This document shows positions 1-64,000 of a DNA stretch of 64,000 bases, in pieces (the stretch's first letter is position 1; every line of letters starts with the position of its first letter). The stretch covers positions 10,883-74,882 of the forward strand of contig JAZUKH010000046.1 in NCBI GenBank assembly GCA_045643185.1, read 5' to 3'. Under the pieces are notes generated by a model. The model made no database searches. It was given only the letters and a program-made list of their open reading frames with translations, and was not told the origin of the DNA. The stretch comes from Myxococcota bacterium (GTDB lineage Bacteria > Myxococcota_A > Bradymonadia > UBA4248). The position numbers and the translations under genes are program-made.

Positions 1-295
1 GACGTGTCGGAGATGTGTTTTCTGCTTTTGAAGCATTGGGTATCATAGAACCGAAGTTTATGATACGTGTTTGAACGCTTGGCGTTTATGGGCTTTCATT
101 TTGGCATTTGGGAGGAATGATACAAAACGATACAGACTGATTTTGGGATAAAAAACTTTCAAGTTCGTTAAAAATGTAAAAAAAAGCTTGCCAAGGGGGA
201 CGAATACGCGTAGAAGGCGCGCGCTCCTTGCTTCCGAGGCAAATCATGGTGGTTTGCAAGTGTGGAAGCCGAATCAGTTCCATAGGGAGAACACA

Positions 296-739
296 ATGGC
301 ATTTTTAGTTGAGCACCCGAAAACAGTTCGTGAGTACGAAACCGTTTATATTCTGAGAGCGGACGTACTTGATGAAGACCGTAAGAAAGTCACCGATCGT
401 ATGTCGAGCATCATCGAACGTCTCGATGGCACTATTCTTCTTCAGGAAGAATGGGGCAAACGCAAACTCGCGTACAAAATCATGAAGAATGCTTATGGCA
501 TTTACTTCTATCTTCGTTATCTTGGTTACAACGACATGGTTGCGGAAATTGAACGTAACCTTCGCATCCTCGAACCCGTCATCAAGTACATGACGGTCAA
601 ACTCGGCGATGATGTCGATGTTGATAAATGCAAAGAAGAAGCCACGAAGCTTGGCTCCTGCGCGCCGAAAGACAATGCTGATTACAGCGCTGTTGAAATC
701 GGTGATGATGAACTTGATGAACTCGTCGATGACGACTAA
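296..739 (+). CDS. rpsF: 30S ribosomal protein S6; true start is the ATG at 296 (MAFLVEHPK...), not the upstream extension in the ORF track
   Basis: S6-like sequence (REYETVYILR...EEWGKRKLAYKI), acidic C-terminal tail, RBS AGGGAGA upstream of the ATG. Confidence 0.9.
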   Translation: MAFLVEHPKTVREYETVYILRADVLDEDRKKVTDRMSSIIERLDGTILLQEEWGKRKLAYKIMKNAYGIYFYLRYLGYNDMVAEIERNLRILEPVIKYMTVKLGDDVDVDKCKEEATKLGSCAPKDNADYSAVEIGDDELDELVDDD

Positions 740-760
740 TTCCAGTAAGGAGAAAATTAG

Positions 761-1207
761 ATGAAAGTTATTCTTTTGGAAGATGTCGCTCACGTCGGTA
801 ACATGGGTGAAATCGTTAAGGTTTCCGATGGTTACGGCCGCAACTACCTTATTCCTCAGGGCCTTGCCCTCCTCGCTACTGAACAGCGTACGAAAGAATT
901 CGCGCATCAGCAGGCGATGATCGAAAACAAAAAAGCGAAAGTTCGCAAAGCGGCTGAAGAAGTGGCTGCTAAACTTGCGGGCCTCGAAATCGTTATCGCT
1001 CGTGCCACGACCGGTGATGAAGACAAAATTCACGGTTCCGTCACGAATGCGAACATCGCGGATGCCATCGCTGCCAAAGGCATCGATATCGACAAACGTA
1101 AAATCGTTCTCGATCAGAACATCCGTAACCTCGGCGACTATGAGATCGAAATCCGTCTCGGCGCCGAAGTTAAATCGACCGTTAAAGTTTCTGTCGTCGC
1201 CGAATAA
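761..1207 (+). CDS. rplI: 50S ribosomal protein L9
   Basis: N-terminus [36 protein letters not shown] is the canonical L9 sequence; RBS AAGGAGAAAA; directly follows rpsF. Confidence 0.9.
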
Positions 1208-1237
1208 TTCGTCGATGGCGTATTAACGCATCGTAAA

Positions 1238-1270
1238 GGCGCGCCCCCTTAGGGACGCGCCTTTTTTTAT
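1238..1270 (+). terminator. Rho-independent terminator after rplI
   Basis: GGCGCGCCCC-CTTA-GGGACGCGCC hairpin followed by a T7 run. Confidence 0.7.
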
Positions 1271-1287
1271 ATTTTGAGTTTATTACA

Positions 1288-2262
1288 ATGAATGTAAAGC
1301 ATATCTGCACCATCAAAGGCATTCCTGTTGGCGTCAACTTTTCGTTTTTGATTCTGGTCGTGTTGTTGGCCATGTTGATGGGCAATAACAACCTGGTCTA
1401 TGGCATCATTTGTGGGATATGCATTATCATCGCGTTGATGGTTCACGAATTTGGTCACGCGCTGGTTGCGGCACACTATAACCTGAATCCGCAAGTCATC
1501 TTGACCGGGTCAGGCGGGCTGACGATCCACAAGTCGGCGAATGCCAAACAGTCGTTTCTCATTACCCTGATGGGACCGCTGTCTGGGCTAGTTCTGGGCG
1601 GCATCGCGCTCGGCGTGTATTTCGGGCTGGCTGTCTATGCGCCGACGTTTCTTTCGACTTACACGAACTTCGCGAAGTTCCTGGAATACAGCATGTTCAT
1701 CAACCTCGGTTGGGGCATCTTTAACCTGATTCCCATCAACCCCTTGGATGGCGGTAAACTGCTTTCGGCTTTACTGGCCAAGTTTATGGCACCCAAAACG
1801 GCGATCAAAACGAGCGTCGTTGTCAGCACGTTGTGTTGTGTGGCTTTCATCGTGCTTTCTTGCACGATCTGGCGAAGCATGTTCAACCTTTTTGTTGGCT
1901 TTTACCTGTTGATGATCAACTTTTTGTCGGCAAAACAGGTTTTTTCAAGCATTTCGACGCTCAAAAAGGAAAAAGCCAGTCTGCGTGCCGATACGATCTA
2001 CGAAATGGGGATTTCGGCGGCCCGCGATCACCGCTGGAAAGAGCTCGAAATGTATGGTCATCAGCTCAAAGAAGCGTCTTCATCTTCCGACCAGCTCAAG
2101 AGCGCGTATGACTTTTTGACGATCGCTTGTACGAATCAAAAGAAATATGAAGAAGCGTTGAACTATGCGGAGCGCTCGTCTAAAAGCGAGTCGGTTCAGC
2201 GTGCCGTCGACCGTTGTCGTCACCAATTGACGGTCGAAAAAGAAAATAGTACGGATGCGTGA
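1288..2262 (+). CDS. Site-2 protease family (peptidase M50) membrane metalloprotease with a soluble C-terminal domain
   Basis: HEFGH (HExxH) within a predicted TM helix plus the downstream NLIPINPLDGG motif, the two hallmark M50 motifs; multiple hydrophobic segments. Confidence 0.75.
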   Translation: MNVKHICTIKGIPVGVNFSFLILVVLLAMLMGNNNLVYGIICGICIIIALMVHEFGHALVAAHYNLNPQVILTGSGGLTIHKSANAKQSFLITLMGPLSGLVLGGIALGVYFGLAVYAPTFLSTYTNFAKFLEYSMFINLGWGIFNLIPINPLDGGKLLSALLAKFMAPKTAIKTSVVVSTLCCVAFIVLSCTIWRSMFNLFVGFYLLMINFLSAKQVFSSISTLKKEKASLRADTIYEMGISAARDHRWKELEMYGHQLKEASSSSDQLKSAYDFLTIACTNQKKYEEALNYAERSSKSESVQRAVDRCRHQLTVEKENSTDA

Positions 2263-2328
2263 AATTATGTAGAATGTGTGTCCGACTTGTTCTGGTTATA
2301 GATCGATTTATCCATAAGGAAACACAAT

Positions 2329-3231
2329 ATGAATACTTCCAAACGCGTTATGATCATTGTTGGTTTGGTTATCGTAGTTCTCTGTGTCGTTTTTACGATT
2401 TTTGCGCTTGGTCGCGGCGAAGAGGATGGGGAATGGACCGGATTTGAGCCGTTGGATAGCCAGTTGGCTGTGGTCGATATGTCGTATGCGAAATGGTTTA
2501 AGGATCGCATCGACGTCATGTCGATCCCGGCTGGTCAGCGCGTCGTCTGCGACTGGTTGATGTACAAGTCGTATGCGGTGACGCAACATACCAACATGGG
2601 CGACGCGCTTGAAAAATTCATTGGCAATGATATGGATTTTGCCGTCGATCAGGGTGTGCGTGCCGACTACTGGGCCAGCGTCGCCGCCTGGGAAGAATTC
2701 CTTAAAGCCTACCAGGACGAGAACGCGCGTAAAAAGCTTTTTGAGATCTGCAAAGACGAAGCGCCTGACCTCGAAACGCAATTCAACAACGAGATCATTT
2801 CGTTCAAACAGTTTGCGACCAACGAAGAATTGCTCGACGAAGCCGGTCATTTGAAACCCGACAAGGCTAAACTCGCCCTGTTGCTGCACCGCTACGTGTG
2901 GATCAAAGCCAGTCAGCAGCAGTTCCCCGTGAATGCGATCCAGACACCCGAAGAAGCCATGGCCATGTTCCGTTGGCAGGTCGAAGCGTCGCACATGGCG
3001 GCGGATAAAAAGATCGAAAAGCTGCATGAGACAAAGACGAGCCACCCTGGTGCTTACGATTACACGTATGCAGAAGCCGTCATTGACATTCAAAACGGCG
3101 ATTACGCCGCAGCCTGTCTGCTTTTGAGTCCCATCGCGACCGGCGATGGCATGGTCGATCCATATCAACAGAATTTGTATCGTCGTGCCATGAAAGCCAT
3201 TAAGGCGCTTGACGCTAACGCGTGCCCATGA
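2329..3231 (+). CDS. Hypothetical protein with N-terminal membrane anchor
   Basis: Signal-anchor-like N-terminus (MIIVGLVIVVLCVVFTIFAL), RBS AAGGAAACA; same orientation as its neighbours; an antisense ORF was rejected. Confidence 0.5.
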   Translation: MNTSKRVMIIVGLVIVVLCVVFTIFALGRGEEDGEWTGFEPLDSQLAVVDMSYAKWFKDRIDVMSIPAGQRVVCDWLMYKSYAVTQHTNMGDALEKFIGNDMDFAVDQGVRADYWASVAAWEEFLKAYQDENARKKLFEICKDEAPDLETQFNNEIISFKQFATNEELLDEAGHLKPDKAKLALLLHRYVWIKASQQQFPVNAIQTPEEAMAMFRWQVEASHMAADKKIEKLHETKTSHPGAYDYTYAEAVIDIQNGDYAAACLLLSPIATGDGMVDPYQQNLYRRAMKAIKALDANACP

Positions 3232-3267
3232 GGCATAGATGACCGTGCGGCAACATAGTGTCGTGTC

Positions 3268-3347
3268 AGGCCCCCGCCAGGCGAAGGGGTAGCGGCGTAT
3301 TGGCGTTTCAACGACAATAGCCGCGTAGGGGGAGACTTCCCCCTCAA
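3268..3347. repeat. REP/MITE-like intergenic repeat, copy 1 (family found 7x in the window)
   Basis: Core GCCAGGCGAAGGGGTAGCGGCGTAT - spacer - ATAGCCGCGTAGGGGGAGACTTCCCCCTC, shared with copies at 7.8, 22.7, 33.9, 35.4, 54.7 and 57.3 kb. Confidence 0.85.
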
Positions 3348-3488
3348 AATAAAAATTCCATCGATTTTCTGCTTAACTTTTGGCGATCCGTGAATAAACT
3401 AACGCCACGCCCGAAACAGTTGGTTTGTGCTGATGCACGAAATGACTGTGTTTTTACAACTTAAGACGTCTCAGAAGGAGAATGGACC

Positions 3489-4049
3489 ATGAGTGAAGAA
3501 GTGAAAAACGAAGAAGTGAAAGTCGACGAAGTGAAAGCTGCAGAAGCGAAAGCCGACGAAGCCAAAGCTGAAGACGCCATTAAAGACACCAAGGACCTGA
3601 TCGTTGAACAGGCGAATGCGCTCAAAGGCAAATTGAGCAACCTGTTTGGTAAAGCGACGGAGATCGGTAATTCGGTCGTCGAGACTGTGAAAGAAAAAGC
3701 CGAAAAAGGCAAAGAAATGTATGACGACAAACGTCGTGACTGGGAAGCCAACGATGTTTATCGCAAACTCGGCAAACGCGTGGCCAAATTGGCAAAACGT
3801 GGCGAATTGGTTTTGCCGGAATCTTGCCAGCAGTACCTCGATGCTTTGGATGACATCTATGGTGAAAACGGCGATGATGACGACAACAGCGGCGAATGCT
3901 GTTGCTGCAGCGACGACAAATGCTGCAGCGACGACAAATGCTGCTGCGACGACAAATGCTGCTGCGACGACAATGCCTGCAAGTGCTGCGACAAATGCAC
4001 GGGGGAAGCCGGTTGCGACTGCGGCTGCGACGATTGCAAATGCAAATAA
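3489..4049 (+). CDS. Small acidic protein with a C-terminal metallothionein-like poly-cysteine tail
   Basis: RBS AAGGAGAAT; the last ~60 aa hold ~27 Cys in CC/CCC clusters (CCCCSDDKCCSDDKCCCDDKCCCDDNACKCCDKC...CDCGCDDCKCK), encoded by ~15-nt tandem repeats. Confidence 0.6.
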   Translation: MSEEVKNEEVKVDEVKAAEAKADEAKAEDAIKDTKDLIVEQANALKGKLSNLFGKATEIGNSVVETVKEKAEKGKEMYDDKRRDWEANDVYRKLGKRVAKLAKRGELVLPESCQQYLDALDDIYGENGDDDDNSGECCCCSDDKCCSDDKCCCDDKCCCDDNACKCCDKCTGEAGCDCGCDDCKCK

Positions 4050-4083
4050 CGCTCGCGAATTAGATCAAATCTAAATGATAAAG

Positions 4084-4118
4084 CCTCATCATGCGCTTGT
4101 GTGATGGGGCTTTTTTAG
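4084..4118 (+). terminator. Rho-independent terminator
   Basis: GCCTCATCA...TGATGGGGC hairpin followed by TTTTTT. Confidence 0.6.
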
Positions 4119-4236
4119 TTTTTGTCATTTTTGTGACCGAATTGTTCAAAAAACTGTTTCAGCTCAAGGCGTTAATCGCTAAAAGAGTATTTTTGGCTCG
4201 TTTGAGTTTTGTCGTGTAAAACGAGGAGAAAATAAG

Positions 4237-5772
4237 TTGCAGGATCTAAGAGCAGATGTCGTTATTATTGGCGGCGGTGTCGCGGGATTGACGAGCGCAT
4301 TGGGTATGCGCGGTCGTCGCGTGATCGTATTGACGAAAGCGGAATTTGGCAAAGGCGGTTCGACGCCGATCGCACAGGGCGGTATTGCCTGTGCCATGGG
4401 GAAAGATGACGATCCGAAGCTGCACGCAGCGGATACGCTTGTGGCCGGGGACGATCTTTGTATTTCGGACTGTGTGGATGTTTTGACGAGCGAAGGCCCA
4501 GCGGCGATCCGCCATTTGATCGAAGAAGGCGCTGAGTTTGACCGCACGCCGGATGGCGAACTTTCGTTTGGTCGTGAGGCGGCGCACAGCCGTCGTCGCA
4601 TTTTGCACGCGCATGGCGACAGCACCGGTGCCGAAGTTGAACGCGCGCTCGTGGCGGCCGTTCGACGCGTGGATTACATTCAGATCATTGAAAAGTGCTA
4701 CGTGGGCGATCTGCTGATGGATGGCGATCGCGTGGTCGGTGCGTATGGCGTCGTGAACGGCGAAGTCGTGCGAGTGTTTGCGCCGGCCGTGGTGTTGGCG
4801 TGTGGCGGCATTGGTCGCATCTACCAATACACGACGAATCCTGTCGAATCGGTCGGTGACGGACTCGCCATTGCGGCGCGTGCTAACGCCGTTTTGTCGG
4901 ACGTCGAGTTCGTTCAGTTCCATCCGACGGCGCTCAACACGAAGTTGGATCCGTTGCCGCTGTTGACCGAAGCTCTGCGCGGTGAAGGCGCGACGCTCCA
5001 CACCGAAGATGGCACGCGCTTCATGGTCGGACTGCACAAAGATGCCGAACTTGCGCCGCGCGATGTCGTGGCTCGCGGCATTTGGAAGCAACAGATGGCT
5101 GGGCACTTTGTGACGCTCGACGCGCGCCACATCGGCGCTGAATTTCCTAACAAATTCCCAACGGTCTACGGCTTTTGTCAGCAGGCCGGCATTGACCCGC
5201 GTGTCGATTGCCTGCCCGTCACTCCGGCTGCCCACTATCACATGGGCGGCGTTTCGGTCGATCAGAACGGACACACCACCGTCAAAGGCTTATGGGCTTG
5301 TGGCGAAGTTTCAGCCACGGGCGTGCACGGCGCTAACCGATTGGCCAGCAACTCGTTGCTCGAAGGCCTCGTCTTTGGCGCCCGTGTCAGTCAGAATATC
5401 GCCGAAATCTCGAATTTTGACGAAAAACTCGGTCAGACCCAGACAGAATGCCCACTTTGCAACACGTTTGTCACGGCTGATGAGGCCGATGATGTCCAAA
5501 AACTTCGCGAAACCATGTGGAATCACGTCGGACTCGTCCGAAATGAAGACGGCATGAAAACAGCACTCGCCTTCTTTGACCAGTTGCGTGAAAAACATGC
5601 CCACCCGTCCATGATGCTCAGAAACATGGTCGATGCGGCCACCATGATCACACAGGCTGCCCGTGAACGCCAGGAAAGCCGCGGCGGTCACTATCGCTCC
5701 GATTTTCCAAACCATTCCGACGTCGCCGAACATCATCCGTTCGTCTACACCGGCAATGGTCCGTGGATCTAG
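4237..5772 (+). CDS. nadB: L-aspartate oxidase (FAD flavoprotein, NadB/SdhA family); TTG start
   Basis: N-terminal FAD fold VVIIGGGVAGLTSAL, AQGGIA motif, C-terminal ESRGGHYRSDFP; 511 aa is NadB-sized rather than SdhA-sized; RBS GAGGAGAA. Confidence 0.75.
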   Translation: MQDLRADVVIIGGGVAGLTSALGMRGRRVIVLTKAEFGKGGSTPIAQGGIACAMGKDDDPKLHAADTLVAGDDLCISDCVDVLTSEGPAAIRHLIEEGAEFDRTPDGELSFGREAAHSRRRILHAHGDSTGAEVERALVAAVRRVDYIQIIEKCYVGDLLMDGDRVVGAYGVVNGEVVRVFAPAVVLACGGIGRIYQYTTNPVESVGDGLAIAARANAVLSDVEFVQFHPTALNTKLDPLPLLTEALRGEGATLHTEDGTRFMVGLHKDAELAPRDVVARGIWKQQMAGHFVTLDARHIGAEFPNKFPTVYGFCQQAGIDPRVDCLPVTPAAHYHMGGVSVDQNGHTTVKGLWACGEVSATGVHGANRLASNSLLEGLVFGARVSQNIAEISNFDEKLGQTQTECPLCNTFVTADEADDVQKLRETMWNHVGLVRNEDGMKTALAFFDQLREKHAHPSMMLRNMVDAATMITQAARERQESRGGHYRSDFPNHSDVAEHHPFVYTGNGPWI

Positions 5773-5781
5773 GGGGAAAGC

Positions 5782-6360
5782 ATGACGCGTTTTGAATTGG
5801 CCCGCGATAAGCGCATCACGATCGCGGCGCTCGTCCTCGACGTCCTGAGCGTTTTGTTCATTCTGCTGCTCGTCAACGAGTTGGTCGCCGTTCAGTTCGG
5901 CATTCAGACCTTCAGCCTAAACCACGAGCCGTCGTGGGATGGCGTCAAAAACATGGCGCTCTTTTTCGTGCTGCCAACGCAGTATTTGCTGGCTGTGGTC
6001 GAACTCATCGCCCGGTATCGCGAGGATGGACGCAGCTTTACGCTCCCCATCGTCTTTTTGCCGTTTGGACATGTGCTGCGCTTTTTGATCATGTTTGCGC
6101 TCGAAGCCATCGTCGTGGCTGTCAAACTGGTCGTCTACTTCCTTTCCGTTCTCATCGAGTTCGTGCTCATGATCTGCCGTCTCGATAAAGTCGCCGGCAC
6201 GGCCCTTTGTGTCGATGCCGTCGACCGTTGCCTGGAACCTGTCGAAAAATTCGTCAATGCGACGTATAACTTCCTCTATTTCAATAAGATCCAGACGAAC
6301 GGCAATATCTTTAATTCAGTGTTTAACAATTGTTTAACTTTGTGGTGTATCAACCATTAA
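5782..6360 (+). CDS. Hypothetical integral membrane protein
   Basis: Several hydrophobic helices; same orientation as its neighbours. Confidence 0.45.
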   Translation: MTRFELARDKRITIAALVLDVLSVLFILLLVNELVAVQFGIQTFSLNHEPSWDGVKNMALFFVLPTQYLLAVVELIARYREDGRSFTLPIVFLPFGHVLRFLIMFALEAIVVAVKLVVYFLSVLIEFVLMICRLDKVAGTALCVDAVDRCLEPVEKFVNATYNFLYFNKIQTNGNIFNSVFNNCLTLWCINH

Positions 6361-6479
6361 GGCTGTTTTAACGCGCTATTGAAGGGAAAGCCGCACTGGC
6401 GGCGCCCTCATGGCGAGCAAACAGACGGAACGCTTGCACGCGTTCAAATGAAAATGGTTGGCCCCGCGCTCCGTGTTTT

Positions 6480-7775
6480 TTGAATTCGATGGAACCCCCT
6501 ACTTCTTGTGATGATGAACAAAATTCGATTTTACACAGAATAGTTCGAATAGTCTTTTTTATCTCGACATTTTCGTGGTCGTTTAATCGTTTTGAAGAGT
6601 ATGCTACCGAAGGTGCTCCAGCTGAAAAGATCGTGATGCGCATTCTGCCATTGATGATTACGGCAGCCTACCTTGTGCTCGGCAAATATCGTCCCAGGCT
6701 CAAAAATCTGCTTAGACCCGTGTTTTGGCCCGTTTTGGCCTATCTGTTTTTTGGGGTGTTTTTTGGTCTGTTTGGCATTCAGCCGTTGCTCTCGATGTGG
6801 AAAGGCGCGGAACTGCTGATCGCGACGGCGTTTATCGCTTGTACGTGTGACGATCTGCCAAGTCTCAAGCGTGAATTTCACGCGTACAGCTTTTACATTG
6901 AGTTGTTGATGTATGCGACGGTCGTGTTGGCGTTGATCTCGCCAGAACGCGGGTTTTTGGATTCGCCGTCGTTCGTGCCCTGGATTCGTGGTTATTTGCC
7001 GATGCTGAACCCGAACACGGTCGGCTTTTTGGCTGCTGTGGCGTTGACGCGTCTGCTCTTTACGCCCGTGAAGCTCAAGCCGCTGCGTCTGGCGTTGATC
7101 TCTGGCGTATTGTTGTGCGCGCAGTCGCGTACGCAGTATGCCGCCATGGTCGTGGTGTTCATCGTTTTTGTGGTGGATGCATTTCGTACGCGTCAGCGTC
7201 GCCGCGTGTTTTGGTCAATGATCGGCGGCGCGGTGGCGCTGCTGTTTCTGTTCGGCTTTTCAGACCTGGTGATCAAAGTGTTTCAGCGCGGTCAGTCGGC
7301 GGACACGATGAGCCGTCTTTCGGGGCGCACGGACTATTGGGCCATTGCGTGGGCTCATGCCGGCTTGACGGGCGGCGGGTTTGCGACCGGCTCACGCAGC
7401 CTCATTTTTGAGGCGAGCGGCGTGTTTCAACAGGGCGCCGTAAACCTGCACAGCACCTATCTCGAAGCCATCCTCGGCGCGGGCTTTTTGGGCGCCATTC
7501 CGTTTCTCTTCAACATCCTGTGGAACGTCATTCGACAGGGCATGCGCTTTTTGCTGCGTTGCCGCTCGTTTGACGGCATGTTCACGGCATTCGCTCTGTT
7601 GCTGCTGGCGCGCACGATCATGAGCAATGGCCCGTCGTTGTTCACGATCGATTATTGTCTGCTCATCATGATCTGGTTTGCCATTTCGATCACGTCCAAA
7701 GAGGTGCAGAACCAGACCGAATCGCCCAAACCGCGTGTGAGAACGGAACTTGAATTGGGGGGAAAGATTCAATAG
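6480..7775 (+). CDS. O-antigen ligase (Wzy_C)-like polytopic membrane protein; the real start may be an internal Met near 6632
   Basis: About 10-12 TM segments; C-terminal motif NLHSTYLEAILGAGFLGAIPF resembles the O-antigen ligase H-N-x-Y-L...E-x-G signature. Confidence 0.45.
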   Translation: MNSMEPPTSCDDEQNSILHRIVRIVFFISTFSWSFNRFEEYATEGAPAEKIVMRILPLMITAAYLVLGKYRPRLKNLLRPVFWPVLAYLFFGVFFGLFGIQPLLSMWKGAELLIATAFIACTCDDLPSLKREFHAYSFYIELLMYATVVLALISPERGFLDSPSFVPWIRGYLPMLNPNTVGFLAAVALTRLLFTPVKLKPLRLALISGVLLCAQSRTQYAAMVVVFIVFVVDAFRTRQRRRVFWSMIGGAVALLFLFGFSDLVIKVFQRGQSADTMSRLSGRTDYWAIAWAHAGLTGGGFATGSRSLIFEASGVFQQGAVNLHSTYLEAILGAGFLGAIPFLFNILWNVIRQGMRFLLRCRSFDGMFTAFALLLLARTIMSNGPSLFTIDYCLLIMIWFAISITSKEVQNQTESPKPRVRTELELGGKIQ

Positions 7776-7813
7776 GCGGTATTTCTCGTCTGATTCTGGC
7801 GGCGATCGTATTT

Positions 7814-7886
7814 TGAGGGGGAAGTCTCCCCCTACGCGGCTATTGGCGTTCGCCAATACGCCGCTACCCCTTCGCCTGGCAGGGCC
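7814..7886. repeat. REP/MITE-like intergenic repeat, copy 2 (inverted orientation)
   Basis: GAGGGGGAAGTCTCCCCCTACGCGGCTAT-TGGCGTTCGCCAAT-ACGCCGCTACCCCTTCGCCTGGC. Confidence 0.85.
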
Positions 7887-8053
7887 CACGACGGCGTTTG
7901 CGTGAACCACGTCGCTTGTGCCGCACCACGTCACGGCGCTACTACACACGTAAACGAATCTGTGATATGACACGCGCGCCGTATGGCATGTCGCATGCCC
8001 GGTAGATTTTGAATGAATGATATTCTTGGCCAATGGCCGTGGTTTTGTGAAAT

Positions 8054-9472
8054 ATGACGATGCAGGAAAAGACGGAGATTCAAACTCAACAGGAGATTGC
8101 CAAACAGCACGAAGCGATATGCTCTTTGTTTGGGCTCAAAAAGACGTACGAGGAACGCGCAAACGCAGCTAGTACGCCAAAAACTGGCCTTTCGACGAAA
8201 CAGGTCGTCGTTTTGGTGTTGGCGGCTTTGTTGATCGTTGGGACGATCGTCGGCTACAGTGTGGCGCAGAAACTGATCGACCAGAAGGAACAGGACGAGG
8301 TCGTGGCCAAAAAGCAGCGTGAGATCGAAGCCGAAGAAGCGCGCCGTAACCGCACGGAATTTGCCGAGATCGCGTTTTTGGATTCGTTGCCCGAACAGGC
8401 TGCGATTTCGATGGATGGCAAAAAACTGTACGCCAAGACGCCGGATGGCAGCTACACCGCGTTGCGCGCTGGCAAGGACACTTGGATTCGTTATTTGCCG
8501 GTCAAAGAGAGCACGGTGATCCAGTTTGGCTTTGAGGCCGAAGGGTTTAGGCCGCTGTCACGCAAGATCGCTTACTATGACTGGTATCCTGCGCACAAAG
8601 GTGACATCACGCTTCAGAAGATCTTTCGCAAGATCGTGATGGAACCGGATGTGACGCCGCGTTTGTCGAATTGTGAGGGCGACGCGTGTGAATGGACGGT
8701 GTTTCGCGAGATCATGTTTCGTCTGAAGTATGCTGAGACGGCCAAGATCGCGGTCATCAACGAGGCTGATCGTGGTGTGAACCGCGAGCGCGTGTTGCGC
8801 ACCCATCCCGCGCTCGCGTCGGCGGTTGGCTTGGATGTGGCGAATTTGCCCAAGAATGATGCAGACATGCCGTTGGCTGCGCAAAACCTGATGCAGTTTG
8901 TCGACAAACATCCGTTTGATCTGTATGGGACGATCACGGTCAAATCGAATGTGGCTGACACGCGTGTTTCGTTTTTGGGTGAGCCGCTGATGGTGTTTAA
9001 GGCGTCCGGGTCGATGAGCCAGGTCAAGGTGGATCCCGAAGCGCCGTATACATTTTCGACGTATGGTCAGGGGCATCCGATCGTGATCACGGAGCCGTTG
9101 AGTTTGCGGCTTGAAGCGCCGGGTTATCCGAGCTACGTGACGGAGATCCTGCCGCATCAGTGGCGTTGTGAGCCAGTGTCGGCCGAAGTTCAGGCGGCTT
9201 TGACGGCGCCTGCGTTCACGCAGCTGGAAGATACGAAAGCGGATTATCACCATTATCTTTGCGATTACACCATAGAGATTGCCGTCGACTTTGAGTCGAT
9301 CAAAGCTGCTGCGGATCAGGATGCGGCAGCGGTTGCTGCCGCTCAGCTTGAGGCGTCCAAAGCAGCCGAGGCCAAAGCTGCGGCTACAAAGGCTGACGGG
9401 CAGTCGACGTCTGAAAAAGCGGAGGCTGCGCCACAAGCTGCTGCGAACGGGCAGAACAATGTTGCGAAGTAA
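8054..9472 (+). CDS. Hypothetical membrane-anchored protein with an Ala/Gln-rich C-terminus
   Basis: Internal TM anchor (VVVLVLAALLIVGTIVGY); ORF with plausible codon usage. Confidence 0.5.
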   Translation: MTMQEKTEIQTQQEIAKQHEAICSLFGLKKTYEERANAASTPKTGLSTKQVVVLVLAALLIVGTIVGYSVAQKLIDQKEQDEVVAKKQREIEAEEARRNRTEFAEIAFLDSLPEQAAISMDGKKLYAKTPDGSYTALRAGKDTWIRYLPVKESTVIQFGFEAEGFRPLSRKIAYYDWYPAHKGDITLQKIFRKIVMEPDVTPRLSNCEGDACEWTVFREIMFRLKYAETAKIAVINEADRGVNRERVLRTHPALASAVGLDVANLPKNDADMPLAAQNLMQFVDKHPFDLYGTITVKSNVADTRVSFLGEPLMVFKASGSMSQVKVDPEAPYTFSTYGQGHPIVITEPLSLRLEAPGYPSYVTEILPHQWRCEPVSAEVQAALTAPAFTQLEDTKADYHHYLCDYTIEIAVDFESIKAAADQDAAAVAAAQLEASKAAEAKAAATKADGQSTSEKAEAAPQAAANGQNNVAK

Positions 9473-11525
9473 GCTGTGGTTGACCTTGACGCTGCTTTTG
9501 GGCGTTGGCATGACGGCCTGCGAGCAAAAACAGCCGGTAGTGCTTGAACCGTTGCCGGTTTTGGCGATGCCCGAGGTCGAACTCACGCCTTTTTTGCCCA
9601 AAACAGCGTGGTCAGACCAGCTGATCGACTGGAAGATCGTGTCGTCGGCGCTTCGTGATGGCGTGACGATGCCAGACGCGCTTGAAACGCGGTTGACGCG
9701 CGATGATCGCGAGATCTGGAAGCGCGTGAGCGCGAATGTCGAGGCTTATGAAGCCAATCGTCGCGATGCGCTCGTTTTGGCAAGTGCCCAGGTGCCGCAG
9801 GCTGTCGAATGCGTGCCGCCGAGTTCGGCGTTCAGTTTGCAGCAACGCGCCATGTTAAGCCGCATGTTGCAGCAGCATCGCAATGTTTTGTGGCGGCTAG
9901 GGCGCCTCGAAATGGCGTCGCGCTATGTCAAAACATCGCTAAACCAGTTTTTGCCGCAATACGCCGGTGGGCGCATCAAAGACGCCGATACGGGCGTCGT
10001 GCAGCCCATTCGGTCGCTGTTTGAGCAGATCCAGGAGATTCGTTCACGCTACCAGACGCCCAACGGCGTGTGGTCTCCGGGAGAACTGCATTTTCGCATG
10101 GCGCGCCTTGCTCAGATCGCGCCGGCGATGCTTCAACTCAATGATTCGTTTGGCGTGTGGGCCGATCAGATCGCGGCGAGCACGCGGTGGCGCTATTTGG
10201 TCGGCAGCGCCGAGCCTGTGCGCGAAGCGCTTAAGATATGGTTGGACGAATACGAAAGCGTGTTGACGGCTTATCGGCATTTGGCCAGTGCTACGCAGGC
10301 GCTCGAACAGAGTTTTGGACCGCCGAATCAGCTCGTCGCATTTCCATGCATTAACCAGAATTTGCGCCGTATGCGCATTTTAGCGAACCTGTTTCAGGTG
10401 ATCCTGCCCATGCAATGGTCGCTCGCCCAGTCTGAAGTCAACGCCATGCACGTGCATCAACGCGTTTTGACGCCAGACTATCGCGAGGCAAAGCAGGAAT
10501 TCATGGCCAGCGAGGTTGTGGCGACGCATGAAAAAATGGTCGCGCTCAGTCGTAAGTTGGCGCACGCGGCTGACTTGTTGTTGATCATGTGGGATCAGTC
10601 AAATTACAGTGTTTGGAGCGGCTTGCCTGACTTTGTGGATCCCATTCATCACCATTCCGGCACTGCGGTCGAGGATGCTGAAACGTGGCGAGCGATGTAT
10701 TCGGTGTTGCAGGGTGACTTGGCGCGTTTGTCGACGAATTTGAAGCCTGAACCCGAACAGCCGCTCAACAAGTACGGCAAACCGTACGCGGCGCCAGTGC
10801 AAAAGATCGTTGAAGAGATCGAGTCGCCGACGCGCATTGACGAGGTCGAACACGGGCTGCTTTCGATTTCCGAGATCGAGTCTCACTTGGTCGCGATTCG
10901 CGACCAGTTGCTGCGCCTTTGCATGGACGGGGCGTGTCGCAGTTTTCCGGAAGCCGAGTTGGCCAATTCGCCGCGTAAGAGTCAATGGGTCGTGTCGTGG
11001 CGTCAAAGTCCTGTCTCGGAGCGAACGATCGGGCATTCGTTGATCGTGCTCAAACTGTGTCAGCTGCACCTGAGTCGTTTGGTGCAGCGTCTGGCCGAGA
11101 TCTATGGCTGGTTTGCCGAAACGTCGAATGCTGACATCACCTGGAAAACGTTAAAAGCCTGGCAGCGTATTTGGACGCTGTATGCCGAGCCCAATGGGAC
11201 GTATGCGAACTTTTTGAGGAGTGTGTCGACGCTTGACAAGCAGATCATGGAGATGGCGATTCCGCTCGAAAAGCGCGCGCAGTCGCCGGAACTGCTTGAA
11301 TTGCTCAAAATCCAGGATGAGTTGTTCGACCTGACGATCGACTATGCGCGCTTTATCGATGCGCGCGTGCACGCCCCCGTGCCGTTTGATGACATCACCG
11401 AAACGTGGTTATCGCTTCAAAGCGCGATCTCGACGATCGCGCGTTTGACGGCCGAACGCGACGAAAAAGCGGCGCCCGATGCGGTAAAAACCAAAAAACG
11501 CGTGCGTCAGGACGTTGATCGATAG
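9459..11525 (+). CDS. Hypothetical lipoprotein; start at the internal ATG (MLRSKLWLTLTLLLGVGMTAC), not the long upstream extension in the ORF track
   Basis: Lipobox signal peptide; 14-nt overlap with the stop of the upstream gene. Confidence 0.5.
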   Translation: MLRSKLWLTLTLLLGVGMTACEQKQPVVLEPLPVLAMPEVELTPFLPKTAWSDQLIDWKIVSSALRDGVTMPDALETRLTRDDREIWKRVSANVEAYEANRRDALVLASAQVPQAVECVPPSSAFSLQQRAMLSRMLQQHRNVLWRLGRLEMASRYVKTSLNQFLPQYAGGRIKDADTGVVQPIRSLFEQIQEIRSRYQTPNGVWSPGELHFRMARLAQIAPAMLQLNDSFGVWADQIAASTRWRYLVGSAEPVREALKIWLDEYESVLTAYRHLASATQALEQSFGPPNQLVAFPCINQNLRRMRILANLFQVILPMQWSLAQSEVNAMHVHQRVLTPDYREAKQEFMASEVVATHEKMVALSRKLAHAADLLLIMWDQSNYSVWSGLPDFVDPIHHHSGTAVEDAETWRAMYSVLQGDLARLSTNLKPEPEQPLNKYGKPYAAPVQKIVEEIESPTRIDEVEHGLLSISEIESHLVAIRDQLLRLCMDGACRSFPEAELANSPRKSQWVVSWRQSPVSERTIGHSLIVLKLCQLHLSRLVQRLAEIYGWFAETSNADITWKTLKAWQRIWTLYAEPNGTYANFLRSVSTLDKQIMEMAIPLEKRAQSPELLELLKIQDELFDLTIDYARFIDARVHAPVPFDDITETWLSLQSAISTIARLTAERDEKAAPDAVKTKKRVRQDVDR

Positions 11526-11721
11526 TAAGCGCATTAGATAGGCTTGCGTGCTAAACACTTAGCGATGAAAATAGATATGTGCTTGGACTGAAGGAACACA
11601 CGCACTTAGTAGAGTGTAGGGGGATGCACCTACGATACAGAGACACGCGTTCAATGTAAATTTCTGTCTCTTGCTGCGCCGTTTATGACGCAACAAAAGA
11701 AGATGCAAGTTTAACTAGTGC

Positions 11722-12180
11722 CTACTTGTTTTCTGAGTTGTCGTATATTTCATTATATAAATCTCTGGCTTTTTGTAAGAAGAATAGCATGTATGATTCG
11801 TTTGAATCAATACCATTATTCAGAGTGCTTATCATGTCATTTAAAACATAAAACCCCGTGTTTGCGTATTCTTCAGCATATTGGTACGCTAAAGAATCAT
11901 CATCCAAATTTTCAATTTCGTTATCATGGATAAGTTGATTGATAAGAATTGAGCGCAAAGTGGCTCTTTTGAAATAATCCAGAGTTTCTGAGCGGATAAA
12001 GTCCACGCGTTTTTTTAGTGGTTTTCGTTGACCATTTTCAATGCCAATAGCGACTGCAAATAGAAACAGATCACTTCGATCACAAGATGACTTACCCAGT
12101 TTCATGAAGTCTAAATCATCGATTTGTGGTATGATTTTAGATTGAACGTATGAATCAATATAAATTCTTGGTTCTTGCAT
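11722..12180 (-). CDS. Hypothetical protein, last gene of the AT-rich 6-gene operon
   Basis: AT-rich codon usage matching the island; start immediately follows the upstream stop (12180/12183). Confidence 0.5.
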   Translation of the reverse strand: MQEPRIYIDSYVQSKIIPQIDDLDFMKLGKSSCDRSDLFLFAVAIGIENGQRKPLKKRVDFIRSETLDYFKRATLRSILINQLIHDNEIENLDDDSLAYQYAEEYANTGFYVLNDMISTLNNGIDSNESYMLFFLQKARDLYNEIYDNSENK

Positions 12181-12182
12181 GA

Positions 12183-14168
12183 TTAAATCTCCTTAATGGC
12201 ATTGGTGTAGATTTCATCAATTGGTTTGAGAATGTGTTTGCTTGCTACAATCGTATTTGTGAATTGAGCTTGTATTTCTTTTGAAAATTCAGAGGGTGTT
12301 AGGGCAAGAATGATTTGCTTTGTTTTGCTGATTTCGACAAGTGATTTTGCAAAATTGGATCGATTTTCTGTATCGACACGACCAACAGGAGTATCAATAA
12401 ATAATAAAGAATCAAAACCAGATATTCTATGCATGGCAAGTGTAAAAGCTAAGGCTAATAATTGGCGTTCTGCGGATGAACCGACTAAATCTGTATTATT
12501 TAAATGTTTATTGTAAACGGCCATGTTATAGTCTTCATCGAGCGTAATGCGATCAAATGTATTCTTTTTCCACTCTAACTTTTCAAAAATCCGCATAGTT
12601 TCGGTTTCAATTTGTATTCGAAGGTCTGAGATGCATTTTGTTTTTAATTTTTCAAGAAGATCTAATGCATTGGTCGCAAATAGATAGTAATTATTAACAA
12701 TCTTATTGCTTTCTTGTTTCTGAGTGGCTTCAATTAGTTTTGTTTGATATTCCTTAATCTTTTCTTGGCATTTGTTCAGTTTAGGTGTTAATTGTCCAAT
12801 TTCTTCAGAATCCTTAGCAATTTGATTACGGTAAAAATTTCGTCGTTCAATACAATTTGTAATTTCATCAGGGTCAGGACATAGCTTAATTTTATTGATA
12901 AGTTCTTCCTTGGTTAACTCACATTCTCGTATTTTTTGTTCGATGTGAGCCTGTTCTTTTATAAGACTATTGATTTGATCATTCAAATCGCGTGGCCTTG
13001 AACACCATTTTTCAAGATCACTTTTGATTTCAACGAGTTTGTGTGATACTGATGATGAAAAATTAATCTGGTCAAGTAAATTTTGAATTTTCTGGATAGC
13101 TGTTTCGGATAAGTGACTACCACAGATTTTACATTGTTCATCTTTTAATGTATCATTTAGTACGCTGATATCAATACGAGGAGGAAGTTGTCCTTTGGTG
13201 CTGGCGTCGATGATGTAATGGTATACGGATTGATTTGTTTTATATAAGATAATTGAAATAAATAGATCTCGTGTTAATTTATAAAGTTTGGATTTGTTTG
13301 TATTTAAAGTTTTGTTGAAGTCATCGATCTGGGATTGGGTTAAGTCGAGCTGCTTTTGTTCGTCAGCGATGCATTCCATGCCAGAAATTTGTCTTGTGAG
13401 TCGTTCGAATTCTCTATTTGAAATAGCTCTATCCTGATTTAAGGTGTTTATTTTTCTTTCATATTCATCTTTTGATTGTTTACAATTGTTTAATTCTGTT
13501 TCGATTTCTTGACATTTTGGAATGTCTTTAGAGATTTGTTTGCAATATGAACTTATTACGCCTCGTAAATCGTTTTCTAGGTTTTCTAGATCAGTGATTT
13601 TTGACATCTTATAAATAGAACTTCTTACATTTTTTTGTTGTTGACTATCGAAATAGTCTGATAACTGCTCACCATCAAAAAAGAAGTATCCTCGAATAGC
13701 TTGGGGAAATTTTGAACGAATTATTTCTGTGGCTTCAGCATTCGTTTTAACATCTGATTGGTTTGTTAATAAATTAGTTTGTGTGACAATAAACTCATCT
13801 GCACCAGTCATTTCTGTTCTGACGCTGTATTTTAAAGATCGTTCTATTGTCAATTTTATGTTTTCTATTGTGCTGCGCGCTATTATCACAACTTTTACTG
13901 CGACAAACTCATCACCAATGCCTTTTGTTTCAAGAATCGATTTTGCATTGCAAATTGATTTTTTATCATTTCTATACGTTAATGACCCAATATGTGGCTC
14001 ATCATTATATAAACACCAATTGATGGCATTTAACAGGTTGGTTTTGCCAACGCCGTTACGACCGATAATGATGTGTAGGTCAGCATTGCCCTGATTGGGC
14101 TGATCAAATTGAAAGAAAGCATCCTGATATTGACGGTAGTTAATGATTTTGACGGAATCAATTCTCAT
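12183..14168 (-). CDS. SMC-like Rad50/SbcC-family ATPase with a central CxxC zinc hook
   Basis: N-terminal Walker A GRNGVGKTNLLNAINWCLY; long central coiled coil containing CKICGSHL; C-terminal LLFIDTPVGRVD (D-loop/Walker B region). Confidence 0.7.
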   Translation of the reverse strand: MRIDSVKIINYRQYQDAFFQFDQPNQGNADLHIIIGRNGVGKTNLLNAINWCLYNDEPHIGSLTYRNDKKSICNAKSILETKGIGDEFVAVKVVIIARSTIENIKLTIERSLKYSVRTEMTGADEFIVTQTNLLTNQSDVKTNAEATEIIRSKFPQAIRGYFFFDGEQLSDYFDSQQQKNVRSSIYKMSKITDLENLENDLRGVISSYCKQISKDIPKCQEIETELNNCKQSKDEYERKINTLNQDRAISNREFERLTRQISGMECIADEQKQLDLTQSQIDDFNKTLNTNKSKLYKLTRDLFISIILYKTNQSVYHYIIDASTKGQLPPRIDISVLNDTLKDEQCKICGSHLSETAIQKIQNLLDQINFSSSVSHKLVEIKSDLEKWCSRPRDLNDQINSLIKEQAHIEQKIRECELTKEELINKIKLCPDPDEITNCIERRNFYRNQIAKDSEEIGQLTPKLNKCQEKIKEYQTKLIEATQKQESNKIVNNYYLFATNALDLLEKLKTKCISDLRIQIETETMRIFEKLEWKKNTFDRITLDEDYNMAVYNKHLNNTDLVGSSAERQLLALAFTLAMHRISGFDSLLFIDTPVGRVDTENRSNFAKSLVEISKTKQIILALTPSEFSKEIQAQFTNTIVASKHILKPIDEIYTNAIKEI

Positions 14169-14365
14169 TTTGAAATCTCCTTAGATGTAACATTTCTATT
14201 GATTTCGTTATAAGTCTTTTCTATGATCTTTTGACAAGTCTTTTTATTGTGGATTCTATCATTGAATTGATAATTAATTAGCCTTTGTAATAACTCTTGA
14301 ATGCTTTTGTCGCCACGAGTAACTTCAAGAAGATTCTTTTCGATGAGTTCATTAAGATTTCCCAT
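14165..14365 (-). CDS. Small 66-aa protein, translationally coupled upstream of the SMC-like ATPase
   Basis: ATGA overlap with the downstream gene; lies inside the operon. Confidence 0.4.
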   Translation of the reverse strand: MGNLNELIEKNLLEVTRGDKSIQELLQRLINYQFNDRIHNKKTCQKIIEKTYNEINRNVTSKEISK

Positions 14366-14377
14366 AATATTCTCCTT

Positions 14378-16486
14378 TTATATTAAACCAGTTTTGGTTA
14401 TATCGGCAACCGCCTGGCTTCCGTTTATTGCTTCAGTAGCTATAGCAAAGATTCGTTTCATTTCTTTTTTGAAGATTCGCTTATCAAAATTTCTTTCTTC
14501 ATTTGACCAATCAGAATAATCAGGAGTGACAACAAAATCATCTATATAGGCAAGCTGTTTGTTGCCGTTATCACGTAGCACTCTACCTAAACGCTGAATA
14601 TACTCTCTTGCGTTCTCACTACTTGACAATAGAATTGCCCGTGAGGCTGTCTTGATGTCAATCCCTTCGTCCAGACATTTTATCGCAACAAGTATCTGAT
14701 AATAGCCGTTTCGAAATTTTTCAAGGATATCTTCTCTTTCAGATATACCCTTATCATCAATTTTTGTTGATTCGGACTGCGTAAATCGATGGCCAGATAT
14801 ATTAAGCTTAACAAGTAGTTCTTCAACTTTATCTATCTGTTTGTCTGAGACATAGATAATAGTATCACGAATGTCTGAAATTGAGGAGAGAAGAATTTTT
14901 AATGCAGAGATCTTGTGTTCAGCATTTTTAACGATATTTGCTCTTTTGAATAGCAGTTGTTCATATTTTTCATTATTTTCTATGTCATCATCTTTTGTGT
15001 GAATTAATTTGGATAATTTCTTAGTCAGCTTGTTATATTCGCTAGATTCGTTCTCAGTTAAATTGATAGGATATATATTGTATTTATAACTCACAAGAAA
15101 TGTACGATTTGTTACTGGGTTGATTGTTGTTAATGCATCATGTAATGAAAAAGTGAATTCATTGTTCATAAAATACGATTTAAGCAGATTTGTTCCTTCT
15201 TCATCGAACCATCTATCTGGAGTGGCGCTTAAACCGAGCCGATAATCGTATTTATCGAGCAATGACTTTTTGGTTTTGGAGGCTCCCATGCCATGGACTT
15301 CGTCCCCTATAAGCATGGTTTTATAACTATAGGATTTGATAATCTTTATAAAATCATCAGTGCACGCTGAACAGTGTGTTACATAGATAAGAATTTGTTT
15401 ATAAATTCCAAGATTAGCTTTTTGAAGAACACAGTTCAGATCTTTTTTCCAATTTGTGTGGTTACTATCGCAGACAATTGTTTGATCAAATCGAAGTTGG
15501 AGTGAATCGATTTCCTTTTTCCATTGAGATTGGAGTGTAATTTGTGGAATTGCTATGATTGTCAATAATTTTTGACAATTTTGTTGCGCATTTTCAAGAC
15601 ATTTTACTGCTGTGAAGGTCTTTCCTGTTCCAGTGGCCATTTCGAGCAACATAATTCTGTTACATTCGATCCAGTGTTCAATCGCTCTATTTTGATATGG
15701 AAAAGGCAACTTTTCAGATTGAGGCTTTGTAATAATTGATACACTTGTGTGATATCGGTTTTCGCGATATCGATCTAGAGATAGCTTATCATTTTGATAA
15801 TCTTCGCCTCGTTCTATTAGACGTTGTTTGACCGCAGTTGGTAAGTCTATGACTTCTAGCGAAGCGACGCTGTTATTCCACATTGAGTTAAAGTCGTTTT
15901 GGTGTCCTTGAAAGTATTCTCGTTGACCCGCATTCCAATTTTTATATACCTCGAAACGTTCATCATTCCATAACCAACCTGAGGCCGATTCATTGTTTGA
16001 ACCACTAAAAGAAATGCCATAATCGATTGATTTATTGTCGTACAGAATGCCAAACTTTTGATGCATAATGGGATTGTTGGCTGTATTCCTTACGTCTTTT
16101 ACGATAGCTATTTTTATTTGAAGTTTATTATTGGCCAACATCCAGCCAAGTGCTGCAATATGATCATTGAGAAAGTAATCAGGAATGTCTTCGATTGCAG
16201 TGATCATAGATTCTTCTAGAATCTTGTTTTGGTTTTCAATGACATTTTGAATGGTTTTAATATCATCATCACTTAGTTTTGGACATGTAATGAGTCTCAT
16301 GGTGCCACCATTTGCAATAAGCCCACCAATGCCTCGAGCTGCAATAGCTAAACTAGTTGATGAAAAATACCCCGATATTCTGTCATATTTCCTGGCTTCA
16401 CATAGTGCGGGAATATAGAAATCAGAGATCAAGTCGTCTTCTGAGCTTTTATATTGTATTTTTATGGGCAAATCCTTCAAGCTCAT
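14378..16486 (-). CDS. Fusion of an N-terminal PLD (HKD-motif) nuclease domain to a C-terminal SF2 DEAD/DEAH-box helicase
   Basis: IMHQKFGILYD...GSNN HKD-type motif (single copy); helicase motifs MATGTGKT (I), IGDEVH (II), LSATP (III), QRLGRVLR (VI). Confidence 0.75.
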   Translation of the reverse strand: MSLKDLPIKIQYKSSEDDLISDFYIPALCEARKYDRISGYFSSTSLAIAARGIGGLIANGGTMRLITCPKLSDDDIKTIQNVIENQNKILEESMITAIEDIPDYFLNDHIAALGWMLANNKLQIKIAIVKDVRNTANNPIMHQKFGILYDNKSIDYGISFSGSNNESASGWLWNDERFEVYKNWNAGQREYFQGHQNDFNSMWNNSVASLEVIDLPTAVKQRLIERGEDYQNDKLSLDRYRENRYHTSVSIITKPQSEKLPFPYQNRAIEHWIECNRIMLLEMATGTGKTFTAVKCLENAQQNCQKLLTIIAIPQITLQSQWKKEIDSLQLRFDQTIVCDSNHTNWKKDLNCVLQKANLGIYKQILIYVTHCSACTDDFIKIIKSYSYKTMLIGDEVHGMGASKTKKSLLDKYDYRLGLSATPDRWFDEEGTNLLKSYFMNNEFTFSLHDALTTINPVTNRTFLVSYKYNIYPINLTENESSEYNKLTKKLSKLIHTKDDDIENNEKYEQLLFKRANIVKNAEHKISALKILLSSISDIRDTIIYVSDKQIDKVEELLVKLNISGHRFTQSESTKIDDKGISEREDILEKFRNGYYQILVAIKCLDEGIDIKTASRAILLSSSENAREYIQRLGRVLRDNGNKQLAYIDDFVVTPDYSDWSNEERNFDKRIFKKEMKRIFAIATEAINGSQAVADITKTGLI

Positions 16487-17214
16487 ATATTAATTCTCCA
16501 GTCGATGCAATCCATTAGCTGAATAAGGTAGGATCCAGATAATGCGAATGTTAAGACCTGCTTCGTGTTAGCTTGGCGTCTTACTGCAGTTTTGTATGAA
16601 ATCGAAGATAAACAACTGCTATAGCTCCAAAATCCTTTGGTGTATATTGATTTTAAGATCGTTTGTATGAAAATATTAGAAAATAAAAGCTTTTTTATAA
16701 GCGATGAACGTATTGTTAACGGGTAGATGAGCATTTGATTGCTAAGTGCTGTTATCCTTACTTTGATTGGCTTTTCTTCGCTAATGGTTACCAATTTCAT
16801 CATGGCCGCAAGCTTAGCATGGTTTTCACCATATTTTAGTTGAGCTCCTGGTGTTTTGGATTGTATCAATTGGTAGCCTAAATCTTTAAATCCCATGCCT
16901 TGAGGCATGAATGACAAAATCTCACTTACTCTGAATATGCCATGTTCAAAATTGCTAAAACATGGTATGTCGTTTGCCAATAAAGTAACTTCTTTTATAT
17001 TATTGTCGTTAAAAATCTGATTGATAAAAGCCTCTTCAGAATACTCATTTAGTTTTTGTATGAAAATTTCTAATTCGTCTTTTGAAGCATTGTTGATAAT
17101 GTTATTTATTTCTGGTTCGTTGGTTAAGAATTTATGCAAAAAATCGTCATAAAATTGAGAATTGTAGGCCTGATCGAGATTGTTAGTATTCGCATCTGGA
17201 TATGTGTTATTCAT
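16483..17214 (-). CDS. Hypothetical protein (no recognisable motif), operon member
   Basis: ATGA overlap with the downstream gene; AT-rich island codon usage. Confidence 0.5.
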   Translation of the reverse strand: MNNTYPDANTNNLDQAYNSQFYDDFLHKFLTNEPEINNIINNASKDELEIFIQKLNEYSEEAFINQIFNDNNIKEVTLLANDIPCFSNFEHGIFRVSEILSFMPQGMGFKDLGYQLIQSKTPGAQLKYGENHAKLAAMMKLVTISEEKPIKVRITALSNQMLIYPLTIRSSLIKKLLFSNIFIQTILKSIYTKGFWSYSSCLSSISYKTAVRRQANTKQVLTFALSGSYLIQLMDCIDWRINI

Positions 17215-17216
17215 TA

Positions 17217-18395
17217 CTAAACCTCATTATATCTCATGTCGAAATACTGCTTCGCTATTTGTGGATAGTCTCGCTCAATCTCGAGCAGAGCTTTCATTGA
17301 AGAACAGTAAGTACCTTGTGTTTTGTGAAGAGCCTGATTAGCTTCACAGAACTGGCGAAAACTCATTTTTTTGAGCATGTTTGGTTGGTTGCACCAGCGT
17401 GCGATGCTGACATATAAACTTGAATATGGCGAGATTTTCCAGGGTGTTTCGTTTATATTCTGGTATCGCATGATATAGGGAAGACATTTATAGCGAAGAA
17501 GCAGTTCAATGCGTTTGAATGCATTGGCAATATCCGTGGCATCGGTGCTTTTGAAGCCTACTAGTACATAGAATTTTACACTCGTTGATTGAGTATATTT
17601 TCGAATTAATTTCAGTTTTTGCTCGATAAGCTTATAATCTTCTACGTTATCGAAGGCGAACGTGAAGTCACCATCGTAGTGTGCGTTAAACAGCATTTCA
17701 CATTTTTCTTCGGTGAGTATGCGTTCGTCCAGGCCTTGTTTGAATTTAAAGGGTTTATTGGTGTCGATGAGCTTTTGGAGTAGCGTTTTCCATTTGGGAT
17801 AACCGAGAAAATTGTCGTCTAAAAGGCAAATCTTTTTTAGGTTCTGGTCTAAAAACTCCTCCAAAGGACTATGTTCGAAAACATGGTCATATTTTTGATT
17901 CACGCAGAATGGACAGCGTCTGAAACAGCCTCTTGTCAAAAATCCAATCGAATAATTTGTGTATTCCTTGAATTGAGTCATGAATGATGACTTATTAAAG
18001 TTCTTCCCTTCTTTTAATTTGGTTAATTCGGCCTTCTGGACTTCGTCGGCTATCCATGCGTCATAAAGATGATAATCTGGACAACAGTGTTCGATTTCTG
18101 GGAGGAGGTTAGGTGCTTTGTCGAAATAAAATCCAGTTCCACCAATAGAAACATTTTTATGTTTCGTCAGGTTGATGGGAAAGAGTGGATCTGTTCCAAC
18201 AGGTGTGTCTGTAAATACTTTGGAAACAAAGACATGCTCATAGGCCTCAAGATTTTTGTAGTCAAGTTTGAGTTCGACTGCTTTGCCTTGGGCTTTGTAG
18301 TATGCCGAGAGTTTTTCGCTTGCGAGATTGGGAAAGCGATGTTTATCGCGGGCGATCAGATCTGCATCAATGATGGCAATGGTCATGATAGCCAT
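17217..18395 (-). CDS. Radical-SAM-like protein (CxxxCxxC), possibly with an N-terminal B12-binding-like domain; first gene of the operon
   Basis: GFLTRGCFRRCPFCVNQ contains C-x3-C-x2-C at about residue 155; RBS AGGATGG. Confidence 0.5.
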   Translation of the reverse strand: MAIMTIAIIDADLIARDKHRFPNLASEKLSAYYKAQGKAVELKLDYKNLEAYEHVFVSKVFTDTPVGTDPLFPINLTKHKNVSIGGTGFYFDKAPNLLPEIEHCCPDYHLYDAWIADEVQKAELTKLKEGKNFNKSSFMTQFKEYTNYSIGFLTRGCFRRCPFCVNQKYDHVFEHSPLEEFLDQNLKKICLLDDNFLGYPKWKTLLQKLIDTNKPFKFKQGLDERILTEEKCEMLFNAHYDGDFTFAFDNVEDYKLIEQKLKLIRKYTQSTSVKFYVLVGFKSTDATDIANAFKRIELLLRYKCLPYIMRYQNINETPWKISPYSSLYVSIARWCNQPNMLKKMSFRQFCEANQALHKTQGTYCSSMKALLEIERDYPQIAKQYFDMRYNEV

Positions 18396-18436
18396 CCTTG
18401 ATCCTGAAAAAGCTGGTTATTTATGAATAATCTTCG

Positions 18437-18449
18437 CCCCCCCCCCCCC
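18437..18449. repeat. Homopolymeric C13 tract in the leader/promoter region of the island operon
   Basis: CGCCCCCCCCCCCCCG read directly; lies between a TATAAT-like box (minus strand, ~18460-18465) and the start codon. Confidence 0.8.
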
Positions 18450-18814
18450 GGTCTGGCTAATTATATTCGGTTTTCTCATTAGTATGTTTCCAGTGTCTAA
18501 ATGTTCAGTTGATTTGGTTAGTTAAGTGCTTTCCTGTACGAAACAGTGTTTCTGTGTGCAATAGCTCAAGCTAGTTTAGTTGATCAGTTCTCGGTGATCA
18601 ATGATTTTTTTCTCTTTTCACAAATTATGTGCATATATGTAATAAATGTGATCGCGCATCTGCGAATAGTCTGTCAGCAGAAATGTACTGCTTAAGATAC
18701 GGAGTACAATTTTGGTGGGTATGCTATTCATTTGTTTGAAACAGATTCTGATACTTCACGTTTGGATATGAAAAAACTTGTCCCGAGAAGCCATGGACGA
18801 CGCTCGCGTCGTCT

Positions 18815-19405
18815 TTAGATTTCGTGTTTTTCGACGAGCGTGCGGATGATGCAGGCGGGCGTGTAGAATTCACCGGCGTTTTGGCCTTCCTGACTGGTGA
18901 ACTTAGAGAGGTAGTATTCATAGGTTCGCCCGAGCAAATCTTTGTCGTGCATCTGCGCGTTCATGTCGATATTGGTAAAGAGATTGATGACTTCGCCGAG
19001 TTTTCGTTTGTCAGAGTTCGGGGCGCGCAAAGTTCTTGGGCAGAATGCTGGCAAGTGAAGTGTTTTAGCCTTCGATGGAGGGCAAGGCCTGATCGATCGT
19101 CGTGCCGTTTGTCGCGTTGTGCGCATCGGTTGCAATGACTTTCTAGCGCGCATTTTCGGGCACAAAAAAACGTGCTCTGCTACGTATTCATCTCGATCTT
19201 CTTCAAACCCCTAACCCTCGCCTTCTTCGACGAGCTCCCGATATCGTGCTTCAAAGCGATCGCTGATGTGTTTTAGGAAGATGAGCCCGAGGATAACGGA
19301 TTTATATTCAGCTGCATCGATGTTGCCGCGAAGATTGTCCGCCGCTTTCCAGAGTTTGTCTTCAAATCCAAGTTCTGTTGTTGAGGTTTGGGTTTTCTTT
19401 GCCAT
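18815..19405 (-). pseudogene. hsdM: Decayed type I restriction-modification methylase (hsdM) remnant in two frames
   Basis: Fragment A (19211-19405) LGFEDKLWKAADNLRGNIDAAEYKSVILGLIFLKHISDRFE matches the HsdM_N domain; fragment B (18815-19165, other frame) LLGRTYEYYLSKFTSQEGQNAGEFYTP matches the start of the N6-MTase domain, then stops. Confidence 0.7.
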
Positions 19406-19672
19406 GGTTTTTGTTTTTGTAAATTGTAGGTTGTAGCCATCGAGCCCATCTTGCGTTCCGCTTCGACGGACCCGATTATTATTGTTATGGACAGTTTTAT
19501 AGAGACTCAATAGCAGCGCCTTCCAGGCGCCTTTTTCGGGGATTGTTTTACTCCGGAGGCGGTCGCTACGCGCCCACCCCCGGTTATGCAAGACATCGGC
19601 TTCCAGCCGAATATCTATGGCCATAACAATAATTGCTCATTGTAGTGTCGCCTTCGGTGTGCGCGAAGCGCA

Positions 19673-19714
19673 AATAATTGCTCATTGCTCATTGCTCATT
19701 GCTCATTGTAGTGT
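19673..19714. repeat. Heptamer tandem repeat (ATTGCTC)x4-5, with related copies at 19630-19648 and 20035-20058
   Basis: AATAATTGCTCATTGCTCATTGCTCATTGCTCATTGTAGTGT read directly. Confidence 0.8.
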
Positions 19715-19933
19715 TGTTCGGTAGCCCACGGCGAGTATCGCTGGAAGGCTGTAAAACTTGTATCGATACGTTTTCCCGTCATCGGCAGTTTGTGCAAAAA
19801 ATGCATAAACTGAATTTTCGTCGAGTTCGTGCTCGGAAAAGATGTTTTTAAGGTGCTTTGCGGCAACAGTTCGATCGATCCCAAACAACTGCCCAATCCC
19901 TTTTGGCGTGAGCCAAACCTGATGATCCTGCAC
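19703..19933 (-). pseudogene. N-terminal fragment of a RhuM-family (virulence/Fic-associated) protein
   Basis: GKTYRYKFYSLPAILAVGYR resembles the conserved RhuM N-terminal motif; only 76 aa remain where full-length proteins are ~300 aa. Confidence 0.5.
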
Positions 19934-20343
19934 ACGGACTTCGATGCCGTTTTCATCGTGTTCTCGCGTAAATTTCAGAAAGTCGGCGACCTGATTTCGG
20001 ATGTATGGAAGAAGCCATGTTTATCTCCCGCTAATCATTGCTCATTGCTAATTCGACTTTTGCAAGCCGACTATTGTTATTATAGCACATAATACGCGTC
20101 ATTTTCTGTCGCAATTCTTTAGCAGGATCGCCTTGAGCCGCAAAAATTTGCGGCTCTACGGCTCGCTGGCGGCGCTATTGCCTGCGTCGCTACGCTTGCC
20201 GATACGCCCTTTGTCGCCGGCAATCAGCTTCGCGAAGCTCGCGGATACGAACGCAGCCTCTGTCTTTACGCTAGATCGCCGCCCAGTCTGTGCGCATGCA
20301 GTCGTACAATCTGAATTAAAATCGACCTGAATAAACATCGTGA

Positions 20344-20817
20344 TCATCTTATAAAGAACTTATAATAGTCGCTTTCCTGTGGATATTTCCATGGGTCTGT
20401 TCGATGATTGTAGTACAAATTGCATTCTCTCCCTATAGATATTTTTGTGTTGGTAACATTAGATGTGTTCCATTTGTTCAGAGGTCTGTTAAATGCTGCT
20501 GCACCACTAAACATCTTCTGCATGTTTGTAACATTGGAAACGTCCCAATTGTTAATATCTGAGTTCATTTTTAAAGCGTCACTGAACATTTCGGACATAT
20601 CCATGACGGCAGACAAATCAGGAACGTCCTTTGCTTTAATTACTGCATTTTTAGTTTGAGCCATAAAATAATGCATGCTTCTCCATACGTTTGTTCCCCA
20701 CTGGTCTACACTGAGAAGGGAACAATCATCGTCGTCGAATAGGCGCATCGAAGGTATGGTTCCAAGCAATACAAGCCGAACAAGTCGCGCAGTCTTGCAT
20801 GTCGAAGGCACGAACAA
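20344..20817 (-). pseudogene. Fragment of a surface protein with 26-residue repeats (BspA/Listeria-lipoprotein type)
   Basis: FSDALKMNSDINNWDVSNVTNMQKMFSGAAAFNRPLNKWNTSNVTN matches the F..A..FN..I..WDVSNVT.M..MF repeat; short, AT-rich. Confidence 0.5.
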
Positions 20818-20949
20818 ATCGCGTCCGCTCGCCCAATCTCAGCCTGCTTGCCTTCGGCTTGGCTACGGCTGAGATTTTGAGTTTCTGACCAGCCAAAGCT
20901 TCCAGGCTGAGTTGTCACAAGTTGTGGGGCGCGGCGAGCAGTGCCATCT

Positions 20950-21303
20950 TTACACTTCGTGTTTTTCGACGATATAATCTTCAATATTGCGTTTTTCGTG
21001 CGAGAAATTTACGCCCACCAGATACGTCGTTTTGTGTCCCAGGGTGAATGGAAGGACATAATCGTTATCTTTGATCTGATCGAGTGCAAGTTGGGCTGTT
21101 TTGTTGTATTTGAATTCAAAAATATATAAATAATTGCCAGTTTCCATGAGCAGATCGATGCGGCCATCAGCGATTTTATATTCTGCATGGACATAATATC
21201 CGGTCAGTGTTGCCAATAAATAGATAAAATTCTGGAAATGTAGTTCGCGATCGTAGCTGATATCGTATGGTGCACCAGCCAGAAGCACGGTGATGCGTTT
21301 CAT
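20950..21303 (-). CDS. PD-(D/E)XK nuclease-like C-terminal module, split from the upstream AAA-ATPase-like gene
   Basis: Aligns with the C-terminus of the intact paralog at 40484-42067 (IADGRIDLLMETGNYLYIFEFKYNK vs GYADIAFIPY...IVELKRN). Confidence 0.5.
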   Translation of the reverse strand: MKRITVLLAGAPYDISYDRELHFQNFIYLLATLTGYYVHAEYKIADGRIDLLMETGNYLYIFEFKYNKTAQLALDQIKDNDYVLPFTLGHKTTYLVGVNFSHEKRNIEDYIVEKHEV

Positions 21304-21325
21304 AAACGCGTCAATATTACCGGAT

Positions 21326-22480
21326 TCAAGTTCCTTGGAGTGTGCTTTTACAATAGAATGGTACCAGATAATCTATAAATCCTTCTTCAACTTCGCGATT
21401 GGGAAATTTTAATGTATATTCATCAAAATCCGGATCGTAATCTGATATGGTTAAATAACCAGTCTGATAAAGGATCGGAACGGGATCCTCGCTGTCGAAA
21501 TCGATATTTTCCAAATTACTTCCTTTGGTCGTAATTCCGTTAATTTCGTCGAATTGCCAGTGATTTTTATGAATCATTTTTGCCAGAATATCTGGTGTAC
21601 CTGTCGCAAACCAGAATTTGCCAAAGCGAAGACTGTTAAAGGCACTGAGCAGGCTGAATGGATTATACATGCCCGGTCCCTCGGCAGTGAAATGATAGCC
21701 ATCATAGAGTTCTTTTAGCTTCGATTTGGTCTTTTCAATCGAGATTTTCTGCTTTTGAGCGAGCGCTTCGATGTCATCTTCAAATTGCGTTAAAACTTCG
21801 TTTTCAGAAATGCCGCAAATTGCAGAAAACTGTTCATCCAGAGAAATGTCTTGCAGGTTGTTGAGTTCACTGAAAACACTGAGTTTTCCCATTTTGCTCA
21901 CACCGGTGATGAACACAAATCGGATATGTGCGTCTTCGCTTTTCAGGTTGCCGTACAGCCCTCGCAAGGTCGTTCTGTGTTTTTCACGAAGCTCGGGATA
22001 GTCCATGGATTCGACGATCGGTTTTTCGTATTCATCGATCAGGATGACGACTTTTTGGCCGGTCTTTTGGTGTATCGTTTGAATCAGGCGCTGAAAGCGG
22101 ACGTTGAGTTCCAAATCAGCAGGTTCAAGGCCATATTGTTTTTCCCATTCATGAAACTGATAATTCAGTTTGGATCTAAGTTCGCCCTCTTCCGCATAAT
22201 TCGCGCCGTTAAAATCGATCCGCAAAACTGGATATTTGATCCAGTCGTGTTCGATCTGTGCCATGGCGAGCTGGTTGAACAGTTCTTTTTTTCCCTCGAA
22301 ATAGGCTTGTAGCGTGGACAGAAGCAGGCTTTTTCCGAATCGACGCGGGCGTGCAAGGAAATAGTAGCCTTTGTCCTTTGCGATTTCGTAAACCAAGTCC
22401 GTTTTATCGACGTAATAGAAACCGTCTTCACGAATATTTTCAAATGTTTGAATGCCGATCGGGTATTTTTTCTTAGCCAT
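21326..22480 (-). CDS. Predicted AAA-ATPase-like (PF09820-type) protein, truncated or split before its nuclease module; start at MAKKKYPIGIQ
   Basis: YPIGIQTFENIREDGFYYVDKT...FLARPRRFGKSLLLSTL family signature; the upstream extension in the ORF track is read-through of a repeat element. Confidence 0.6.
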   Translation of the reverse strand: MAKKKYPIGIQTFENIREDGFYYVDKTDLVYEIAKDKGYYFLARPRRFGKSLLLSTLQAYFEGKKELFNQLAMAQIEHDWIKYPVLRIDFNGANYAEEGELRSKLNYQFHEWEKQYGLEPADLELNVRFQRLIQTIHQKTGQKVVILIDEYEKPIVESMDYPELREKHRTTLRGLYGNLKSEDAHIRFVFITGVSKMGKLSVFSELNNLQDISLDEQFSAICGISENEVLTQFEDDIEALAQKQKISIEKTKSKLKELYDGYHFTAEGPGMYNPFSLLSAFNSLRFGKFWFATGTPDILAKMIHKNHWQFDEINGITTKGSNLENIDFDSEDPVPILYQTGYLTISDYDPDFDEYTLKFPNREVEEGFIDYLVPFYCKSTLQGT

Positions 22481-22656
22481 AGTCAACCTCACAGGTGTGC
22501 ACGCGCTACCAATCCGTATTATAGCATACATTTTGTTGGTATTAGTACGTGGAGACGTGAGTCTCGAAGTTGAGACGTGCAGGTCATTTTGACCAAGCCA
22601 AGCCGCTAGGTTGAGGTGCACTACTGACTGGTGTGGGCAGCGTGCCATGGGGTTAT

Positions 22657-22752
22657 GGGCCCTGCCAGGTGAAGGGGTAGCGGCGTATTTTTTCCATGAT
22701 GCCACGCAGCATCATGGGAAAAATAGCCGCGTAGGGGAAGGCCTTCCCCTTC
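22657..22752. repeat. REP/MITE-like intergenic repeat, copy 3
   Basis: GCCAGGTGAAGGGGTAGCGGCGTAT-[palindrome TTTTTTCCATGATGC..GCATCATGGGAAAAA]-TAGCCGCGTAGGGGAAGGCCTTCCCCTTC. Confidence 0.85.
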
Positions 22753-22755
22753 ACA

Positions 22756-24651
22756 TTAATCAAAATCGATGATGTTGCGTGCTTTGAGGTTGCAGAGGAT
22801 CTGAGCGGTTTCGGTCTGCGACCATGCGGAGAGTGAGAGGACGTCGTTGATGGAGACGACGCCGTCGATGAGTGAGAGGATGAAGCCGGCGTGTGCGTCG
22901 ATATCGGTTCGGCGCGAGAGTTCAGCCATATTGATGCAGATGCGTGGTGTACGTGAGAGCGGATGAAGTTTTGAGAGTTCATCGGTCTCGAGTGTGCTTT
23001 TTCGTCCGCGTTGTTCGTCTTGAACGGGTGGTTTGGTTTGATCGGGATTGTAAGCCGCCTGTGGCGCGATCGGGTGAAGACCGACGGAGGTGGGACGGCA
23101 GTTTGCGTCACGGACTGCCTGCAGTTTGTTCATTGTGGGACGATAGTTGTCTTCGGAAGCTGGGAGAGGATTGACTTCTCCGGGACGTCGCAGGACAGCG
23201 GAATCGCGACGCGGTCGTGCGCCGATGCCATCGAGTGAAAGATTGGGCGGACGTTTTGTGTCGAGTTGTGAGTCGCGATTGAGTTTACCGAGGTTGCTCG
23301 CGGTGCGATTATTGATGTTGCTCGAGGATGGGTTGTTGATGCTGCTCGAATAGTTACTAAGGTTGCTCGAGGAGCGGTTATTATTGAAGCTGCTGGAACC
23401 GGCGAGTCGATTTTGAGGCCCGGTCTGTCTCAAGCTTTGGCTTGTGGTCGCGGGGGATGGTTCACGGGGGGCGCCTGAGGGGCCGAGCGGATGCTGATTT
23501 GGATTGAATTCGATGCTGCTGGAGGGGCGACGAATGCGTCCCGTGGGCGTTTTTGTCATGCTCGTGGGGTTTGGCGTGACGGTGTTTTCGAGCGAGTTGA
23601 CATTGGTGCCGGGAATGTGCGTCGAGCCGTTAAAGACGTTGGCTTTTCCGGGGGCGGGCGTAGAGATATCGCCTGACGCGTTATCGGCCGTGAGGGGCGC
23701 GAGTTTGAAGTTGGGTGTGGGCTGCTGAGGTGCGTTCATTTTTCCGAACGGACCAGGCGTCATGGGTTGATCATCGATCGAGTTGATCGGCACGGCCGGT
23801 CGGAAGAGCGGCGTATTGGTATCACGGTGCAGATCGTTGATCTGATGTCTGTTCTGATTTGGTTTGAAGGGATTCTCTGCGACCTGGCGGATATCTTCGG
23901 TGTTTGAATCTCGCCGTGGGCGAGCCCAGTCTTCGGGGATACAATCGTGGACGTCCGAGGGGGAACGGGTAGTATCATGGTTATCGGGACGATTGTCAGA
24001 GAGGTTGACCCACAATTGCTGTCCCCCGGAGGCGAATCGTGTTTCCGCTTCTTTTGCACCGTTGATGTTGAGTGGATCGACGGGGGAAGCCGTGGTTTCA
24101 TTGAGAGCGCGATTGAGCTGCAGGAGTCCTGGATGAGAATTTGCGGGTTTGAATGGGTATGAATTATCCGTATTGCTTTCTGGATCTTCGACATCGATAT
24201 CGACATCGACTTGTGGCTGCGAGGTGAAATCGGGGTGTACGGTTGAATGATCCGGTGGGGTACTGAAGCAGAGGTGTGGTTTTCCACTTTGTGCGGCGCC
24301 AAAATGGCTATCGAAAGAAGCGTCGAGCGCATTCATGAAGTCGTCATCGCCGAAAGGCAGTCGTGAGTCGAGCGTGCGTTCGCTGGCGGCGAAGTCGCTG
24401 AAGCTTGAATCGATTTGACTGGACGAACTGAGGGTTGCCGCAGCGGCGAGGAGGTTGTCGTAGTAAGCGTACATAGACAACGGCGCATCGTCAAACAGTC
24501 GAAGTGTGAGATCGAGCAATTCTGTGATGTCGGCGCGTTTTTGGCGAAGTCTATCCGCTTCGTCGCGTGCGCGTTGGGAGTCACCACTGTAGTAAATTTC
24601 AACGATATTTTTGATGCAATCCGGAATATCCCGGAGCGTATTAATCGCCAT
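22756..24651 (-). CDS. Large low-complexity (Ser/Pro/Asn-rich) hypothetical protein with structured N- and C-terminal ends
   Basis: 631-aa ORF; its polarity is consistent with the adjacent repeat and the intergenic region; central region looks disordered. Confidence 0.45.
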   Translation of the reverse strand: MAINTLRDIPDCIKNIVEIYYSGDSQRARDEADRLRQKRADITELLDLTLRLFDDAPLSMYAYYDNLLAAAATLSSSSQIDSSFSDFAASERTLDSRLPFGDDDFMNALDASFDSHFGAAQSGKPHLCFSTPPDHSTVHPDFTSQPQVDVDIDVEDPESNTDNSYPFKPANSHPGLLQLNRALNETTASPVDPLNINGAKEAETRFASGGQQLWVNLSDNRPDNHDTTRSPSDVHDCIPEDWARPRRDSNTEDIRQVAENPFKPNQNRHQINDLHRDTNTPLFRPAVPINSIDDQPMTPGPFGKMNAPQQPTPNFKLAPLTADNASGDISTPAPGKANVFNGSTHIPGTNVNSLENTVTPNPTSMTKTPTGRIRRPSSSIEFNPNQHPLGPSGAPREPSPATTSQSLRQTGPQNRLAGSSSFNNNRSSSNLSNYSSSINNPSSSNINNRTASNLGKLNRDSQLDTKRPPNLSLDGIGARPRRDSAVLRRPGEVNPLPASEDNYRPTMNKLQAVRDANCRPTSVGLHPIAPQAAYNPDQTKPPVQDEQRGRKSTLETDELSKLHPLSRTPRICINMAELSRRTDIDAHAGFILSLIDGVVSINDVLSLSAWSQTETAQILCNLKARNIIDFD

Positions 24652-25064
24652 TTTGAAGTTACTCCTCTCAGGCTTAAGACAGGAAATCTTCGTTATTATA
24701 GCAGAAATTTTACCGGATGAGAAAGGATAGTTTTATTGAGTGGGTGGCATCATTAGATATAGCGAATATGGATCATGGGAAAAAATTTGGTGTGATGACG
24801 GCAAAAATCTGATAAGATACGAAGAAGTTTGTTCGGTGGGCGAAGTGGGTCCACTGGAATACGTTTTGACGTGGAAATGTTTGTTGAAGCGTGAACCACG
24901 GGCGAGTCGAGAATGTGATTCGTCTGTCCACAGCATGTATTTATGTGGTGTGGAGAAGGTTTGTTGCCGATCGGAACATTACTTCATCATTTCAGGATAG
25001 AAGTTACGGAATCAGGTATGGAGGCGAGTCCTTTTACCGGTTTTCTTTTGAGGAGTTCACTTTT

Positions 25065-25289
25065 ATGGCAGAAAGAATAGTCTGGCAGTATTTTGTTTTG
25101 CGCCGTCACATTGATGAAATGGGCAAAGTCGATTTCTTTAGAGGCGACACAAAAGATGCCTGCTGCGCGTCGAACGCGGATGAATCGGAAGTGCTTGGCA
25201 TTTTTGGTCAGCACGGTTACGAGCTTTGTAGCGTTCAGCAGCTCCGTACAGGCGATATCAAATATTACTTCAAACGTCCTGCAAACTAA
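25065..25289 (+). CDS. Small hypothetical protein (74 aa) immediately upstream of rpoZ
   Basis: RBS GAGGAG 8 nt upstream of the ATG; stop 15 nt before the rpoZ start. Confidence 0.3.
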   Translation: MAERIVWQYFVLRRHIDEMGKVDFFRGDTKDACCASNADESEVLGIFGQHGYELCSVQQLRTGDIKYYFKRPAN

Positions 25290-25303
25290 TTTAAGGAGTT
25301 ACA

Positions 25304-25555
25304 ATGGCTCGTGTTACAGTCGAGGATTGCCTCGAGAAGATTCCTAACCGTTTTGCGGTGGCTCTGCTTGCCAGCAAACGCGCTCGTGCGTTGCTGAACG
25401 GCGCCGAAGTGACGGTTCAGTCTGATAATAAACCCTGCGTTACCGCCCTTCGTGAAATTGCGGAAGGCACCGTTCATTGGGATTTGCCGGTGGAAGATAT
25501 CCTTCACGGAAATATTCCCAAAGAGAAAAAACGTCGAGGTAATCGCAGCAAGTAA
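25304..25555 (+). CDS. rpoZ: DNA-directed RNA polymerase subunit omega
   Basis: [30 protein letters not shown] is the canonical RpoZ N-terminus; RBS AAGGAG. Confidence 0.85.
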
Positions 25556-25650
25556 ACGCTGTTAGAACTTGTGAAAGCGCTTTTCTGCTGTCAGAGAAGC
25601 GCTTTCATCGTCTATAAAGTCTCTCAAAGCACACCATTCAAGGAGGAAGA

Positions 25651-27612
25651 ATGCGCCGCCTGCATGATTTGAAACCCACCCTTCGATGTCTGAAATCGTT
25701 TGGATGTGCGGCCCTACTTTCGATCGCTGCCCTCGAGGCGGTCGCTGCTCCTCAATTGGCTGAGGCCCAGGAACCCGACGAGAATGCCCGCGTCATGTGG
25801 AACATTCGCTACGCCGATGGCCTCGATAAAGCCACGCGTGACGAGGTTCAAAATACGCTTTTAAGCACGCTCGCCCGCGGTCGTGAGCGCCACTTCGCGA
25901 CTCAGCCGATCATTACACAGAAATTGAAATCCGAAGGTCTGCAGATCCCGTCCTGCTTCGAAGATGGCGGCCCCTGCGCTTCCGGTCCGTCCTTTTTGCT
26001 CGACGTTCATCAGGTCGATATCTACGTCGATGCGCTTTTTAACAAGGTCGGTGACGAATGGCAGATCGAACTCAAACTCTTTAAACGCTTTGCCTCTTCG
26101 TCGAATACCATCACACAGACAGGCAAAAACCTCGCGAATCTGCTCAACACGATTATTGGATCGCTCTTCGTTCTCGAATCGAGCATCGATATTACCAGCG
26201 AGATCCCTGATGTCGAAGTCTGGTTGAACCAGAAACTCATCGGCACGACGCCGCTTTCGATGAAGATCACCGAAGGCCCGCAAAAGCTCGTCTTCAAGAA
26301 AGACGGTTATTTTTCCGGTGACTGGTCTTTTACCGCTCAAAAGGGCGCCATTCATTCGCACTATGTTGAACTCAGCCCCGAAACGACCCAGTTCACCGTC
26401 GTAACGACCGACGAAGAGGCTGAGATCCTCGTCGATGGCGCGGAGTGGGGACATTCTGGTGATACCCACGAGATCTTGCCCGGTAATCACAACATCTCCA
26501 TTAAGAGTGCTGCGTATCATCCGTACGAACAGGATCTGACAATCTACGCGGGCGGTCCGCAGACCATGCAGGTCTCGTTGCTGCCAAACTCGCGTGATAT
26601 CGAGGATATCCGCGCTGACGGCATTAAACGCTATCGTTTTTCGGCGACGGGCGGCTACCACTTCGGTATTCAGAAATTCGGCATGGGGTCGAACAACACG
26701 ATCCGCATTAAAAAGACCCATCCGACGCCGGCTGACATCGAAAGCGGCAACTACGGTTACAAGCACGTCAGTGCCGGCAGTAAAAACCAGGGCGATGCCT
26801 ACGCGAAGTTTGCGGACACGTCGTTCCACGGCATGTCGTTCGCGTTCAACTACGAAAACGAGTTTTGGGGCATCACGCTCGCGCGTCTCGACCTTTTGGG
26901 GTCCGCCTATGACGGGTTGTTTGGTCTTTACGAAAACCAGGGTGGCCAGCTTGGCAACACGGGGATCGGTATGAAGGGCGATGGCGGCACGTTGATCGGT
27001 TTCTATCCCGCCCAGCTCAAGGCGCATTACAACTTCTGGGTCATGCAGGTCGAATTGCAGGCCGGTGTCGGTGTGTCTTGGACGAAGCTCAAAGGCGTTC
27101 AGACGAATGCGATCGATATGACGGGCACGACAGATTACGAGGATCTGAAAGTCGCGTTCTCGCGTACCCAGTTTTCGGCGAACTTCGATCTTGGACTCAA
27201 ATATTTCTTTACGGAAGAAACGTTTGCGATGTTGAGTTACGGTCTTCAGATCGACTCGGATGGTCGTGATGACACGACTTTGCGTCACGGTATGACGATT
27301 GCGTTTGGTATTCAGATCCCCATGGCGATGCGTGACAAGAAGCTGCAGGCGACGCTCGACGAGACGGCCGCCGAGACGGCGCAAACGATCGCCGATGCGC
27401 AAAACGCGTCAGGCAATGGCGATGCAGCCAATGCAGAGGCGTCTGAACTCGTTGCGCCGATCGTGGACGATGTCGACGACGTTGAAATCGATGCACCCGA
27501 CACGTTGACGGAGGTCGACGAGAATGTCGCGGCCGCCATCGTCGATGACGTGGATGAAGAAGATGAAGCGTGGCTTAACAGCGACGCAGCTCAGGAGGCC
27601 GACCATGACTAA
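25651..27612 (+). CDS. Secreted hypothetical protein with PEGA-like beta domains and an acidic C-terminal tail
   Basis: Signal peptide (CAALLSIAALEAVAA); RBS AAGGAGGAAGA; very acidic DDVDD-rich C-terminus. Confidence 0.55.
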   Translation: MRRLHDLKPTLRCLKSFGCAALLSIAALEAVAAPQLAEAQEPDENARVMWNIRYADGLDKATRDEVQNTLLSTLARGRERHFATQPIITQKLKSEGLQIPSCFEDGGPCASGPSFLLDVHQVDIYVDALFNKVGDEWQIELKLFKRFASSSNTITQTGKNLANLLNTIIGSLFVLESSIDITSEIPDVEVWLNQKLIGTTPLSMKITEGPQKLVFKKDGYFSGDWSFTAQKGAIHSHYVELSPETTQFTVVTTDEEAEILVDGAEWGHSGDTHEILPGNHNISIKSAAYHPYEQDLTIYAGGPQTMQVSLLPNSRDIEDIRADGIKRYRFSATGGYHFGIQKFGMGSNNTIRIKKTHPTPADIESGNYGYKHVSAGSKNQGDAYAKFADTSFHGMSFAFNYENEFWGITLARLDLLGSAYDGLFGLYENQGGQLGNTGIGMKGDGGTLIGFYPAQLKAHYNFWVMQVELQAGVGVSWTKLKGVQTNAIDMTGTTDYEDLKVAFSRTQFSANFDLGLKYFFTEETFAMLSYGLQIDSDGRDDTTLRHGMTIAFGIQIPMAMRDKKLQATLDETAAETAQTIADAQNASGNGDAANAEASELVAPIVDDVDDVEIDAPDTLTEVDENVAAAIVDDVDEEDEAWLNSDAAQEADHD

Positions 27613-28624
27613 TTGCTCACTCCGTAACCTTCTGCGCCACGCGATGTGTGCGCTTTGCCTTGGCCTGGGCGCTTTGACGCTCGTGCCTGCCAGTGATGCC
27701 TGCGCGCAGGAAACTTCGCAGGATTTCATCACCAAGGGCAATGGCCTCTACAATACGAAAAAGTATGACGAGGCGGTTCTTTCTTATGTCAAAGCGATCC
27801 AAATCGACCCCAAAACGGCACTGAAAGCGTATCTAAACTGCGCTCGCGCTTACTCGATGCTCAAAGATTACGTCAATTCTAAGCGTTTTTACGATTACTA
27901 CTTTGAAGTTTCGGGCATCAACAACGACAAGAAGATCAATGCCGAATACAAAGCGGTCGTGCGCAAGATCAAGAAGGACGAATCCTACGTTCGTCCGGAA
28001 GCGCAGGCGCGTGTCCTCGTTCAGCTTCAGTCGACGATGATGTCGGGGCCTTACGTGAATCGTCAGGGTGGCGGCGCGTTTGCTTACTACGACATTTTGC
28101 TCAGAACCGGTTTTGCTGAACCGATGCTGGATTCGCTTCAGAATGACCTGATCAAGGGACTTTTGATCGAGGTCGAAAACGAGATCCGTCCAGTGGAAGG
28201 TCAGCCGTTGCCGAACCTCGACCGCGTTGGTTGGGAATACGTTCGCAACAAATTGGCGCGCGCCACGTTGTTTCCCAGCGTCGTGCCCGATCTGGAACGC
28301 GTTGCACGCCTCGAAAACACAGCCCTCGGCTGGGAAGCCTATTTGCGCAGCGAATACAGCGTTGCCGCTCAGTATTTCGACAAAGCGTGTGATGAACAAC
28401 ACCCGTTGCCTGCAGCTTTCTGGGGGCGCATGATGGCTGCTTTTCACACCGATTCCGATGACGCCATTCTCAAACGCATCGAGCTGACCGACAAGGTCTA
28501 TCAGGATGCCGCACTCGGTAAATTTGACGCATACTTCGCACTGCTTCGCGCCCAGGTCTATCGTAGCCAGGGTAAGTATGACGATGCGATCAAAGAACTG
28601 ACAAAAATGGGAGATGCGCTCTAA
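27605..28624 (+). CDS. Secreted TPR-repeat protein
   Basis: Signal peptide LCLGLGALTLVPASDACAQ; TPR-like YDEAVLSYVKAIQIDP repeats; 8-nt overlap with the upstream gene. Confidence 0.55.
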   Translation: MTNCSLRNLLRHAMCALCLGLGALTLVPASDACAQETSQDFITKGNGLYNTKKYDEAVLSYVKAIQIDPKTALKAYLNCARAYSMLKDYVNSKRFYDYYFEVSGINNDKKINAEYKAVVRKIKKDESYVRPEAQARVLVQLQSTMMSGPYVNRQGGGAFAYYDILLRTGFAEPMLDSLQNDLIKGLLIEVENEIRPVEGQPLPNLDRVGWEYVRNKLARATLFPSVVPDLERVARLENTALGWEAYLRSEYSVAAQYFDKACDEQHPLPAAFWGRMMAAFHTDSDDAILKRIELTDKVYQDAALGKFDAYFALLRAQVYRSQGKYDDAIKELTKMGDAL

Positions 28625-29257
28625 ATGCGAACTTGCGAGATCTTTGAATTGCCAGGACAGTCGACGCCCGACCAGGTGATGGCTTCCTTTGCGCCGGCGC
28701 CACGCACGCTGACGCTTGTTGGAATGCGTGCTGAAGTCGCCATTCGTGTCCTCTGTTACCTGCTCTGCCTCGCTTTCGCTTCCATCGTTGTTTTGCGCTT
28801 TTTCGACTATTACATCGAAAATGCCGAGATCTTCGCCTGGTTTGCCATCGTGCTCGTCGCACCACTCGCCATCATTGGCTTGCCCTGGTGCCTCAGTGTT
28901 GGACTCAAAAAACGTCGTCAGACTTTCGAAAAGTGCCGCGCTATCTACGAAAATGGTGTGCTCGCCAAAGGTGAGATCGTCATGCTCTCGCTCGTCATGG
29001 GGAATGACTACGCCTGTTATTACGCCAAACGCAGTTTTTGGGCACAACACCTGCCACAATGCGTGCGCGTCGACTACACCTTCAACGTCAACAACGAACT
29101 TAAGGTTGGCTCCGTCTTCATCCACGAAAAAAACGCCCGTTATCTGGCGACCAACGACGAGATTTGCGTGCTCTACGACCCGGAACACCCCGAAAACAAT
29201 ATGCTCTATCCGTTACCCGGTGAGGAGTTGTGCGGGTTCTGCGTCAAAACGCCGTGA
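28625..29257 (+). CDS. Hypothetical membrane protein
   Basis: Two hydrophobic helices; start abuts the upstream stop. Confidence 0.45.
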   Translation: MRTCEIFELPGQSTPDQVMASFAPAPRTLTLVGMRAEVAIRVLCYLLCLAFASIVVLRFFDYYIENAEIFAWFAIVLVAPLAIIGLPWCLSVGLKKRRQTFEKCRAIYENGVLAKGEIVMLSLVMGNDYACYYAKRSFWAQHLPQCVRVDYTFNVNNELKVGSVFIHEKNARYLATNDEICVLYDPEHPENNMLYPLPGEELCGFCVKTP

Positions 29258-29314
29258 TCAGATCATCAAAAACAATTTTATCGCGCAATTTCGCGCTTCA
29301 ACAAGGAGATCAAT

Positions 29315-29884
29315 ATGGCTCGTGAAGAAATGAAAACCGACTTTTCAGAAGTCGTCATCCCTGGTACCGGTAGACTGTTTGCCCGTTTTGAGACGAGCAT
29401 GGGCGACATCGTTTGTGAACTCGCCGAAAAACTCGCCCCGAATACCGTCAAAAACTTCGTGGGTCTCGCGACGGGTCAGATCGAATTCACGAATGCTCAG
29501 ACCGGTGAAAAAGAAAAACGTCCGTTCTACGATGGCATCATTTTCCACCGCGTCATTCCCGAATTCATGATCCAGTGTGGTTGCCCGCTCGGCATTGGTA
29601 TTGGTGGCCCGGGCTATCGTTTCCGCGATGAATTCCACCCGCAGCTTCGTCACAGCGGCCCCGGCATCCTCTCGATGGCGAACGCCGGTCCGAACACGAA
29701 TGGTTCGCAGTTCTTCATTACGGAAGTTGACACGAGCTACCTCGATAACCGTCACGCCGTGTTTGGCAAAGTCATTGACGGCCTCGACATCGTCAAGAAG
29801 ATCGCCCGCGTTCGTCGCGATCACAACGACAAACCGTACGATCCCGTTGTTCTGCAGCACGTGATCATCTATCGCGCTAACTAA
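29315..29884 (+). CDS. ppiB: Peptidyl-prolyl cis-trans isomerase, cyclophilin type
   Basis: FHRVIPEFMIQCG, SMANAGPNTNGSQFFIT and HAVFGKVIDGLDIV are cyclophilin signatures; RBS AAGGAG. Confidence 0.9.
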   Translation: MAREEMKTDFSEVVIPGTGRLFARFETSMGDIVCELAEKLAPNTVKNFVGLATGQIEFTNAQTGEKEKRPFYDGIIFHRVIPEFMIQCGCPLGIGIGGPGYRFRDEFHPQLRHSGPGILSMANAGPNTNGSQFFITEVDTSYLDNRHAVFGKVIDGLDIVKKIARVRRDHNDKPYDPVVLQHVIIYRAN

Positions 29885-29936
29885 GTTATGTAGCGGCGTG
29901 CGTGCCGCTACATTATATAATGTAACGATAAGTTTT

Positions 29937-31280
29937 ATGGCCAAACCATCCACTGGGTTCAAGATAGAGATCATTCCTGACGTTTACACGATCGGGTTGT
30001 TCAAAAAGACACTGTCGTCGCGCAAACGTTTGCGTGTGACCACAGGCGTGGCGCTTGTCTCGTTGTGGGTGGCTTTTTTTGCTCTTGGCTGGTTTTTACA
30101 TGACGTGAGCGAGTGGCCGAATCTCAACCTGGTCTTGCTGCTTTTGCTGATGGCCGGGTTGATCGTCACCAGTTATTTGCTGGCGCTGACGGTGGGGGAT
30201 GCGTTCTTTCCCGGGCCGTGGCGCGAGAAGATGCGTGATCCCAAGTTTGTGCCCGAACAGATCGACGACCAGGTCGCGTTGCTCAAGAATCGTAACGGCT
30301 ATTTTATTGCGACGTGGTTCGTTTGCCTGGTGGCGCTGTTTTTTGTCAGCGACCGGATGACCGGCAGCATGATCTCGTGGTACAGCAACTGCGGCGGTGC
30401 CCTGGCCTCGTTGCGCAGCGACGACGCGTCGGAACGCCTGGCGTCGCTCTACGCACTGACGAACCCGCTTCGCACGACGGCGTGGGAAGATGACGGCATT
30501 CGTCAGCAGATCCAGATCATTCTGGAAGACCCGAACGAGGGCGATGATGTCGTGGCGCTCGCCGCTTACGTGGCTGGACGCGCCATTATGGTCAATACCG
30601 CCGACGCCTTGACCGCCGTTCTCAAAAACACTGCGCGCAGCGAACACGCACGCGCTGAAGCTGCGGCTACGCTTGGACGCCTCGATTGGAAACCCGCTCG
30701 TGGCGCCATGATCACGGTCATGAACCAGACGTTCACACAGGATCCGATGAATCACGAGCTGATTCCGTCGATCATTTACGCTTTTTCGTATGCCATGAAG
30801 GATGATTCTGCAGTCCAACCCGTGATGCAGAAGCTCGAAACGTGTTTGTCGACGGCGTGCAGTGACGAGATCCTGCAATATGGTTTCTTTTATTTGAAAT
30901 CGATGCGTTCGACGCAGGCGGCGCCGTTGGCGTTCAAATACATCGATGACGCGCAGCAACCGGCTGCGCACCGCTGCTGGGCCGCAGACTCACTGCGTTT
31001 TATCTCGGAACCCAAACACATCGCCGAAATGAAGATGCGCTTTGACCGCACTTCACGCGAGCTTGTTTGCGCAGACGTCTTTCACAAATATCACCAGGAA
31101 GCTGCGGTCGTGCTGTTCGAGAACGACCCGATGCGCTCGCTCTACGTGCGCGCGGTCGGCAACCACATGCAGCCCTCCGACTACGACTGGATCTGGGTCA
31201 TTGGCTCAGACGAAAACGAATTGCTCTCGACGCGCAAAGTGGCCGAAGTTTACACGCGCGCGATGAACGCCAAGAAATAA
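29937..31280 (+). CDS. Hypothetical membrane protein with HEAT/PBS-like repeats
   Basis: Two N-terminal TM helices followed by an alpha-repeat region. Confidence 0.4.
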   Translation: MAKPSTGFKIEIIPDVYTIGLFKKTLSSRKRLRVTTGVALVSLWVAFFALGWFLHDVSEWPNLNLVLLLLLMAGLIVTSYLLALTVGDAFFPGPWREKMRDPKFVPEQIDDQVALLKNRNGYFIATWFVCLVALFFVSDRMTGSMISWYSNCGGALASLRSDDASERLASLYALTNPLRTTAWEDDGIRQQIQIILEDPNEGDDVVALAAYVAGRAIMVNTADALTAVLKNTARSEHARAEAAATLGRLDWKPARGAMITVMNQTFTQDPMNHELIPSIIYAFSYAMKDDSAVQPVMQKLETCLSTACSDEILQYGFFYLKSMRSTQAAPLAFKYIDDAQQPAAHRCWAADSLRFISEPKHIAEMKMRFDRTSRELVCADVFHKYHQEAAVVLFENDPMRSLYVRAVGNHMQPSDYDWIWVIGSDENELLSTRKVAEVYTRAMNAKK

Positions 31281-31286
31281 CCCATC

Positions 31287-32432
31287 ATGGACAAAATTTA
31301 CGGACATCAACAGATCAAGGAAGGACTTTGCCATGCCGCCCAGACCGGTCGACTGCACCACGCGTTGCTGTTCGTAGGCCCGAATGGCGTGGGCAAGATG
31401 TCGCTGGCGCGCGCGTTCGTGCGCACCATGTATTGTGCCAAAACCGATGCGGCCAAAGGCGAATTCTGCATGTGTGGTCAATGTGACGCGTGTGTGCGGC
31501 TGGGGACGGGCAAACGCTGTCAGATCCGCGTGGATGAGATCGATTCGTCCGACATGATCCCGGGCTTGTGGATCAACCCGGGTTATCCCGATCTGCTCGA
31601 GGTCGAAGAGGATGACCCGTGGATCAAGGTGGCGACGATGCGCGCCGTGTCGGTGCGCGCCAACCTGTCGCTGAGTTTTGCTTCGCATCGATACATCATT
31701 ATTCGTGATGCGCACAAGCTGCGCGATGAGGCTGCGAACGCGTTTTTGAAGACGCTCGAGGAGCCGAACCCAAACACGTCGTTCATTTTGACGACGTCAA
31801 ACCTCAATGCGTTGCTGCCGACGATCGTGAGTCGCTGCCAGGTCGTGCGCTTTGCGCCGTTCAGCGATGACGATGTTGCTGCGCACGTGAACCGCGTTGT
31901 GGCTGACGAAGAGGCGCGCATGCGCGCCGAGGGCGAAGATCCCAACGAGGTGCATCTGCCTCACCAGGAATATGACGTCAACCAGGTCGTCAACATGGCA
32001 TTCGGAAGCTTTGGCGCGGCTGCTAAATTCGTCTACGGTGAGGATAAGGACCTCATCATTCGACACTTCCAGCAGATCATCAGCCTAAAAAGTGCCGTCG
32101 ATGCGCTTCGGCTCGCCGCGGCTTTCAAACACGACTCGGCTGATGAAAAGAAAAAATACATTCAGCGCTGTATTGAGCCGCTCTTTCGCCTGTTATTGCT
32201 CTTTTTGCGCGATATCATGTTGATGCAGGCAGTGCCGAACGCTGACATCAAGCTTAAACATCATTTGGAGCTTATCGCCAAATGCGCTAAAACGGCCCGT
32301 CCGGCAGACGTTCAGCGTGCGTTCAATACGACGCAGGAGATCTACCAGGCCATCGTCTTTGGCAATGCCAATGAACAGATCGCGTGGGAACGACTTATGC
32401 TCGGTTTCCAAGGCGTTTTGTTCAAAAAATAG
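31287..32432 (+). CDS. holB: DNA polymerase III delta-prime subunit
   Basis: GRLHHALLFVGPNGVGKMSLA and the C..C..C zinc module (CMCGQCDACV) are typical HolB N-terminal features. Confidence 0.7.
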   Translation: MDKIYGHQQIKEGLCHAAQTGRLHHALLFVGPNGVGKMSLARAFVRTMYCAKTDAAKGEFCMCGQCDACVRLGTGKRCQIRVDEIDSSDMIPGLWINPGYPDLLEVEEDDPWIKVATMRAVSVRANLSLSFASHRYIIIRDAHKLRDEAANAFLKTLEEPNPNTSFILTTSNLNALLPTIVSRCQVVRFAPFSDDDVAAHVNRVVADEEARMRAEGEDPNEVHLPHQEYDVNQVVNMAFGSFGAAAKFVYGEDKDLIIRHFQQIISLKSAVDALRLAAAFKHDSADEKKKYIQRCIEPLFRLLLLFLRDIMLMQAVPNADIKLKHHLELIAKCAKTARPADVQRAFNTTQEIYQAIVFGNANEQIAWERLMLGFQGVLFKK

Positions 32433-32530
32433 GGTGAGTCACGTCAATTTGGCGTTTGATAAGGCCCTTATCGATTATTTAACCCAAAAATGCGCCGTGG
32501 ACCGAAAAGTCATGCGGCGCTCAACATGTT

Positions 32531-33829
32531 ATGACTGAAGAAAACGAAATGAATTCGCAACAGCCGGTGGCGACCGATGCGCCGGCTGAAACCCCGTCGA
32601 ACGCGTCGAATGCCGTCGAAAACATCAAAGCGGCCATTGAAGAAACGAATGACGCACAGGCTTCTCATGTGACGGTCATTCACCAGGGTGACAAGACCTA
32701 TCACATCGTGGGAACGGCACACGTCAGTGAGCAGAGTCGCCAGGAAGTGGCCGATCTGATCGAAAAACTCAATCCCGACACGGTCTGCGTCGAGCTTTGT
32801 CAGGAGCGTTACGACTCGTTCAAAGACGAAAACCGCTGGGCGAAGCTCGACATCTTTCAGGTGATCCGCAAAGGCAAGTTCCTGTATTTGCTCGGGAACC
32901 TGGCTGTGGGCGCCTATCAGCGCAAAATGGGCGCGCAGCTTGGTGTCAAACCCGGTGCTGAGCTCATGGGCGCCGTCGAGATCGCTGAAGCGCGCGGCAC
33001 GCGCGTGGCGCTCATTGACCGAAACATCAACACGACGCTTAAACGCGTGTGGCGCAACCTCGGCTTTATGACCAAGATCCAGCTTTTGGGCGCGATCTTT
33101 GACTCGTTGACCGAAGGCAAAAAAGAAGACGAGCCCGTCACGTCCGAGTCGATCGAAGATCTCAAGAAGGACGCGAACCTGTCAGCCATGATGGACGAAT
33201 TCGCCAAAGAAATGCCGCAGGTCCACACGCCGCTGATCGACGAACGCGATCGCTATTTGAGCGCCAAAATGCGTCAGGCTGAAGGCAAAACGATCGTCGC
33301 CGTCGTGGGCGCCGGTCACGTCAACGGCATCAAACGCTATTTTGAGCAGGACATCGACACCGAAGCGCTCGACGTGATCCCGCCGACTTCTGTCATTTGG
33401 ACGATCCTCAAGTGGTTGATTCCGGCCATCATCCTGGGCGGTCTGATCTACGGCGGCGTCACACACGGCTCGGGCACGCTCTACGAGATGCTGACCGCGT
33501 GGATCATTCCGAACTCGTTGTTCTGTTTCCTGCTGACCGCCGCGGCACTCGCCAAACCGCTTACGTTGCTGGCGTCGATCTTCGTGTCACCGCTGACGTC
33601 AACGACGCCGGTCATCGGCGCCGGTATCGTTCTGGGCTTGCTCGAAGCCTGGTTGCGCAAGCCGACCGTGGCTGATTGCGAAGACCTCGTCAACGTGCAC
33701 ACGCTCAAGGATTTTTATCGCAACCCAGTGACGCATACCCTCATCGTGTGTGTGCTTTCGACGATCGGTTCCGCACTTGGCGCTTGGATCGGCATCGGTT
33801 GGATGCTCGCAAAACTCGGTCTGGCATAA
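32531..33829 (+). CDS. TraB/GumN family protein
   Basis: YHIVGTAHVSEQS signature; C-terminal multi-TM region. Confidence 0.65.
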   Translation: MTEENEMNSQQPVATDAPAETPSNASNAVENIKAAIEETNDAQASHVTVIHQGDKTYHIVGTAHVSEQSRQEVADLIEKLNPDTVCVELCQERYDSFKDENRWAKLDIFQVIRKGKFLYLLGNLAVGAYQRKMGAQLGVKPGAELMGAVEIAEARGTRVALIDRNINTTLKRVWRNLGFMTKIQLLGAIFDSLTEGKKEDEPVTSESIEDLKKDANLSAMMDEFAKEMPQVHTPLIDERDRYLSAKMRQAEGKTIVAVVGAGHVNGIKRYFEQDIDTEALDVIPPTSVIWTILKWLIPAIILGGLIYGGVTHGSGTLYEMLTAWIIPNSLFCFLLTAAALAKPLTLLASIFVSPLTSTTPVIGAGIVLGLLEAWLRKPTVADCEDLVNVHTLKDFYRNPVTHTLIVCVLSTIGSALGAWIGIGWMLAKLGLA

Positions 33830-33842
33830 TCTGGCTCGTCGA

Positions 33843-33950
33843 AGGCCCTGCCAGGCGAAGGGGTAGCGGCGTATTTTTCCCACGTAGTTGCGTAGCATGC
33901 TACGCAGCAACGTGGGAAAAATAGCCGCGTAGGGGGAGACTTCCCCCTCC
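33843..33950. repeat. REP/MITE-like intergenic repeat, copy 4
   Basis: GCCAGGCGAAGGGGTAGCGGCGTAT-[47-nt palindromic spacer]-ATAGCCGCGTAGGGGGAGACTTCCCCCTC. Confidence 0.85.
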
Positions 33951-33977
33951 AAAATTGACAATTTAAGAGGTTTGAAC

Positions 33978-35342
33978 ATGAAAAAATATTTATTAGCCAT
34001 CGCATTGTTGAGCTCGATCGCCCTCTGCGTGGCTTGTGACGACGACAACTCGGAAGAAAAGGGCGCGACCTGCTCGCCCGACTTATTCAAGGCCTCGTGC
34101 GCGGACGAAACGCACATTTATCAGTGCCAGGACGGCGATATCGTGTCGGTGCAGTGCGGCGCTAACGAGGTTTGCTCGAACAACGCGTGCAAAGCTGAGT
34201 CATCCAAGCCGAGCACAGGGTCGGACGAGTCTGGAAAACAGGGCGAGGATAAGAAATCGCCCACGTCCTCAGAAGGCGACAAGTGCGGCGCGGATTTCGT
34301 TGCCAGCTGTGATGCTGCGGGCAATTTGGTGACGTGCATCGACGGCGAAGTGAGTGTCGAAGCCTGCTCGAATGGCGAATACTGCTTGCTTGGTAAATGC
34401 CAGGGCTCGTGCGAACAGGGCAGTGACTTTTGCCTCGACGAAAAGACCGTCATGATGTGCATTTCGGGCAAGTATTACAAAGGCAATTGCTCCGACGGCT
34501 GCGCCAATAACCGTTGCGTGAACCCCAATGAACAGCTGGGCGGCGACGACGAACCCGAAGGCCCGGCGTGCGAACTCGGTACAAAGCCATATTGCGACGA
34601 AGATGGCACGCTCGTGAGCTGCGAATACTGGGGCGAGCCGATGGTCGTCAAATCGCAGTGCGTTTCGGGCACCAAATGTCAGGATGGCGTCTGCGTCATG
34701 GAAAACGCCGATCGCTGCGTCGGCAATGTCTGCAAGGACTTCCACACGCTGCTCAAATGTGAAGATGGCGTCGCCACCGAGTCCAAATGCGGCGAGGGCG
34801 AGGTTTGCTTATCCGAACAATGCAAAAAGATGAGCGGCGTCGATTTTTGCGAAAATGATGACGAATGCGCCGATGACGAAGTCTGCCGCGACAGCCTTTG
34901 CTACAAAAAAGCCCAGTTCGACATCAAGATCGGCTCGGCATGCGACTCTGGCACGTTCCAGGAATACTGCGAAAACGGCATGGAAGTGAAGTGCGATCCT
35001 TACGAGGACTTCGTCGTCACCAAAAACAGCTGCGAAGGCTACAACGGCTGCAGCATGATCGTCCAAAAAGCGTACAATCCCGACCCGAAAGCCACGCCCA
35101 AGCTCATTCGCAACGCGATCTGCCGCGGCACCGACAGCGACCTCGCCTATTGCAGCCAGCACATGGGCGTCGTCTACAATTCGTGCCTCAACGTCGAAGG
35201 CGTCGGCATCATGAGCGGCTTCTCGTACTCCTACACCAACGCGTGCATCTACGGCACCGACGGCCAGCCCGTCTTCTCGTTTGCGCGCGATCAGACGTCC
35301 TGTACCGGCCTGTGCGACGATTCGACCGGTCTTTGCGAATAA
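33978..35342 (+). CDS. Cysteine-rich repeat lipoprotein (member of the Cys-rich lipoprotein family)
   Basis: Lipobox MKKYLLAIALLSSIALCVAC; repeated C-x-C-x-G-x-C modules throughout. Confidence 0.65.
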   Translation: MKKYLLAIALLSSIALCVACDDDNSEEKGATCSPDLFKASCADETHIYQCQDGDIVSVQCGANEVCSNNACKAESSKPSTGSDESGKQGEDKKSPTSSEGDKCGADFVASCDAAGNLVTCIDGEVSVEACSNGEYCLLGKCQGSCEQGSDFCLDEKTVMMCISGKYYKGNCSDGCANNRCVNPNEQLGGDDEPEGPACELGTKPYCDEDGTLVSCEYWGEPMVVKSQCVSGTKCQDGVCVMENADRCVGNVCKDFHTLLKCEDGVATESKCGEGEVCLSEQCKKMSGVDFCENDDECADDEVCRDSLCYKKAQFDIKIGSACDSGTFQEYCENGMEVKCDPYEDFVVTKNSCEGYNGCSMIVQKAYNPDPKATPKLIRNAICRGTDSDLAYCSQHMGVVYNSCLNVEGVGIMSGFSYSYTNACIYGTDGQPVFSFARDQTSCTGLCDDSTGLCE

Positions 35343-35363
35343 ATAGGTCGTTTGGGATTTGGG

Positions 35364-35437
35364 AGGGGGAAGTCTCCCCCTACGCGGCTATTGGCATCAT
35401 CGCCAATACGCCGCTACCCCTTCGCCTGGCGGGGCCT
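35364..35437. repeat. REP/MITE-like intergenic repeat, copy 5 (inverted)
   Basis: GGGGGAAGTCTCCCCCTACGCGGCTAT-TGGCATCATCGCCAAT-ACGCCGCTACCCCTTCGCCTGGC. Confidence 0.85.
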
Positions 35438-35466
35438 TTGACCCGGTTGAGGTGCGACGTATTGTA

Positions 35467-35499
35467 AAAAAACGCGGCTTTTGGCCGCGTTTTTTTGTT
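35467..35499. terminator. Rho-independent terminator
   Basis: AAAAACGCGGCTTTTGGCCGCGTTTTTTTG hairpin plus T-run. Confidence 0.7.
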
Positions 35500-35588
35500 G
35501 TGAGAAGGCCAAAACATTGTAGAAGAGTCAAGTTGTTTGGCACGAGACGGTGCCGTTCGTAATCCACCTAAAATTTTGGAGTGAAAAC

Positions 35589-36893
35589 ATGCGCGTCGTA
35601 GATCTTATTGAAGCAAAACGTGATGGCAGAACGATTCCTGGAGCTGACATTCGTGAGTTTGTGAATGCCGTTGTTCGCAAAGAAGTTCCGGAATACCAGA
35701 TCGCCGCCTTTTTGATGGCGGTGTATTTCAAGGGCATGGAACGCGACGAACTGGTTGCGTACACGGATGCCATGCTTCACAGCGGCGACACGATGTCGTT
35801 GAAAGGGCTCGGCAGCCACTTCAAAGTGGATAAGCACTCGACGGGTGGCGTGGGCGACAAAGTGTCGTTGACGCTGGCGCCTATGGTGGCTGCGTGCGGT
35901 CCGGTGATTCCGATGATCTCGGGACGCGGCCTGGGGCACACGGGCGGCACGCTCGACAAACTTGAGTCGATTCCCGGCTACCGCGTCGATCTGAACGAAA
36001 ACGAGATCGAAGGCGCGATCAACGATTGCGGTTACATCATTTCCGGCCAGACGGGCTCGCTCGTGCCGGCTGACAAGATCTTTTATGCGCTTCGCGACGT
36101 GACGGGCACGGTGCCGTCGATTCCGTTGATCGCGGCGTCGATCATGAGCAAAAAACTGTCGGTGGGCTTGAACGGCTTGGTTTTGGACGTCAAAGTCGGT
36201 ACGGGTGCCTTCATGAAGACGCAGCAGGACGCCCAGCTTTTGGCCGACACGATGATCTCGATCGGCAACGCGATGCAGTGCAACACGCGTGCGTGCATCA
36301 CGAGCATGGATCAGCCGCTGGGCGTCGCCGTCGGCAACGCCAACGAGCTTATCGAAGCGATCGAAATGCTCAAAGGCAACGCGCCAAAAGATTACGAAGA
36401 GATCTGTTACGCGCTCGGCACCGAAATGCTGTCGATCGCCAAGGGCATTTCGCCCGACGACGCGCGTGACGAACTCTCCAAAGCCATTTCGTCGGGCCGT
36501 GCGCTCGAGTGTCTGCGCAAAAACGTTGCGGCTCAGGGCGGCGACGCCCGCATCGTCGACGATTATTCGCTCCTTAACGTGTCTAAGACCACGACCGTCG
36601 TCAAAGCGGCTCAGTCGGGTTACGTGTGCGGCTATAACTGCGAACAGGTCGGTAAAGCCAGCTGCGTGTTGGGTGGCGGCCGCGAAGTTGCCGGGGCCCC
36701 CGTCGATCACTCCGTCGGGCTCGAAGTCCTGCACAAGATCGGTGACAAGGTCGAAGCTGGGGCGCCGCTCTTCAACGTGTATTATCACGACGAGGCGAAA
36801 GCCGAAAAAGCTTGTAAGATGCTGCTCGACGCCATTCAGATCGGCGACGCCATGCCTCAGCCTAACCAGTTGATCCGCGACATTCGCCGTTAG
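35589..36893 (+). CDS. pdp: Thymidine/pyrimidine-nucleoside phosphorylase
   Basis: VDKHSTGGVGDKVSL and SGRGLGHTGGTLDKLESIPG motifs; start at MRVVDLIEAKRDG. Confidence 0.85.
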   Translation: MRVVDLIEAKRDGRTIPGADIREFVNAVVRKEVPEYQIAAFLMAVYFKGMERDELVAYTDAMLHSGDTMSLKGLGSHFKVDKHSTGGVGDKVSLTLAPMVAACGPVIPMISGRGLGHTGGTLDKLESIPGYRVDLNENEIEGAINDCGYIISGQTGSLVPADKIFYALRDVTGTVPSIPLIAASIMSKKLSVGLNGLVLDVKVGTGAFMKTQQDAQLLADTMISIGNAMQCNTRACITSMDQPLGVAVGNANELIEAIEMLKGNAPKDYEEICYALGTEMLSIAKGISPDDARDELSKAISSGRALECLRKNVAAQGGDARIVDDYSLLNVSKTTTVVKAAQSGYVCGYNCEQVGKASCVLGGGREVAGAPVDHSVGLEVLHKIGDKVEAGAPLFNVYYHDEAKAEKACKMLLDAIQIGDAMPQPNQLIRDIRR

Positions 36894-37010
36894 TGCGTTA
36901 AACGGAGCCATGTTGGCGCCACGTCGTCGCGGCGCCACTCGGTTGAGATGGTTAATTGATACAAAATATTAATAAATAAAGAATGGTACGATCCATTACC
37001 AGGGAGAGTT

Positions 37011-37760
37011 ATGAAAAAGATCATTCTTATGACAGTGCTTTGTGGCATGCTCTTGGTCACAGGCTGCGCAAACGACGATTCATCCAATGATTCCGGGGCT
37101 GCAGGCAACGACGCTTCGACGACAGATAACAAAGATGACGGCAAAACGCAGTCTGGCGACGACGGCAAAACGCAGTCTGGCGACGAAACGACCGAAAACT
37201 ACAGTTTTACGGACGTGTCGACGACAGAGTTCTCGTTTTCTGAGCTCAACCCCGCCTTTCAAATGGATGACGGCTATATTTACATCATGAATGCGGACGG
37301 CAGTCGCAGTAAAACCGTCAGTAACTGGGTGCTCAGCCATGACTATCGAAATATTCTGGCATGCGGCTTTTCAGCTCAAATCAAAGTTGGCAGCCAGATG
37401 AATTATTCCGGTCTTCAACTATTCAAAAAAGACAGCTACGATGATTATGAATTTGACGTCTATTCGGACGGCAAATTTGTCGTCAAAGATCCCCAAAAAA
37501 CTGTTTTGACATTGCAGGCGGACGCCTCTTTCGTCAAAGTTGGTGAATTTAACAAACTTCAAGTGACGACCGCTGACTCAGGCAACGTTCTCGTTTATGT
37601 CAACGACCATCTCGTGCTGACCATTTCCTCTCAAGAACTCGCCTTTAAGCTCACCGAAGCTAATAAACTTGCGGTTTTATACAATGTCAAAAGCACAGCC
37701 ACGAGTGCAGAACCCGCTGAAGCCTGGGTCAAGATGGAAAACATCGAGCAACAGAAATAG
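37011..37760 (+). CDS. Hypothetical lipoprotein
   Basis: Lipobox MKKIILMTVLCGMLLVTGC; internal 24-nt duplication (DDGKTQSGD x2). Confidence 0.55.
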   Translation: MKKIILMTVLCGMLLVTGCANDDSSNDSGAAGNDASTTDNKDDGKTQSGDDGKTQSGDETTENYSFTDVSTTEFSFSELNPAFQMDDGYIYIMNADGSRSKTVSNWVLSHDYRNILACGFSAQIKVGSQMNYSGLQLFKKDSYDDYEFDVYSDGKFVVKDPQKTVLTLQADASFVKVGEFNKLQVTTADSGNVLVYVNDHLVLTISSQELAFKLTEANKLAVLYNVKSTATSAEPAEAWVKMENIEQQK

Positions 37761-37859
37761 CGTTACAACGGTCACGAAATAGCTCATGACTGGATGATAT
37801 TGCTACTCAGTGTGATGTCTCCCAAAAGTGGGAGACATCACGAATCAATGATTTAATGA

Positions 37860-39197
37860 TTATTCAGTCCAACCGGATAATTCAAGGGCACCATTATTAA
37901 TACCGAAAGTGCAGTATAAGTTAGAAACATTTTCGGGAATGGGTGCAGTACCGCAATGGGTGAGCGCTTCAGCGACGGTCATATTTTTCGTCGTATCATT
38001 TTGGCACAGATCGTCATCAGAACCTTTGATTTTGATTGAAGCATAACGCTGGCAGATAGGCATCTGTTCATCAATGAATAGAAGATCCCACAATTGATCG
38101 CGATATTTTTCATTTTCTCCAGCATCAGCCAGATCATCGCCACCCAGTATTCTGTAATAATAAGTATTTCCGTCAATCTTACGGAAATACGGATCATTAT
38201 AGCAATAGGCATTTAAGCAATACTTACCGGTTTTGCATTTAGCTTTATGGCAAAGGCATTCTTCAGCGGTACATTTGGGAATACCTTTGACGATTTCGAA
38301 TCCCTCGGGAAGGTCTTTGAGCGTCGTACGATCGACGCACTTGTCGCGTCTGCAGACTGCTCCCATCGGACAAGTATTTTCGCCGCATTCACAGCCATTT
38401 GGGTCGATACAATAGTTGACCATTTTATTTTCTTTTGAAGGCACGCAAATATATTTTTCATTATATTCACGACCGTCGCAAGTGCAGCCCTGAGGTGTGG
38501 GTGAATAGCCATTCGTGCATTCGAGCGGTTCACAGACTTCATCTTTTGTAATTGTTTTGCCGTAACAATTACATTCGTCTTTAAAACACACGAGGCTGTA
38601 ATACATATTTTTATACGGTTTATGTCTGCAGGCCAGGCCACGTCCCGTGACAGGCGAGCCAGCACAAGTTCCCCATTTTCCAGAGCAGCCCATGTTAGAA
38701 TAAACCGTGATCTTTCCGCAAGGACAGCCATCAGACTGCGTGCAACCGATATCATAACGATCTTTTGAGATTTCCCAGCAGGAATAGCCTGTGAGAGAGC
38801 TATCAATGAGTGTATCGCCGCATTTACAGACACCATCCGTACAAACGCCGTTCATCGGACAGGTCACGTCACCACATTCACAACCTTCAGCGTTGTCGCA
38901 CGAAACACTTTCGCTTGAAGGTTGCGCAACGGGGGCTTGGGGCGCCATGTTGGGGGCCATTTCACGCGGTGCGGGCGCTTCATCCGTCGTATCCTGAACT
39001 GCGTCATGATCCACAGCTTCTGTGGCGTCTTGCTGAGCTGCAACATCCTTATCAGCTTTGTCTGCCGCAGCTTTGTTGTCTGCCGCAGCCTGGTTGTCTG
39101 TTGACGCTGGGGGCGCGTTATCTGTTTTGGTGCCACAGGCAGACAAAACGAGTAGCAGAGAACAAGCCGCGATCGGTGATAAAAACTTTGTTTTCAT
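37860..39197 (-). CDS. Cysteine-rich repeat lipoprotein (family member)
   Basis: Lipobox MKTKFLSPIAACSLLLVLSAC at the internal ATG; dozens of Cys in repeated modules. Confidence 0.6.
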   Translation of the reverse strand: MKTKFLSPIAACSLLLVLSACGTKTDNAPPASTDNQAAADNKAAADKADKDVAAQQDATEAVDHDAVQDTTDEAPAPREMAPNMAPQAPVAQPSSESVSCDNAEGCECGDVTCPMNGVCTDGVCKCGDTLIDSSLTGYSCWEISKDRYDIGCTQSDGCPCGKITVYSNMGCSGKWGTCAGSPVTGRGLACRHKPYKNMYYSLVCFKDECNCYGKTITKDEVCEPLECTNGYSPTPQGCTCDGREYNEKYICVPSKENKMVNYCIDPNGCECGENTCPMGAVCRRDKCVDRTTLKDLPEGFEIVKGIPKCTAEECLCHKAKCKTGKYCLNAYCYNDPYFRKIDGNTYYYRILGGDDLADAGENEKYRDQLWDLLFIDEQMPICQRYASIKIKGSDDDLCQNDTTKNMTVAEALTHCGTAPIPENVSNLYCTFGINNGALELSGWTE

Positions 39198-39478
39198 AAA
39201 ACTCCTTATGCGAATCGATAACCATGTCACACAAGGCCAGTGTGACCAAACGAGCGACGTTTTTTGAAACATTTTATGCCATTTAACAAGAATAATCGCG
39301 GTCCGAAATCGAAAGTTGCACCTTGACGCTTGCAAAGGCGAAAATATTTGGTATAAGCAGCGTTTCTGCTAACACTTATGACGCGGCGCGTTATGGTATT
39401 GCAGATGATCAAGCAGGTGAAAAGCGCGACTGCGCTTTGAAGCAAGCCAAATTGACTGTTTTTTATGTAGGAGATTAC

Positions 39479-40318
39479 ATGAAACGCGTTGTTTTACTGA
39501 TTCAGGTTTTACTTTTCGTGATGTTGGCAAGCACGAACGTGTATGCGCAAGATGAGTACGTTCAGTCAGCTCAAGAAGATTCAATGTTCACGAATGAAAG
39601 CGGATCGATCGCAGAGTATGACGCATCGATCGCAAATGACGATATTCCAACTGAGTCAGACAGTATTGACAGCACTTCAGAGAATGCAGACTTGACGTCT
39701 GTCGACGATTCGTTATCCATGAACGAATTGGATCAGCAGATCCCGTTGTGGAGACCCGGTTTTTCGATCAGCGGAAAAATTGGTCCTACGTTCTCGGTCG
39801 CGGGAATTCTTTGGTTAAATGTTGGCTATGGTGGTCTTCAAGGCAGCGTTGAACTTGGTTACCACTGGGATATTTTTGGTTTATATTTGAACCAACAGTT
39901 TTCTGGTAACTGGGCATTTGGCACGTCAATAAGTTTTGACGACGTTGAAGACGAAGCAGATTACAACGAGAAAAATAACACCTATCTTGGCGGCTTTGGC
40001 ATGACCGCTCTCGATTTCCGTTGGTTTATTAATGCGTCTGAACGCCTAAAAATCTCGTTAGGCTTTGGTTTGGGGTTTCAATATCAGTTGAATGTCAAGA
40101 AAGAGGTCGTTACCGAATATGATGAAAATGGTGAAGAATATGTCACCGAAAAAAGCGACGGTGGTATCATACCGTTAGCCCGTCTACATTTGGGCATAAA
40201 CTACCTCATGACCCCGAACTTGTCGTTAGGTTTCCGCCTTGATTATTCAGGTTTCTCGCTTTGGTATATTCATTATCACCAGTTTGACCCGTCGTTCTTC
40301 GTCACTTATACCTTCTAA
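39479..40318 (+). CDS. Putative outer-membrane beta-barrel protein
   Basis: Signal peptide; alternating amphipathic strands; C-terminal ...YTF aromatic terminus typical of OMP barrels; RBS TAGGAG. Confidence 0.5.
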   Translation: MKRVVLLIQVLLFVMLASTNVYAQDEYVQSAQEDSMFTNESGSIAEYDASIANDDIPTESDSIDSTSENADLTSVDDSLSMNELDQQIPLWRPGFSISGKIGPTFSVAGILWLNVGYGGLQGSVELGYHWDIFGLYLNQQFSGNWAFGTSISFDDVEDEADYNEKNNTYLGGFGMTALDFRWFINASERLKISLGFGLGFQYQLNVKKEVVTEYDENGEEYVTEKSDGGIIPLARLHLGINYLMTPNLSLGFRLDYSGFSLWYIHYHQFDPSFFVTYTF

Positions 40319-40483
40319 GGCGTATTTTACATGACGGCTTGGTAGAGACGCCCGTCTCTACCGTATCGCGCGTCTCTAGCAGGCTTACCGTTCCTCGCCA
40401 TTGCCATTATTTTATGCTAAAACATTTCTAGATCGTTAGCGACGTGCGATTCGCACGTCGCTCATGGTCTGTGTGATGGAGGT

Positions 40484-42067
40484 TTGGCAATGGGTTTGTT
40501 TGTTAATCCAACGGAAGCTTTGTTGAGAATGGGCGTTCGCTCGAGAATTTATGTCGATAAATCGATGTTGATTCACGAGCTCAATCAGCTTTTGAATACG
40601 GAAGAACGCTTCGTGTGCGTATCACGTGCGCGCCGTTTTGGCAAGTCGATGGCTGGTGCCATGATTGCCGCCTATTACAGCAAACTCGCCAAGTCGCGCC
40701 CCATTTTTGAAAAGCTCAAGATCGCGCAGACGTCCGATTTTGAAACGTATCTTAATCAGTTTAACGTTATTCACATCGATATTAACGCGTGTTATTCGAG
40801 TTCAACGCGTCATGAAGACATTGTGCCGTTGTTTACAGCGAACGTGCGTGAAGAACTCCAGGAACAATTTCCAAATTGTGGTATCAACGAACGTGATGCA
40901 CTCGACAAGTGCATTATGAAAATTTATTCAAGAACAGGCGAACAATTTGTATTGATTCTTGATGAATACGATGTTTTGGTGCGCGAAAAAGTGAATGCAT
41001 CGATTTTTGATTCGTATTTGGCTTTTCTCAATGCGATGTTTAAAAATGTAAACCTGGCACCTGCATTTGCACTTGTATATTTGACAGGCATTTTGCCCGT
41101 CGTGCGCGATAAAATTCAATCCAAACTCAATATGTTTCGTGAATATACAATGATAGAGGCTGATCAATTCACTCCATATATAGGATTTAGCGAGGATGAA
41201 GTAAAATCGTTATGCCAAAAGCACGATATGAGTTTTAGCGATTGTAAACGTTGGTATGATGGTTATAAGCTCTATGGTCATAGTTTTTATAATCCATGTT
41301 CTGTTGTGAATGCCATGGTTTCACATCGTTTTGGAAGTTTTTGGACGCAAACAGGATCATATGAGGCACTTAAACAATATATATTAATGAATTTTGAGGG
41401 CATTCGTGATGATGTGTTGACGATGATTGCAGGTGGAAGTGTAAGCGTGAATGTGACGAGTTTCATGAATACCATGACCGATTTTCATACCAAAGACGAT
41501 GTTTTTACCTATCTTATTCATCTTGGCTATCTTGGCTATGATCAAAAACTCCAACGATGTTTTATCCCAAATCAAGAAGTACGTCAGGAATGGATTAATT
41601 CTATTCAAACAAGTTCAGATTATGCCCAAGCGCTTTGCATTGTAAAACATTCTAAAGATTTATTAGATCTTACGATCAATGGCGATGAAAAAGCCGTTGC
41701 TCACGCTATTGACGATGCTCATACCGAACTTGTATCGAATTTACAATATAATAATGAAGGTTGTTTTCAGAGCGTGATTCGCTTCGCCTATTTTTACGCT
41801 AATACACGCTACACTGTGATTTCTGAGTTGCCTGCTGGCAAGGGGTACGCTGATATTGCGTTTATTCCTTATATCCCCAATACGCCAGCGATGATCGTTG
41901 AACTCAAGCGCAACAGCTCCACCGAAACAGCTCTGACGCAGATCGAAAACAAACAATATGATAAAGCCCTTGAACATTATCAGGGCGATCTATTATTTGT
42001 CGCCGTGAATTATGACGAAAAGACGAAAGAACACACGTGTGAGATTAAACGGTTTGTGAAAGAATAA
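40484..42067 (+). CDS. AAA-ATPase-like (PF09820-type) plus C-terminal PD-(D/E)XK nuclease protein; intact paralog of 20950-22480
   Basis: YVDKSMLIHEL...SRARRFGKSMAGAMIAAYY N-terminal signature; C-terminal GKGYADIAF...IVELKRN PD-(D/E)XK-like motif. Confidence 0.65.
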   Translation: MAMGLFVNPTEALLRMGVRSRIYVDKSMLIHELNQLLNTEERFVCVSRARRFGKSMAGAMIAAYYSKLAKSRPIFEKLKIAQTSDFETYLNQFNVIHIDINACYSSSTRHEDIVPLFTANVREELQEQFPNCGINERDALDKCIMKIYSRTGEQFVLILDEYDVLVREKVNASIFDSYLAFLNAMFKNVNLAPAFALVYLTGILPVVRDKIQSKLNMFREYTMIEADQFTPYIGFSEDEVKSLCQKHDMSFSDCKRWYDGYKLYGHSFYNPCSVVNAMVSHRFGSFWTQTGSYEALKQYILMNFEGIRDDVLTMIAGGSVSVNVTSFMNTMTDFHTKDDVFTYLIHLGYLGYDQKLQRCFIPNQEVRQEWINSIQTSSDYAQALCIVKHSKDLLDLTINGDEKAVAHAIDDAHTELVSNLQYNNEGCFQSVIRFAYFYANTRYTVISELPAGKGYADIAFIPYIPNTPAMIVELKRNSSTETALTQIENKQYDKALEHYQGDLLFVAVNYDEKTKEHTCEIKRFVKE

Positions 42068-42142
42068 ATAATCAATTGTACTTTGGAGGTCTCGAACGCG
42101 TGTGAAATATTGTGCAGCGTGATGGTGCTGACTGGGAAAAGC

Positions 42143-42169
42143 AAAAAGGCGGCATAAGCCGCCTTTTTG
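42143..42169. terminator. Bidirectional terminator between convergent genes
   Basis: AAAAAGGCGGC-ATAA-GCCGCCTTTTTG. Confidence 0.75.
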
Positions 42170-42233
42170 CTGTAAGCGTTAATAAGTCATTTGAATAATA
42201 AAGAGCATCGTTTATACGAATGTTATTCTCGGT

Positions 42234-45200
42234 TCATTCTTGGGGAACACAAACATCGTCGGGGGAACAGACAGAACCTTCCGGACAGTCAAAGTCCCCC
42301 TCACAACCACATGTACGATCGTTTAAGCAAATATGACCATTCGCATTGCTTGAACAATGGGTATTTTCTGTGCATTCACCTTCAACACAAATATTGTTGG
42401 AACAGATCGTAGTGTCCGGACAGTCATTGCTCGAATTGCAGCCACATGTATTGTTGCTTAGACAAGCATAACCATTCGCGTTGCTCGAACAGTGAGATGA
42501 CGTATTGCACTCTACACAAGCGGAATGGTTTGTATTCGCGTATGGTGTTGGTTCTGAACACGCTGAACAGCTTGTGTCGGTTGAACCGGTTGAAATGGTA
42601 TTATCAGAACATTCAACACAGGATCTGCCGTCTGCTGAAAGCATAGATCCACTATCACAACTTGTAACTTTGCAAACATTGTTTTGGCATTCGACTGCTG
42701 CCACACCGTTTCCTGCAGTACAGTGCGTGTTTTCTGAACATTCGACACAAGCGGTGTGATCATCATTCGCATGGGGTTTGGTTCCAGTGCATGCTGAGCA
42801 GCTTATACCCGTCGTCGAAATGTGATCCGTGGGACAAGTTTCGCATTCACGCTTGGATGTGTTGGGGCTAGAACCCGGTGTGCAAGCATAGACTTTGCAA
42901 ATACCAGAGACACAGTCTGTGGAAACGCTATTTGCTATTTCTAAACATTCAGAAGCTTCGACACAGCCTGTTTTTATGCAAATCTTCGTGTCGTCGCCAG
43001 TTAATGAATATCCGGTATTGCAAGAATACACACACTTGTTGGCGCTGTTACATGTCCCCGTGCCGTTATCGATGGTGCAGTCTGTATCTTCGGTACAGCC
43101 CGTCTTTTCGCAAGTTTTGTGATCGGAATCAGTTACTATTGAATAACCAGCATTGCATGAATATACGCATTGATTAGCACTGTTACATGTACCGGTACCA
43201 TTCGTAATGGTACAGTCACTATCACTTAGACAGCCAACTTTATTGCACGTTGAACCGTTCAAGGTATAGCCGGGGTCGCATGAATAATTGCAAGTATGTG
43301 AGCTGCTGCAAGTTCCGGATCCAAAAGTAATTGGACATTCTGCGTCATTAACGCATCCTGTTTTTTCACAGATATTTCCGTTTAATGTATAACCAGGATC
43401 ACATAAGTAATCACAGGTATTGGCACTATTGCAAATACCCTTACCATGGTCTAGTGAACAGTCATTATCTGATGTGCATCCTGTTTTTTCACAAGTATTT
43501 TCATTTAATGAATAACCGGGTTTACAATTTTCAACTTTACAAGAGCCTGTTTCGCAGGAGACTGACAATACAGCGGCAGCGCCTCCCAATCCTTCGGTGC
43601 TTGTCGAACAGGTGACATTGCAGGCACCGCAATGTGCCAAGGTGGCAGGTTTGTCACTGGCTTGGGTAACACAGGTTGAACCACACAACGTTGTTCCGGC
43701 ACCGCAACTGGTTGTACATTTGCCATTTGAACAAATGGTGCCGACGTTACAAATTTCACCTTGGTCTAAGGGCCCCGTGGCACCGCAATGATAGTTGTCT
43801 GTTTTGGCATTCACGCATTGAATACCGGAGGCTGTATCAGAATTACTGATGTTCACAAATCCATCGCCAGTGCATTGGTATTTACAGGTTCCATCAACAC
43901 ATGAAGCAACTGCAGTATTGATCGGTTTATATGTATTACAAACAAAACCACAAGCACCGCAGTTATTGGTGTCGCTTGCGTGAATATCGATACAGGCTTT
44001 TCCGCTCGAGGTTGAGCATAAGGTTTTGTCTTCTGGACATGTATTTAATTCACAATTGCCATTAATACAGGCTTTTCCCTGAGTTGAACAGTTCTTTAAT
44101 GTTGTTCCGCATTCAGTGTTGCTGTCAGCAATACATTTCCCTGCATTAAGGTGATAACCTGGCGTGATACAAGCGGTTGCGACACACTGGTTATTCCAGC
44201 AGGAACCACCATTCCAGCCCGCGGTGTCAGAACACTTATATTCGCTCATACCACAGTTATCTTCGTTACTTTTTTTGCAGGAAGCCGTGGCATTATCATA
44301 GTATTGATCTGAACCGCAGTTTGCTTTGCATTCGTTATTGATAACGGCATAGCCTTCTTTACAAGTTTGGACAAAACATTCGTTGTTGTTACAGGATCCT
44401 GTACTCCAGTTAGAAATATGCGCATAACATTTGTAACCTTTCATACCGCAGTTATCTAGGTTGCTCGTTTTACAAGTGACATCGTAATACTGAGTATCGT
44501 TACAACTGGAAACACAGGTATTGTTATTAACGGTATAGCCATCGTTGCATTGAGAAACTGAGCATTTGCCCGCTGAACATTTGACTGTTTTGGAGTTTTT
44601 GATCTCATCCGAACAGGCATGTCCCGTGGCACCGCAATTATTGACATCATCGGCAATGCAGCGTGCTTGTTTATTATCGTAATGTTGTCCAACGGAGCAG
44701 TCGGAAACGCATTGTTTTCCGTCAGAAGAGGGTTTGAAGCCGGATCCACATTCTGTCACAACGCAAACATTGTTAGAACAATTGCCTGTTATCCAATTAG
44801 AAATATGGGTTGAGCATTGATAGCCTTTCATGCCGCAGTTTGCGACGTCACTGGTCGCGCAGGCACCCGTTGAACTGTCGTAATATTTCGTCGTATCGCA
44901 GTTTGCTTTGCATTCGTTATGGATAACGGCATAGCCTTCTTGGCAGGTTTGGACAGAGCAGATGTTGTTGTTACAGGTTCCTGAACTCCAGTTAGAAATA
45001 TGCTCAGAACACTTGTAACCTTTCATACCGCAGTTATCGGTATCGCTCGTTTTGCAAGTGACATCGTAATACTGAGTATCGTTGCAACTCGAAACGCAGG
45101 TATTATTGTTAACGGTATAACCCTCGTTACATGCGGAAACTGAGCATTTACCAGAAGAACAACTTACGGTGTTAGAGTTTTTGATTTCATCTTTGCAGGC

Positions 45201-46145
45201 ATGGCCTGTGGCGCCGCAGTTGTCGACATCATTGGCAACGCATTTGGCTTGTTCGCTGTCGTAATGTTCATCCACCGTGCAGTTGGAAACGCACTTATTA
45301 TCCGTAACTTTATAGCCGGTCTCACATGCTGAAACGGTACAAATACCATTTATACATGAGCCATCTGTCCATTGGGCCACGTTATCTTTGCATACATAGT
45401 CAGTGGCACCACAATTGAATATATCATCGGGAACACAGCTTTGTGCATCATTGTCATAGTGTTGGCCTTTTTCACAGGCAGATACACACGTTTTTTTATC
45501 TGTCGCTGGTTTAAATCCTTGTTCACATTGATCAACAATACAAAGCTCATTTTCACATTTGCCACTAACCCAGTTGGTGATAAAATTCTCACAGCTTGAG
45601 GTGTCTTTTTCTGTGCATTGTTTAACAGGTTTTCTACAATGAAATATATCTCCACTTAAAGCACAGGTTTGATAGTTATTGGGGCAGATGTTGTACTTAA
45701 AAGCATCCGGAAATACGCTTTTTTCTTTGCAATCATTTCTATCTGTGCAAAGACCATCGATATAACCTAATTCAAGGTTTTTGTTGTTGTTAAAAAGATT
45801 TTGATAAGTTGAATATTTATAGATGACTTTTCCATTGTATACATATTCGCCAATGTTGTTTAATATTGGATATATTTTCTTTTCGTCTTGTGTAATTGGA
45901 TTGCAATTTTTTAGATCTGTTTCATCTAATTTACATAAATAATGATCGTTTCCATCAATATCGTACACATAAATTCGTGGCGGGCATGCGACGATCTCTT
46001 CACTCGTGTCATCAACATAGGTGTCATACAGAGCACTGTCCCACGAGCACCCACTCATTCCCAGGGTTGCAACGGTTGCCAGAACAGCCAGAGGCAGCCC
46101 TACATGCCTTGGTTTTGACTGGAATACACGCCTGCGATATTTCAT
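42234..46145 (-). CDS. Giant (~1300 aa) cysteine-rich repeat lipoprotein with EGF-like modules
   Basis: ATG at 46143-46145 with GGAGG RBS (the ORF track starts at an upstream TTG); lipobox ...LGMSGCSW; ~200 Cys in C-x-C..GY.L.G..C modules; 582-bp internal direct repeats. Confidence 0.7.
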   Translation of the reverse strand: MKYRRRVFQSKPRHVGLPLAVLATVATLGMSGCSWDSALYDTYVDDTSEEIVACPPRIYVYDIDGNDHYLCKLDETDLKNCNPITQDEKKIYPILNNIGEYVYNGKVIYKYSTYQNLFNNNKNLELGYIDGLCTDRNDCKEKSVFPDAFKYNICPNNYQTCALSGDIFHCRKPVKQCTEKDTSSCENFITNWVSGKCENELCIVDQCEQGFKPATDKKTCVSACEKGQHYDNDAQSCVPDDIFNCGATDYVCKDNVAQWTDGSCINGICTVSACETGYKVTDNKCVSNCTVDEHYDSEQAKCVANDVDNCGATGHACKDEIKNSNTVSCSSGKCSVSACNEGYTVNNNTCVSSCNDTQYYDVTCKTSDTDNCGMKGYKCSEHISNWSSGTCNNNICSVQTCQEGYAVIHNECKANCDTTKYYDSSTGACATSDVANCGMKGYQCSTHISNWITGNCSNNVCVVTECGSGFKPSSDGKQCVSDCSVGQHYDNKQARCIADDVNNCGATGHACSDEIKNSKTVKCSAGKCSVSQCNDGYTVNNNTCVSSCNDTQYYDVTCKTSNLDNCGMKGYKCYAHISNWSTGSCNNNECFVQTCKEGYAVINNECKANCGSDQYYDNATASCKKSNEDNCGMSEYKCSDTAGWNGGSCWNNQCVATACITPGYHLNAGKCIADSNTECGTTLKNCSTQGKACINGNCELNTCPEDKTLCSTSSGKACIDIHASDTNNCGACGFVCNTYKPINTAVASCVDGTCKYQCTGDGFVNISNSDTASGIQCVNAKTDNYHCGATGPLDQGEICNVGTICSNGKCTTSCGAGTTLCGSTCVTQASDKPATLAHCGACNVTCSTSTEGLGGAAAVLSVSCETGSCKVENCKPGYSLNENTCEKTGCTSDNDCSLDHGKGICNSANTCDYLCDPGYTLNGNICEKTGCVNDAECPITFGSGTCSSSHTCNYSCDPGYTLNGSTCNKVGCLSDSDCTITNGTGTCNSANQCVYSCNAGYSIVTDSDHKTCEKTGCTEDTDCTIDNGTGTCNSANKCVYSCNTGYSLTGDDTKICIKTGCVEASECLEIANSVSTDCVSGICKVYACTPGSSPNTSKRECETCPTDHISTTGISCSACTGTKPHANDDHTACVECSENTHCTAGNGVAAVECQNNVCKVTSCDSGSMLSADGRSCVECSDNTISTGSTDTSCSACSEPTPYANTNHSACVECNTSSHCSSNANGYACLSNNTCGCNSSNDCPDTTICSNNICVEGECTENTHCSSNANGHICLNDRTCGCEGDFDCPEGSVCSPDDVCVPQE

Positions 46146-46357
46146 GATGACCTCCAAAAGGGTTTAACTGTGGGTGAAATGCCGTAAAACTTTCAAATTT
46201 TCTCCAATTCAGAACGAATTAGTTACCAAAACACGATTCTACATTATACCGTTTATTCATTTTATATGGCAATTGATTTCGGCTGTTCTCGAGTTACAGT
46301 TCAGCCTCATTGCCAGCGCGATGTTATTATCTCAACCGGGGCATGAATCATAAAAGC

Positions 46358-46392
46358 GCCGCCGTATGCAATAGGCGGCGCGGCGAGCCGTA
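46358..46392. terminator. Terminator hairpin downstream of the 46436-48514 gene
   Basis: GCGCCGCC-GTATGCAATA-GGCGGCGC palindrome. Confidence 0.55.
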
Positions 46393-46435
46393 TTCGCGGA
46401 GCGAATAGGCGCGCCTAAAAATTAAAAAATATAAA

Positions 46436-48514
46436 TTAATGACACGCAAATTCGATGCAGGTGATGCAAGAATTCTGACATTTTCCGCAGTTTTTGAAGT
46501 CATCACGTAAATCTGCTTCGCAACCATTCGTGGGTTGGCCGTCGCAATCAGCCCAACGGTGGAAGTAATCGTCACCCATGTATTCATAAATTTCGTCTGT
46601 CTCGCAGGTCAGAATGGGGGTGCCATCCTGGCATTGGACATGGGTGACATGCAATACGGTATCGGTTGTGAGATCGACATCACATGCGCCGCAATGATGT
46701 ATATCCGTTTTGAGATCGACAAATTCAGTGCCGCACTGGGTGTAGCCTGCGGGCACGTCCAAGCATGTACCTTCAAAACAGGTGTGGTCGCCGCAATCGA
46801 TGTTGCAGTCGCCGCAATGGTGGGAATCTGTTTTTAGATCGACGCAGCCGGCACTGCCGCAAGACGTGAATTCTGGTTCGCATTGACAAGCCCCATCGGC
46901 GCAGCTTTGACCCTCGCCGCAATCGATGCTGCAGTCGCCGCAATGTTGGGGATCTGTTTTTAGATCGACGCAGCCGGCACTGCCGCAAGACGTGAATTCT
47001 GGTTCGCATTGACAGGTTCCGTCGGCGCAGATGGCGTTGGACTGGCACTGGTTGCCGCATGCGCCGCAATTGAGGCGGTCTGTCTTGATGTCGACGCAAA
47101 GATCGTTGCAATGTAGCCAACCGCTGTTGCATACATCGCAGACGCCATGGATACAGGCTTTGGGGCCGCAGTCGTTGCCGCATGCGCCGCAGTTGTTCTG
47201 GGTCAGAAGGCTCGTTTCGCAGCCATTGCTGATTTTGCCGTCGCAGTCGGCATAATTTTCCGCGCATTGACCTTCACAGTTGAGCCAGTGCTGTTTGCTC
47301 AGGTCGAAACAGGTCGTTTTAGAACACCTGGTCTCATTGGCTGCGCACTGAATCTCGCAGCTGCCGTCAATGCAGACGAAGTTTTCGGGACATTTGTTTC
47401 CGCATGCGCCGCAGTGATCTGAGCTGATACGGGTGTTGGCTTCGCAGCCGTTGGTGAGGTCGTTGTCGGCATCGCACCACTCATTTTGACATTCTGTACA
47501 GGCGCTGAGATGCCAGATCGACAGGTTGGCTTCGCAGCCGTTGTCGGCATTTTGGTCGAGGTCGCAGAAGCCGGCTGCGCAGGCTGTGCAGTCGTCATTG
47601 AGATGAACGAGGGCTGCGTTCGTTTCACAGCCATTGGCGAGCGTCTTGTCGAGGTTGCACCATCCGGCTTCGCAGCCGTCGCAGGTCGCGTTCAGATGAA
47701 GTGTCTGGGCGTGGCTCTCGCAGCCGGTCGAGGCTTTGTTGTTGTCCATGTCGCACCACCCTTCAAGACAGGTGTCGCAGCTGGCGAGGTTTTTGGCTGA
47801 AAGATGGGTGCACTGATGGCCACAAAGCACGTTGCCCTGATCGGCACGGCATTGAGAAAGACACTGACCTTCGATGCAGAATTCGTATGCCTGACAGGCA
47901 ATTCCGCATGCGCCGCAGTTTTCGCTATCTTCTTGGGTGTTGGTTTCGCAGCCGTTGGCCGGGTTGGCGTCGCAGTTTTGATAGCCGGATGCGCATGTGC
48001 CGCACGTGCTGTAATGCAGTTCTGAGGTTGTTTTTTCACAGCCATTGCTCAAATCGTCGTCGAGGTCGCAGTAACCCTCGTTGCAGTCAGAGCAGGTCGT
48101 GTTGAGATGAAGTTTGTGGGCGTCCGCTTCGCAACCTGTGGCGGTATTGTTATCGAGGTCGCACCAGTTCTCAACGCACGTGTCGCATTTGGCGTAGTGC
48201 TGACGGGCGAGTTGAATGCAGTGATCGCCGCATTTGGCATAGCCGTCTGAGGCCGGGCACTCGGAGGCGCAGACCCCTTGGGCGCAGACTTGGCCGTCGT
48301 TGCAGCTTCTGCCGCACTGGCCGCAGTTTGACTGGGTGTTCAGGTCGGTCTCGCAGCCGTTTGAACGCGTGTGATCACAGTCTACGAAGCCACTTTGACA
48401 TGTCTGGGGCTCATCTTCGGATGAAGTAGAAGGTTCGTGACTTTCATGACACGCGGAAAGATATATGACACTGATGATGCAGATATTTATGAATAATTTG
48501 TTATGATATTTCAT
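46436..48514 (-). CDS. Cysteine-rich repeat lipoprotein (692 aa), family member
   Basis: Lipobox ...VIYLSAC; repeated NCGACGNxC / HCGDCxIDC / LHLNxxCxxCxxGxCDLDxxxxNGCE modules; 114-bp tandem duplication. Confidence 0.7.
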   Translation of the reverse strand: MKYHNKLFINICIISVIYLSACHESHEPSTSSEDEPQTCQSGFVDCDHTRSNGCETDLNTQSNCGQCGRSCNDGQVCAQGVCASECPASDGYAKCGDHCIQLARQHYAKCDTCVENWCDLDNNTATGCEADAHKLHLNTTCSDCNEGYCDLDDDLSNGCEKTTSELHYSTCGTCASGYQNCDANPANGCETNTQEDSENCGACGIACQAYEFCIEGQCLSQCRADQGNVLCGHQCTHLSAKNLASCDTCLEGWCDMDNNKASTGCESHAQTLHLNATCDGCEAGWCNLDKTLANGCETNAALVHLNDDCTACAAGFCDLDQNADNGCEANLSIWHLSACTECQNEWCDADNDLTNGCEANTRISSDHCGACGNKCPENFVCIDGSCEIQCAANETRCSKTTCFDLSKQHWLNCEGQCAENYADCDGKISNGCETSLLTQNNCGACGNDCGPKACIHGVCDVCNSGWLHCNDLCVDIKTDRLNCGACGNQCQSNAICADGTCQCEPEFTSCGSAGCVDLKTDPQHCGDCSIDCGEGQSCADGACQCEPEFTSCGSAGCVDLKTDSHHCGDCNIDCGDHTCFEGTCLDVPAGYTQCGTEFVDLKTDIHHCGACDVDLTTDTVLHVTHVQCQDGTPILTCETDEIYEYMGDDYFHRWADCDGQPTNGCEADLRDDFKNCGKCQNSCITCIEFACH

Positions 48515-48614
48515 CGTTATGATAACTTGTTATGAGAAATATAACATATCCTACGCATTTCAACGTTATTTGTAATGCTGAATCATCGTAAGATCTAGTC
48601 GATAAAATGCAAAC

Positions 48615-50318
48615 TCAGTGATGATGACAGGTTTGTTCATAAGTGATTGGATTTGTGCTTAGGTTTTCACAGCCGTTTTCATCATTTCCGTCGCAGTTTT
48701 CATAGGTTGAATATGTATTCTCACGGTCCCAGCATGTCGATTTGACATGGCCATTTTCACAGGTGAAGGCTTTGGCATGCATGGCATCTAGGTCGTATTT
48801 TTTATACAGGTCAATGTCGCATTCACCGCAATGTTTGATATCTGTTTGGAAATCAGCACAATCACCGGAGCAGAAATGAAGTCCTGACGGGCATTTGCAG
48901 GTTCCGGAGAGGCATGAAGCTTCACCGCATGCGTTGTTGCATGTCCCGCAATGATCGTGATTGTTAAGAAGATCGGTTTCGCATCCGTTGACCGGGTCGC
49001 CGTCGCAGTCGGCATGATCGGGCATACAGGTGCCGCTGCAGTCGGTCCAGTGTCGCTGAGTCAGATTGACGCATTCATTGTCGCACGGTGTTTCGTAAGA
49101 TCTGCAAGGCATCGTGCATGTGCCAGCATCGCAAGTGTCCTCAGGACGACATTCTTGGCCGCATGCGCCGCAGTTGAGGGAATCGCTGGCGATGTTGGTT
49201 TCGCAGCCATTGGAAGCCTCGTTATCGCAGTCGGCATAACCGGCAACGCAGGTGCCGTCGCAGTCAGTCCAGTGAAGCGGCGTGAGATCGACGCAGTTTT
49301 CACCGCATCCCGTCTGGTCGAGCGGGCACTGACGGCACTGGCCGTGGTAGCATTTTTCGCCGATTTCGCAGGCGTGACCGCATGTGCCGCAATTTACGGT
49401 ACTTGTTGAAGCCTCGTCTTCGCAACCATTGGTGAGGTCGTTGTCGGCATCGCACCAGCCCGGGGCGCAGGCGTCACAGCTGGACAGGTGGAGCACTGTC
49501 ATGTCGGCCTCGCAGCCGTTGCTGGCGTTTTGATCGAGGTCACAAAAGCCGGCTGCACAGGTTGCGCAGTCGGCGTTCTGGTGCAGATATTCGGCCGAAG
49601 CTTCGCAGCCGTTTGTGGCCATGTCGTGGTCGGCATCGCACCAGTTGATTTGGCATGTATCGCACGAAATCAGGTGGTTTTGAGTCAGATCGACGCAGTT
49701 TTCGCCGCAGACGGCTAGGCCGTATTCGGCAGAACAGAGGGATGCGCATTCGCCGTGAACGCAGTATTCAAAGGCGTGGCATTGGTTTCCGCATGCGCCG
49801 CAGTGATCGCGATCGGCGGTCAGTTTTTGTTCGCAGCCGTTTGTGGCATCGCCGTCGCAGTCGCCGTAGCCGGGCTGGCACGTGTCGCATGTGCTCTGAT
49901 GACGGTCGGTCAGGGCGCTTTCGCAGCCATTGGTGAGGTCGTTGTCGGCGTCGCACCAGCCGCTTTCGCAGGCATCACAGGCTTGGTTCAGGTGATGGGC
50001 GTAGGCGCTGAATTCGCAGCCGTTGGCCATATCGTGGTCGGCATCACACCAGCCCTCGAGGCAGGTTGAACACATCACCAGGTGGTTCTGAGCGAGGTTG
50101 GTGCATTTTCCCCCGCACATGAAAAAGCCTTGTTCTGCCTGGCAGTCGACGATGTCGCAGCAGGATGTGCCGCAAATTTGTTTGCCTTCCGGGCATTTCG
50201 TGTCGCAGGTGTCGCACGAAGGCGTGTCATCGGGCGTCTTGGAGGCTTCGTCGCTTTCGGATTCGCATCCCGCCAGGAAAAGTACAGTCAGAGCAAGAAT
50301 AATGGGGATCTTTTTCAT
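48615..50318 (-). CDS. Cysteine-rich repeat lipoprotein (567 aa), paralog of the preceding gene
   Basis: Lipobox MKKIPIILALTVLFLAGC; same module types as the 46436-48514 product. Confidence 0.7.
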   Translation of the reverse strand: MKKIPIILALTVLFLAGCESESDEASKTPDDTPSCDTCDTKCPEGKQICGTSCCDIVDCQAEQGFFMCGGKCTNLAQNHLVMCSTCLEGWCDADHDMANGCEFSAYAHHLNQACDACESGWCDADNDLTNGCESALTDRHQSTCDTCQPGYGDCDGDATNGCEQKLTADRDHCGACGNQCHAFEYCVHGECASLCSAEYGLAVCGENCVDLTQNHLISCDTCQINWCDADHDMATNGCEASAEYLHQNADCATCAAGFCDLDQNASNGCEADMTVLHLSSCDACAPGWCDADNDLTNGCEDEASTSTVNCGTCGHACEIGEKCYHGQCRQCPLDQTGCGENCVDLTPLHWTDCDGTCVAGYADCDNEASNGCETNIASDSLNCGACGQECRPEDTCDAGTCTMPCRSYETPCDNECVNLTQRHWTDCSGTCMPDHADCDGDPVNGCETDLLNNHDHCGTCNNACGEASCLSGTCKCPSGLHFCSGDCADFQTDIKHCGECDIDLYKKYDLDAMHAKAFTCENGHVKSTCWDRENTYSTYENCDGNDENGCENLSTNPITYEQTCHHH

Positions 50319-50397
50319 TATGCAGAATCTGAAATGTCGCGTGTTGTCATTCAGCACGACTGTTAATAATATATAAGGATGCTTTTTATATAATATG

Positions 50398-50468
50398 GGC
50401 GCGGGCTATCGGCGTTGCCGATCCGCCCGACGGGCGCGGGCTATCGGCGTTGCCGATACGCCCGCTTT
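50398..50468. repeat. 35-bp direct repeat x2, each containing the palindrome ATCGGCGTTGCCGAT, downstream of lon
   Basis: GGGCGCGGGCTATCGGCGTTGCCGAT occurs at 50398 and 50433. Confidence 0.7.
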
Positions 50469-50550
50469 GGCGGCGCTTCTCCCTCGCTTGAGCCGCCCGA
50501 ACCGGACGGCTCTACGCTCGCTCAATACGCGCCGCCCCTTTTGATACGTC

Positions 50551-53067
50551 TCAGACCCTGGCTTCTGGGGCATCCACATTTTTGACGACAGAAGTAGATT
50601 TTGTGATGCGTTTGCACGGCGTTTTGGTTTTGCCAAAGACGATCTGGATGACCTGGTCGATGGTTTCGACGCTTTTGAGGGTGATATTGGCTCGAATCTC
50701 TTCGGGAATGTCGTCGAGGTCGCGTTCATTCTCTTTGGGGAAGAGCACGGTCTTGATGCCGGCTCTGTAAGCGCCGAGGACTTTTTCTCTCAGTCCACCG
50801 ATCGGTAAAGCCAGCCCACGCAAAGAGATCTCGCCCGTCATCGCTATATCTGCGGGCACGAGCTGGTCGGTGAAGAGGCTCATGAGCGCGGTGAAGATGG
50901 CGCAACCAGCAGAAGGCCCATCTTTGGGCGTTGCCGCAGCCGGGAAATGAACGTGCACGTCTTTATTTTCGAGGAAATCCGGGGCGAGTCCGAGTTTTTC
51001 AGCGCGCGAACGAAGAACGGTGAGCGCCGTGGTGATGCTTTCTTGCATGACATCGCCGAGTTTACCCGTCATGACGATCTTGCCCTTGCCCGGTACGACC
51101 GTGGTCTCGATCATCAAAATTTCGCCGCCGCACGAGGTCCAGGCGAGCCCTGTGGCGACGCCTGTCACGGGGTGCTTTTGGGCTTTGTCGTGGTCATAAC
51201 GTGGTTTTCCCAAAAAGTTGGTGATGGTTTTGGCAGACACCGTCGTCTTTTTGGCGCGTTTGTTGTCGTTTTTGGCTTCAGCCACGGTCGTGGCGACTTT
51301 ACGCATGATGGCTGAGAGGCGTTGTTCGAGTTGACGCACACCAGCTTCGTGGGTGTAGCGCGAAATGACTTCTTCGAGCGCGTCATTTTTGATCTCGAGG
51401 TTTGATTTGACGAGCCCGTGGTTGTCGAGCAGTTTGGGAATGAGGTGTTCGACGGCGATGTGGTGCTTGTCGACCGTGGTGTAGCCCGGGATCTCGATGA
51501 TCTCCATACGGTCGCGCAGTGCGGGCGGAATGGTGTCGAGCGAGTTGGCCGTCGTGATAAAGAGCACCTGGCTCAGATCGATGGGGAGTTCGACATAGTT
51601 GTCGCTGAACGCGAAGTTCTGTTCTGGGTCAAGGACTTCGAGCAGGGCGCTGGACGGGTCGCCGCGCATATCATTGGCGAGTTTGTCGACTTCATCGAGC
51701 ATGATGACGGGGTTCATCGTCTTGACTTTGCGCAGGGCCTGAACAATGCGTCCGGGCATACTGGCGACGTAGGTGCGACGATGGCCGCGTATCTCACTTT
51801 CGTCGTGCACGCCACCCAGGCTGATGCGATGGAACTTGCGTCCGAGGGCACGCGCGACGCTTTGGCCCAGGCTGGTCTTGCCGACGCCCGGTGGCCCATA
51901 CAAACAAAGGATCGGGGCTTTTAGATCGGGTTTGAGCGCACGCACCGCGAGAAATTCGACGAGGCGGGCTTTGACTTCGGTCAGTCCGAAGTGATCTTCG
52001 TCGAGGATGCGGCGCGCTTCGGCTATGTCGTGGCTGTCTGTCGTGTGCTGTGACCACGGAATGTCGAGCAGCGTTTCAAGATGGGCACGCGCGACGCTGT
52101 ATTCCGAGCCGGACGTCTGCATCTGCGTCATGCGTTTCCACTCTTTCATGCAGTATTCTTTGACTTCGTCGCTCGCTTCGAGCTTTTCGATCTGGGCTTT
52201 GAGTTCGTCGAGGTCGTTATTCTGGTCAGTTTTGTCGCCGACTTGTTCCTGAAGTGCCTTGATCTGCTGTCGCAGGTAGTAGTCGCGTTGCTGCTTTTCC
52301 ATTTCGGCACGGACATTTTGGGCGATCTCTGCCATGAGTTGTGCGATCTGGATCTGTTCGGTCAACAGATGCAGCGTGTGTTCGAGGCGTTCAAAGATGT
52401 TGAGGTGGTTCAGGATCGCTGCGCGGTCTTTGCATGGCACGTCGAGTGTGCGAGCAATGCGGTCACACATCGTGCCCGGGTCGAGCGTGTCGCGGTCGAG
52501 GGCACGCAGCAGGTCTTTGGCTGCCGGCGTTTGTATGCGTTCAAAGATCTGACGCGACAACTGACGGATCACGCGCATTTTGCCCTGAGCTTCGAAGAGC
52601 TGGGCACCGATGGTCGGCAACGGAATCTCGTTGGCATCGGACGTGGTCGTGCGCCAGATATTGGTCTCTTCATCGCGCGTCGTGGCTTCGAGCAGCACGC
52701 GTTTGGTGCCGCGGATCGAGTAACGCATTTCGCCGTCCGGACCTTTTTCGGCTTTCATCACGAGGGCGATCGTCGCCACCGGTAAGTGTGGCGGAAAGTC
52801 TTTTTTGGCTTTGCCGCCCTTGTCGCCAGTTTTGTAGGCAATGACAAGTTCGTGCGATTCGTGGATCGCCGTTTCAAAGATCTTGTCTTCTTCACCGCCC
52901 ATCAGCGTGACGACGGCGGTATCGCCCGGGTAGAGCACGAAATCAGGTGTCAGATAAACAGGAAGACCACGCATCGTCGGCGGAAGCGTCGTCGGATTAA
53001 TTGTATAGGTCTGGCTGCCGTCATCGCTCGATTTGATGGTCGGCATCGGGGTTTTCTTTGAACTCAT
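50551..53067 (-). CDS. lon: ATP-dependent Lon protease
   Basis: Walker A GPPGVGKTSLGQS and catalytic PKDGPSAG motifs; 838 aa; start at MSSKKTP with GGAGA RBS. Confidence 0.95.
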   Translation of the reverse strand: MSSKKTPMPTIKSSDDGSQTYTINPTTLPPTMRGLPVYLTPDFVLYPGDTAVVTLMGGEEDKIFETAIHESHELVIAYKTGDKGGKAKKDFPPHLPVATIALVMKAEKGPDGEMRYSIRGTKRVLLEATTRDEETNIWRTTTSDANEIPLPTIGAQLFEAQGKMRVIRQLSRQIFERIQTPAAKDLLRALDRDTLDPGTMCDRIARTLDVPCKDRAAILNHLNIFERLEHTLHLLTEQIQIAQLMAEIAQNVRAEMEKQQRDYYLRQQIKALQEQVGDKTDQNNDLDELKAQIEKLEASDEVKEYCMKEWKRMTQMQTSGSEYSVARAHLETLLDIPWSQHTTDSHDIAEARRILDEDHFGLTEVKARLVEFLAVRALKPDLKAPILCLYGPPGVGKTSLGQSVARALGRKFHRISLGGVHDESEIRGHRRTYVASMPGRIVQALRKVKTMNPVIMLDEVDKLANDMRGDPSSALLEVLDPEQNFAFSDNYVELPIDLSQVLFITTANSLDTIPPALRDRMEIIEIPGYTTVDKHHIAVEHLIPKLLDNHGLVKSNLEIKNDALEEVISRYTHEAGVRQLEQRLSAIMRKVATTVAEAKNDNKRAKKTTVSAKTITNFLGKPRYDHDKAQKHPVTGVATGLAWTSCGGEILMIETTVVPGKGKIVMTGKLGDVMQESITTALTVLRSRAEKLGLAPDFLENKDVHVHFPAAATPKDGPSAGCAIFTALMSLFTDQLVPADIAMTGEISLRGLALPIGGLREKVLGAYRAGIKTVLFPKENERDLDDIPEEIRANITLKSVETIDQVIQIVFGKTKTPCKRITKSTSVVKNVDAPEARV

Positions 53068-53403
53068 TCTGTCTCCATACGCCAACTTGGGCGCGCGCTA
53101 ACTTGGCAGCCTTGGCTGCCACAAAACACAAAGCGTCCAAATTAAACACCCTTTTTGACTCGCCCACTATTTTTTTAGTTACGATTCAGCTAGGGGCGGG
53201 GATGGCGCAAAGCGCCATGCCTCCGGTGTCATGGCGTGCTCAAAACTGCGGCTGGATGTCGCTGCGATTGTCTCTTTCGTTATGTCCATAACGATAGTCA
53301 TGATTGCCTGCAACATTAAGAAGGTTACAAGCGAAATAAATTCCGTTAAAACACATTGAATGTGTGTGTCTATGGGCAATTTGGATACATGGAGTGAGTT
53401 AAA

Positions 53404-54648
53404 ATGGCGGATAAAAAAGACGATGATCTGTTAAGCCGTTGGATGAATCGCAGTCAGGCTGAAATAACAGCGTCAGACGTGACGCCGGAATCGCGTGAGA
53501 TCGTTCAAAAAGGCGTGACGCCGGACGTTTCTGGTGAAGCGCCGCTTGCTCCGAACCGTCGTTTTATGCCGCCATTGCTCAGTGGGCGTCTGGCTGATTT
53601 TCTTTCGACGCAGCAGCCGCGTCATATCCATGGCGATGGCGAATCGATGACGTCCAAAGACGTGGATTTTGAGATCAAAGACGTTCAAACGCGTGCCGTG
53701 GTGGCGATGTCCATCATTTTGACGAGCCATTTGACGCGGTTTGGCGCGACCACGTTGTCGGAAGCGTCGCTCAACCAGGTTCGCGAGCAGATCATGCGGA
53801 CGTTCAGTGCCCACGATGCCGTGCGCATCGAAGTGGAGGCCTACGACCTGTTGAACTGGTTTGCCGGTGTCATGAACGAGTCGTGGGCCATGTCGACGTC
53901 GGTCACTTCGTTGTCCAGCCCGTCTCAGTGTATGCAAAATCACGTGGCGATGATCGAGCGTGCCATCACCGACAAGCGCGATCTCGAAATGCGTTATTAC
54001 ACGGGTACTCGTGGTGAATTCTCCACTCGCCGTATTTCGCCCATCAAAATAGAAGCTGAAAAATACCTGATCGCTTACTGCCACTCGCGCAAAGAAGAGC
54101 GTAAATTCAGACTCACCCGTATTTTAAGCCTGAACTGGATCGATTCGATGCTGCCTAGTCCGCCCTCCGTGTCAGAATTGCCCGTGTCGATCGAAAATGA
54201 CGAGTCATTGCCCAATATTCCGTCGTCCAACGTGACGATCACGTCCGCCCCTGTGGCGTCCAACGCTGTGTCTCAAACTCACTCGCGGTTGACTGCGCCC
54301 GAACCTGTTCAGCCTGACGTGGTGGCGTCTGACCCGGTTTTGTGCGACGACGAGGACGATCTGCGCGAAATCACGGCGGAAGGCAGCGAAAACGCGTCAC
54401 CGACGCTTCAACCAGGCTCTGTCAGTGACTCAGCCAGTGTCGCCGTCGTGAACGTCAGCGCCGGGTGGATCCCTGAATCACAGATCGAAGCTTATCGGCG
54501 CGATAAGCTTAAAAATGCCGCGGTTCAGGCCACGTTGCCTGGCATCGCCGCAGTGCATGAGCCACCCAAAAGCCAAGACATTGCGTCAAAGCCTGAAAAG
54601 TCAAAACCGAAAAAACCAACGACCGGCTTTTTGCCCGGATTTGAGTAG
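53404..54648 (+). CDS. WYL-domain-containing hypothetical protein
   Basis: Central RYYTGTRGEFSTRRISPIKIE...YLIAYCHSRKEERKFRLTRI resembles the WYL domain consensus; RBS GGAGTGAG. Confidence 0.45.
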   Translation: MADKKDDDLLSRWMNRSQAEITASDVTPESREIVQKGVTPDVSGEAPLAPNRRFMPPLLSGRLADFLSTQQPRHIHGDGESMTSKDVDFEIKDVQTRAVVAMSIILTSHLTRFGATTLSEASLNQVREQIMRTFSAHDAVRIEVEAYDLLNWFAGVMNESWAMSTSVTSLSSPSQCMQNHVAMIERAITDKRDLEMRYYTGTRGEFSTRRISPIKIEAEKYLIAYCHSRKEERKFRLTRILSLNWIDSMLPSPPSVSELPVSIENDESLPNIPSSNVTITSAPVASNAVSQTHSRLTAPEPVQPDVVASDPVLCDDEDDLREITAEGSENASPTLQPGSVSDSASVAVVNVSAGWIPESQIEAYRRDKLKNAAVQATLPGIAAVHEPPKSQDIASKPEKSKPKKPTTGFLPGFE

Positions 54649-54675
54649 CGTACCGCGCGTCTCAACGTGGTTTTT

Positions 54676-54756
54676 GGCCCCTGCCAGGCGAAGGGGTAGC
54701 GGCGTATTTCGCATGCGAAATAGCCGCGTAGGGGGAGGCTTCCCCCTTCAATAATA
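54676..54756. repeat. REP/MITE-like intergenic repeat, copy 6
   Basis: GCCAGGCGAAGGGGTAGCGGCGTAT-TTCGCATGCGAAAT-AGCCGCGTAGGGGGAGGCTTCCCCCTTC. Confidence 0.85.
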
Positions 54757-54798
54757 AAATAAAGGAAGGGGGCGCGATCAGACGCTGGCGTTTATGGA

Positions 54799-55836
54799 TT
54801 AATCTTCAGATTTGCCGTTTTCGTCTTTGTTTTCTTCTGATTTGCCGTTTTCGTCTTTGTTTTCTTCAGATTTGCCGTTTTCGTCTTTGATTTCTTCTGA
54901 TTTGCCGTTTTCGTCTTTGATTTCAGGCGAGGATTGAGGGACGGGCGTCATATCAGATTTGATTTGAGGCGTGCCGTTATTGTCGGTCTCGACCTGGAGT
55001 TCGCCGGAAGGCGTGACGGCGGGAAGATCGGTCATGGAGGCGCGGCGGCGTTTACGGCGATGAGGCTTCATGTGTTTGAGGCTCATGTAGATGGAGTTGA
55101 GGATGCCGAAGCCGACGTAGTAGCAGACGAAGAAGAAGAAAGCCGTTGCTGGGTGGAGAACGAAGCAGAGTGCGGCGAAGAGGAGGACGCCGATGGCGAT
55201 GAAGATGTAGTCGCCGGTGGTCTTTTTGCCTTTGAAGGTCTTGTATTTGACGGTTGAGACCATGAGGATGCCGATGGCGATGGCGATGGCGCCAAAGGTG
55301 TTGACTTCAAAGGAGGTCAGGTTTGTGACGTCGATGATCTGTGGATTTTTGAGCGTGGCCATGACGATGGCAGCGATACAAGCGGCGCCACCGGGTGCGG
55401 GAATGCCTTTGAAGTAGGTCTGGACGCCTTCGGGTGGGGCTTCGACGTTGAATCGGGCGAGTCGGAGGATGGCACCGCATGCGAAGAGGAATGCGGCGAT
55501 GATGCCGTACCAGCCGGCGGAGGTGAGGCAGAAGCCGTAGATGAGGATGGCGGGTGCGATACCGAAGCTGACGGCATCGGCGAGGCTGTCGAGTTCCATG
55601 CCGAATTTTGTGGAGGTGTGCGTGGCGCGTGCGACTTTACCGTCGAAGGTGTCAAAGACGATGCTGCCGATGACCGCGAGGGCGGCGAACATCATGGTGT
55701 CGAGTCGTTCCTGACCGGCCTGGCTTTGGGCTTCGAAGCTCCACGCCATAGACAGGAAGGCGCAGAAGACCGAGCTGAGGGTCACGAGGCTTGGGAGCGC
55801 GAAGACCGCTTTGTTGATTTTCTTAATTTTTGCCAT
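54799..55836 (-). CDS. pssA: CDP-alcohol phosphatidyltransferase, likely phosphatidylserine synthase, with a repetitive acidic C-terminal tail
   Basis: DTFDGKVAR...GMELDSLADAVSFG is the D-G-x-x-A-R...G...D...D motif; C-terminal (K/E)DENGKSEEN x4 from a 30-bp tandem repeat. Confidence 0.65.
   Translation of the reverse strand: MAKIKKINKAVFALPSLVTLSSVFCAFLSMAWSFEAQSQAGQERLDTMMFAALAVIGSIVFDTFDGKVARATHTSTKFGMELDSLADAVSFGIAPAILIYGFCLTSAGWYGIIAAFLFACGAILRLARFNVEAPPEGVQTYFKGIPAPGGAACIAAIVMATLKNPQIIDVTNLTSFEVNTFGAIAIAIGILMVSTVKYKTFKGKKTTGDYIFIAIGVLLFAALCFVLHPATAFFFFVCYYVGFGILNSIYMSLKHMKPHRRKRRRASMTDLPAVTPSGELQVETDNNGTPQIKSDMTPVPQSSPEIKDENGKSEEIKDENGKSEENKDENGKSEENKDENGKSED
54806..54925. repeat. 30-bp tandem repeat x4 inside the pssA 3' end
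   Basis: TCAGATTTGCCGTTTTCGTCTTTGTTTTCT repeated four times with one or two substitutions. Confidence 0.85.
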
Positions 55837-55883
55837 GAAAGCGTTTCCTAAAGTAGTTAGAAGTTTGTGGGTGGGCGTCGCGA

Positions 55884-56246
55884 TTATGAATGTGTTTTGG
55901 GCGTCCAACGGGTCTTATCTCTTGCGTCGATCTTTTCTAGCGTTTTTTGCATGAGGTCGTCGAGTTTGATGTGATGACCATTGGCAAAGCAAATGAGGAC
56001 GAGGAGGAGATCTCCGAGTTCTTCTTCGACGTTTGCGACTTCCTCGAATTTATCTGTGGCTTTGAGCTTTTTAGCGCCTTCGGCGTATGAGACGGCTCTT
56101 GCGAGTTCTCCAAGTTCTTCGGAGAGGCGCGCGAGCTGAATGAAGGAGGGAAAATAGCCTTCTTCGAACTGATCGATCCACTGATCGACGCGATCCTGAG
56201 CCTCTTTGAAGGTGAGTGGAGCAGATTTTGGCAGATCGTAGGACAT
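55884..56246 (-). CDS. MazG-like nucleotide pyrophosphohydrolase
   Basis: EELGELARAV...EEELGDLLLVL EExxE-type helices typical of the MazG/NTP-PPase fold; 120 aa. Confidence 0.55.
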   Translation of the reverse strand: MSYDLPKSAPLTFKEAQDRVDQWIDQFEEGYFPSFIQLARLSEELGELARAVSYAEGAKKLKATDKFEEVANVEEELGDLLLVLICFANGHHIKLDDLMQKTLEKIDARDKTRWTPKTHS

Positions 56247-56299
56247 GATGAGACCTTGGTTAAGGGCGATTGCCCGTGAGCGGCTTTTGGGCGAATTGC

Positions 56300-56341
56300 G
56301 TGTGAGCTTTAAAGTGTGAGCTTTAAAGTGTGAGCTTTAAT
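56300..56341. repeat. 14-bp tandem repeat x3 (GTGTGAGCTTTAAA) in the divergent mazG-like / rplU intergenic region
   Basis: Read directly from the sequence. Confidence 0.85.
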
Positions 56342-56565
56342 ATGGTTAGCTTGCATGACTTTATTTTGGTAAAGTTTGCGTCCATGGCATGCCCAAGAAG
56401 CAGGGCGCATTTTATCATAAAAATAACTTGACGCAACAGGGGGGATGCGTGTAGAAATGTGCGTCATTTCGGAGGGTGGAAATTTTTTACCTTCTGATAG
56501 ATTCAGCCCCGTTCGCGCCTGAGAGCGCGTTATTTTGTATCTTTAGAAAGACTGAGGTTTGTGAA

Positions 56566-56871
56566 ATGTACGCTGTGATTCGCACAGGTGGTAAACAGTA
56601 CCGCGTTAGTCAGGACGACGTTTTGCGCGTTGAAACGCTGAAAGCGGAAGTCGGTTCGACAGTGAAATTTGATGTTCTCGCGATTGGCGAGGGCGAGGGT
56701 CTCCGCATCGGTAAACCGGTCGTGGATGGCGCGAAAGTTGAAGGCGTTGTTCTGAAACAGGCGCGTGCTCGTAAAGTTCTTATCTACAAATTCGAAAATA
56801 CGAAGAATTATCACCGTAAAAAAGGTCATCGTCAGGCCTACACGGAAGTTCGTATTTCTACGATCGGCTAA
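56566..56871 (+). CDS. rplU: 50S ribosomal protein L21
   Basis: MYAVIRTGGKQYRVSQDDVLRVE canonical L21 N-terminus. Confidence 0.9.
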   Translation: MYAVIRTGGKQYRVSQDDVLRVETLKAEVGSTVKFDVLAIGEGEGLRIGKPVVDGAKVEGVVLKQARARKVLIYKFENTKNYHRKKGHRQAYTEVRISTIG

Positions 56872-56898
56872 TCTCGATCATTACTAGGAGAATTAGAA

Positions 56899-57159
56899 AT
56901 GGCTCATAAGAAAGGTCAAAGCTCAAGCCGTAACGGTCGTGATAGCAATCCGCAGTTCCGCGGCGTGAAAGTTTATGGTGGTCAGGCCTGCCGCGCTGGT
57001 AACATCATCGTTCGTCAGTGTGGTACGCGCGTTCACCCGGGTCTCAACGTTGGTGTTGGCCGTGACTGGACGATCTTCGCCCTCGTCGATGGCATCGTCA
57101 GCTTCGAAACCTACAACCGCGGCAAAAAACGCGTCAGCGTTATCCCCGCTGAAGGCTAA
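56899..57159 (+). CDS. rpmA: 50S ribosomal protein L27
   Basis: [29 protein letters not shown] canonical L27 N-terminus; RBS AGGAGAA. Confidence 0.9.
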
Positions 57160-57312
57160 TCGCTTTCAAATTTTTTAGGCCGTGTTTCGCACGCGCCTTC
57201 CTGTATGGATCGGTGAATCACTGATTCAATCCCCAAAGCACAAAAAGTAATTCCGCCTCCTTGGGTTGCTTTTTGTGCTTTTTTGTATCTGCTCTCCGAT
57301 GGCATTTTTAGA

Positions 57313-57378
57313 TGGGGGAAGTCTCCCCCTACGCGGCTATTTCGCATGCGAAATACGCCGCTACCCCCTCTGCCTACG
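57313..57378. repeat. REP/MITE-like intergenic repeat, copy 7 (inverted, one end diverged)
   Basis: GGGGGAAGTCTCCCCCTACGCGGCTAT-TTCGCATGCGAAAT-ACGCCGCTACCCCCTCTGCCTACGG. Confidence 0.8.
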
Positions 57379-57503
57379 GCTTCCTGTCGACTTGTGCCTC
57401 GGCCCTGTCGTCCACAAAAAAAACGCGCTGTGTCGCGAAGTCGTGCCTGGACGCGGCTTTTCGCAAGACGAACGGCCTTCTTCGTGATTGATTTGTACTG
57501 AAT

Positions 57504-58529
57504 ATGAGATTCGTTGATGAAGTAAGAATAGAAGCGACTGCCGGTAAAGGCGGTGATGGCAAAGCCTCGTTCAGACGTGAAGTTTATACGCCAACAGGCG
57601 GTCCTGATGGCGGCGACGGCGGTAAAGGCGGTGACGTGATCCTCGTCGGTGACCGAAGCGTCAACACACTCAGTGACTTGCGCTATCGCCACTTTTTGCG
57701 CGCGAAAAACGGCCAACCCGGTGGCTCCGAAAAACTTCATGGCAGAAATGGCGAATCGTTGACGGTCAAAGTGCCCGTCGGCACCCTGATCTTTGACGAA
57801 ACGACCGGTGAACAGGTCGGCGATGTGACCGAACATGCTCAGCAGGTCGTCATTGCCAAAGGTGGCCGCGGTGGCCGCGGAAACATTCACTTCGCGACCC
57901 CGACAAATCGCTCGCCCCACCTCGCCGAACGCGGCCGAAGCGGCGAACAAAAAAATCTGCGCCTCGAACTCAAATTGTTGGCTGACGTCGGCTTGCTCGG
58001 TTTCCCAAGCGTCGGTAAATCGACCTTCATTTCGTGCATTTCCAATGCTCGTCCCACCATCGCCGATTATCCGTTCACAACGCTGACGCCGCATCTCGGC
58101 GTCGTCGAAATGTTCGAAGATCATGCCTTCGTCGTCGCTGATGTGCCAGGACTCATCGTCGGCGCCAGTGAAGGAAAAGGGCTCGGACACGACTTTTTGA
58201 AACACCTCGAACGCACGCGCATCCTCGTGCACCTCATTGAAGTGACTTATCAGCTCGAAGGCTGTGAGACCGATCGCGACCCCATTCAGGATTTCGAAAA
58301 ACTGAACGCAGAACTCGCTAAATTCAGCGAAGAACTCAGCCATAAAAAACAAATCGTCGTCCTTAACAAATGCGACGAGCCTTACGTGGCTTCCGAGATC
58401 CCCCGACTCGCCAAGTATTTTGGCGAAAAAGGTTACGAATTCCACGCGATCAGTTGCGCCACCATGGACGGTATTCGCGATCTCGTCAAATCGCTCGTTC
58501 GACACGTTGAAGGCAAAACCAAGAAATGA
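57504..58529 (+). CDS. obg: GTPase Obg/CgtA
   Basis: MRFVDEVRIEATAGKGGDGKASFRREVYTPTGGPDGGDGGKGG glycine-rich Obg fold, then G1 GFPSVGKST and G3 DVPG motifs; the rplU-rpmA-obg order is conserved. Confidence 0.9.
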   Translation: MRFVDEVRIEATAGKGGDGKASFRREVYTPTGGPDGGDGGKGGDVILVGDRSVNTLSDLRYRHFLRAKNGQPGGSEKLHGRNGESLTVKVPVGTLIFDETTGEQVGDVTEHAQQVVIAKGGRGGRGNIHFATPTNRSPHLAERGRSGEQKNLRLELKLLADVGLLGFPSVGKSTFISCISNARPTIADYPFTTLTPHLGVVEMFEDHAFVVADVPGLIVGASEGKGLGHDFLKHLERTRILVHLIEVTYQLEGCETDRDPIQDFEKLNAELAKFSEELSHKKQIVVLNKCDEPYVASEIPRLAKYFGEKGYEFHAISCATMDGIRDLVKSLVRHVEGKTKK

Positions 58530-59890
58530 TCGCGATCACCGGTCAACTCGATGGCATCGCCGCCGCGTTTTCACGCACACTGGCTCGTTCTGAACGGCAT
58601 GCGCCAATCATCGGACTGGGCAGGGCCGCTGCGTGCGGCTGGGGCGTCGATACCTGGCGCCTCGGATCCATGACGAGCGAGCGTGATACACAGTACATGC
58701 TCGCTGACGTGTCGACCGCGTTTTACTTTTGCCTTACGCCACCGAACGAAGGACGCACGCACGAAGGACTCGGTTACGACGTCGCTCTTTGCGACGCCAT
58801 AAATTTCGCTCACTGCGCTGGCGATCACGTTCGCGTCGTGCTCGTCACACGCTTCTTTCCGAATGACGGGCGAAATCTCGGTAACAGCTTCGCTTTTTGG
58901 CGCGAAGTTTGTGAGATCTTCAAAGAAAATGTGACGCATTTGCAGATTGTTCAAACTACGCCAGTTTGGTCTGAATTTGATGCGGTTGTTACGGGGTTGA
59001 TCTCGTATGCGCAACACCAGTCAATTCAGGATCGCGATGTCCGGTTTTTTAACCTCGTGAATCCCACCACCATGAAGTCTTTGCAAGACAAACTCGTGCG
59101 TACGTTCGACGATTGGCAGGACGGCGCTGAACATCTTGTGGAAGGCGATATCGCCGTGTCTTACGGCAACCTGGTTCGCTGCGTTCAAAATGCGTTGAAC
59201 GGACGCCGCATTCAGAGCTCGGTGGCACGCATGATCACGCGCTCACGTCAACTTGGTTTTGATGACGAAACGTTGTTCAAACAGGCTGTCGAGTTTCACT
59301 CGGCTGGTGAATTGGCGATGTATAAGGCAAATCAGACTGACTTGCCCAAACGCGTGTTTGAACGCTGTCGTGACTTTGTGGCCGACCAGGTCGATGTGTC
59401 GATCGTGAGCGCGACGTGCTCGCGTTTGGGCGCGTTGGCGCGTACAAGTCGGTTAAAAGTCGAAACCGCCGACGCGCCGCACGCGCGCAACTACGTTTAT
59501 CGCATTGCCCGTTTGCCCAAACGCCCCGTGTCTGAGATCGCCGACCTGTTTGTCGAGTGGCTACCACGTTATTTTCAGCGACTCGTGCATCTCGAAAAAC
59601 TCGGTGAAACGCGCCAGATGGTGCGCCTTTCGCGCGTGCCGCTCGTAGAATTCGAAAAATGTGATGAGTCGTGGCAACGTTGTCGTCTCGTCGTGCGTTG
59701 GCCGCTCGGCAACCACGTTCAGGCACGCACACAGTTGATCACCACGGTCACGGGCACGCGCGAAAAACCGCGTGAATTACTCATCGTGTGTGAAGAAGGC
59801 ACTGAAGGAAACTGGTTCGTCATGCTGTCACGCGGCATTTTGGCTGCGTTTGGCACTTATTTGCGAGATTACGGCGTGGCAGAGGCGTAA
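58526..59890 (+). CDS. Hypothetical protein
   Basis: 454-aa ORF overlapping the obg stop by 4 nt (ATGA); no motif recognised. Confidence 0.45.
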   Translation: MIAITGQLDGIAAAFSRTLARSERHAPIIGLGRAAACGWGVDTWRLGSMTSERDTQYMLADVSTAFYFCLTPPNEGRTHEGLGYDVALCDAINFAHCAGDHVRVVLVTRFFPNDGRNLGNSFAFWREVCEIFKENVTHLQIVQTTPVWSEFDAVVTGLISYAQHQSIQDRDVRFFNLVNPTTMKSLQDKLVRTFDDWQDGAEHLVEGDIAVSYGNLVRCVQNALNGRRIQSSVARMITRSRQLGFDDETLFKQAVEFHSAGELAMYKANQTDLPKRVFERCRDFVADQVDVSIVSATCSRLGALARTSRLKVETADAPHARNYVYRIARLPKRPVSEIADLFVEWLPRYFQRLVHLEKLGETRQMVRLSRVPLVEFEKCDESWQRCRLVVRWPLGNHVQARTQLITTVTGTREKPRELLIVCEEGTEGNWFVMLSRGILAAFGTYLRDYGVAEA

Positions 59891-59992
59891 AAAGGCGTGG
59901 TGTGCTCGCGAAATGCGAGAAAACCGCTCGTAAAGCTGATAAAATAACTCGGCTGTTTTTTGTGTATTGAAATAAACAACCGAGGAGAAAAG

Positions 59993-62900
59993 ATGAGGAA
60001 GAACAAATGGTTCGGGCTGGCTGCTGTGGTTTTGGCGAGTGGACTGGCTGGGTGTGAGGATGACGGCGTCTTGGCGCTGGCAACTGAGGAAAAAGAATGC
60101 GAAGGGCTGGGGTGTGACGAGGCATCGATCATTAAGGATGATTGCGACCACAAATGCGATGCCGAGGCCAAAAAATGTGAAAATGGCCAGCTTGTGACTT
60201 GCGAAAACGACTCAAATGGTTGCCGCGTCTGGTCGATCGCCCGTGATTGCGGTGACGGTATGTATTGTGACAGCGCTCAAAACGCGTGCGTAGAAGGGTG
60301 TCAAAACGCGTGCGAACTCGGGGCCAAAAAATGTGACGGCGCACAGATCCAGACGTGTGTCAAAGACGAAGCCGAGAATGCGTGCACGCGCTGGGACGTC
60401 GCCGTGGGATGCGGCGAAAACATGCATTGTGATGCCGCAACCAATGAATGCGTCGCCGGGTGCGAAGACGAGTGTGTCGAAGGTCAAAATGAGTGCTACG
60501 GCGAAGCGTTCCGTACGTGTGGACAATTCGACGAGGATTCGTGTCTCGAATTCAGTGAATTTCAGGAATGTGGCACCGACGAACTGTGCGATCCGATCGC
60601 TCAGAAGTGCGTAACGACGGTTTGTGAGACGGAATGCGTGGACGGTGAGACCGTGTGCGGCGATGATCAGCACTCGGTTTTGGCGTGCCATGCCGTCGCT
60701 GGGACGCGTTGCAATGCGTTGTCGATCATTCAAAACTGTGTCGACGGCGAAAGCTGCAAAGACACTGCCGACGGCGTGGCGTGCGTGAAAGACAGTACGG
60801 ATGTCGGTCCGGGGACGGGCGAAGATCCCGTCGTCAAAATCTGTGACGTCGGCGCCAAAAAATGCTCGGATGACAGCAAATCCCTGATGACGTGCGTCGC
60901 GAACAGCACTGGCAACGAATGGAAGAGCGAGTCGTGCGGCGCCATGACTTGTAATGCCGCCAAGTTGACGTGCGAAGCTACTTGTACGGACGCGTGCACT
61001 GAGAACGCCACGCAGTGTGCGTCGGGCAACAAGGCCACACAGGTCTGTAAGCGCGGTGCGAATGGTTGCACTGCCTGGACCAACGGTGACAGCTGTGCTC
61101 AGACCTGTAGCGCTGGTAAGTGCGCAGATTACTGCGGCGATGATTGCGAACCTTTCTCGATCGTCATTTTGCCAGATACACAGAATTACGTGCGCTACGA
61201 CTCGGTCAAGACCGACACGACCTATCACAAACAGATGAACTGGATCGTCAAGAACATGAACACGTCGAAGTTGCCCAACCTCAAGCACGTCGTGCACATG
61301 GGTGACATCACGAACGACAATACCGACGTCCAGTGGAAGATCGCGAAAGACGCGCAGCAGATCCTCAAAGATAATGGCGTGTCATTCTCAGTCGTGAACG
61401 GCAACCACGACTACCGTATTTCGGGCAAGGTCGGTGGCCGCAGCAAGACCAAGTTTACAACCTACTTCCCGGAATCGTGGCTCAAAGGCATCAAGGGCTA
61501 TGGCGGCATTTACGACGGTGCGAATACCTACATGAATTTCCGCGCCGGTAACCAGGATTACCTCGTTTTGAACCTGGAATTTGCGCCGCGTCAACAGACC
61601 ATTTGTTGGGCGAACGACCTGCTTCAGAAGGCTGAAAACAAGAATAAGAAGGTCATCATTGCGACGCATGCAAACTTGTCGCATGATGCCAAATACAGTG
61701 GCAAGCCCAAGAACCAGTTTGTGGCGAACGGGGCGAGTGGCAGTGAGCTGTGGAATGAATTGACGTCGCGTCATTCGAACATCATGATGATCTTGAATGG
61801 CCACGTGGGCGATAGCGAGCATCGCACGGATAACGGCCTGAATGGCAACCCGGTTCAGCAGATCTTGACGGACTACCAGTTTGAGCGCAATTGCAGCGAA
61901 TCGAAGCTTTCGTCCTGCACGAATCATTGCCGTCACGCGGTGAATGCGGGCAACGGTTGGTTGCGCGTTTTGACGTTTTATCCCAAGACGAACAAGGTCG
62001 AAGCGCGTACCGTGTCGGTGTTGTCAGGCAACAAGTCGCTGTTTTCGTCGCAGGGCACCGACCAGTTCTTTTGCTCGCCTATGTTCGACATGGCGAACAA
62101 GGGTAAAAGCTGCACCGATTGTGGCCAGTGGTATCCCAAAGCTCCGTCGGACGCGGCGCATCAGTTCGACCTGACGTTCGACTTCACGACGCCGAGCACC
62201 AACGTGTACAAGACGAACGGCTACCTTGGCTTTGTGCACCGCAACATTAATGCAACGAGCACGGGTGACCAGATCAATCCGGTGATCGCGACGAACAACA
62301 CGGGACGTTCGGTCTTCGTTTGGCAGGACAACTCGAGTAGCGCCGACGGCAAACGCAGCGATGGCACGAACGACGCGCACGATATCTACGCGCGTATTAT
62401 GCTGCCCGAAGCGTGTAATTACAGTGGTCATTCGGAACTCGTGATCAACGAAAAAACGGCTGGTCATCAGGAAGAACCCGATGTCGCGATGGATCAGAAT
62501 GGCAACTTTGTCGTGGTCTGGACCGATGATAATGACAACAATGGTTCGACGCAGATCTACATGCGTGGCTTTAACGCTGACGGCACGCAGCGCTTTGCGA
62601 CCAAGACCGTGAATACGGTCGATACGCGCAACCAGTACCAGCCGCACATCGCGATGGCGCCAGACGGGCAGTTCGCGGTCTCGTGGACCGACACGGCATC
62701 CAGCAAAGACACGCCTCAGATCAACGTGCGTGGCTTCAACGCCGACGGCTCGCAGGCCTTCGCTCAGCGCGCCGTCACCGATGCCGTGGCTGGCACACAG
62801 GTGCATTCCGACATCTTCATGGACAAAAATCACAATATCGTCGTCGTCTGGGAGGATGACGGGGATGCCAACGGCTCGACCCAGATCAAAATGCGCCTCA

Positions 62901-63436
62901 TCAACGCCAATGGCACAAGCAAGACCGATGCGAAGACCGTCAACTCGGTGGCTTCGGGTAACCAGAACTCACCAAGTGTGTCGGGTCGGAGCGACGGGGC
63001 CGAATTTATGGTCGTTTGGCAGAACGTGGCTTCGTCGCAATACAGCATTATGGGGCGCACGTTCAACGCGGATGGTAAGCAGATCGACGCCGACTTCACG
63101 CTGTCTACCTCCGACACGGCTCAAAAAGTCACGGATCCGCAGGTCTGCATGAACGACAGTGCCAATGCCGTTGCTGTTTGGTACAACCCGACGACCAAAA
63201 ATGTCGTGCGTCGACACTTCTCGGGCGGCAAACCCACGGGGTCGGCCGAGACCATCACGAATTCGCCCAGTAACGCATCGACCGATACCAACGCCTACGG
63301 TGCGCCGACTGCCAAAGCCTATCAGCCCGCCATCGCCTGTGTGCCTGGTGGCAATATCAGTATGGTCACGTTCGCCGATGACAATGATGGCAACGCCACT
63401 TTCGAAATTTTTGGCGTCGGGTTTAAGGTTAAATAA
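59993..63436 (+). CDS. Large lipoprotein: Cys-rich repeat N-terminus, central calcineurin-like metallophosphoesterase domain, and five C-terminal ~50-aa repeats
   Basis: Lipobox MRKNKWFGLAAVVLASGLAGC with RBS GAGGAG; phosphoesterase motifs ILPDTQ / HMGDITND / GNHD / GHVGDSEH; C-terminal W.D....G...I..R.FNADG repeats. Confidence 0.65.
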   Translation: MRKNKWFGLAAVVLASGLAGCEDDGVLALATEEKECEGLGCDEASIIKDDCDHKCDAEAKKCENGQLVTCENDSNGCRVWSIARDCGDGMYCDSAQNACVEGCQNACELGAKKCDGAQIQTCVKDEAENACTRWDVAVGCGENMHCDAATNECVAGCEDECVEGQNECYGEAFRTCGQFDEDSCLEFSEFQECGTDELCDPIAQKCVTTVCETECVDGETVCGDDQHSVLACHAVAGTRCNALSIIQNCVDGESCKDTADGVACVKDSTDVGPGTGEDPVVKICDVGAKKCSDDSKSLMTCVANSTGNEWKSESCGAMTCNAAKLTCEATCTDACTENATQCASGNKATQVCKRGANGCTAWTNGDSCAQTCSAGKCADYCGDDCEPFSIVILPDTQNYVRYDSVKTDTTYHKQMNWIVKNMNTSKLPNLKHVVHMGDITNDNTDVQWKIAKDAQQILKDNGVSFSVVNGNHDYRISGKVGGRSKTKFTTYFPESWLKGIKGYGGIYDGANTYMNFRAGNQDYLVLNLEFAPRQQTICWANDLLQKAENKNKKVIIATHANLSHDAKYSGKPKNQFVANGASGSELWNELTSRHSNIMMILNGHVGDSEHRTDNGLNGNPVQQILTDYQFERNCSESKLSSCTNHCRHAVNAGNGWLRVLTFYPKTNKVEARTVSVLSGNKSLFSSQGTDQFFCSPMFDMANKGKSCTDCGQWYPKAPSDAAHQFDLTFDFTTPSTNVYKTNGYLGFVHRNINATSTGDQINPVIATNNTGRSVFVWQDNSSSADGKRSDGTNDAHDIYARIMLPEACNYSGHSELVINEKTAGHQEEPDVAMDQNGNFVVVWTDDNDNNGSTQIYMRGFNADGTQRFATKTVNTVDTRNQYQPHIAMAPDGQFAVSWTDTASSKDTPQINVRGFNADGSQAFAQRAVTDAVAGTQVHSDIFMDKNHNIVVVWEDDGDANGSTQIKMRLINANGTSKTDAKTVNSVASGNQNSPSVSGRSDGAEFMVVWQNVASSQYSIMGRTFNADGKQIDADFTLSTSDTAQKVTDPQVCMNDSANAVAVWYNPTTKNVVRRHFSGGKPTGSAETITNSPSNASTDTNAYGAPTAKAYQPAIACVPGGNISMVTFADDNDGNATFEIFGVGFKVK

Positions 63437-63439
63437 CGC

Positions 63440-63500
63440 ACGTCGTAGAGACGTGACGTGTCACGTGTCTACGACGTACGTGTCACGTGTCTACGACGCG
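63440..63500. repeat. Inverted repeat with tandemly duplicated arm (GTGTCACGTGTCTACGACG x2); probable terminator
   Basis: CGTCGTAGAGACGTGACGTGTCACGTGTCTACGACGTACGTGTCACGTGTCTACGACG. Confidence 0.6.
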
Positions 63501-63589
63501 CCGCCGTGGCTAAAATCTGTAAATTTGGCGGTTTTGGGTGTAAAAACGCATTGTCGCAATGACGCGACTTAGTTGGATCTCATAAAATC

Positions 63590-64000
63590 ATGCATAAACG
63601 TAGAAGTGTTTTTAAAGATAATCCGGATCCCAATGACCCGATCGTGTTTGAGAAGATCATGTCGGTCATCACGGCACTGGGCGTGGATGGAATTCAGCTC
63701 GAACTTGTGAGTGACGAAACTTCGGAAGTCACGATGCTTCATCAGATCACGTGGAAAGCAAAGGATGACGAGCTTCAGACCGAGTTGGCGATCGTTCGCG
63801 ATCTGCACGACGGCGTCTGTTACGCGACGATCTCGTCAAAACAGTCGTGGATCTCAAAACGGGCGCGTGAATTGTTCAACACCACGCTTGACTGCTACAC
63901 GATCAACGAGTTGATCGAGCTCTGCCAAAAGCGTTTCTTTGATTCCAACCTGTTGATCTGTCTGGGGCTTTTGGGCCGCAAACCCGATAAGGATATGATC
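63590..64000 (+). CDS. Hypothetical protein, 5' partial (runs off the window end)
   Basis: Open frame from the ATG at 63590 to the window edge (MHKRRSVFKDNPDPNDPIVFEKIMSVITALG...). Confidence 0.4.
   Translation, partial: MHKRRSVFKDNPDPNDPIVFEKIMSVITALGVDGIQLELVSDETSEVTMLHQITWKAKDDELQTELAIVRDLHDGVCYATISSKQSWISKRARELFNTTLDCYTINELIELCQKRFFDSNLLICLGLLGRKPDKDMI

Follow-up and report, generated by a model that had tools for sequence, protein, structure and literature searches.

The window, the 64,000-nt stretch of Myxococcota DNA analysed here, contains an operon of six minus-strand genes that runs from 18395 to 11722. In order, the genes encode a radical-SAM-like enzyme, a 243-amino-acid (aa) partner, PbeA, a 66-aa small protein, PbeC and a probable DndE-like PbeD. 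Consecutive genes are spaced by −4 to +12 nt (overlap or gap), and the island has a GC content of 33–36%, with flanks at 50–58%. The enzyme gene is the 5′-most of the six, bearing out an earlier note made from the DNA letters, which had placed it first in the island operon. Its open reading frame (ORF; 17217..18395, minus strand) encodes 392 aa, or 389 aa from the likely true start at the second ATG (M4, position 18386), which has AAGGA 9 nt upstream and fits database protein P0001 (389 aa) as well as the point at which the homologues begin.

A 13-nt poly-G tract (18437..18449 on the minus strand, poly-C on the plus strand) lies 42–54 nt upstream of the operon’s first ATG. It is the sole C/G homopolymer of at least 10 nt in the window, where shuffled sequences lead one to expect 0. 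The tract is a possible phase-variation switch that may be linked to the system; a conserved regulatory role was ruled out, with a G10 run upstream in only 1 of 66 related loci.

Fold and family of the radical-SAM-like enzyme

The enzyme carries a C-x3-C-x2-C motif within TRGCFRRCPFC (T154-R-G-C157-F-R-R-C161-P-F-C164; 17904..17936, minus strand), which confirms at residues 154–164 the radical-SAM CxxxCxxC that the earlier note had read near residue 155. Of 207 homologues with 330 aa or more, 203 keep the motif, as do 83 of the 87 sequences that represent 50%-identity clusters. Across a 58-sequence alignment (A3) reaching down to 30% identity, conservation of the cysteine triad is at least 90%. 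The triad is therefore not a chance occurrence, and it is expected to bind the [4Fe-4S]/SAM cluster. No other cysteine is conserved family-wide in the 58-sequence alignment; before the triad, homologues have a median of 1 cysteine, none of them conserved.

An AF2 model of the enzyme (pLDDT 85, pTM 0.83) predicts an N-terminal α/β domain with a helical linker (aa 1–146), a (β/α)6 radical-SAM core (aa 147–310) and a C-terminal helical bundle (aa 311–392). The N-terminal domain has predicted strands at 5–10, 39–42, 54–58 and 82–84 with intervening helices, followed by helices at 112–146. Six β–α units between aa 148 and 309 make up a predicted partial barrel around the triad, which sits in the loop after core strand β1 (aa 148–151), and the last 80 residues are all helical. 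For the N-terminal domain of about 146 residues, the earlier description as Rossmann-like is acceptable; the further description as B12-binding-like found no support. Class B (cobalamin-dependent) radical-SAM methylases share an N-terminal α/β domain before a CxxxCxxC core, and the LLDDN and VLVGF core motifs of the enzyme look, by eye, typical of the wider MiaB/HemN/B12 radical-SAM group. The class B resemblance drawn in the earlier note is not supported: PF02310, the Pfam B12-binding family, gave no match at E ≤ 0.1 in any of 58 homologues, and the 50 best structural matches listed include no entry described as a cobalamin-dependent radical-SAM enzyme.

In Foldseek, the top solved neighbour is MiaB in its RNA complex (7mjy; E 4e-6, TM 0.46). 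The three significant matches (E ≤ 0.001) are all MiaB, and the next matches are also radical-SAM proteins (SuiB, BlsE, anSME, MqnE and LipA). MiaB and RimO, the best solved neighbours, share with the enzyme an N-terminal α/β domain followed by a radical-SAM core. Unlike them, the enzyme lacks conserved N-terminal auxiliary-cluster cysteines, and its C terminus is a bundle of helices where theirs is a TRAM domain; the sequences are 12–14% identical, with no sequence-level match even when a family profile is used. MiaB-like sulfur insertion is unlikely because no auxiliary-cluster cysteine is conserved, and with no desulfurase among the recurrent neighbours of the gene this candidate was set aside. 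It had been attractive given the phosphorothioate-type effectors described below.

Sequence models capture the family poorly. Pfam Radical_SAM (PF04055) scores 16.3 bits (E 0.011) on the enzyme, below its 29.5-bit cut-off, so that the Pfam check suggested in the earlier note would by itself miss the gene; PF02310, the other family named for that check, gave no match. Across homologues, PF04055 appears weakly in 38 of 58 at E ≤ 0.1 (best E 9e-5). The sub-threshold score reflects a divergent family and is no argument against the fold. PHROG 9298, a ‘radical SAM domain protein’, matches the enzyme at E 1e-52; PADLOC and NCBIfam models gave nothing, and single-sequence and family-profile searches found no solved relative by sequence. 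The earlier note had named two findings that would count against it, a lack of the core fold around the cysteines and their loss in homologues, and neither was borne out. On its motif and modelled fold, the enzyme is a genuine but very divergent radical-SAM-fold protein, predicted to hold one [4Fe-4S] cluster on the triad.

The family is large, very conserved and so far unnamed. Clustering at 90% identity gives more than 6000 groups, and at 50% there are 1711 cluster representatives. Members from different phyla are 53–70% identical, and most come from anaerobes of the gut and rumen or from phages of these bacteria.

The partner protein and the Pbe-type module

The second gene (16483..17214, minus strand) encodes the 243-aa partner, a new family with no Pfam, NCBIfam or PADLOC match; a sequence search for its solved relatives returned noise only. 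Its N terminus (aa 1–79, pI 4.05) is acidic and variable, and its C-terminal region (aa 80–243, pI 9.68) is basic and conserved, with the invariant motifs KYGENHxK and LSxSTxxRR(R)xNVK. These motifs occupy the region where a variable specificity surface might be expected. The AF2 model of the partner has a pLDDT of 92.4, and Foldseek gave weak winged-helix-type matches only (best E 0.3). The protein is predicted from its model to be a winged-helix-like nucleic-acid binder or adaptor. Elsewhere it is found fused to the enzyme (P0124, P0137, P0143, P0147 and P0200) or to PLDc_2 nucleases (P0364, P0366, P0368, P0369, P0371 and P0374). Comparison of partner N termini with effector type (alignment A4) gave no clean pattern.

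The four genes that follow agree in order with PbeABCD, and in kind clearly for PbeA and PbeC and putatively for the other two; PbeABCD are systems anchored by a CxC ABC ATPase and DndE (Xiong et al. 2019, PMC6459918; Rakesh, Aravind & Krishnan 2024, PMC10853773). PbeA (14378..16486, minus strand; PADLOC PbeA E 6.5e-217) combines a PLD/HKD nuclease domain with an SF2 helicase, the helicase motifs being GTGKT at aa 286 and DEVH at aa 395. Pfam ResIII and Helicase_C score above threshold and PLDc_2 below it, and TIGR04095 dnd_restrict_1 matches at E 6.7e-108, under its cut-off. PbeA is the presumed restriction effector.

Between PbeA and PbeC, in the PbeB position, lies an ORF for a 66-aa basic protein (14165..14365, minus strand; pI 9.2), the stop of which overlaps the start of PbeC by 4 nt. 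No PADLOC model matches it; ORFs of 57–58 aa hold the same position in related loci L001 and L004, and PbeB has been described as a small, rapidly evolving protein (PMC10853773). With this separate ORF in the PbeB position, the 243-aa protein was ruled out as PbeB.

PbeC (12183..14168, minus strand; PADLOC PbeC E 5.2e-79) is a DndD-like ABC ATPase of the CxC clade with a coiled coil and the hook motif CKIC at aa 346–349. It matches TIGR03185 DndD at E 5e-36, and a mid-protein CxC or CxxC is present in 20 of 20 PbeC homologues from related loci. The last gene, in the PbeD position (11722..12180, minus strand), encodes an acidic protein of 152 aa that matches TIGR04062 dnd_assoc_4 at E 8e-7 and 29 bits, under the 74-bit cut-off. 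The position is conserved in L001 and L004, with proteins of 142–152 aa, and the 152-aa protein is a probable DndE cognate.

Related loci and known defence systems

We compared 47 species-representative GTDB loci with a full-length enzyme, 46 of which had enough downstream sequence to classify. Directly downstream of the enzyme, usually with the partner, a Pbe module is found in 23 of the 47 loci, the window included; a ParB_N-like/SNF2/HTH_ParB-like module in 10; a DUF262 (GmrSD_N) protein with HNH or GmrSD_C in 7; and DndFGH in 1. The DUF262 proteins have no match to PADLOC SspE models. A second DndFGH case adjoins an enzyme–partner fusion (DndF 4.6e-161, DndG 9.4e-81), and a minimal two-gene form consists of a PLD nuclease–partner fusion and the enzyme. 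Overall, 41 of the 46 classifiable loci have a DNA-targeting gene context.

The partner was detected in 38 of these 46. Loci in which it was not detected include the Pbe-type L039 and L057, the DndFGH locus L012, the DUF262-type L045 and the ParB/SNF2-type L036; the L036 contig may end before the usual position of the partner. Measured against the window proteins, enzymes from the other loci have a median identity of 63%, partners 30%, PbeA 40%, PbeC 28% and PbeD 26%. A conserved catalyst beside a fast-evolving partner is the pattern expected of catalytic and specificity or adaptor subunits. In many loci a small Xre-type HTH gene lies ahead of the enzyme, a position that may be likened to that of the controller proteins of restriction–modification operons. 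The enzyme gene is also found on mobile elements and in phages, where it stands without the partner and beside DNA methyltransferase genes; Oscillospiraceae phage NatCom_21982 is one carrier of such an orphan copy. By analogy, these phage copies resemble orphan protective modification enzymes.

In the literature covered on radical SAM in Pbe, Dnd, Ssp, GmrSD, restriction or DNA-modification systems, which leaves out Krishnan et al. 2020 (reportedly the first description of CxC ABC-ATPase systems), the module is undescribed. CxC-ATPase/DndE cores have been found to pair with phosphorothioation genes (dndCDEA) or with cytosine C5/N4 methylases (PMC10853773), and that paper and a supplementary file mention no radical-SAM partner. 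The window and 22 other species-level loci, by contrast, couple a Pbe module to the radical-SAM enzyme and the novel partner instead. The window operon and its immediate neighbours contain no phosphorothioation (dnd) genes and no cytosine methylase. A census of the flanks of 30 related loci (149 flanking ORFs) placed PAPS reductase and cysteine desulfurase outside the 25 most frequent Pfam families, the 25th-ranked of which has two members; a cytosine methylase was not recurrent in these flanks either.

The resemblance to phosphorothioate systems lies in their effectors. These systems have three restriction branches, dndFGH, sspE (DUF262-DUF1524) and pbeABCD (PMC12707154), and all three architectures (DndFGH, DUF262 nuclease and Pbe) also adjoin the radical-SAM pair. 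DndABCDE-DndFGH and SspABCD-SspE likewise have one modification module that is exchangeable among several restriction modules. The chemistry differs: the window operon and its neighbours lack the cysteine desulfurase and the DndC/SspD PAPS-reductase-like protein of phosphorothioation, and catalysis would instead rest with a canonical radical-SAM barrel, predicted to hold a single cluster. DndFGH has been argued to work stand-alone (PMC10853773), so that its adjacency to the enzyme could be defence-island clustering. Judged by gene content, the enzyme and partner are what the members of a widespread group of restriction-like defence operons have in common.

A putative DNA-marking module and alternative readings

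Hosts mark their own DNA mainly by SAM-dependent methylation and more rarely by phosphorothioation or the insertion of 7-deazaguanine. As the constant part of restriction-like defence operons, the enzyme probably puts a ‘self’ mark on DNA, and we consider it slightly more likely than not that a radical-SAM DNA-marking module replaces phosphorothioation or methylation in these systems. The suggestion in the earlier note that the enzyme is the chemistry-generating component of the locus is very plausible. We infer that the enzyme acts on DNA, that its mark tells self from non-self and that binding to DNA, or targeting, is the part of the partner. The modularity of the gene neighbourhoods and the orphan copies in phages are what suggest a covalent mark on host DNA as the putative product, by which the linked nuclease would be controlled.

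In the proposed mechanism, the enzyme and its rapidly evolving, winged-helix-like partner would form a two-component module that chemically marks the cell’s own DNA and serves as the ‘modification’ arm. The ‘restriction’ arm in the window would be the Pbe-type module: scanning of DNA would fall to the CxC ABC ATPase PbeC together with the DndE-like PbeD, the HKD nuclease–helicase PbeA would attack unmarked DNA or be controlled by the mark, and the small PbeB-like protein may be a regulator. The fullest form of the proposal is slightly less likely than not to be true, and we put it forward tentatively: a direct, previously unrecognised, single-cluster radical-SAM DNA mark, guided by a winged-helix protein, would be the self-mark for interchangeable Pbe, DndFGH, DUF262-nuclease, ParB–SNF2 and PLD modules. 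It would act in anaerobes of the gut and rumen by the thousand, and phages would have copied it as an anti-restriction device.

A radical-SAM enzyme that installs a modification on DNA has a known precedent in gp53 of phage M6 (PMC8989533). This protein is SPL-like, and what it tailors is an amino-acid adduct already in place on the 5-hmdU of phage DNA, whereas the present family is mainly cellular and linked to restriction modules, with no entry named SPL among the 50 fold matches listed.

The enzyme could instead make a small molecule or a modified nucleotide, such as a viperin-like terminator or a QueE-like precursor, that acts alone or is put into DNA by another protein. Viperins (pVips) and the QueE of Dpd, with which the earlier note had compared the enzyme, are also radical-SAM enzymes in defence loci and are known precedents. 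Both act on free nucleotides or precursors. In Ophion, too, a radical-SAM enzyme works alongside proteins that modify nucleotides (bioRxiv 10.1101/2025.09.30.679545). The comparison does not carry over to the present enzyme, which has different operon partners and no viperin or QueE sequence match in Pfam or NCBIfam, and neither protein is among the 50 PDB fold matches listed. The conserved operons also lack a transglycosylase, polymerase, kinase or other nucleotide-handling partner, the sole constant partner is winged-helix-like and occurs fused to a nuclease, and the phage copies adjoin DNA methyltransferases. We therefore regard a small-molecule product as unlikely; the gene context points to direct DNA marking over the production of a modified nucleotide.

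Protein maturation, in which the enzyme would modify the partner or a nuclease module to activate or restrain it, has some appeal: the lower-ranked fold matches include the peptide- and protein-modifying SuiB and anSME, the enzyme and partner are genomically linked and sometimes fused, and the HXS defence effector is reportedly matured by a radical-SAM enzyme (PMC13128918). It is quite unlikely here, however, given that the family has no conserved SPASM/twitch auxiliary-cluster cysteines, that the partner is confidently folded and helical, without repeat or leader-peptide features, and that phage copies and several bacterial loci have no partner at all. Four unrelated effector modules, moreover, would each have to be a substrate.

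The fold match to RNA-bound MiaB raises the reading that the enzyme modifies tRNA or rRNA and is only loosely tied to the nuclease genes. The three-cysteine auxiliary site and the TRAM β-barrel of MiaB are both missing, the gene is carried on mobile elements and phages, and the DNA-targeting context of the loci speaks against an RNA substrate, which we judge very unlikely. Still less credible, and highly improbable, is a DNA-damaging enzyme (radical strand scission) or an SPL-like repair effector in place of a marker: 5′-deoxyadenosyl radicals can take sugar hydrogens and SPL acts on DNA (PMC8989533), but each module type already has its own nuclease-type domain or helicase, be it HKD, HNH, the restriction-enzyme-like DndF or SNF2, spore photoproduct lyase is absent from the names of the 50 fold matches listed, and phages are unlikely to place a DNA-damaging enzyme beside protective methyltransferases.

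If DNA marking by the enzyme is true, radical chemistry would provide self-marks of a new kind and would join methylation and phosphorothioation as a third chemistry that feeds the same effectors. The branches that read phosphorothioates (DndFGH, SspE-type and Pbe) would then also serve another modification, and their use with two modifications bears on what these effectors actually sense. An unrecognised DNA modification in gut and rumen anaerobes could also influence the signals of metagenomic sequencing, the host range of phages and how tractable these organisms are genetically. The DNA-marking idea is directly testable because several cultured isolates carry the system, among them Lachnospiraceae bacterium JC7, Anaerovibrio sp. 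JC8, Megasphaera sp. AM44-1BH and Dialister sp. i34-0019-2H8.

An invariant enzyme–partner pair with exchangeable effector genes

The radical-SAM enzyme gene opens a series of six genes on the minus strand that run from window position 18395 to 11722 with spacings of −4 to +12 nt, in an island of 33–36% GC surrounded by DNA of 50–58% GC. Gene 2 (17214–16483) encodes the 243-aa partner, which none of the libraries searched matches. Gene 3 (16486–14378) encodes a PLD/HKD-type nuclease fused to an SF2 helicase and matches PADLOC PbeA (6.5e-217) and, below its cut-off, TIGR04095 ‘DNA phosphorothioation system restriction enzyme’ (6.7e-108). Gene 4 (14365–14165), a basic 66-aa ORF, occupies the PbeB position. 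Gene 5 (14168–12183) is a DndD-like ABC ATPase (PADLOC PbeC, 5.2e-79) with CKIC in the middle of its coiled coil, a CxC or CxxC being present in 20 of 20 homologues. The 152-aa product of gene 6 (12180–11722) matches TIGR04062 dnd_assoc_4 weakly, below cut-off.

Genes 3 to 6, with 4 and 6 the probable PbeB and PbeD, correspond to PbeABCD (Xiong et al. 2019), which Rakesh, Aravind and Krishnan (2024, PMC10853773) re-annotated as a ‘CxC ABC-ATPase–DndE’ system: PbeA is an HKD–SF2 helicase, PbeB is small and evolves rapidly, PbeC is a CxC ABC ATPase and PbeD a DndE cognate. In that account the genes coupled to such cores are either those of dnd phosphorothioation or cytosine C5/N4 methylases, and a search of its text and one supplementary file found no mention of a radical-SAM partner. 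By contrast, the window's operon adjoins neither dnd or ssp modification genes nor an intact methylase, and the Pbe genes here follow the radical-SAM enzyme and its partner instead.

When one genome from each GTDB species was scanned, 60 loci were recovered whose enzymes are 53–70% identical to that of the window. Anaerobes of gut and rumen are the main source (Clostridia, Negativicutes, Fibrobacter, Verrucomicrobiota, Spirochaetota, Bacteroidota, Mollicutes, CPR bacteria and DPANN archaea). Among the 47 loci with a full-length enzyme, classified by the gene immediately 3′, usually beyond the partner, 23 have a Pbe module, 10 a ParB/SNF2 module, 7 a single DUF262 (GmrSD_N) protein of 540–680 aa with HNH or GmrSD_C, 1 DndF–DndG–DndH and 5 other genes (two of these loci being phage-like); one contig was too short to classify. 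DndFGH recurs independently in L068, where a radical-SAM–partner fusion and an extra partner-like gene lie beside DndF (4.6e-161), DndG (9.4e-81) and a DndH-sized gene. This comparison shows that the enzyme–partner pair, sometimes fused, is the invariant portion of these operons, with the nuclease/helicase portion freely exchanged. For phosphorothioate systems the 2025 EcoSal review (PMC12707154) lists exactly three restriction branches, dndFGH, sspE (DUF262–DUF1524) and pbeABCD, and corresponding module types are found beside the pair.

The ParB/SNF2 module is an uncharacterised, conserved set of four genes (L002:11905–15786 and ten GTDB loci, such as L007, L010 and L011) encoding a ParB_N-like protein (335 aa), a 136-aa protein, an SNF2 helicase (501 aa) resembling the helicase parts of ZorD and DpdE, and an HTH_ParB-like protein (328 aa). 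It stands in for the Pbe genes after the radical-SAM gene, and the partner is then 3′-terminal in most loci. A small Xre-type HTH gene often lies 5′ of the enzyme gene, a placement shared with the controller proteins of restriction-modification operons. Across 149 flanking ORFs from 30 loci, the Pfam families that recur are resolvases, integrases, WYL, HTH and AAA_15/21. The 25 commonest families, the 25th having two members, include neither PAPS reductases nor cysteine desulfurases.

In these operons the partner is the enzyme's constant neighbour. It is fast-evolving: across these loci its median identity to the window protein is 30%, versus 63% for the enzyme. Its motifs KYGENHxK and LSxSTxxRR(R)xNVK are invariant. 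The model is confident (pLDDT 92.4) and shows a helical fold with two small hairpins, for which Foldseek gives only weak matches (best E 0.3), of the winged-helix nucleic-acid-binding type (ROQ, MarR, ArsR/CzrA, PadR, Z-alpha); residues 1–79 are acidic (pI 4.05) and the remainder basic (pI 9.68). The partner's C-terminal region is appended to the radical-SAM enzyme in five homologues (P0124, P0137, P0143, P0147 and P0200), and family members are fused with a PLDc_2 nuclease domain in six (P0364, P0366, P0368, P0369, P0371 and P0374). These Rosetta-stone fusions link the partner to both the enzyme and nucleases. L066:3965–6307 is a minimal two-gene system: a PLDc_2–partner fusion (378 aa), whose nuclease part weakly resembles DrmC of DISARM (8e-12), followed by a radical-SAM enzyme (361 aa).

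A divergent radical-SAM enzyme

As the earlier note claimed, the window encodes a CxxxCxxC protein at the head of an operon: a 392-aa minus-strand ORF (17217..18395; the plus-strand translation has many stops) with TRGCFRRCPFC at residues 154–164 (window 17904–17936). Its true start is likely the second ATG, at 18386, which has AAGGA 9 nt upstream and agrees with P0001, an identical database protein of 389 aa, and with where all homologues start.

Pfam Radical_SAM reaches 16.3 bits, short of its 29.5-bit cut-off, and NCBIfam, like PADLOC, gave no useful match. The family profile matched no solved structure by sequence; PHROG 9298 (‘radical SAM domain protein’) matches the enzyme at 1e-52. The family is large: clustering at 90% identity gives more than 6099 clusters, and at E ≤ 1e-3 there are 1711 representatives of 50%-identity clusters. 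The best 120 matches, all 65–71% identical and 383–413 aa long, lack a precomputed Pfam domain.

Of 207 homologues with a length of 330 aa or more, 203 carry C-x3-C-x2-C. The triad is at least 90% conserved in an alignment of 58 sequences that extends down to 30% identity, and the window protein's other cysteines (C190, C304, C350 and C364) show no family-wide conservation. In the AlphaFold2 model (pLDDT 85, pTM 0.83), a small alpha/beta domain at the N-terminus and a helical linker precede six beta-alpha units (residues 148–309), the triad lying in the loop after strand 1; a helical bundle forms the C-terminus. In Foldseek searches of the PDB, the best match is MiaB (7mjy, E 4e-6, TM 0.46), followed by SuiB, BlsE, anSME, MqnE and LipA, all radical-SAM enzymes. 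Since a barrel is predicted around the triad and the cysteines are conserved, the proposed radical-SAM assignment stands, as judged from model and alignment.

More specific readings fared worse. MiaB-like sulfur insertion is rejected: the three cysteines of the auxiliary cluster, a defining feature of MiaB's N-terminal domain, are absent, and the modelled C-terminus is helical, not TRAM. The suggested likeness to class B (cobalamin) enzymes was not borne out: none of 58 diverse homologues has a B12-binding Pfam domain at E ≤ 0.1, and none of the 50 fold matches listed is cobalamin-dependent by description. Nor did Pfam, NCBIfam or those 50 matches reveal any relationship to viperin or QueE.

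One 734-aa homologue (P0169) has an insertion of ~355 aa that contains LAGLIDADG and separates query residues 152 and 154, immediately ahead of the cluster motif's TRGC, consistent with an intein at the active-site loop. An archaeal plasmid match (H27, LC711081.1) is annotated ‘radical SAM superfamily enzyme with an N-terminal intein homing ...’.

Phage copies and a putative modification arm

Enzyme homologues occur in 17 phage records, annotated solely as ‘radical SAM domain protein’. In Oscillospiraceae phage NatCom_21982 a DNA methyltransferase gene lies upstream and overlaps it. A Bacteroides LoVEphage carries the gene with a PAPS-reductase-like gene on one side and Dam methyltransferase genes on the other, and in an archaeal virus it adjoins a ParB-like gene. 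The partner is not detectable in the phage copies or in the phage-like loci L049 and L061; L070 is the exception, having one. An orphan enzyme that modifies DNA for protection would be expected to look like this, without the partner and next to methyltransferases.

We infer that the pair would form the modification arm of the system. The enzyme would alter DNA, at base, sugar or backbone, through a 5′-deoxyadenosyl or other SAM-derived radical, and the partner would supply DNA binding, targeting or effector coupling. In the window, PbeC and PbeD may scan DNA, and PbeA may cut or translocate depending on the mark's presence. The mark could be protective, as in classical restriction-modification, or could license the effector, as phosphorothioate licenses SspE. 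Phage M6 gp53 is a precedent for a DNA modification installed by a radical-SAM enzyme (PMC8989533), although it is SPL-like and of a different sub-family.

Four other roles are less consistent with the data: production of a small molecule or nucleotide, protein maturation, RNA modification, and DNA damage or repair. Against each stand the nuclease fusions of the partner, the exchange among four types of DNA-targeting effector module and the orphan phage copies beside methyltransferases. We rate the system as of restriction-modification or phosphorothioate style, with a putative new class of modification enzyme, and see a substantial chance that it hides new DNA chemistry. In the literature covered, outside subscription journals and the 2020 ABC-ATPase classification (reportedly the first description of CxC systems), we found no description of the pair or of an association with Pbe, DndFGH or DUF262 modules.

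The enzyme, at 41–64% identity, is also found in a Nanoarchaeia MAG (L038), a Gracilibacteria MAG (L048) and a Methanomassiliicoccales virus (L072). Its occurrence in DPANN archaea, CPR bacteria and an archaeal virus indicates putative recent inter-domain transfer among gut anaerobes.

Surroundings of the operon

A 13-nt poly-G run (18437–18449, minus strand) lies 42–54 nt 5′ of the operon's first ATG. Because it is the sole C/G homopolymer of at least 10 nt in the window, with 0 expected from shuffles, it could be a slipped-strand phase-variation switch; the tract is not conserved among related loci, L020 alone having a G10, at −260.

The operon's upstream neighbours are two minus-strand pieces of a broken hsdM (type I methyltransferase; 18815–19624): an HsdM_N fragment (19624–19211) and the start of an N6_Mtase domain (19165–18815) that stops at the start of the low-GC island. 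It seems that the remainder of a type I restriction-modification system was displaced by the island. Nearby are a DUF285 fragment (20344–20817) and, at 20950–22705 on the minus strand, two ORFs, the first for a predicted AAA-ATPase_like protein (459 aa, E 1e-68) and the next for a 117-aa member of the PDDEXK_9 nuclease family, which are probably one disrupted gene or a pair. A second lower-GC stretch (41000–46200, 38–45% GC) includes a 1307-aa minus-strand ORF (42234–46157).

Follow-up and report, generated by a model that had tools for sequence, protein, structure and literature searches.

Among the closest described relatives of the proteins analysed here is the MXAN_6577-like family (NF041328), found mainly in Myxococcota. 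A typical member is a lipoprotein of 800-1200 aa containing 11-16% Cys. No function has been described for this family, and a literature search found no mention of MXAN_6577. Anchored, periodic Cys-rich coats are formed by the VSPs of Giardia, a gut organism, and by the immobilisation antigens of ciliates, which are multigene, CxxC-rich and contain ~10-12% Cys. The chlamydial Cys-rich outer-membrane complex consists of the lipoprotein OmcA and of OmcB. In M. xanthus, the Cys-rich repeats of TraA have been proposed to form a rigid stalk on which a PA14 head is displayed (PMC3325183). [quoted passage not shown]

The window analysed here is a 64,000-nt stretch of a Myxococcota contig, whose closest genomes come from cattle gut, an anoxic habitat. 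An earlier note on this DNA had placed six Cys-rich open reading frames in it, and all six were present with the coordinates and lengths claimed:

33978..35342, forward strand: gene A, 454-aa lipoprotein (signal ...ALCVAC, followed by DDD)
37860..39197, reverse strand: gene B, 445-aa lipoprotein (signal ...LVLSAC, followed by GTK)
42234..46145, reverse strand: gene C, giant lipoprotein of composite make-up (1303 aa, 159 Cys; near-canonical lipobox)
46436..48514, reverse strand: gene D, 692-aa lipoprotein of the MXAN_6577-like/Stig1 Cys-rich family (NF041328 and PF04885)
48615..50318, reverse strand: gene E, 567-aa lipoprotein, a paralogue of D (36% identity)
59993..63436, forward strand: gene F, 1147 aa, Cys-rich N-terminus and metallophosphoesterase (lipobox LAGC, followed by EDD)

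Together the six genes span 11,568 nt, or 18% of the window, close to the earlier estimate of about 20%. Their Cys contents were 10.6% (A), 9.0% (B), 12.2% (C), 14.7% (D), 14.3% (E) and 13.6% (F, residues 22-390), and the claim that Cys-spaced modules make up nearly all of the proteins held, with repeat regions of 9-15% Cys. The remaining genes of the window contained 0.3-2.8% Cys, except for the gene at 28625-29257 (4.8%) and ORF G. The latter encodes a cytoplasmic, metallothionein-like protein with a Cys-cluster tail, and was set apart from the six.

Lipoproteins were recognised by a positively charged n-region and a hydrophobic h-region followed by [LVI][ASTVI][GAS]C, checked by regex and by eye. 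As claimed, a lipobox-like motif ended the signal peptide in all six proteins, canonical in four (LSAC in B and D, LAGC in E and F) and near-canonical in C (MSGC) and A (CVAC), compared with only one of the 30 other genes (hypergeometric p = 3.6e-6). The first 25 residues past the lipid Cys were acidic in all six, with 4-9 Asp+Glu against 0-2 Lys+Arg. Asp at position +2 of A would mean inner-membrane retention, by a rule that is that of E. coli. The number of Cys past the lipid Cys was even in every protein (46, 38, 158, 100, 80 and 60 in A to F), and module alignments showed fixed, periodic Cys spacing; taken together, these two features suggest full intramolecular pairing.

The genes had been taken for a single expanded family. 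However, in composition-corrected BLASTP of the six against one another the sole matching pair was D and E (36% over 670 aa, E 4e-113), and A, B, C and F had no matches to one another. The six genes fall into at least four unrelated families. Nor did the impression that no named repeat family was involved survive for C (PF21671), D (NF041328 and Stig1) and E (NF041328, 82 bits). Judged by these profiles, three of the six genes match named families without a described bacterial function, and the set represents new members of a named kind, with a lineage-specific module variant in D and E. A well-characterised family with a known function in this lineage was looked for among the matches and none was found, in agreement with the earlier view that a function in bacteria could not be assigned. 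The families proposed there, TIGR02232 and DUF4215, gave no match at E <= 0.1 to any of the six proteins in NCBIfam and Pfam.

D and E share with the MXAN_6577-like family the two-part module C..GF.DCDG...NGCE plus NCGACG..C.....C..G.C...C, and are shorter than its typical members. D scored 150.1 bits against NF041328 (cut-off 100; E 3.7e-44, 5 stretches) and 41.6 bits against Pfam Stig1 PF04885 (threshold 24.1; 3 stretches), the latter over its C..DL.TD..NCG.CG..C modules. The likeness to STIG1 is one of profiles; the plant peptide has one domain, whereas D is a bacterial lipoprotein with ~20 modules. E reached 82.1 bits with NF041328, under the cut-off of 100, and had no Stig1 match at E <= 0.1; no NF041328 match was found in A, B or F. 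The homologues of D numbered at least 3,915, mainly Myxococcota lipoproteins. Three features were mapped in D:

47216..48403, reverse strand: residues 38-433, ~30-aa NGCE modules in blocks that each end with an NCGACG module
46595..47215, reverse strand: residues 434-640, five canonical Stig1-like modules (pLDDT > 90; best Stig1 and NF041328 stretches)
46788..47030, reverse strand: one 42-aa module, duplicated recently and in frame (126 nt x 1.9 copies, 94% identical)

The five canonical modules follow the pattern C.DL.TD..[NH]CG.C...C.....C..G.C. Residues 38-433 include a lineage-specific four-Cys variant, H.(N)..C..C..G.CD.D....NGCE, which replaces many of the canonical modules of NF041328 proteins and is often repeated without the NCGACG half. 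Of the 120 best homologues, only D, E and three more had the variant in the form C..C..G[WFY]CD.D....NGCE, which was also present in one further protein of a related MAG. The motifs quoted earlier were all present: D and E together carry 20 [NDT]GCE and 10 NCGxCG-type motifs as well as HLNxxCxxCxxGxCDLD, HCGDCxIDC occurs twice in D, and the reported Cys spacing was found in modules of C. Their description as distinctive stands for LHLN..CxxCxxGxCDxD....NGCE, the lineage-restricted variant, but not for NCGACGxxC and HCGDCxIDC, which are hallmarks of Stig1/CPL1/MXAN_6577-like proteins. In the related MAG L081, the protein encoded upstream of the D orthologue shares 52% identity with E, which indicates that the E-D tandem pair is conserved there (49-52% identity).

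Gene C is a mosaic of CPL1-like, Stig1/MXAN_6577-like and cEGF-like modules:

45606..46145, reverse strand: residues 1-180, signal peptide, lipobox LGMSGC and N-terminal region with motifs common to C-like proteins
44151..45605, reverse strand: residues 181-665, seven to eight ~65-aa CPL1-like repeats (PF21671 81.5 bits, 6 stretches)
43536..44150, reverse strand: residues 666-870, Stig1/MXAN_6577-like NCGACG modules (motifs at residues 728 and 838)
42951..43535, reverse strand: residues 871-1065, five 41-45-aa six-Cys EGF-like modules (by spacing and cEGF)
42237..42950, reverse strand: residues 1066-1303, C-terminal CPL1-like and DUF7107-like Cys-rich modules (CPL1-like 31.2 bits)

Residues 1-180 had no Pfam match and an AF2 pLDDT of 35-73; the N-terminal motifs that they share with C-like proteins in the alignment are GC[ST][WL]D.. 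and F.[YF]N.CP....C. The 65-aa repeats, with the pattern D..NCGa.G..C......W..G.C..G.C.V..C..GY......C, contain a 300-nt internal duplication that is 80% identical. The whole protein scored 47.9 bits against PF21671 (CPL1-like, threshold 27.4), which had no match in A, B, D, E or F. The repeats align module by module with basidiomycete CPL1-like proteins, and BLASTP against the yeast CPL1-like protein P0135 gave E 3e-28 with a module-for-module alignment. CPL1 itself has its single domain, whereas C has seven to eight copies and other modules in addition. Further along the chain, residues 702-856 scored 53 bits with NF041328, under the cut-off of 100, and residues 666-870 scored 20.0 bits with Stig1, under the threshold of 24.1. 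An EGF/laminin-type spacing had been proposed. Part of C does have an EGF-like character: the five modules are spaced C-x4-C-x5-C-x8-C-x5-C-x3-C-xxGY.L and cEGF PF12662 scored 36.3 bits over the whole protein and 32.7 bits over residues 871-1065 (cut-off 26.6), with a Sushi-like match in the same region. However, these modules have C-x3-C-xxGY.L rather than the EGF signature C-x-C-x2-G[FY]-x-G-x2-C, and the Pfam models EGF, EGF_CA and Laminin_EGF gave no match to C. About 20 homologues of C were found, yeast CPL1-like proteins among them. Its GC3 was 0.38, compared with a native 0.59-0.74, and C-like genes were atypical in GC3 in all genomes examined. Tandem arrays of C-like genes recurred in three related MAGs.

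A and B are smaller and have few relatives. A has about six ~45-aa modules spaced C-x6-8-C-x8-C-x9-12-C-x5-C-x4-C, a native GC3 (0.74) and, as its lone Pfam match, a weak DUF7107 under its cut-off. Only two homologues, both lipoproteins, were found among 5.8 billion proteins, and A represents a small orphan lipoprotein family. In B, a ~90-aa Ala/Asp/Gln/Pro-rich linker precedes the Cys-rich body; GC3 was atypical (0.43), and no Pfam or NCBIfam repeat family matched. B had 49 relatives, 11 of them with E < 1e-30, among 1.84 billion representatives, and at least 33 of the 49 shared the lipobox and linker; B, too, represents a small orphan lipoprotein family.

Gene F is divided into two parts:

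59993..61162, forward strand: residues 1-390, lipobox and six ~54-aa eight-Cys modules, read as a stalk
61163..63436, forward strand: residues 391-1147, Cys-poor head with calcineurin-like metallophosphoesterase (PF00149) and six ~55-aa repeats

The first part had no Pfam match, and its modules showed weak profile similarity to those of A (hhalign E 0.0011, probability 21%). PF00149 scored 28 bits against a cut-off of 21.5, the repeats of the head follow the pattern P.VAMD..GNFVVVW.D, and residues 695-1147 form a Cys-poor stretch. Among the D-family homologues, 36 of 117 had a Cys-poor C-terminal domain of at least 150 aa and 4 of 117 an N-terminal one. In precomputed Pfam assignments, fibrinogen-C, RCC1, SBBP and other beta-propellers are among the heads of the family. 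The stalk-plus-head layout of F and of 31% of D-family relatives resembles that of TraA. However, TraA has a PA14 head, TIGR04201 repeats and a C-terminal MYXO-CTERM, whereas the window proteins have an N-terminal lipid anchor and no PA14, and C, D and E are headless. TIGR04201 (NCBIfam) matched none of the six, C lacks a C-terminal sorting tag, and no hydrophobic/basic tag ends the chains (C-termini ...CIEFACH, ...EQTCHHH and ...DVCVPQE).

The AF2 model of D had a pLDDT of 76.6, with values > 90 at residues 430-640 and low confidence precisely on the variant modules (residues 105-142 and 241-276). The model of C residues 1-400 reached 85-95 in the repeats (residues 180-400). The pTM was low in both (0.39 for D and 0.43 for C), as expected if the chain is extended. 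Both models contained only short beta-hairpins and no hydrophobic core domain. Their structural matches were all weak, namely the integrin I-EGF stalk, NELL EGF, TNFR, R-spondin furin repeats, the insulin receptor/ErbB Cys-rich region and the EphA2 Cys-rich domain, with EGF-array matches non-significant. Eukaryotic extracellular stalks (integrin I-EGF, laminin LE, furin-like, TNFR CRDs and EphA2 CRD) were the best neighbours of both models, if weak ones.

We infer disulfide bonding, a rod shape and a stalk role for the six proteins, and prefer, at roughly even chances, the reading that they are envelope lipoproteins forming a stiff, disulfide-locked modular stalk or coat. The lipoboxes, the even Cys counts, the hairpin models, the stalk-plus-head layouts and the TraA precedent speak for it, as does the retention of the E-D pair and of C-like arrays in related MAGs. 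Each protein would be exported via its signal peptide and acylated at the lipobox Cys, with the acidic low-complexity linker as a tether. The remainder would fold as a long chain in which disulfides lock every small beta-hairpin module internally, an architecture like that of eukaryotic EGF, furin-like and TNFR stalks, and this chain would project from the membrane as a stiff, protease-resistant spacer or coat. In F and ~1/3 of the D-family relatives, a Cys-poor enzymatic or binding head would lie distal to the anchor. Since C, D and E are all-repeat, their repeats are presumed to be the exposed surface, as a coat or multivalent adhesin. More tentatively, the conserved D-x-D-x-[DN]-x3-N-G-C-E cluster may be a Ca2+ site where modules join; the Pfam models EGF_CA, Ldl_recept_a and TSP_3 gave no match. 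Several points count against the stalk or coat. The scanned window genes included no dsb gene, and in the anoxic gut of the closest genomes oxidative folding depends on an anaerobic Dsb route. Near the six genes, no partner for surface export or sorting was seen, and for the headless C, D and E the word stalk leaves the binding partner unsaid.

The genes could instead encode a surface coat that resists proteases and varies under diversifying selection, a bacterial counterpart of the anchored Cys-periodic coats of Giardia and ciliates, with tandem paralogues and module gain or loss supplying the variation. Tandem arrays in the window and four related MAGs, the module duplications that are recent and in frame (94% identity in D, 80% in C), the small, fast-diverging families A, B and C, the atypical GC3 of C-like genes in every genome examined and the high CxxC density of D and E (2.3-2.6 per 100 aa) all point this way. 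We nevertheless consider it unlikely, since invertible promoters, homopolymer tracts and silent cassettes were none of them visible; the Giardia VSPs and ciliate antigens are eukaryotic and have no sequence match to the six window proteins, and the Giardia VSP Pfam family gave no match at E <= 0.1. Quite unlikely, in our view, is a role of the modules as ligands or effectors at a eukaryotic host or prey, with C, D and E as multivalent receptor-binding or immunomodulatory surface proteins of a bacterium associated with the gut. What C and D have in common with CPL1 and STIG1 is a generic disulfide scaffold, the D family occurs mostly in Polyangiales/Myxococcales MAGs whose records show no sign of host association, and there is no sign of secretion beyond lipid anchoring. 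Such a role would fit the PF21671 match of C and its alignment with yeast CPL1-like (E 3e-28), the Stig1 match of D, the TLR4 dependence of CPL1 (bioRxiv 10.1101/2021.09.02.458767), the binding of LePRK2 and PI3P by STIG1 (PMC6275014), the cattle-gut origin of the closest genomes and the ankyrin-repeat proteins encoded at related MAG loci.

The Cys residues might also act as thiolate ligands (Zn, Cu or Fe) instead of forming disulfides, so that the proteins bind or sequester metals or buffer redox. The 9-15% Cys, the frequent CxxC of D and E, the likely anoxic habitat and the MopE-type copper-binding domain (PF11617) of one D-family homologue are in line with this, but we regard it as very improbable. 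The six are exported lipoproteins with even Cys counts, their spacing and predicted beta-hairpin ladders are of the disulfide-module type, they match eukaryotic extracellular disulfide families, His is scarce, and the metallothionein-like ORF G is cytoplasmic and quite unlike them. A shade more remote is a periplasmic network that would strengthen the envelope through intermolecular disulfides in the style of the chlamydial complex, by analogy with which it is framed. Cys-rich lipoproteins in a diderm-type genome, with Mla and LptM-like signals in the window and relatives, would suit it; against this, none of the six proteins resembled the chlamydial OmcA/OmcB families in Pfam or NCBIfam, and regular modular spacing together with even Cys counts favours bonds within modules over bonds between molecules.

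A REP-like element had been said to follow several of the six genes. When its 7 copies were mapped, none lay 3' of B, C, D, E or F, and the element adjoined A only. A further short feature, the promoter match of C, rests on consensus, the number of such sites in the region being no higher than in shuffles:

33837..33959, forward strand: REP-like bipartite element upstream of A
35357..35444, reverse strand: inverted REP-like element, downstream of A
46243..46272, reverse strand: sigma-70-like promoter match TTGCCA-18-TATAAT (11/12), ~100 nt upstream of the start of C

The six cysteine-rich lipoprotein genes, denoted A to F, were found in the window as ORFs whose coordinates exactly matched those in the earlier note:

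33978-35342, plus strand: gene A, lipobox CVAC, 10.6% Cys
37860-39197, minus strand: gene B, lipobox LSAC, 9.0% Cys
42234-46145, minus strand: gene C (1303 aa), lipobox MSGC, 12.2% Cys
46436-48514, minus strand: gene D, lipobox LSAC, 14.7% Cys
48615-50318, minus strand: gene E, lipobox LAGC, 14.3% Cys
59993-63436, plus strand: gene F, lipobox LAGC, 13.6% Cys in residues 22-390

All six show a basic n-region, a hydrophobic h-region, and a lipobox, which confirms the claimed lipobox starts. A lipobox was found in one of the 30 other genes (37011-37760; hypergeometric p = 3.6e-6), and the remaining genes of the window contain 0.3-2.8% Cys, save one at 4.8% (28625-29257). The six genes span 11,568 nt, so that the share of the window previously put at ~20% is 18%. 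All six are real genes, since homologues of A to E occur elsewhere and Pfam supports an enzymatic domain in F. The number of Cys residues past the lipid-modified Cys is even in every protein (46, 38, 158, 100, 80, and 60 in A to F), as expected if each Cys is disulfide-paired. Tat export of C was rejected, because the RRRVF within its n-region is not kept in homologues and Tat is implausible with 158 Cys.

The cluster of Cys-rich lipoproteins is thus real, but the proposal of one expanded family over-unified it. Composition-corrected all-against-all BLASTP linked only D and E (36% identity over 670 aa, E 4e-113), while A, B, C, and F matched neither one another nor D/E; at least four families are represented. 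The family sizes of A to D span orders of magnitude. Among 5.8 billion proteins, D has at least 3,915 relatives at E ≤ 1e-5 (from up to 8,000 candidates), C about 20, and A two; B has 49 among 1.84 billion cluster representatives. The relatives of A and B are likewise lipoproteins. Merging A and F into one family was rejected as too weakly supported (module hhalign E 0.0011, probability 21%), and their modules may be distantly related. The suggested check against TIGR02232 and DUF4215 gave no match to A to F at E ≤ 0.1, and neither did models of TraA-type TIGR04201, chlamydial Omc, or Giardia VSP. Of the six proteins, three are members or borderline members of families that carry a name but lack a functional characterisation, a further two are near-orphans, and one is a stalk-plus-enzyme fusion.

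D scored above the curated cut-offs of both NF041328, the NCBIfam MXAN_6577-like cysteine-rich protein (150.1 bits vs 100), and Pfam Stig1 (41.6 bits vs 24.1), and E scored 82 bits with NF041328. The two-part module of ~50 aa has the consensus C..GF.DCDG...NGCE..L.....NCGACG..C...NA...C..G.C....C (55 aligned members). The quoted motifs were recovered, with 20 [NDT]GCE and 10 NCGxCG-type motifs in D and E and two HCGDCxIDC in D. However, NCGACGNxC and HCGDCxIDC, previously listed as distinctive and unplaced, are hallmarks of the named NF041328/Stig1 family, as seen from the family consensus and the profile scores of D. The LHLN..C..C..G.CD.D....NGCE unit is indeed distinctive, being a lineage-restricted variant. 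Among the 120 best homologues, 105 had the canonical module form, and this four-Cys variant was confined to D, E, P0002, P0025, and P0081; it was also found in a 1212-aa protein adjoining P0002. Most homologues are lipoproteins, 800-1200 aa long and with a Cys content of 11-16%. Nearly all of the named ones are MAG proteins of Polyangiales, Myxococcales, or "Deltaproteobacteria", annotated as hypothetical, MXAN_6577-like, or Stig1. The genes near a Polyangiales homologue (a glutaredoxin-domain protein, GST, and a kinase) gave no pointer to function, and a literature search found no paper mentioning MXAN_6577. The repeat of a 2026 "CysRRep" preprint was rejected as a description of these modules, since its spacing (…CC) does not fit.

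C is a composite with a new architecture, made of the following parts:

residues 1-180: N-terminal region with short motifs common to homologues
residues 181-665: seven to eight CPL1-like repeats (PF21671, 81.5 bits)
residues 666-870: modules of Stig1/MXAN_6577-like type (NF041328, 53 bits)
residues 871-1065: five cEGF-like six-Cys modules (cEGF, 32.7 bits)
residues 1066-1303: more CPL1-like and DUF7107-like modules (CPL1-like, 31.2 bits)

Five modules of C have the Cys spacing C-x4-C-x5-C-x8-C-x5-C-x3-C-xxGY. Basidiomycete yeast proteins match its CPL1-like repeats module for module (E 3e-28, compositional adjustment).

A PDB sequence search with D and C returned no related chain. The AF2 model of D (55-sequence alignment) had a pLDDT of 76.6, with residues 430-640 above 90 and low confidence exactly at the lineage-specific variant modules. 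That of C residues 1-400 had a pLDDT of 75.5, with the CPL1-like repeats at 85-95 and the N-terminal region at 35-73. In both models, short beta-hairpins are strung together and a core domain is absent; the low pTM (0.39 and 0.43, respectively) fits an extended chain.

The Lon protein of the window shares 61% identity with that of a MAG from cattle colon, which bears the label "Proteobacteria bacterium", and ≤ 45% with others from many phyla in the species-level genome set, so that the organism represents a deep uncultured lineage. C, D, and E come after lon on the minus strand. An operon with lon was rejected, as the linkage is absent in the nearest MAG (locus L001) and promoter and terminator scans were at background level; in the same promoter scan, C has a good promoter-like site of its own on its 5' side. 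In GCA_045599925.1, the orthologue of D is P0002 (49%) and that of E is encoded directly upstream of P0002 (52%); the E-D pair is thus older than the split of these genomes. Tandem arrays of C-like genes were found in three related MAGs: locus L082 has an incomplete Cys-rich ORF at the edge of the contig, one unrelated gene, and then a pair of 1202 and 831 aa; L084 has a tandem of 1449 and 1350 aa; and L088 has four C-like genes in a row, with a 190-aa ORF splitting the second from the third. Duplication at the module level is ongoing: D contains a duplicated 126-nt unit (94% identity) and C a duplicated 300-nt block (80%).

B, C, and the two genes in between have a GC3 of 0.38-0.46, compared with 0.59-0.74 in native genes, and C-like genes were GC3-low in every related genome examined (loci L082, L084, L087, and L088). 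The atypical block as a whole (37011-46145, GC3 0.38-0.55) consists of B, C, and three further genes:

37011-37760: lipoprotein gene
39323-40318: gene between B and C
40484-42067, plus strand: AAA-ATPase_like and PDDEXK_9 fusion

The last of these is one of two PF09820 "predicted AAA-ATPase" genes, both in low-GC3 stretches; the other is at 21326-22705 on the minus strand. In related MAGs, the Cys-rich lipoprotein genes have genes for large ankyrin-repeat proteins (L083, 10330-11461, GCA_045599925.1; L087, 7918-10542, GCA_045599585.1) and for Ser/Thr kinases nearby, a hint of interaction between this clade and eukaryotic cells.

In the reading that we consider best, A to F would be exported and acylated at the N-terminus, an acidic linker would tether them to the membrane, and their small modules, locked by disulfides, would form rods serving as a coat or as spacers that are stiff and resist proteases. 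Taken whole, this reading has about an even chance of being correct, and we infer the surface or periplasmic location, the ligand, and the oxidation state of the six proteins. The stalk role draws on the layout of F, the C-terminal heads in the D family, and the precedent of TraA. F has Cys-rich modules, then a metallophosphoesterase, and then six repeats of ~55 aa (P.VAMD..GNFVVVW.D; 62093-63436, plus strand, 3' of the calcineurin-like phosphoesterase), which matched no Pfam family and possibly form a six-bladed propeller. Among 117 D-family relatives, 36 have a Cys-poor head (≥ 150 aa) at the C-terminus, the end distal to the anchor, and four have one at the N-terminus; the other 77 consist of repeats throughout, as do D and E. 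The Cys repeats of TraA, unrelated to the modules of A to F, have also been proposed to act as a stalk (PMC3325183). The D-x-D-x-[DN]…N-G-C-E cluster is conserved and may be a Ca2+ site, but no Ca-binding profile matched in a Pfam scan.

Other roles seem less probable. A variable surface coat is unlikely, and a ligand or effector function in the manner of STIG1 and CPL1, whose modules recur in C and D, ranks below it. We give little credence to metal binding by Cys thiolates, given the even Cys counts, and even less to a chlamydial-type network of intermolecular disulfides. Equally improbable is a eukaryote-style extracellular layer that an uncultured clade from animal guts would have made of giant lipid-anchored arrays of CPL1/STIG1-type modules. 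The CPL1-like giants would then be related to the fungal CPL1 effectors through cross-kingdom transfer and, beyond structure, engage host or protist receptors (e.g., TLR4-type innate sensors). The idea was raised by the cattle-colon origin of the nearest MAG, the ankyrin-repeat proteins in relatives, and the foreign-looking GC3 of C and its tandem paralogues in related MAGs.

The MXAN_6577-like/Stig1/CPL1-like module, which has thousands of members, is one of the units from which large Myxococcota lipoproteins are most often built, and is known by name but uncharacterised in function in bacteria. The window places it in a deep lineage that is probably gut-associated and lies outside the classical myxobacteria, beside three further families of Cys-rich lipoproteins, and adds the stalk-plus-enzyme F and the four-Cys variant. 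What is new here is the members, this lineage-specific variant, and the composite architecture; the kind of system is known. Should the stalk or coat reading be true, A to F would contribute to the outer surface that characterises such bacteria, and one disulfide scaffold would be used across kingdoms (plant STIG1 and the fungal CPL1 module). The result is well-documented cataloguing of a huge and unexplored family.

The REP-like element is real and a separate matter from the lipoproteins. It is bipartite and intergenic, with a core GGCCCTGCCAGGCGAAGGGGTAGCGGCGTATT, a variable, often palindromic spacer, and then AATAGCCGCGTAGGGGGAGACTTCCCCCTC, and it matched nothing in Rfam. Its seven copies are:

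3269-3355
7809-7893
22650-22761
33837-33959
35357-35444
54675-54758
57306-57370

Six of them form three inverted pairs, around 3.4-7.8 kb, gene A, and 54.8-57.3 kb. The element had been said to follow several family members; among A to F it flanks only A, and it was therefore rejected as a family marker. Two other repeats are unlike it: a GC-rich, 35-nt near-palindromic repeat between lon and E (50397-50464, 1.9 copies) and the 22-nt repeat GACGTGACGTGTCACGTGTCTAC directly 3' of F (63450-63498, 2.2 copies). A 30-nt unit (54803-54924, 4.1 copies, 95% identical) lies in the 3' end of a CDP-alcohol phosphatidyltransferase gene (54799-55908, minus strand) and codes for a repeated acidic, Lys-rich C-terminal peptide. 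The minus-strand ORF 57156-58505 holds a REP-like copy, overlaps a plus-strand ORF (57504-58529), and is probably spurious; the plus-strand ORF has, judged by eye, a Gly-rich Obg-GTPase-like N-terminus (MRFVDEV…GGDGGKGG). No tRNA or Rfam matches were found within the window.

A low-GC island (12183-18395, minus strand; GC 0.33-0.40, GC3 0.28-0.43) encodes a Pbe/Dnd-type anti-phage defence system and was probably acquired horizontally:

12183-14168, minus strand: PbeC/DndD-like, 264 bits
14378-16486, minus strand: PbeA, 720 bits, E 6.5e-217
16483-18395, minus strand: two further genes of the island

ORF G (3489-4049, plus strand, 186 aa) lacks a signal peptide and has a helical, Lys/Glu-rich N-terminus with a weak YtxH match, and its last 60 aa form a tail of Cys clusters (ECCCCSDDKCCSDDKCCCDDKCCCDDNACKCCDKC…). 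It seems to be cytoplasmic and metallothionein-like, and is unrelated to A to F.
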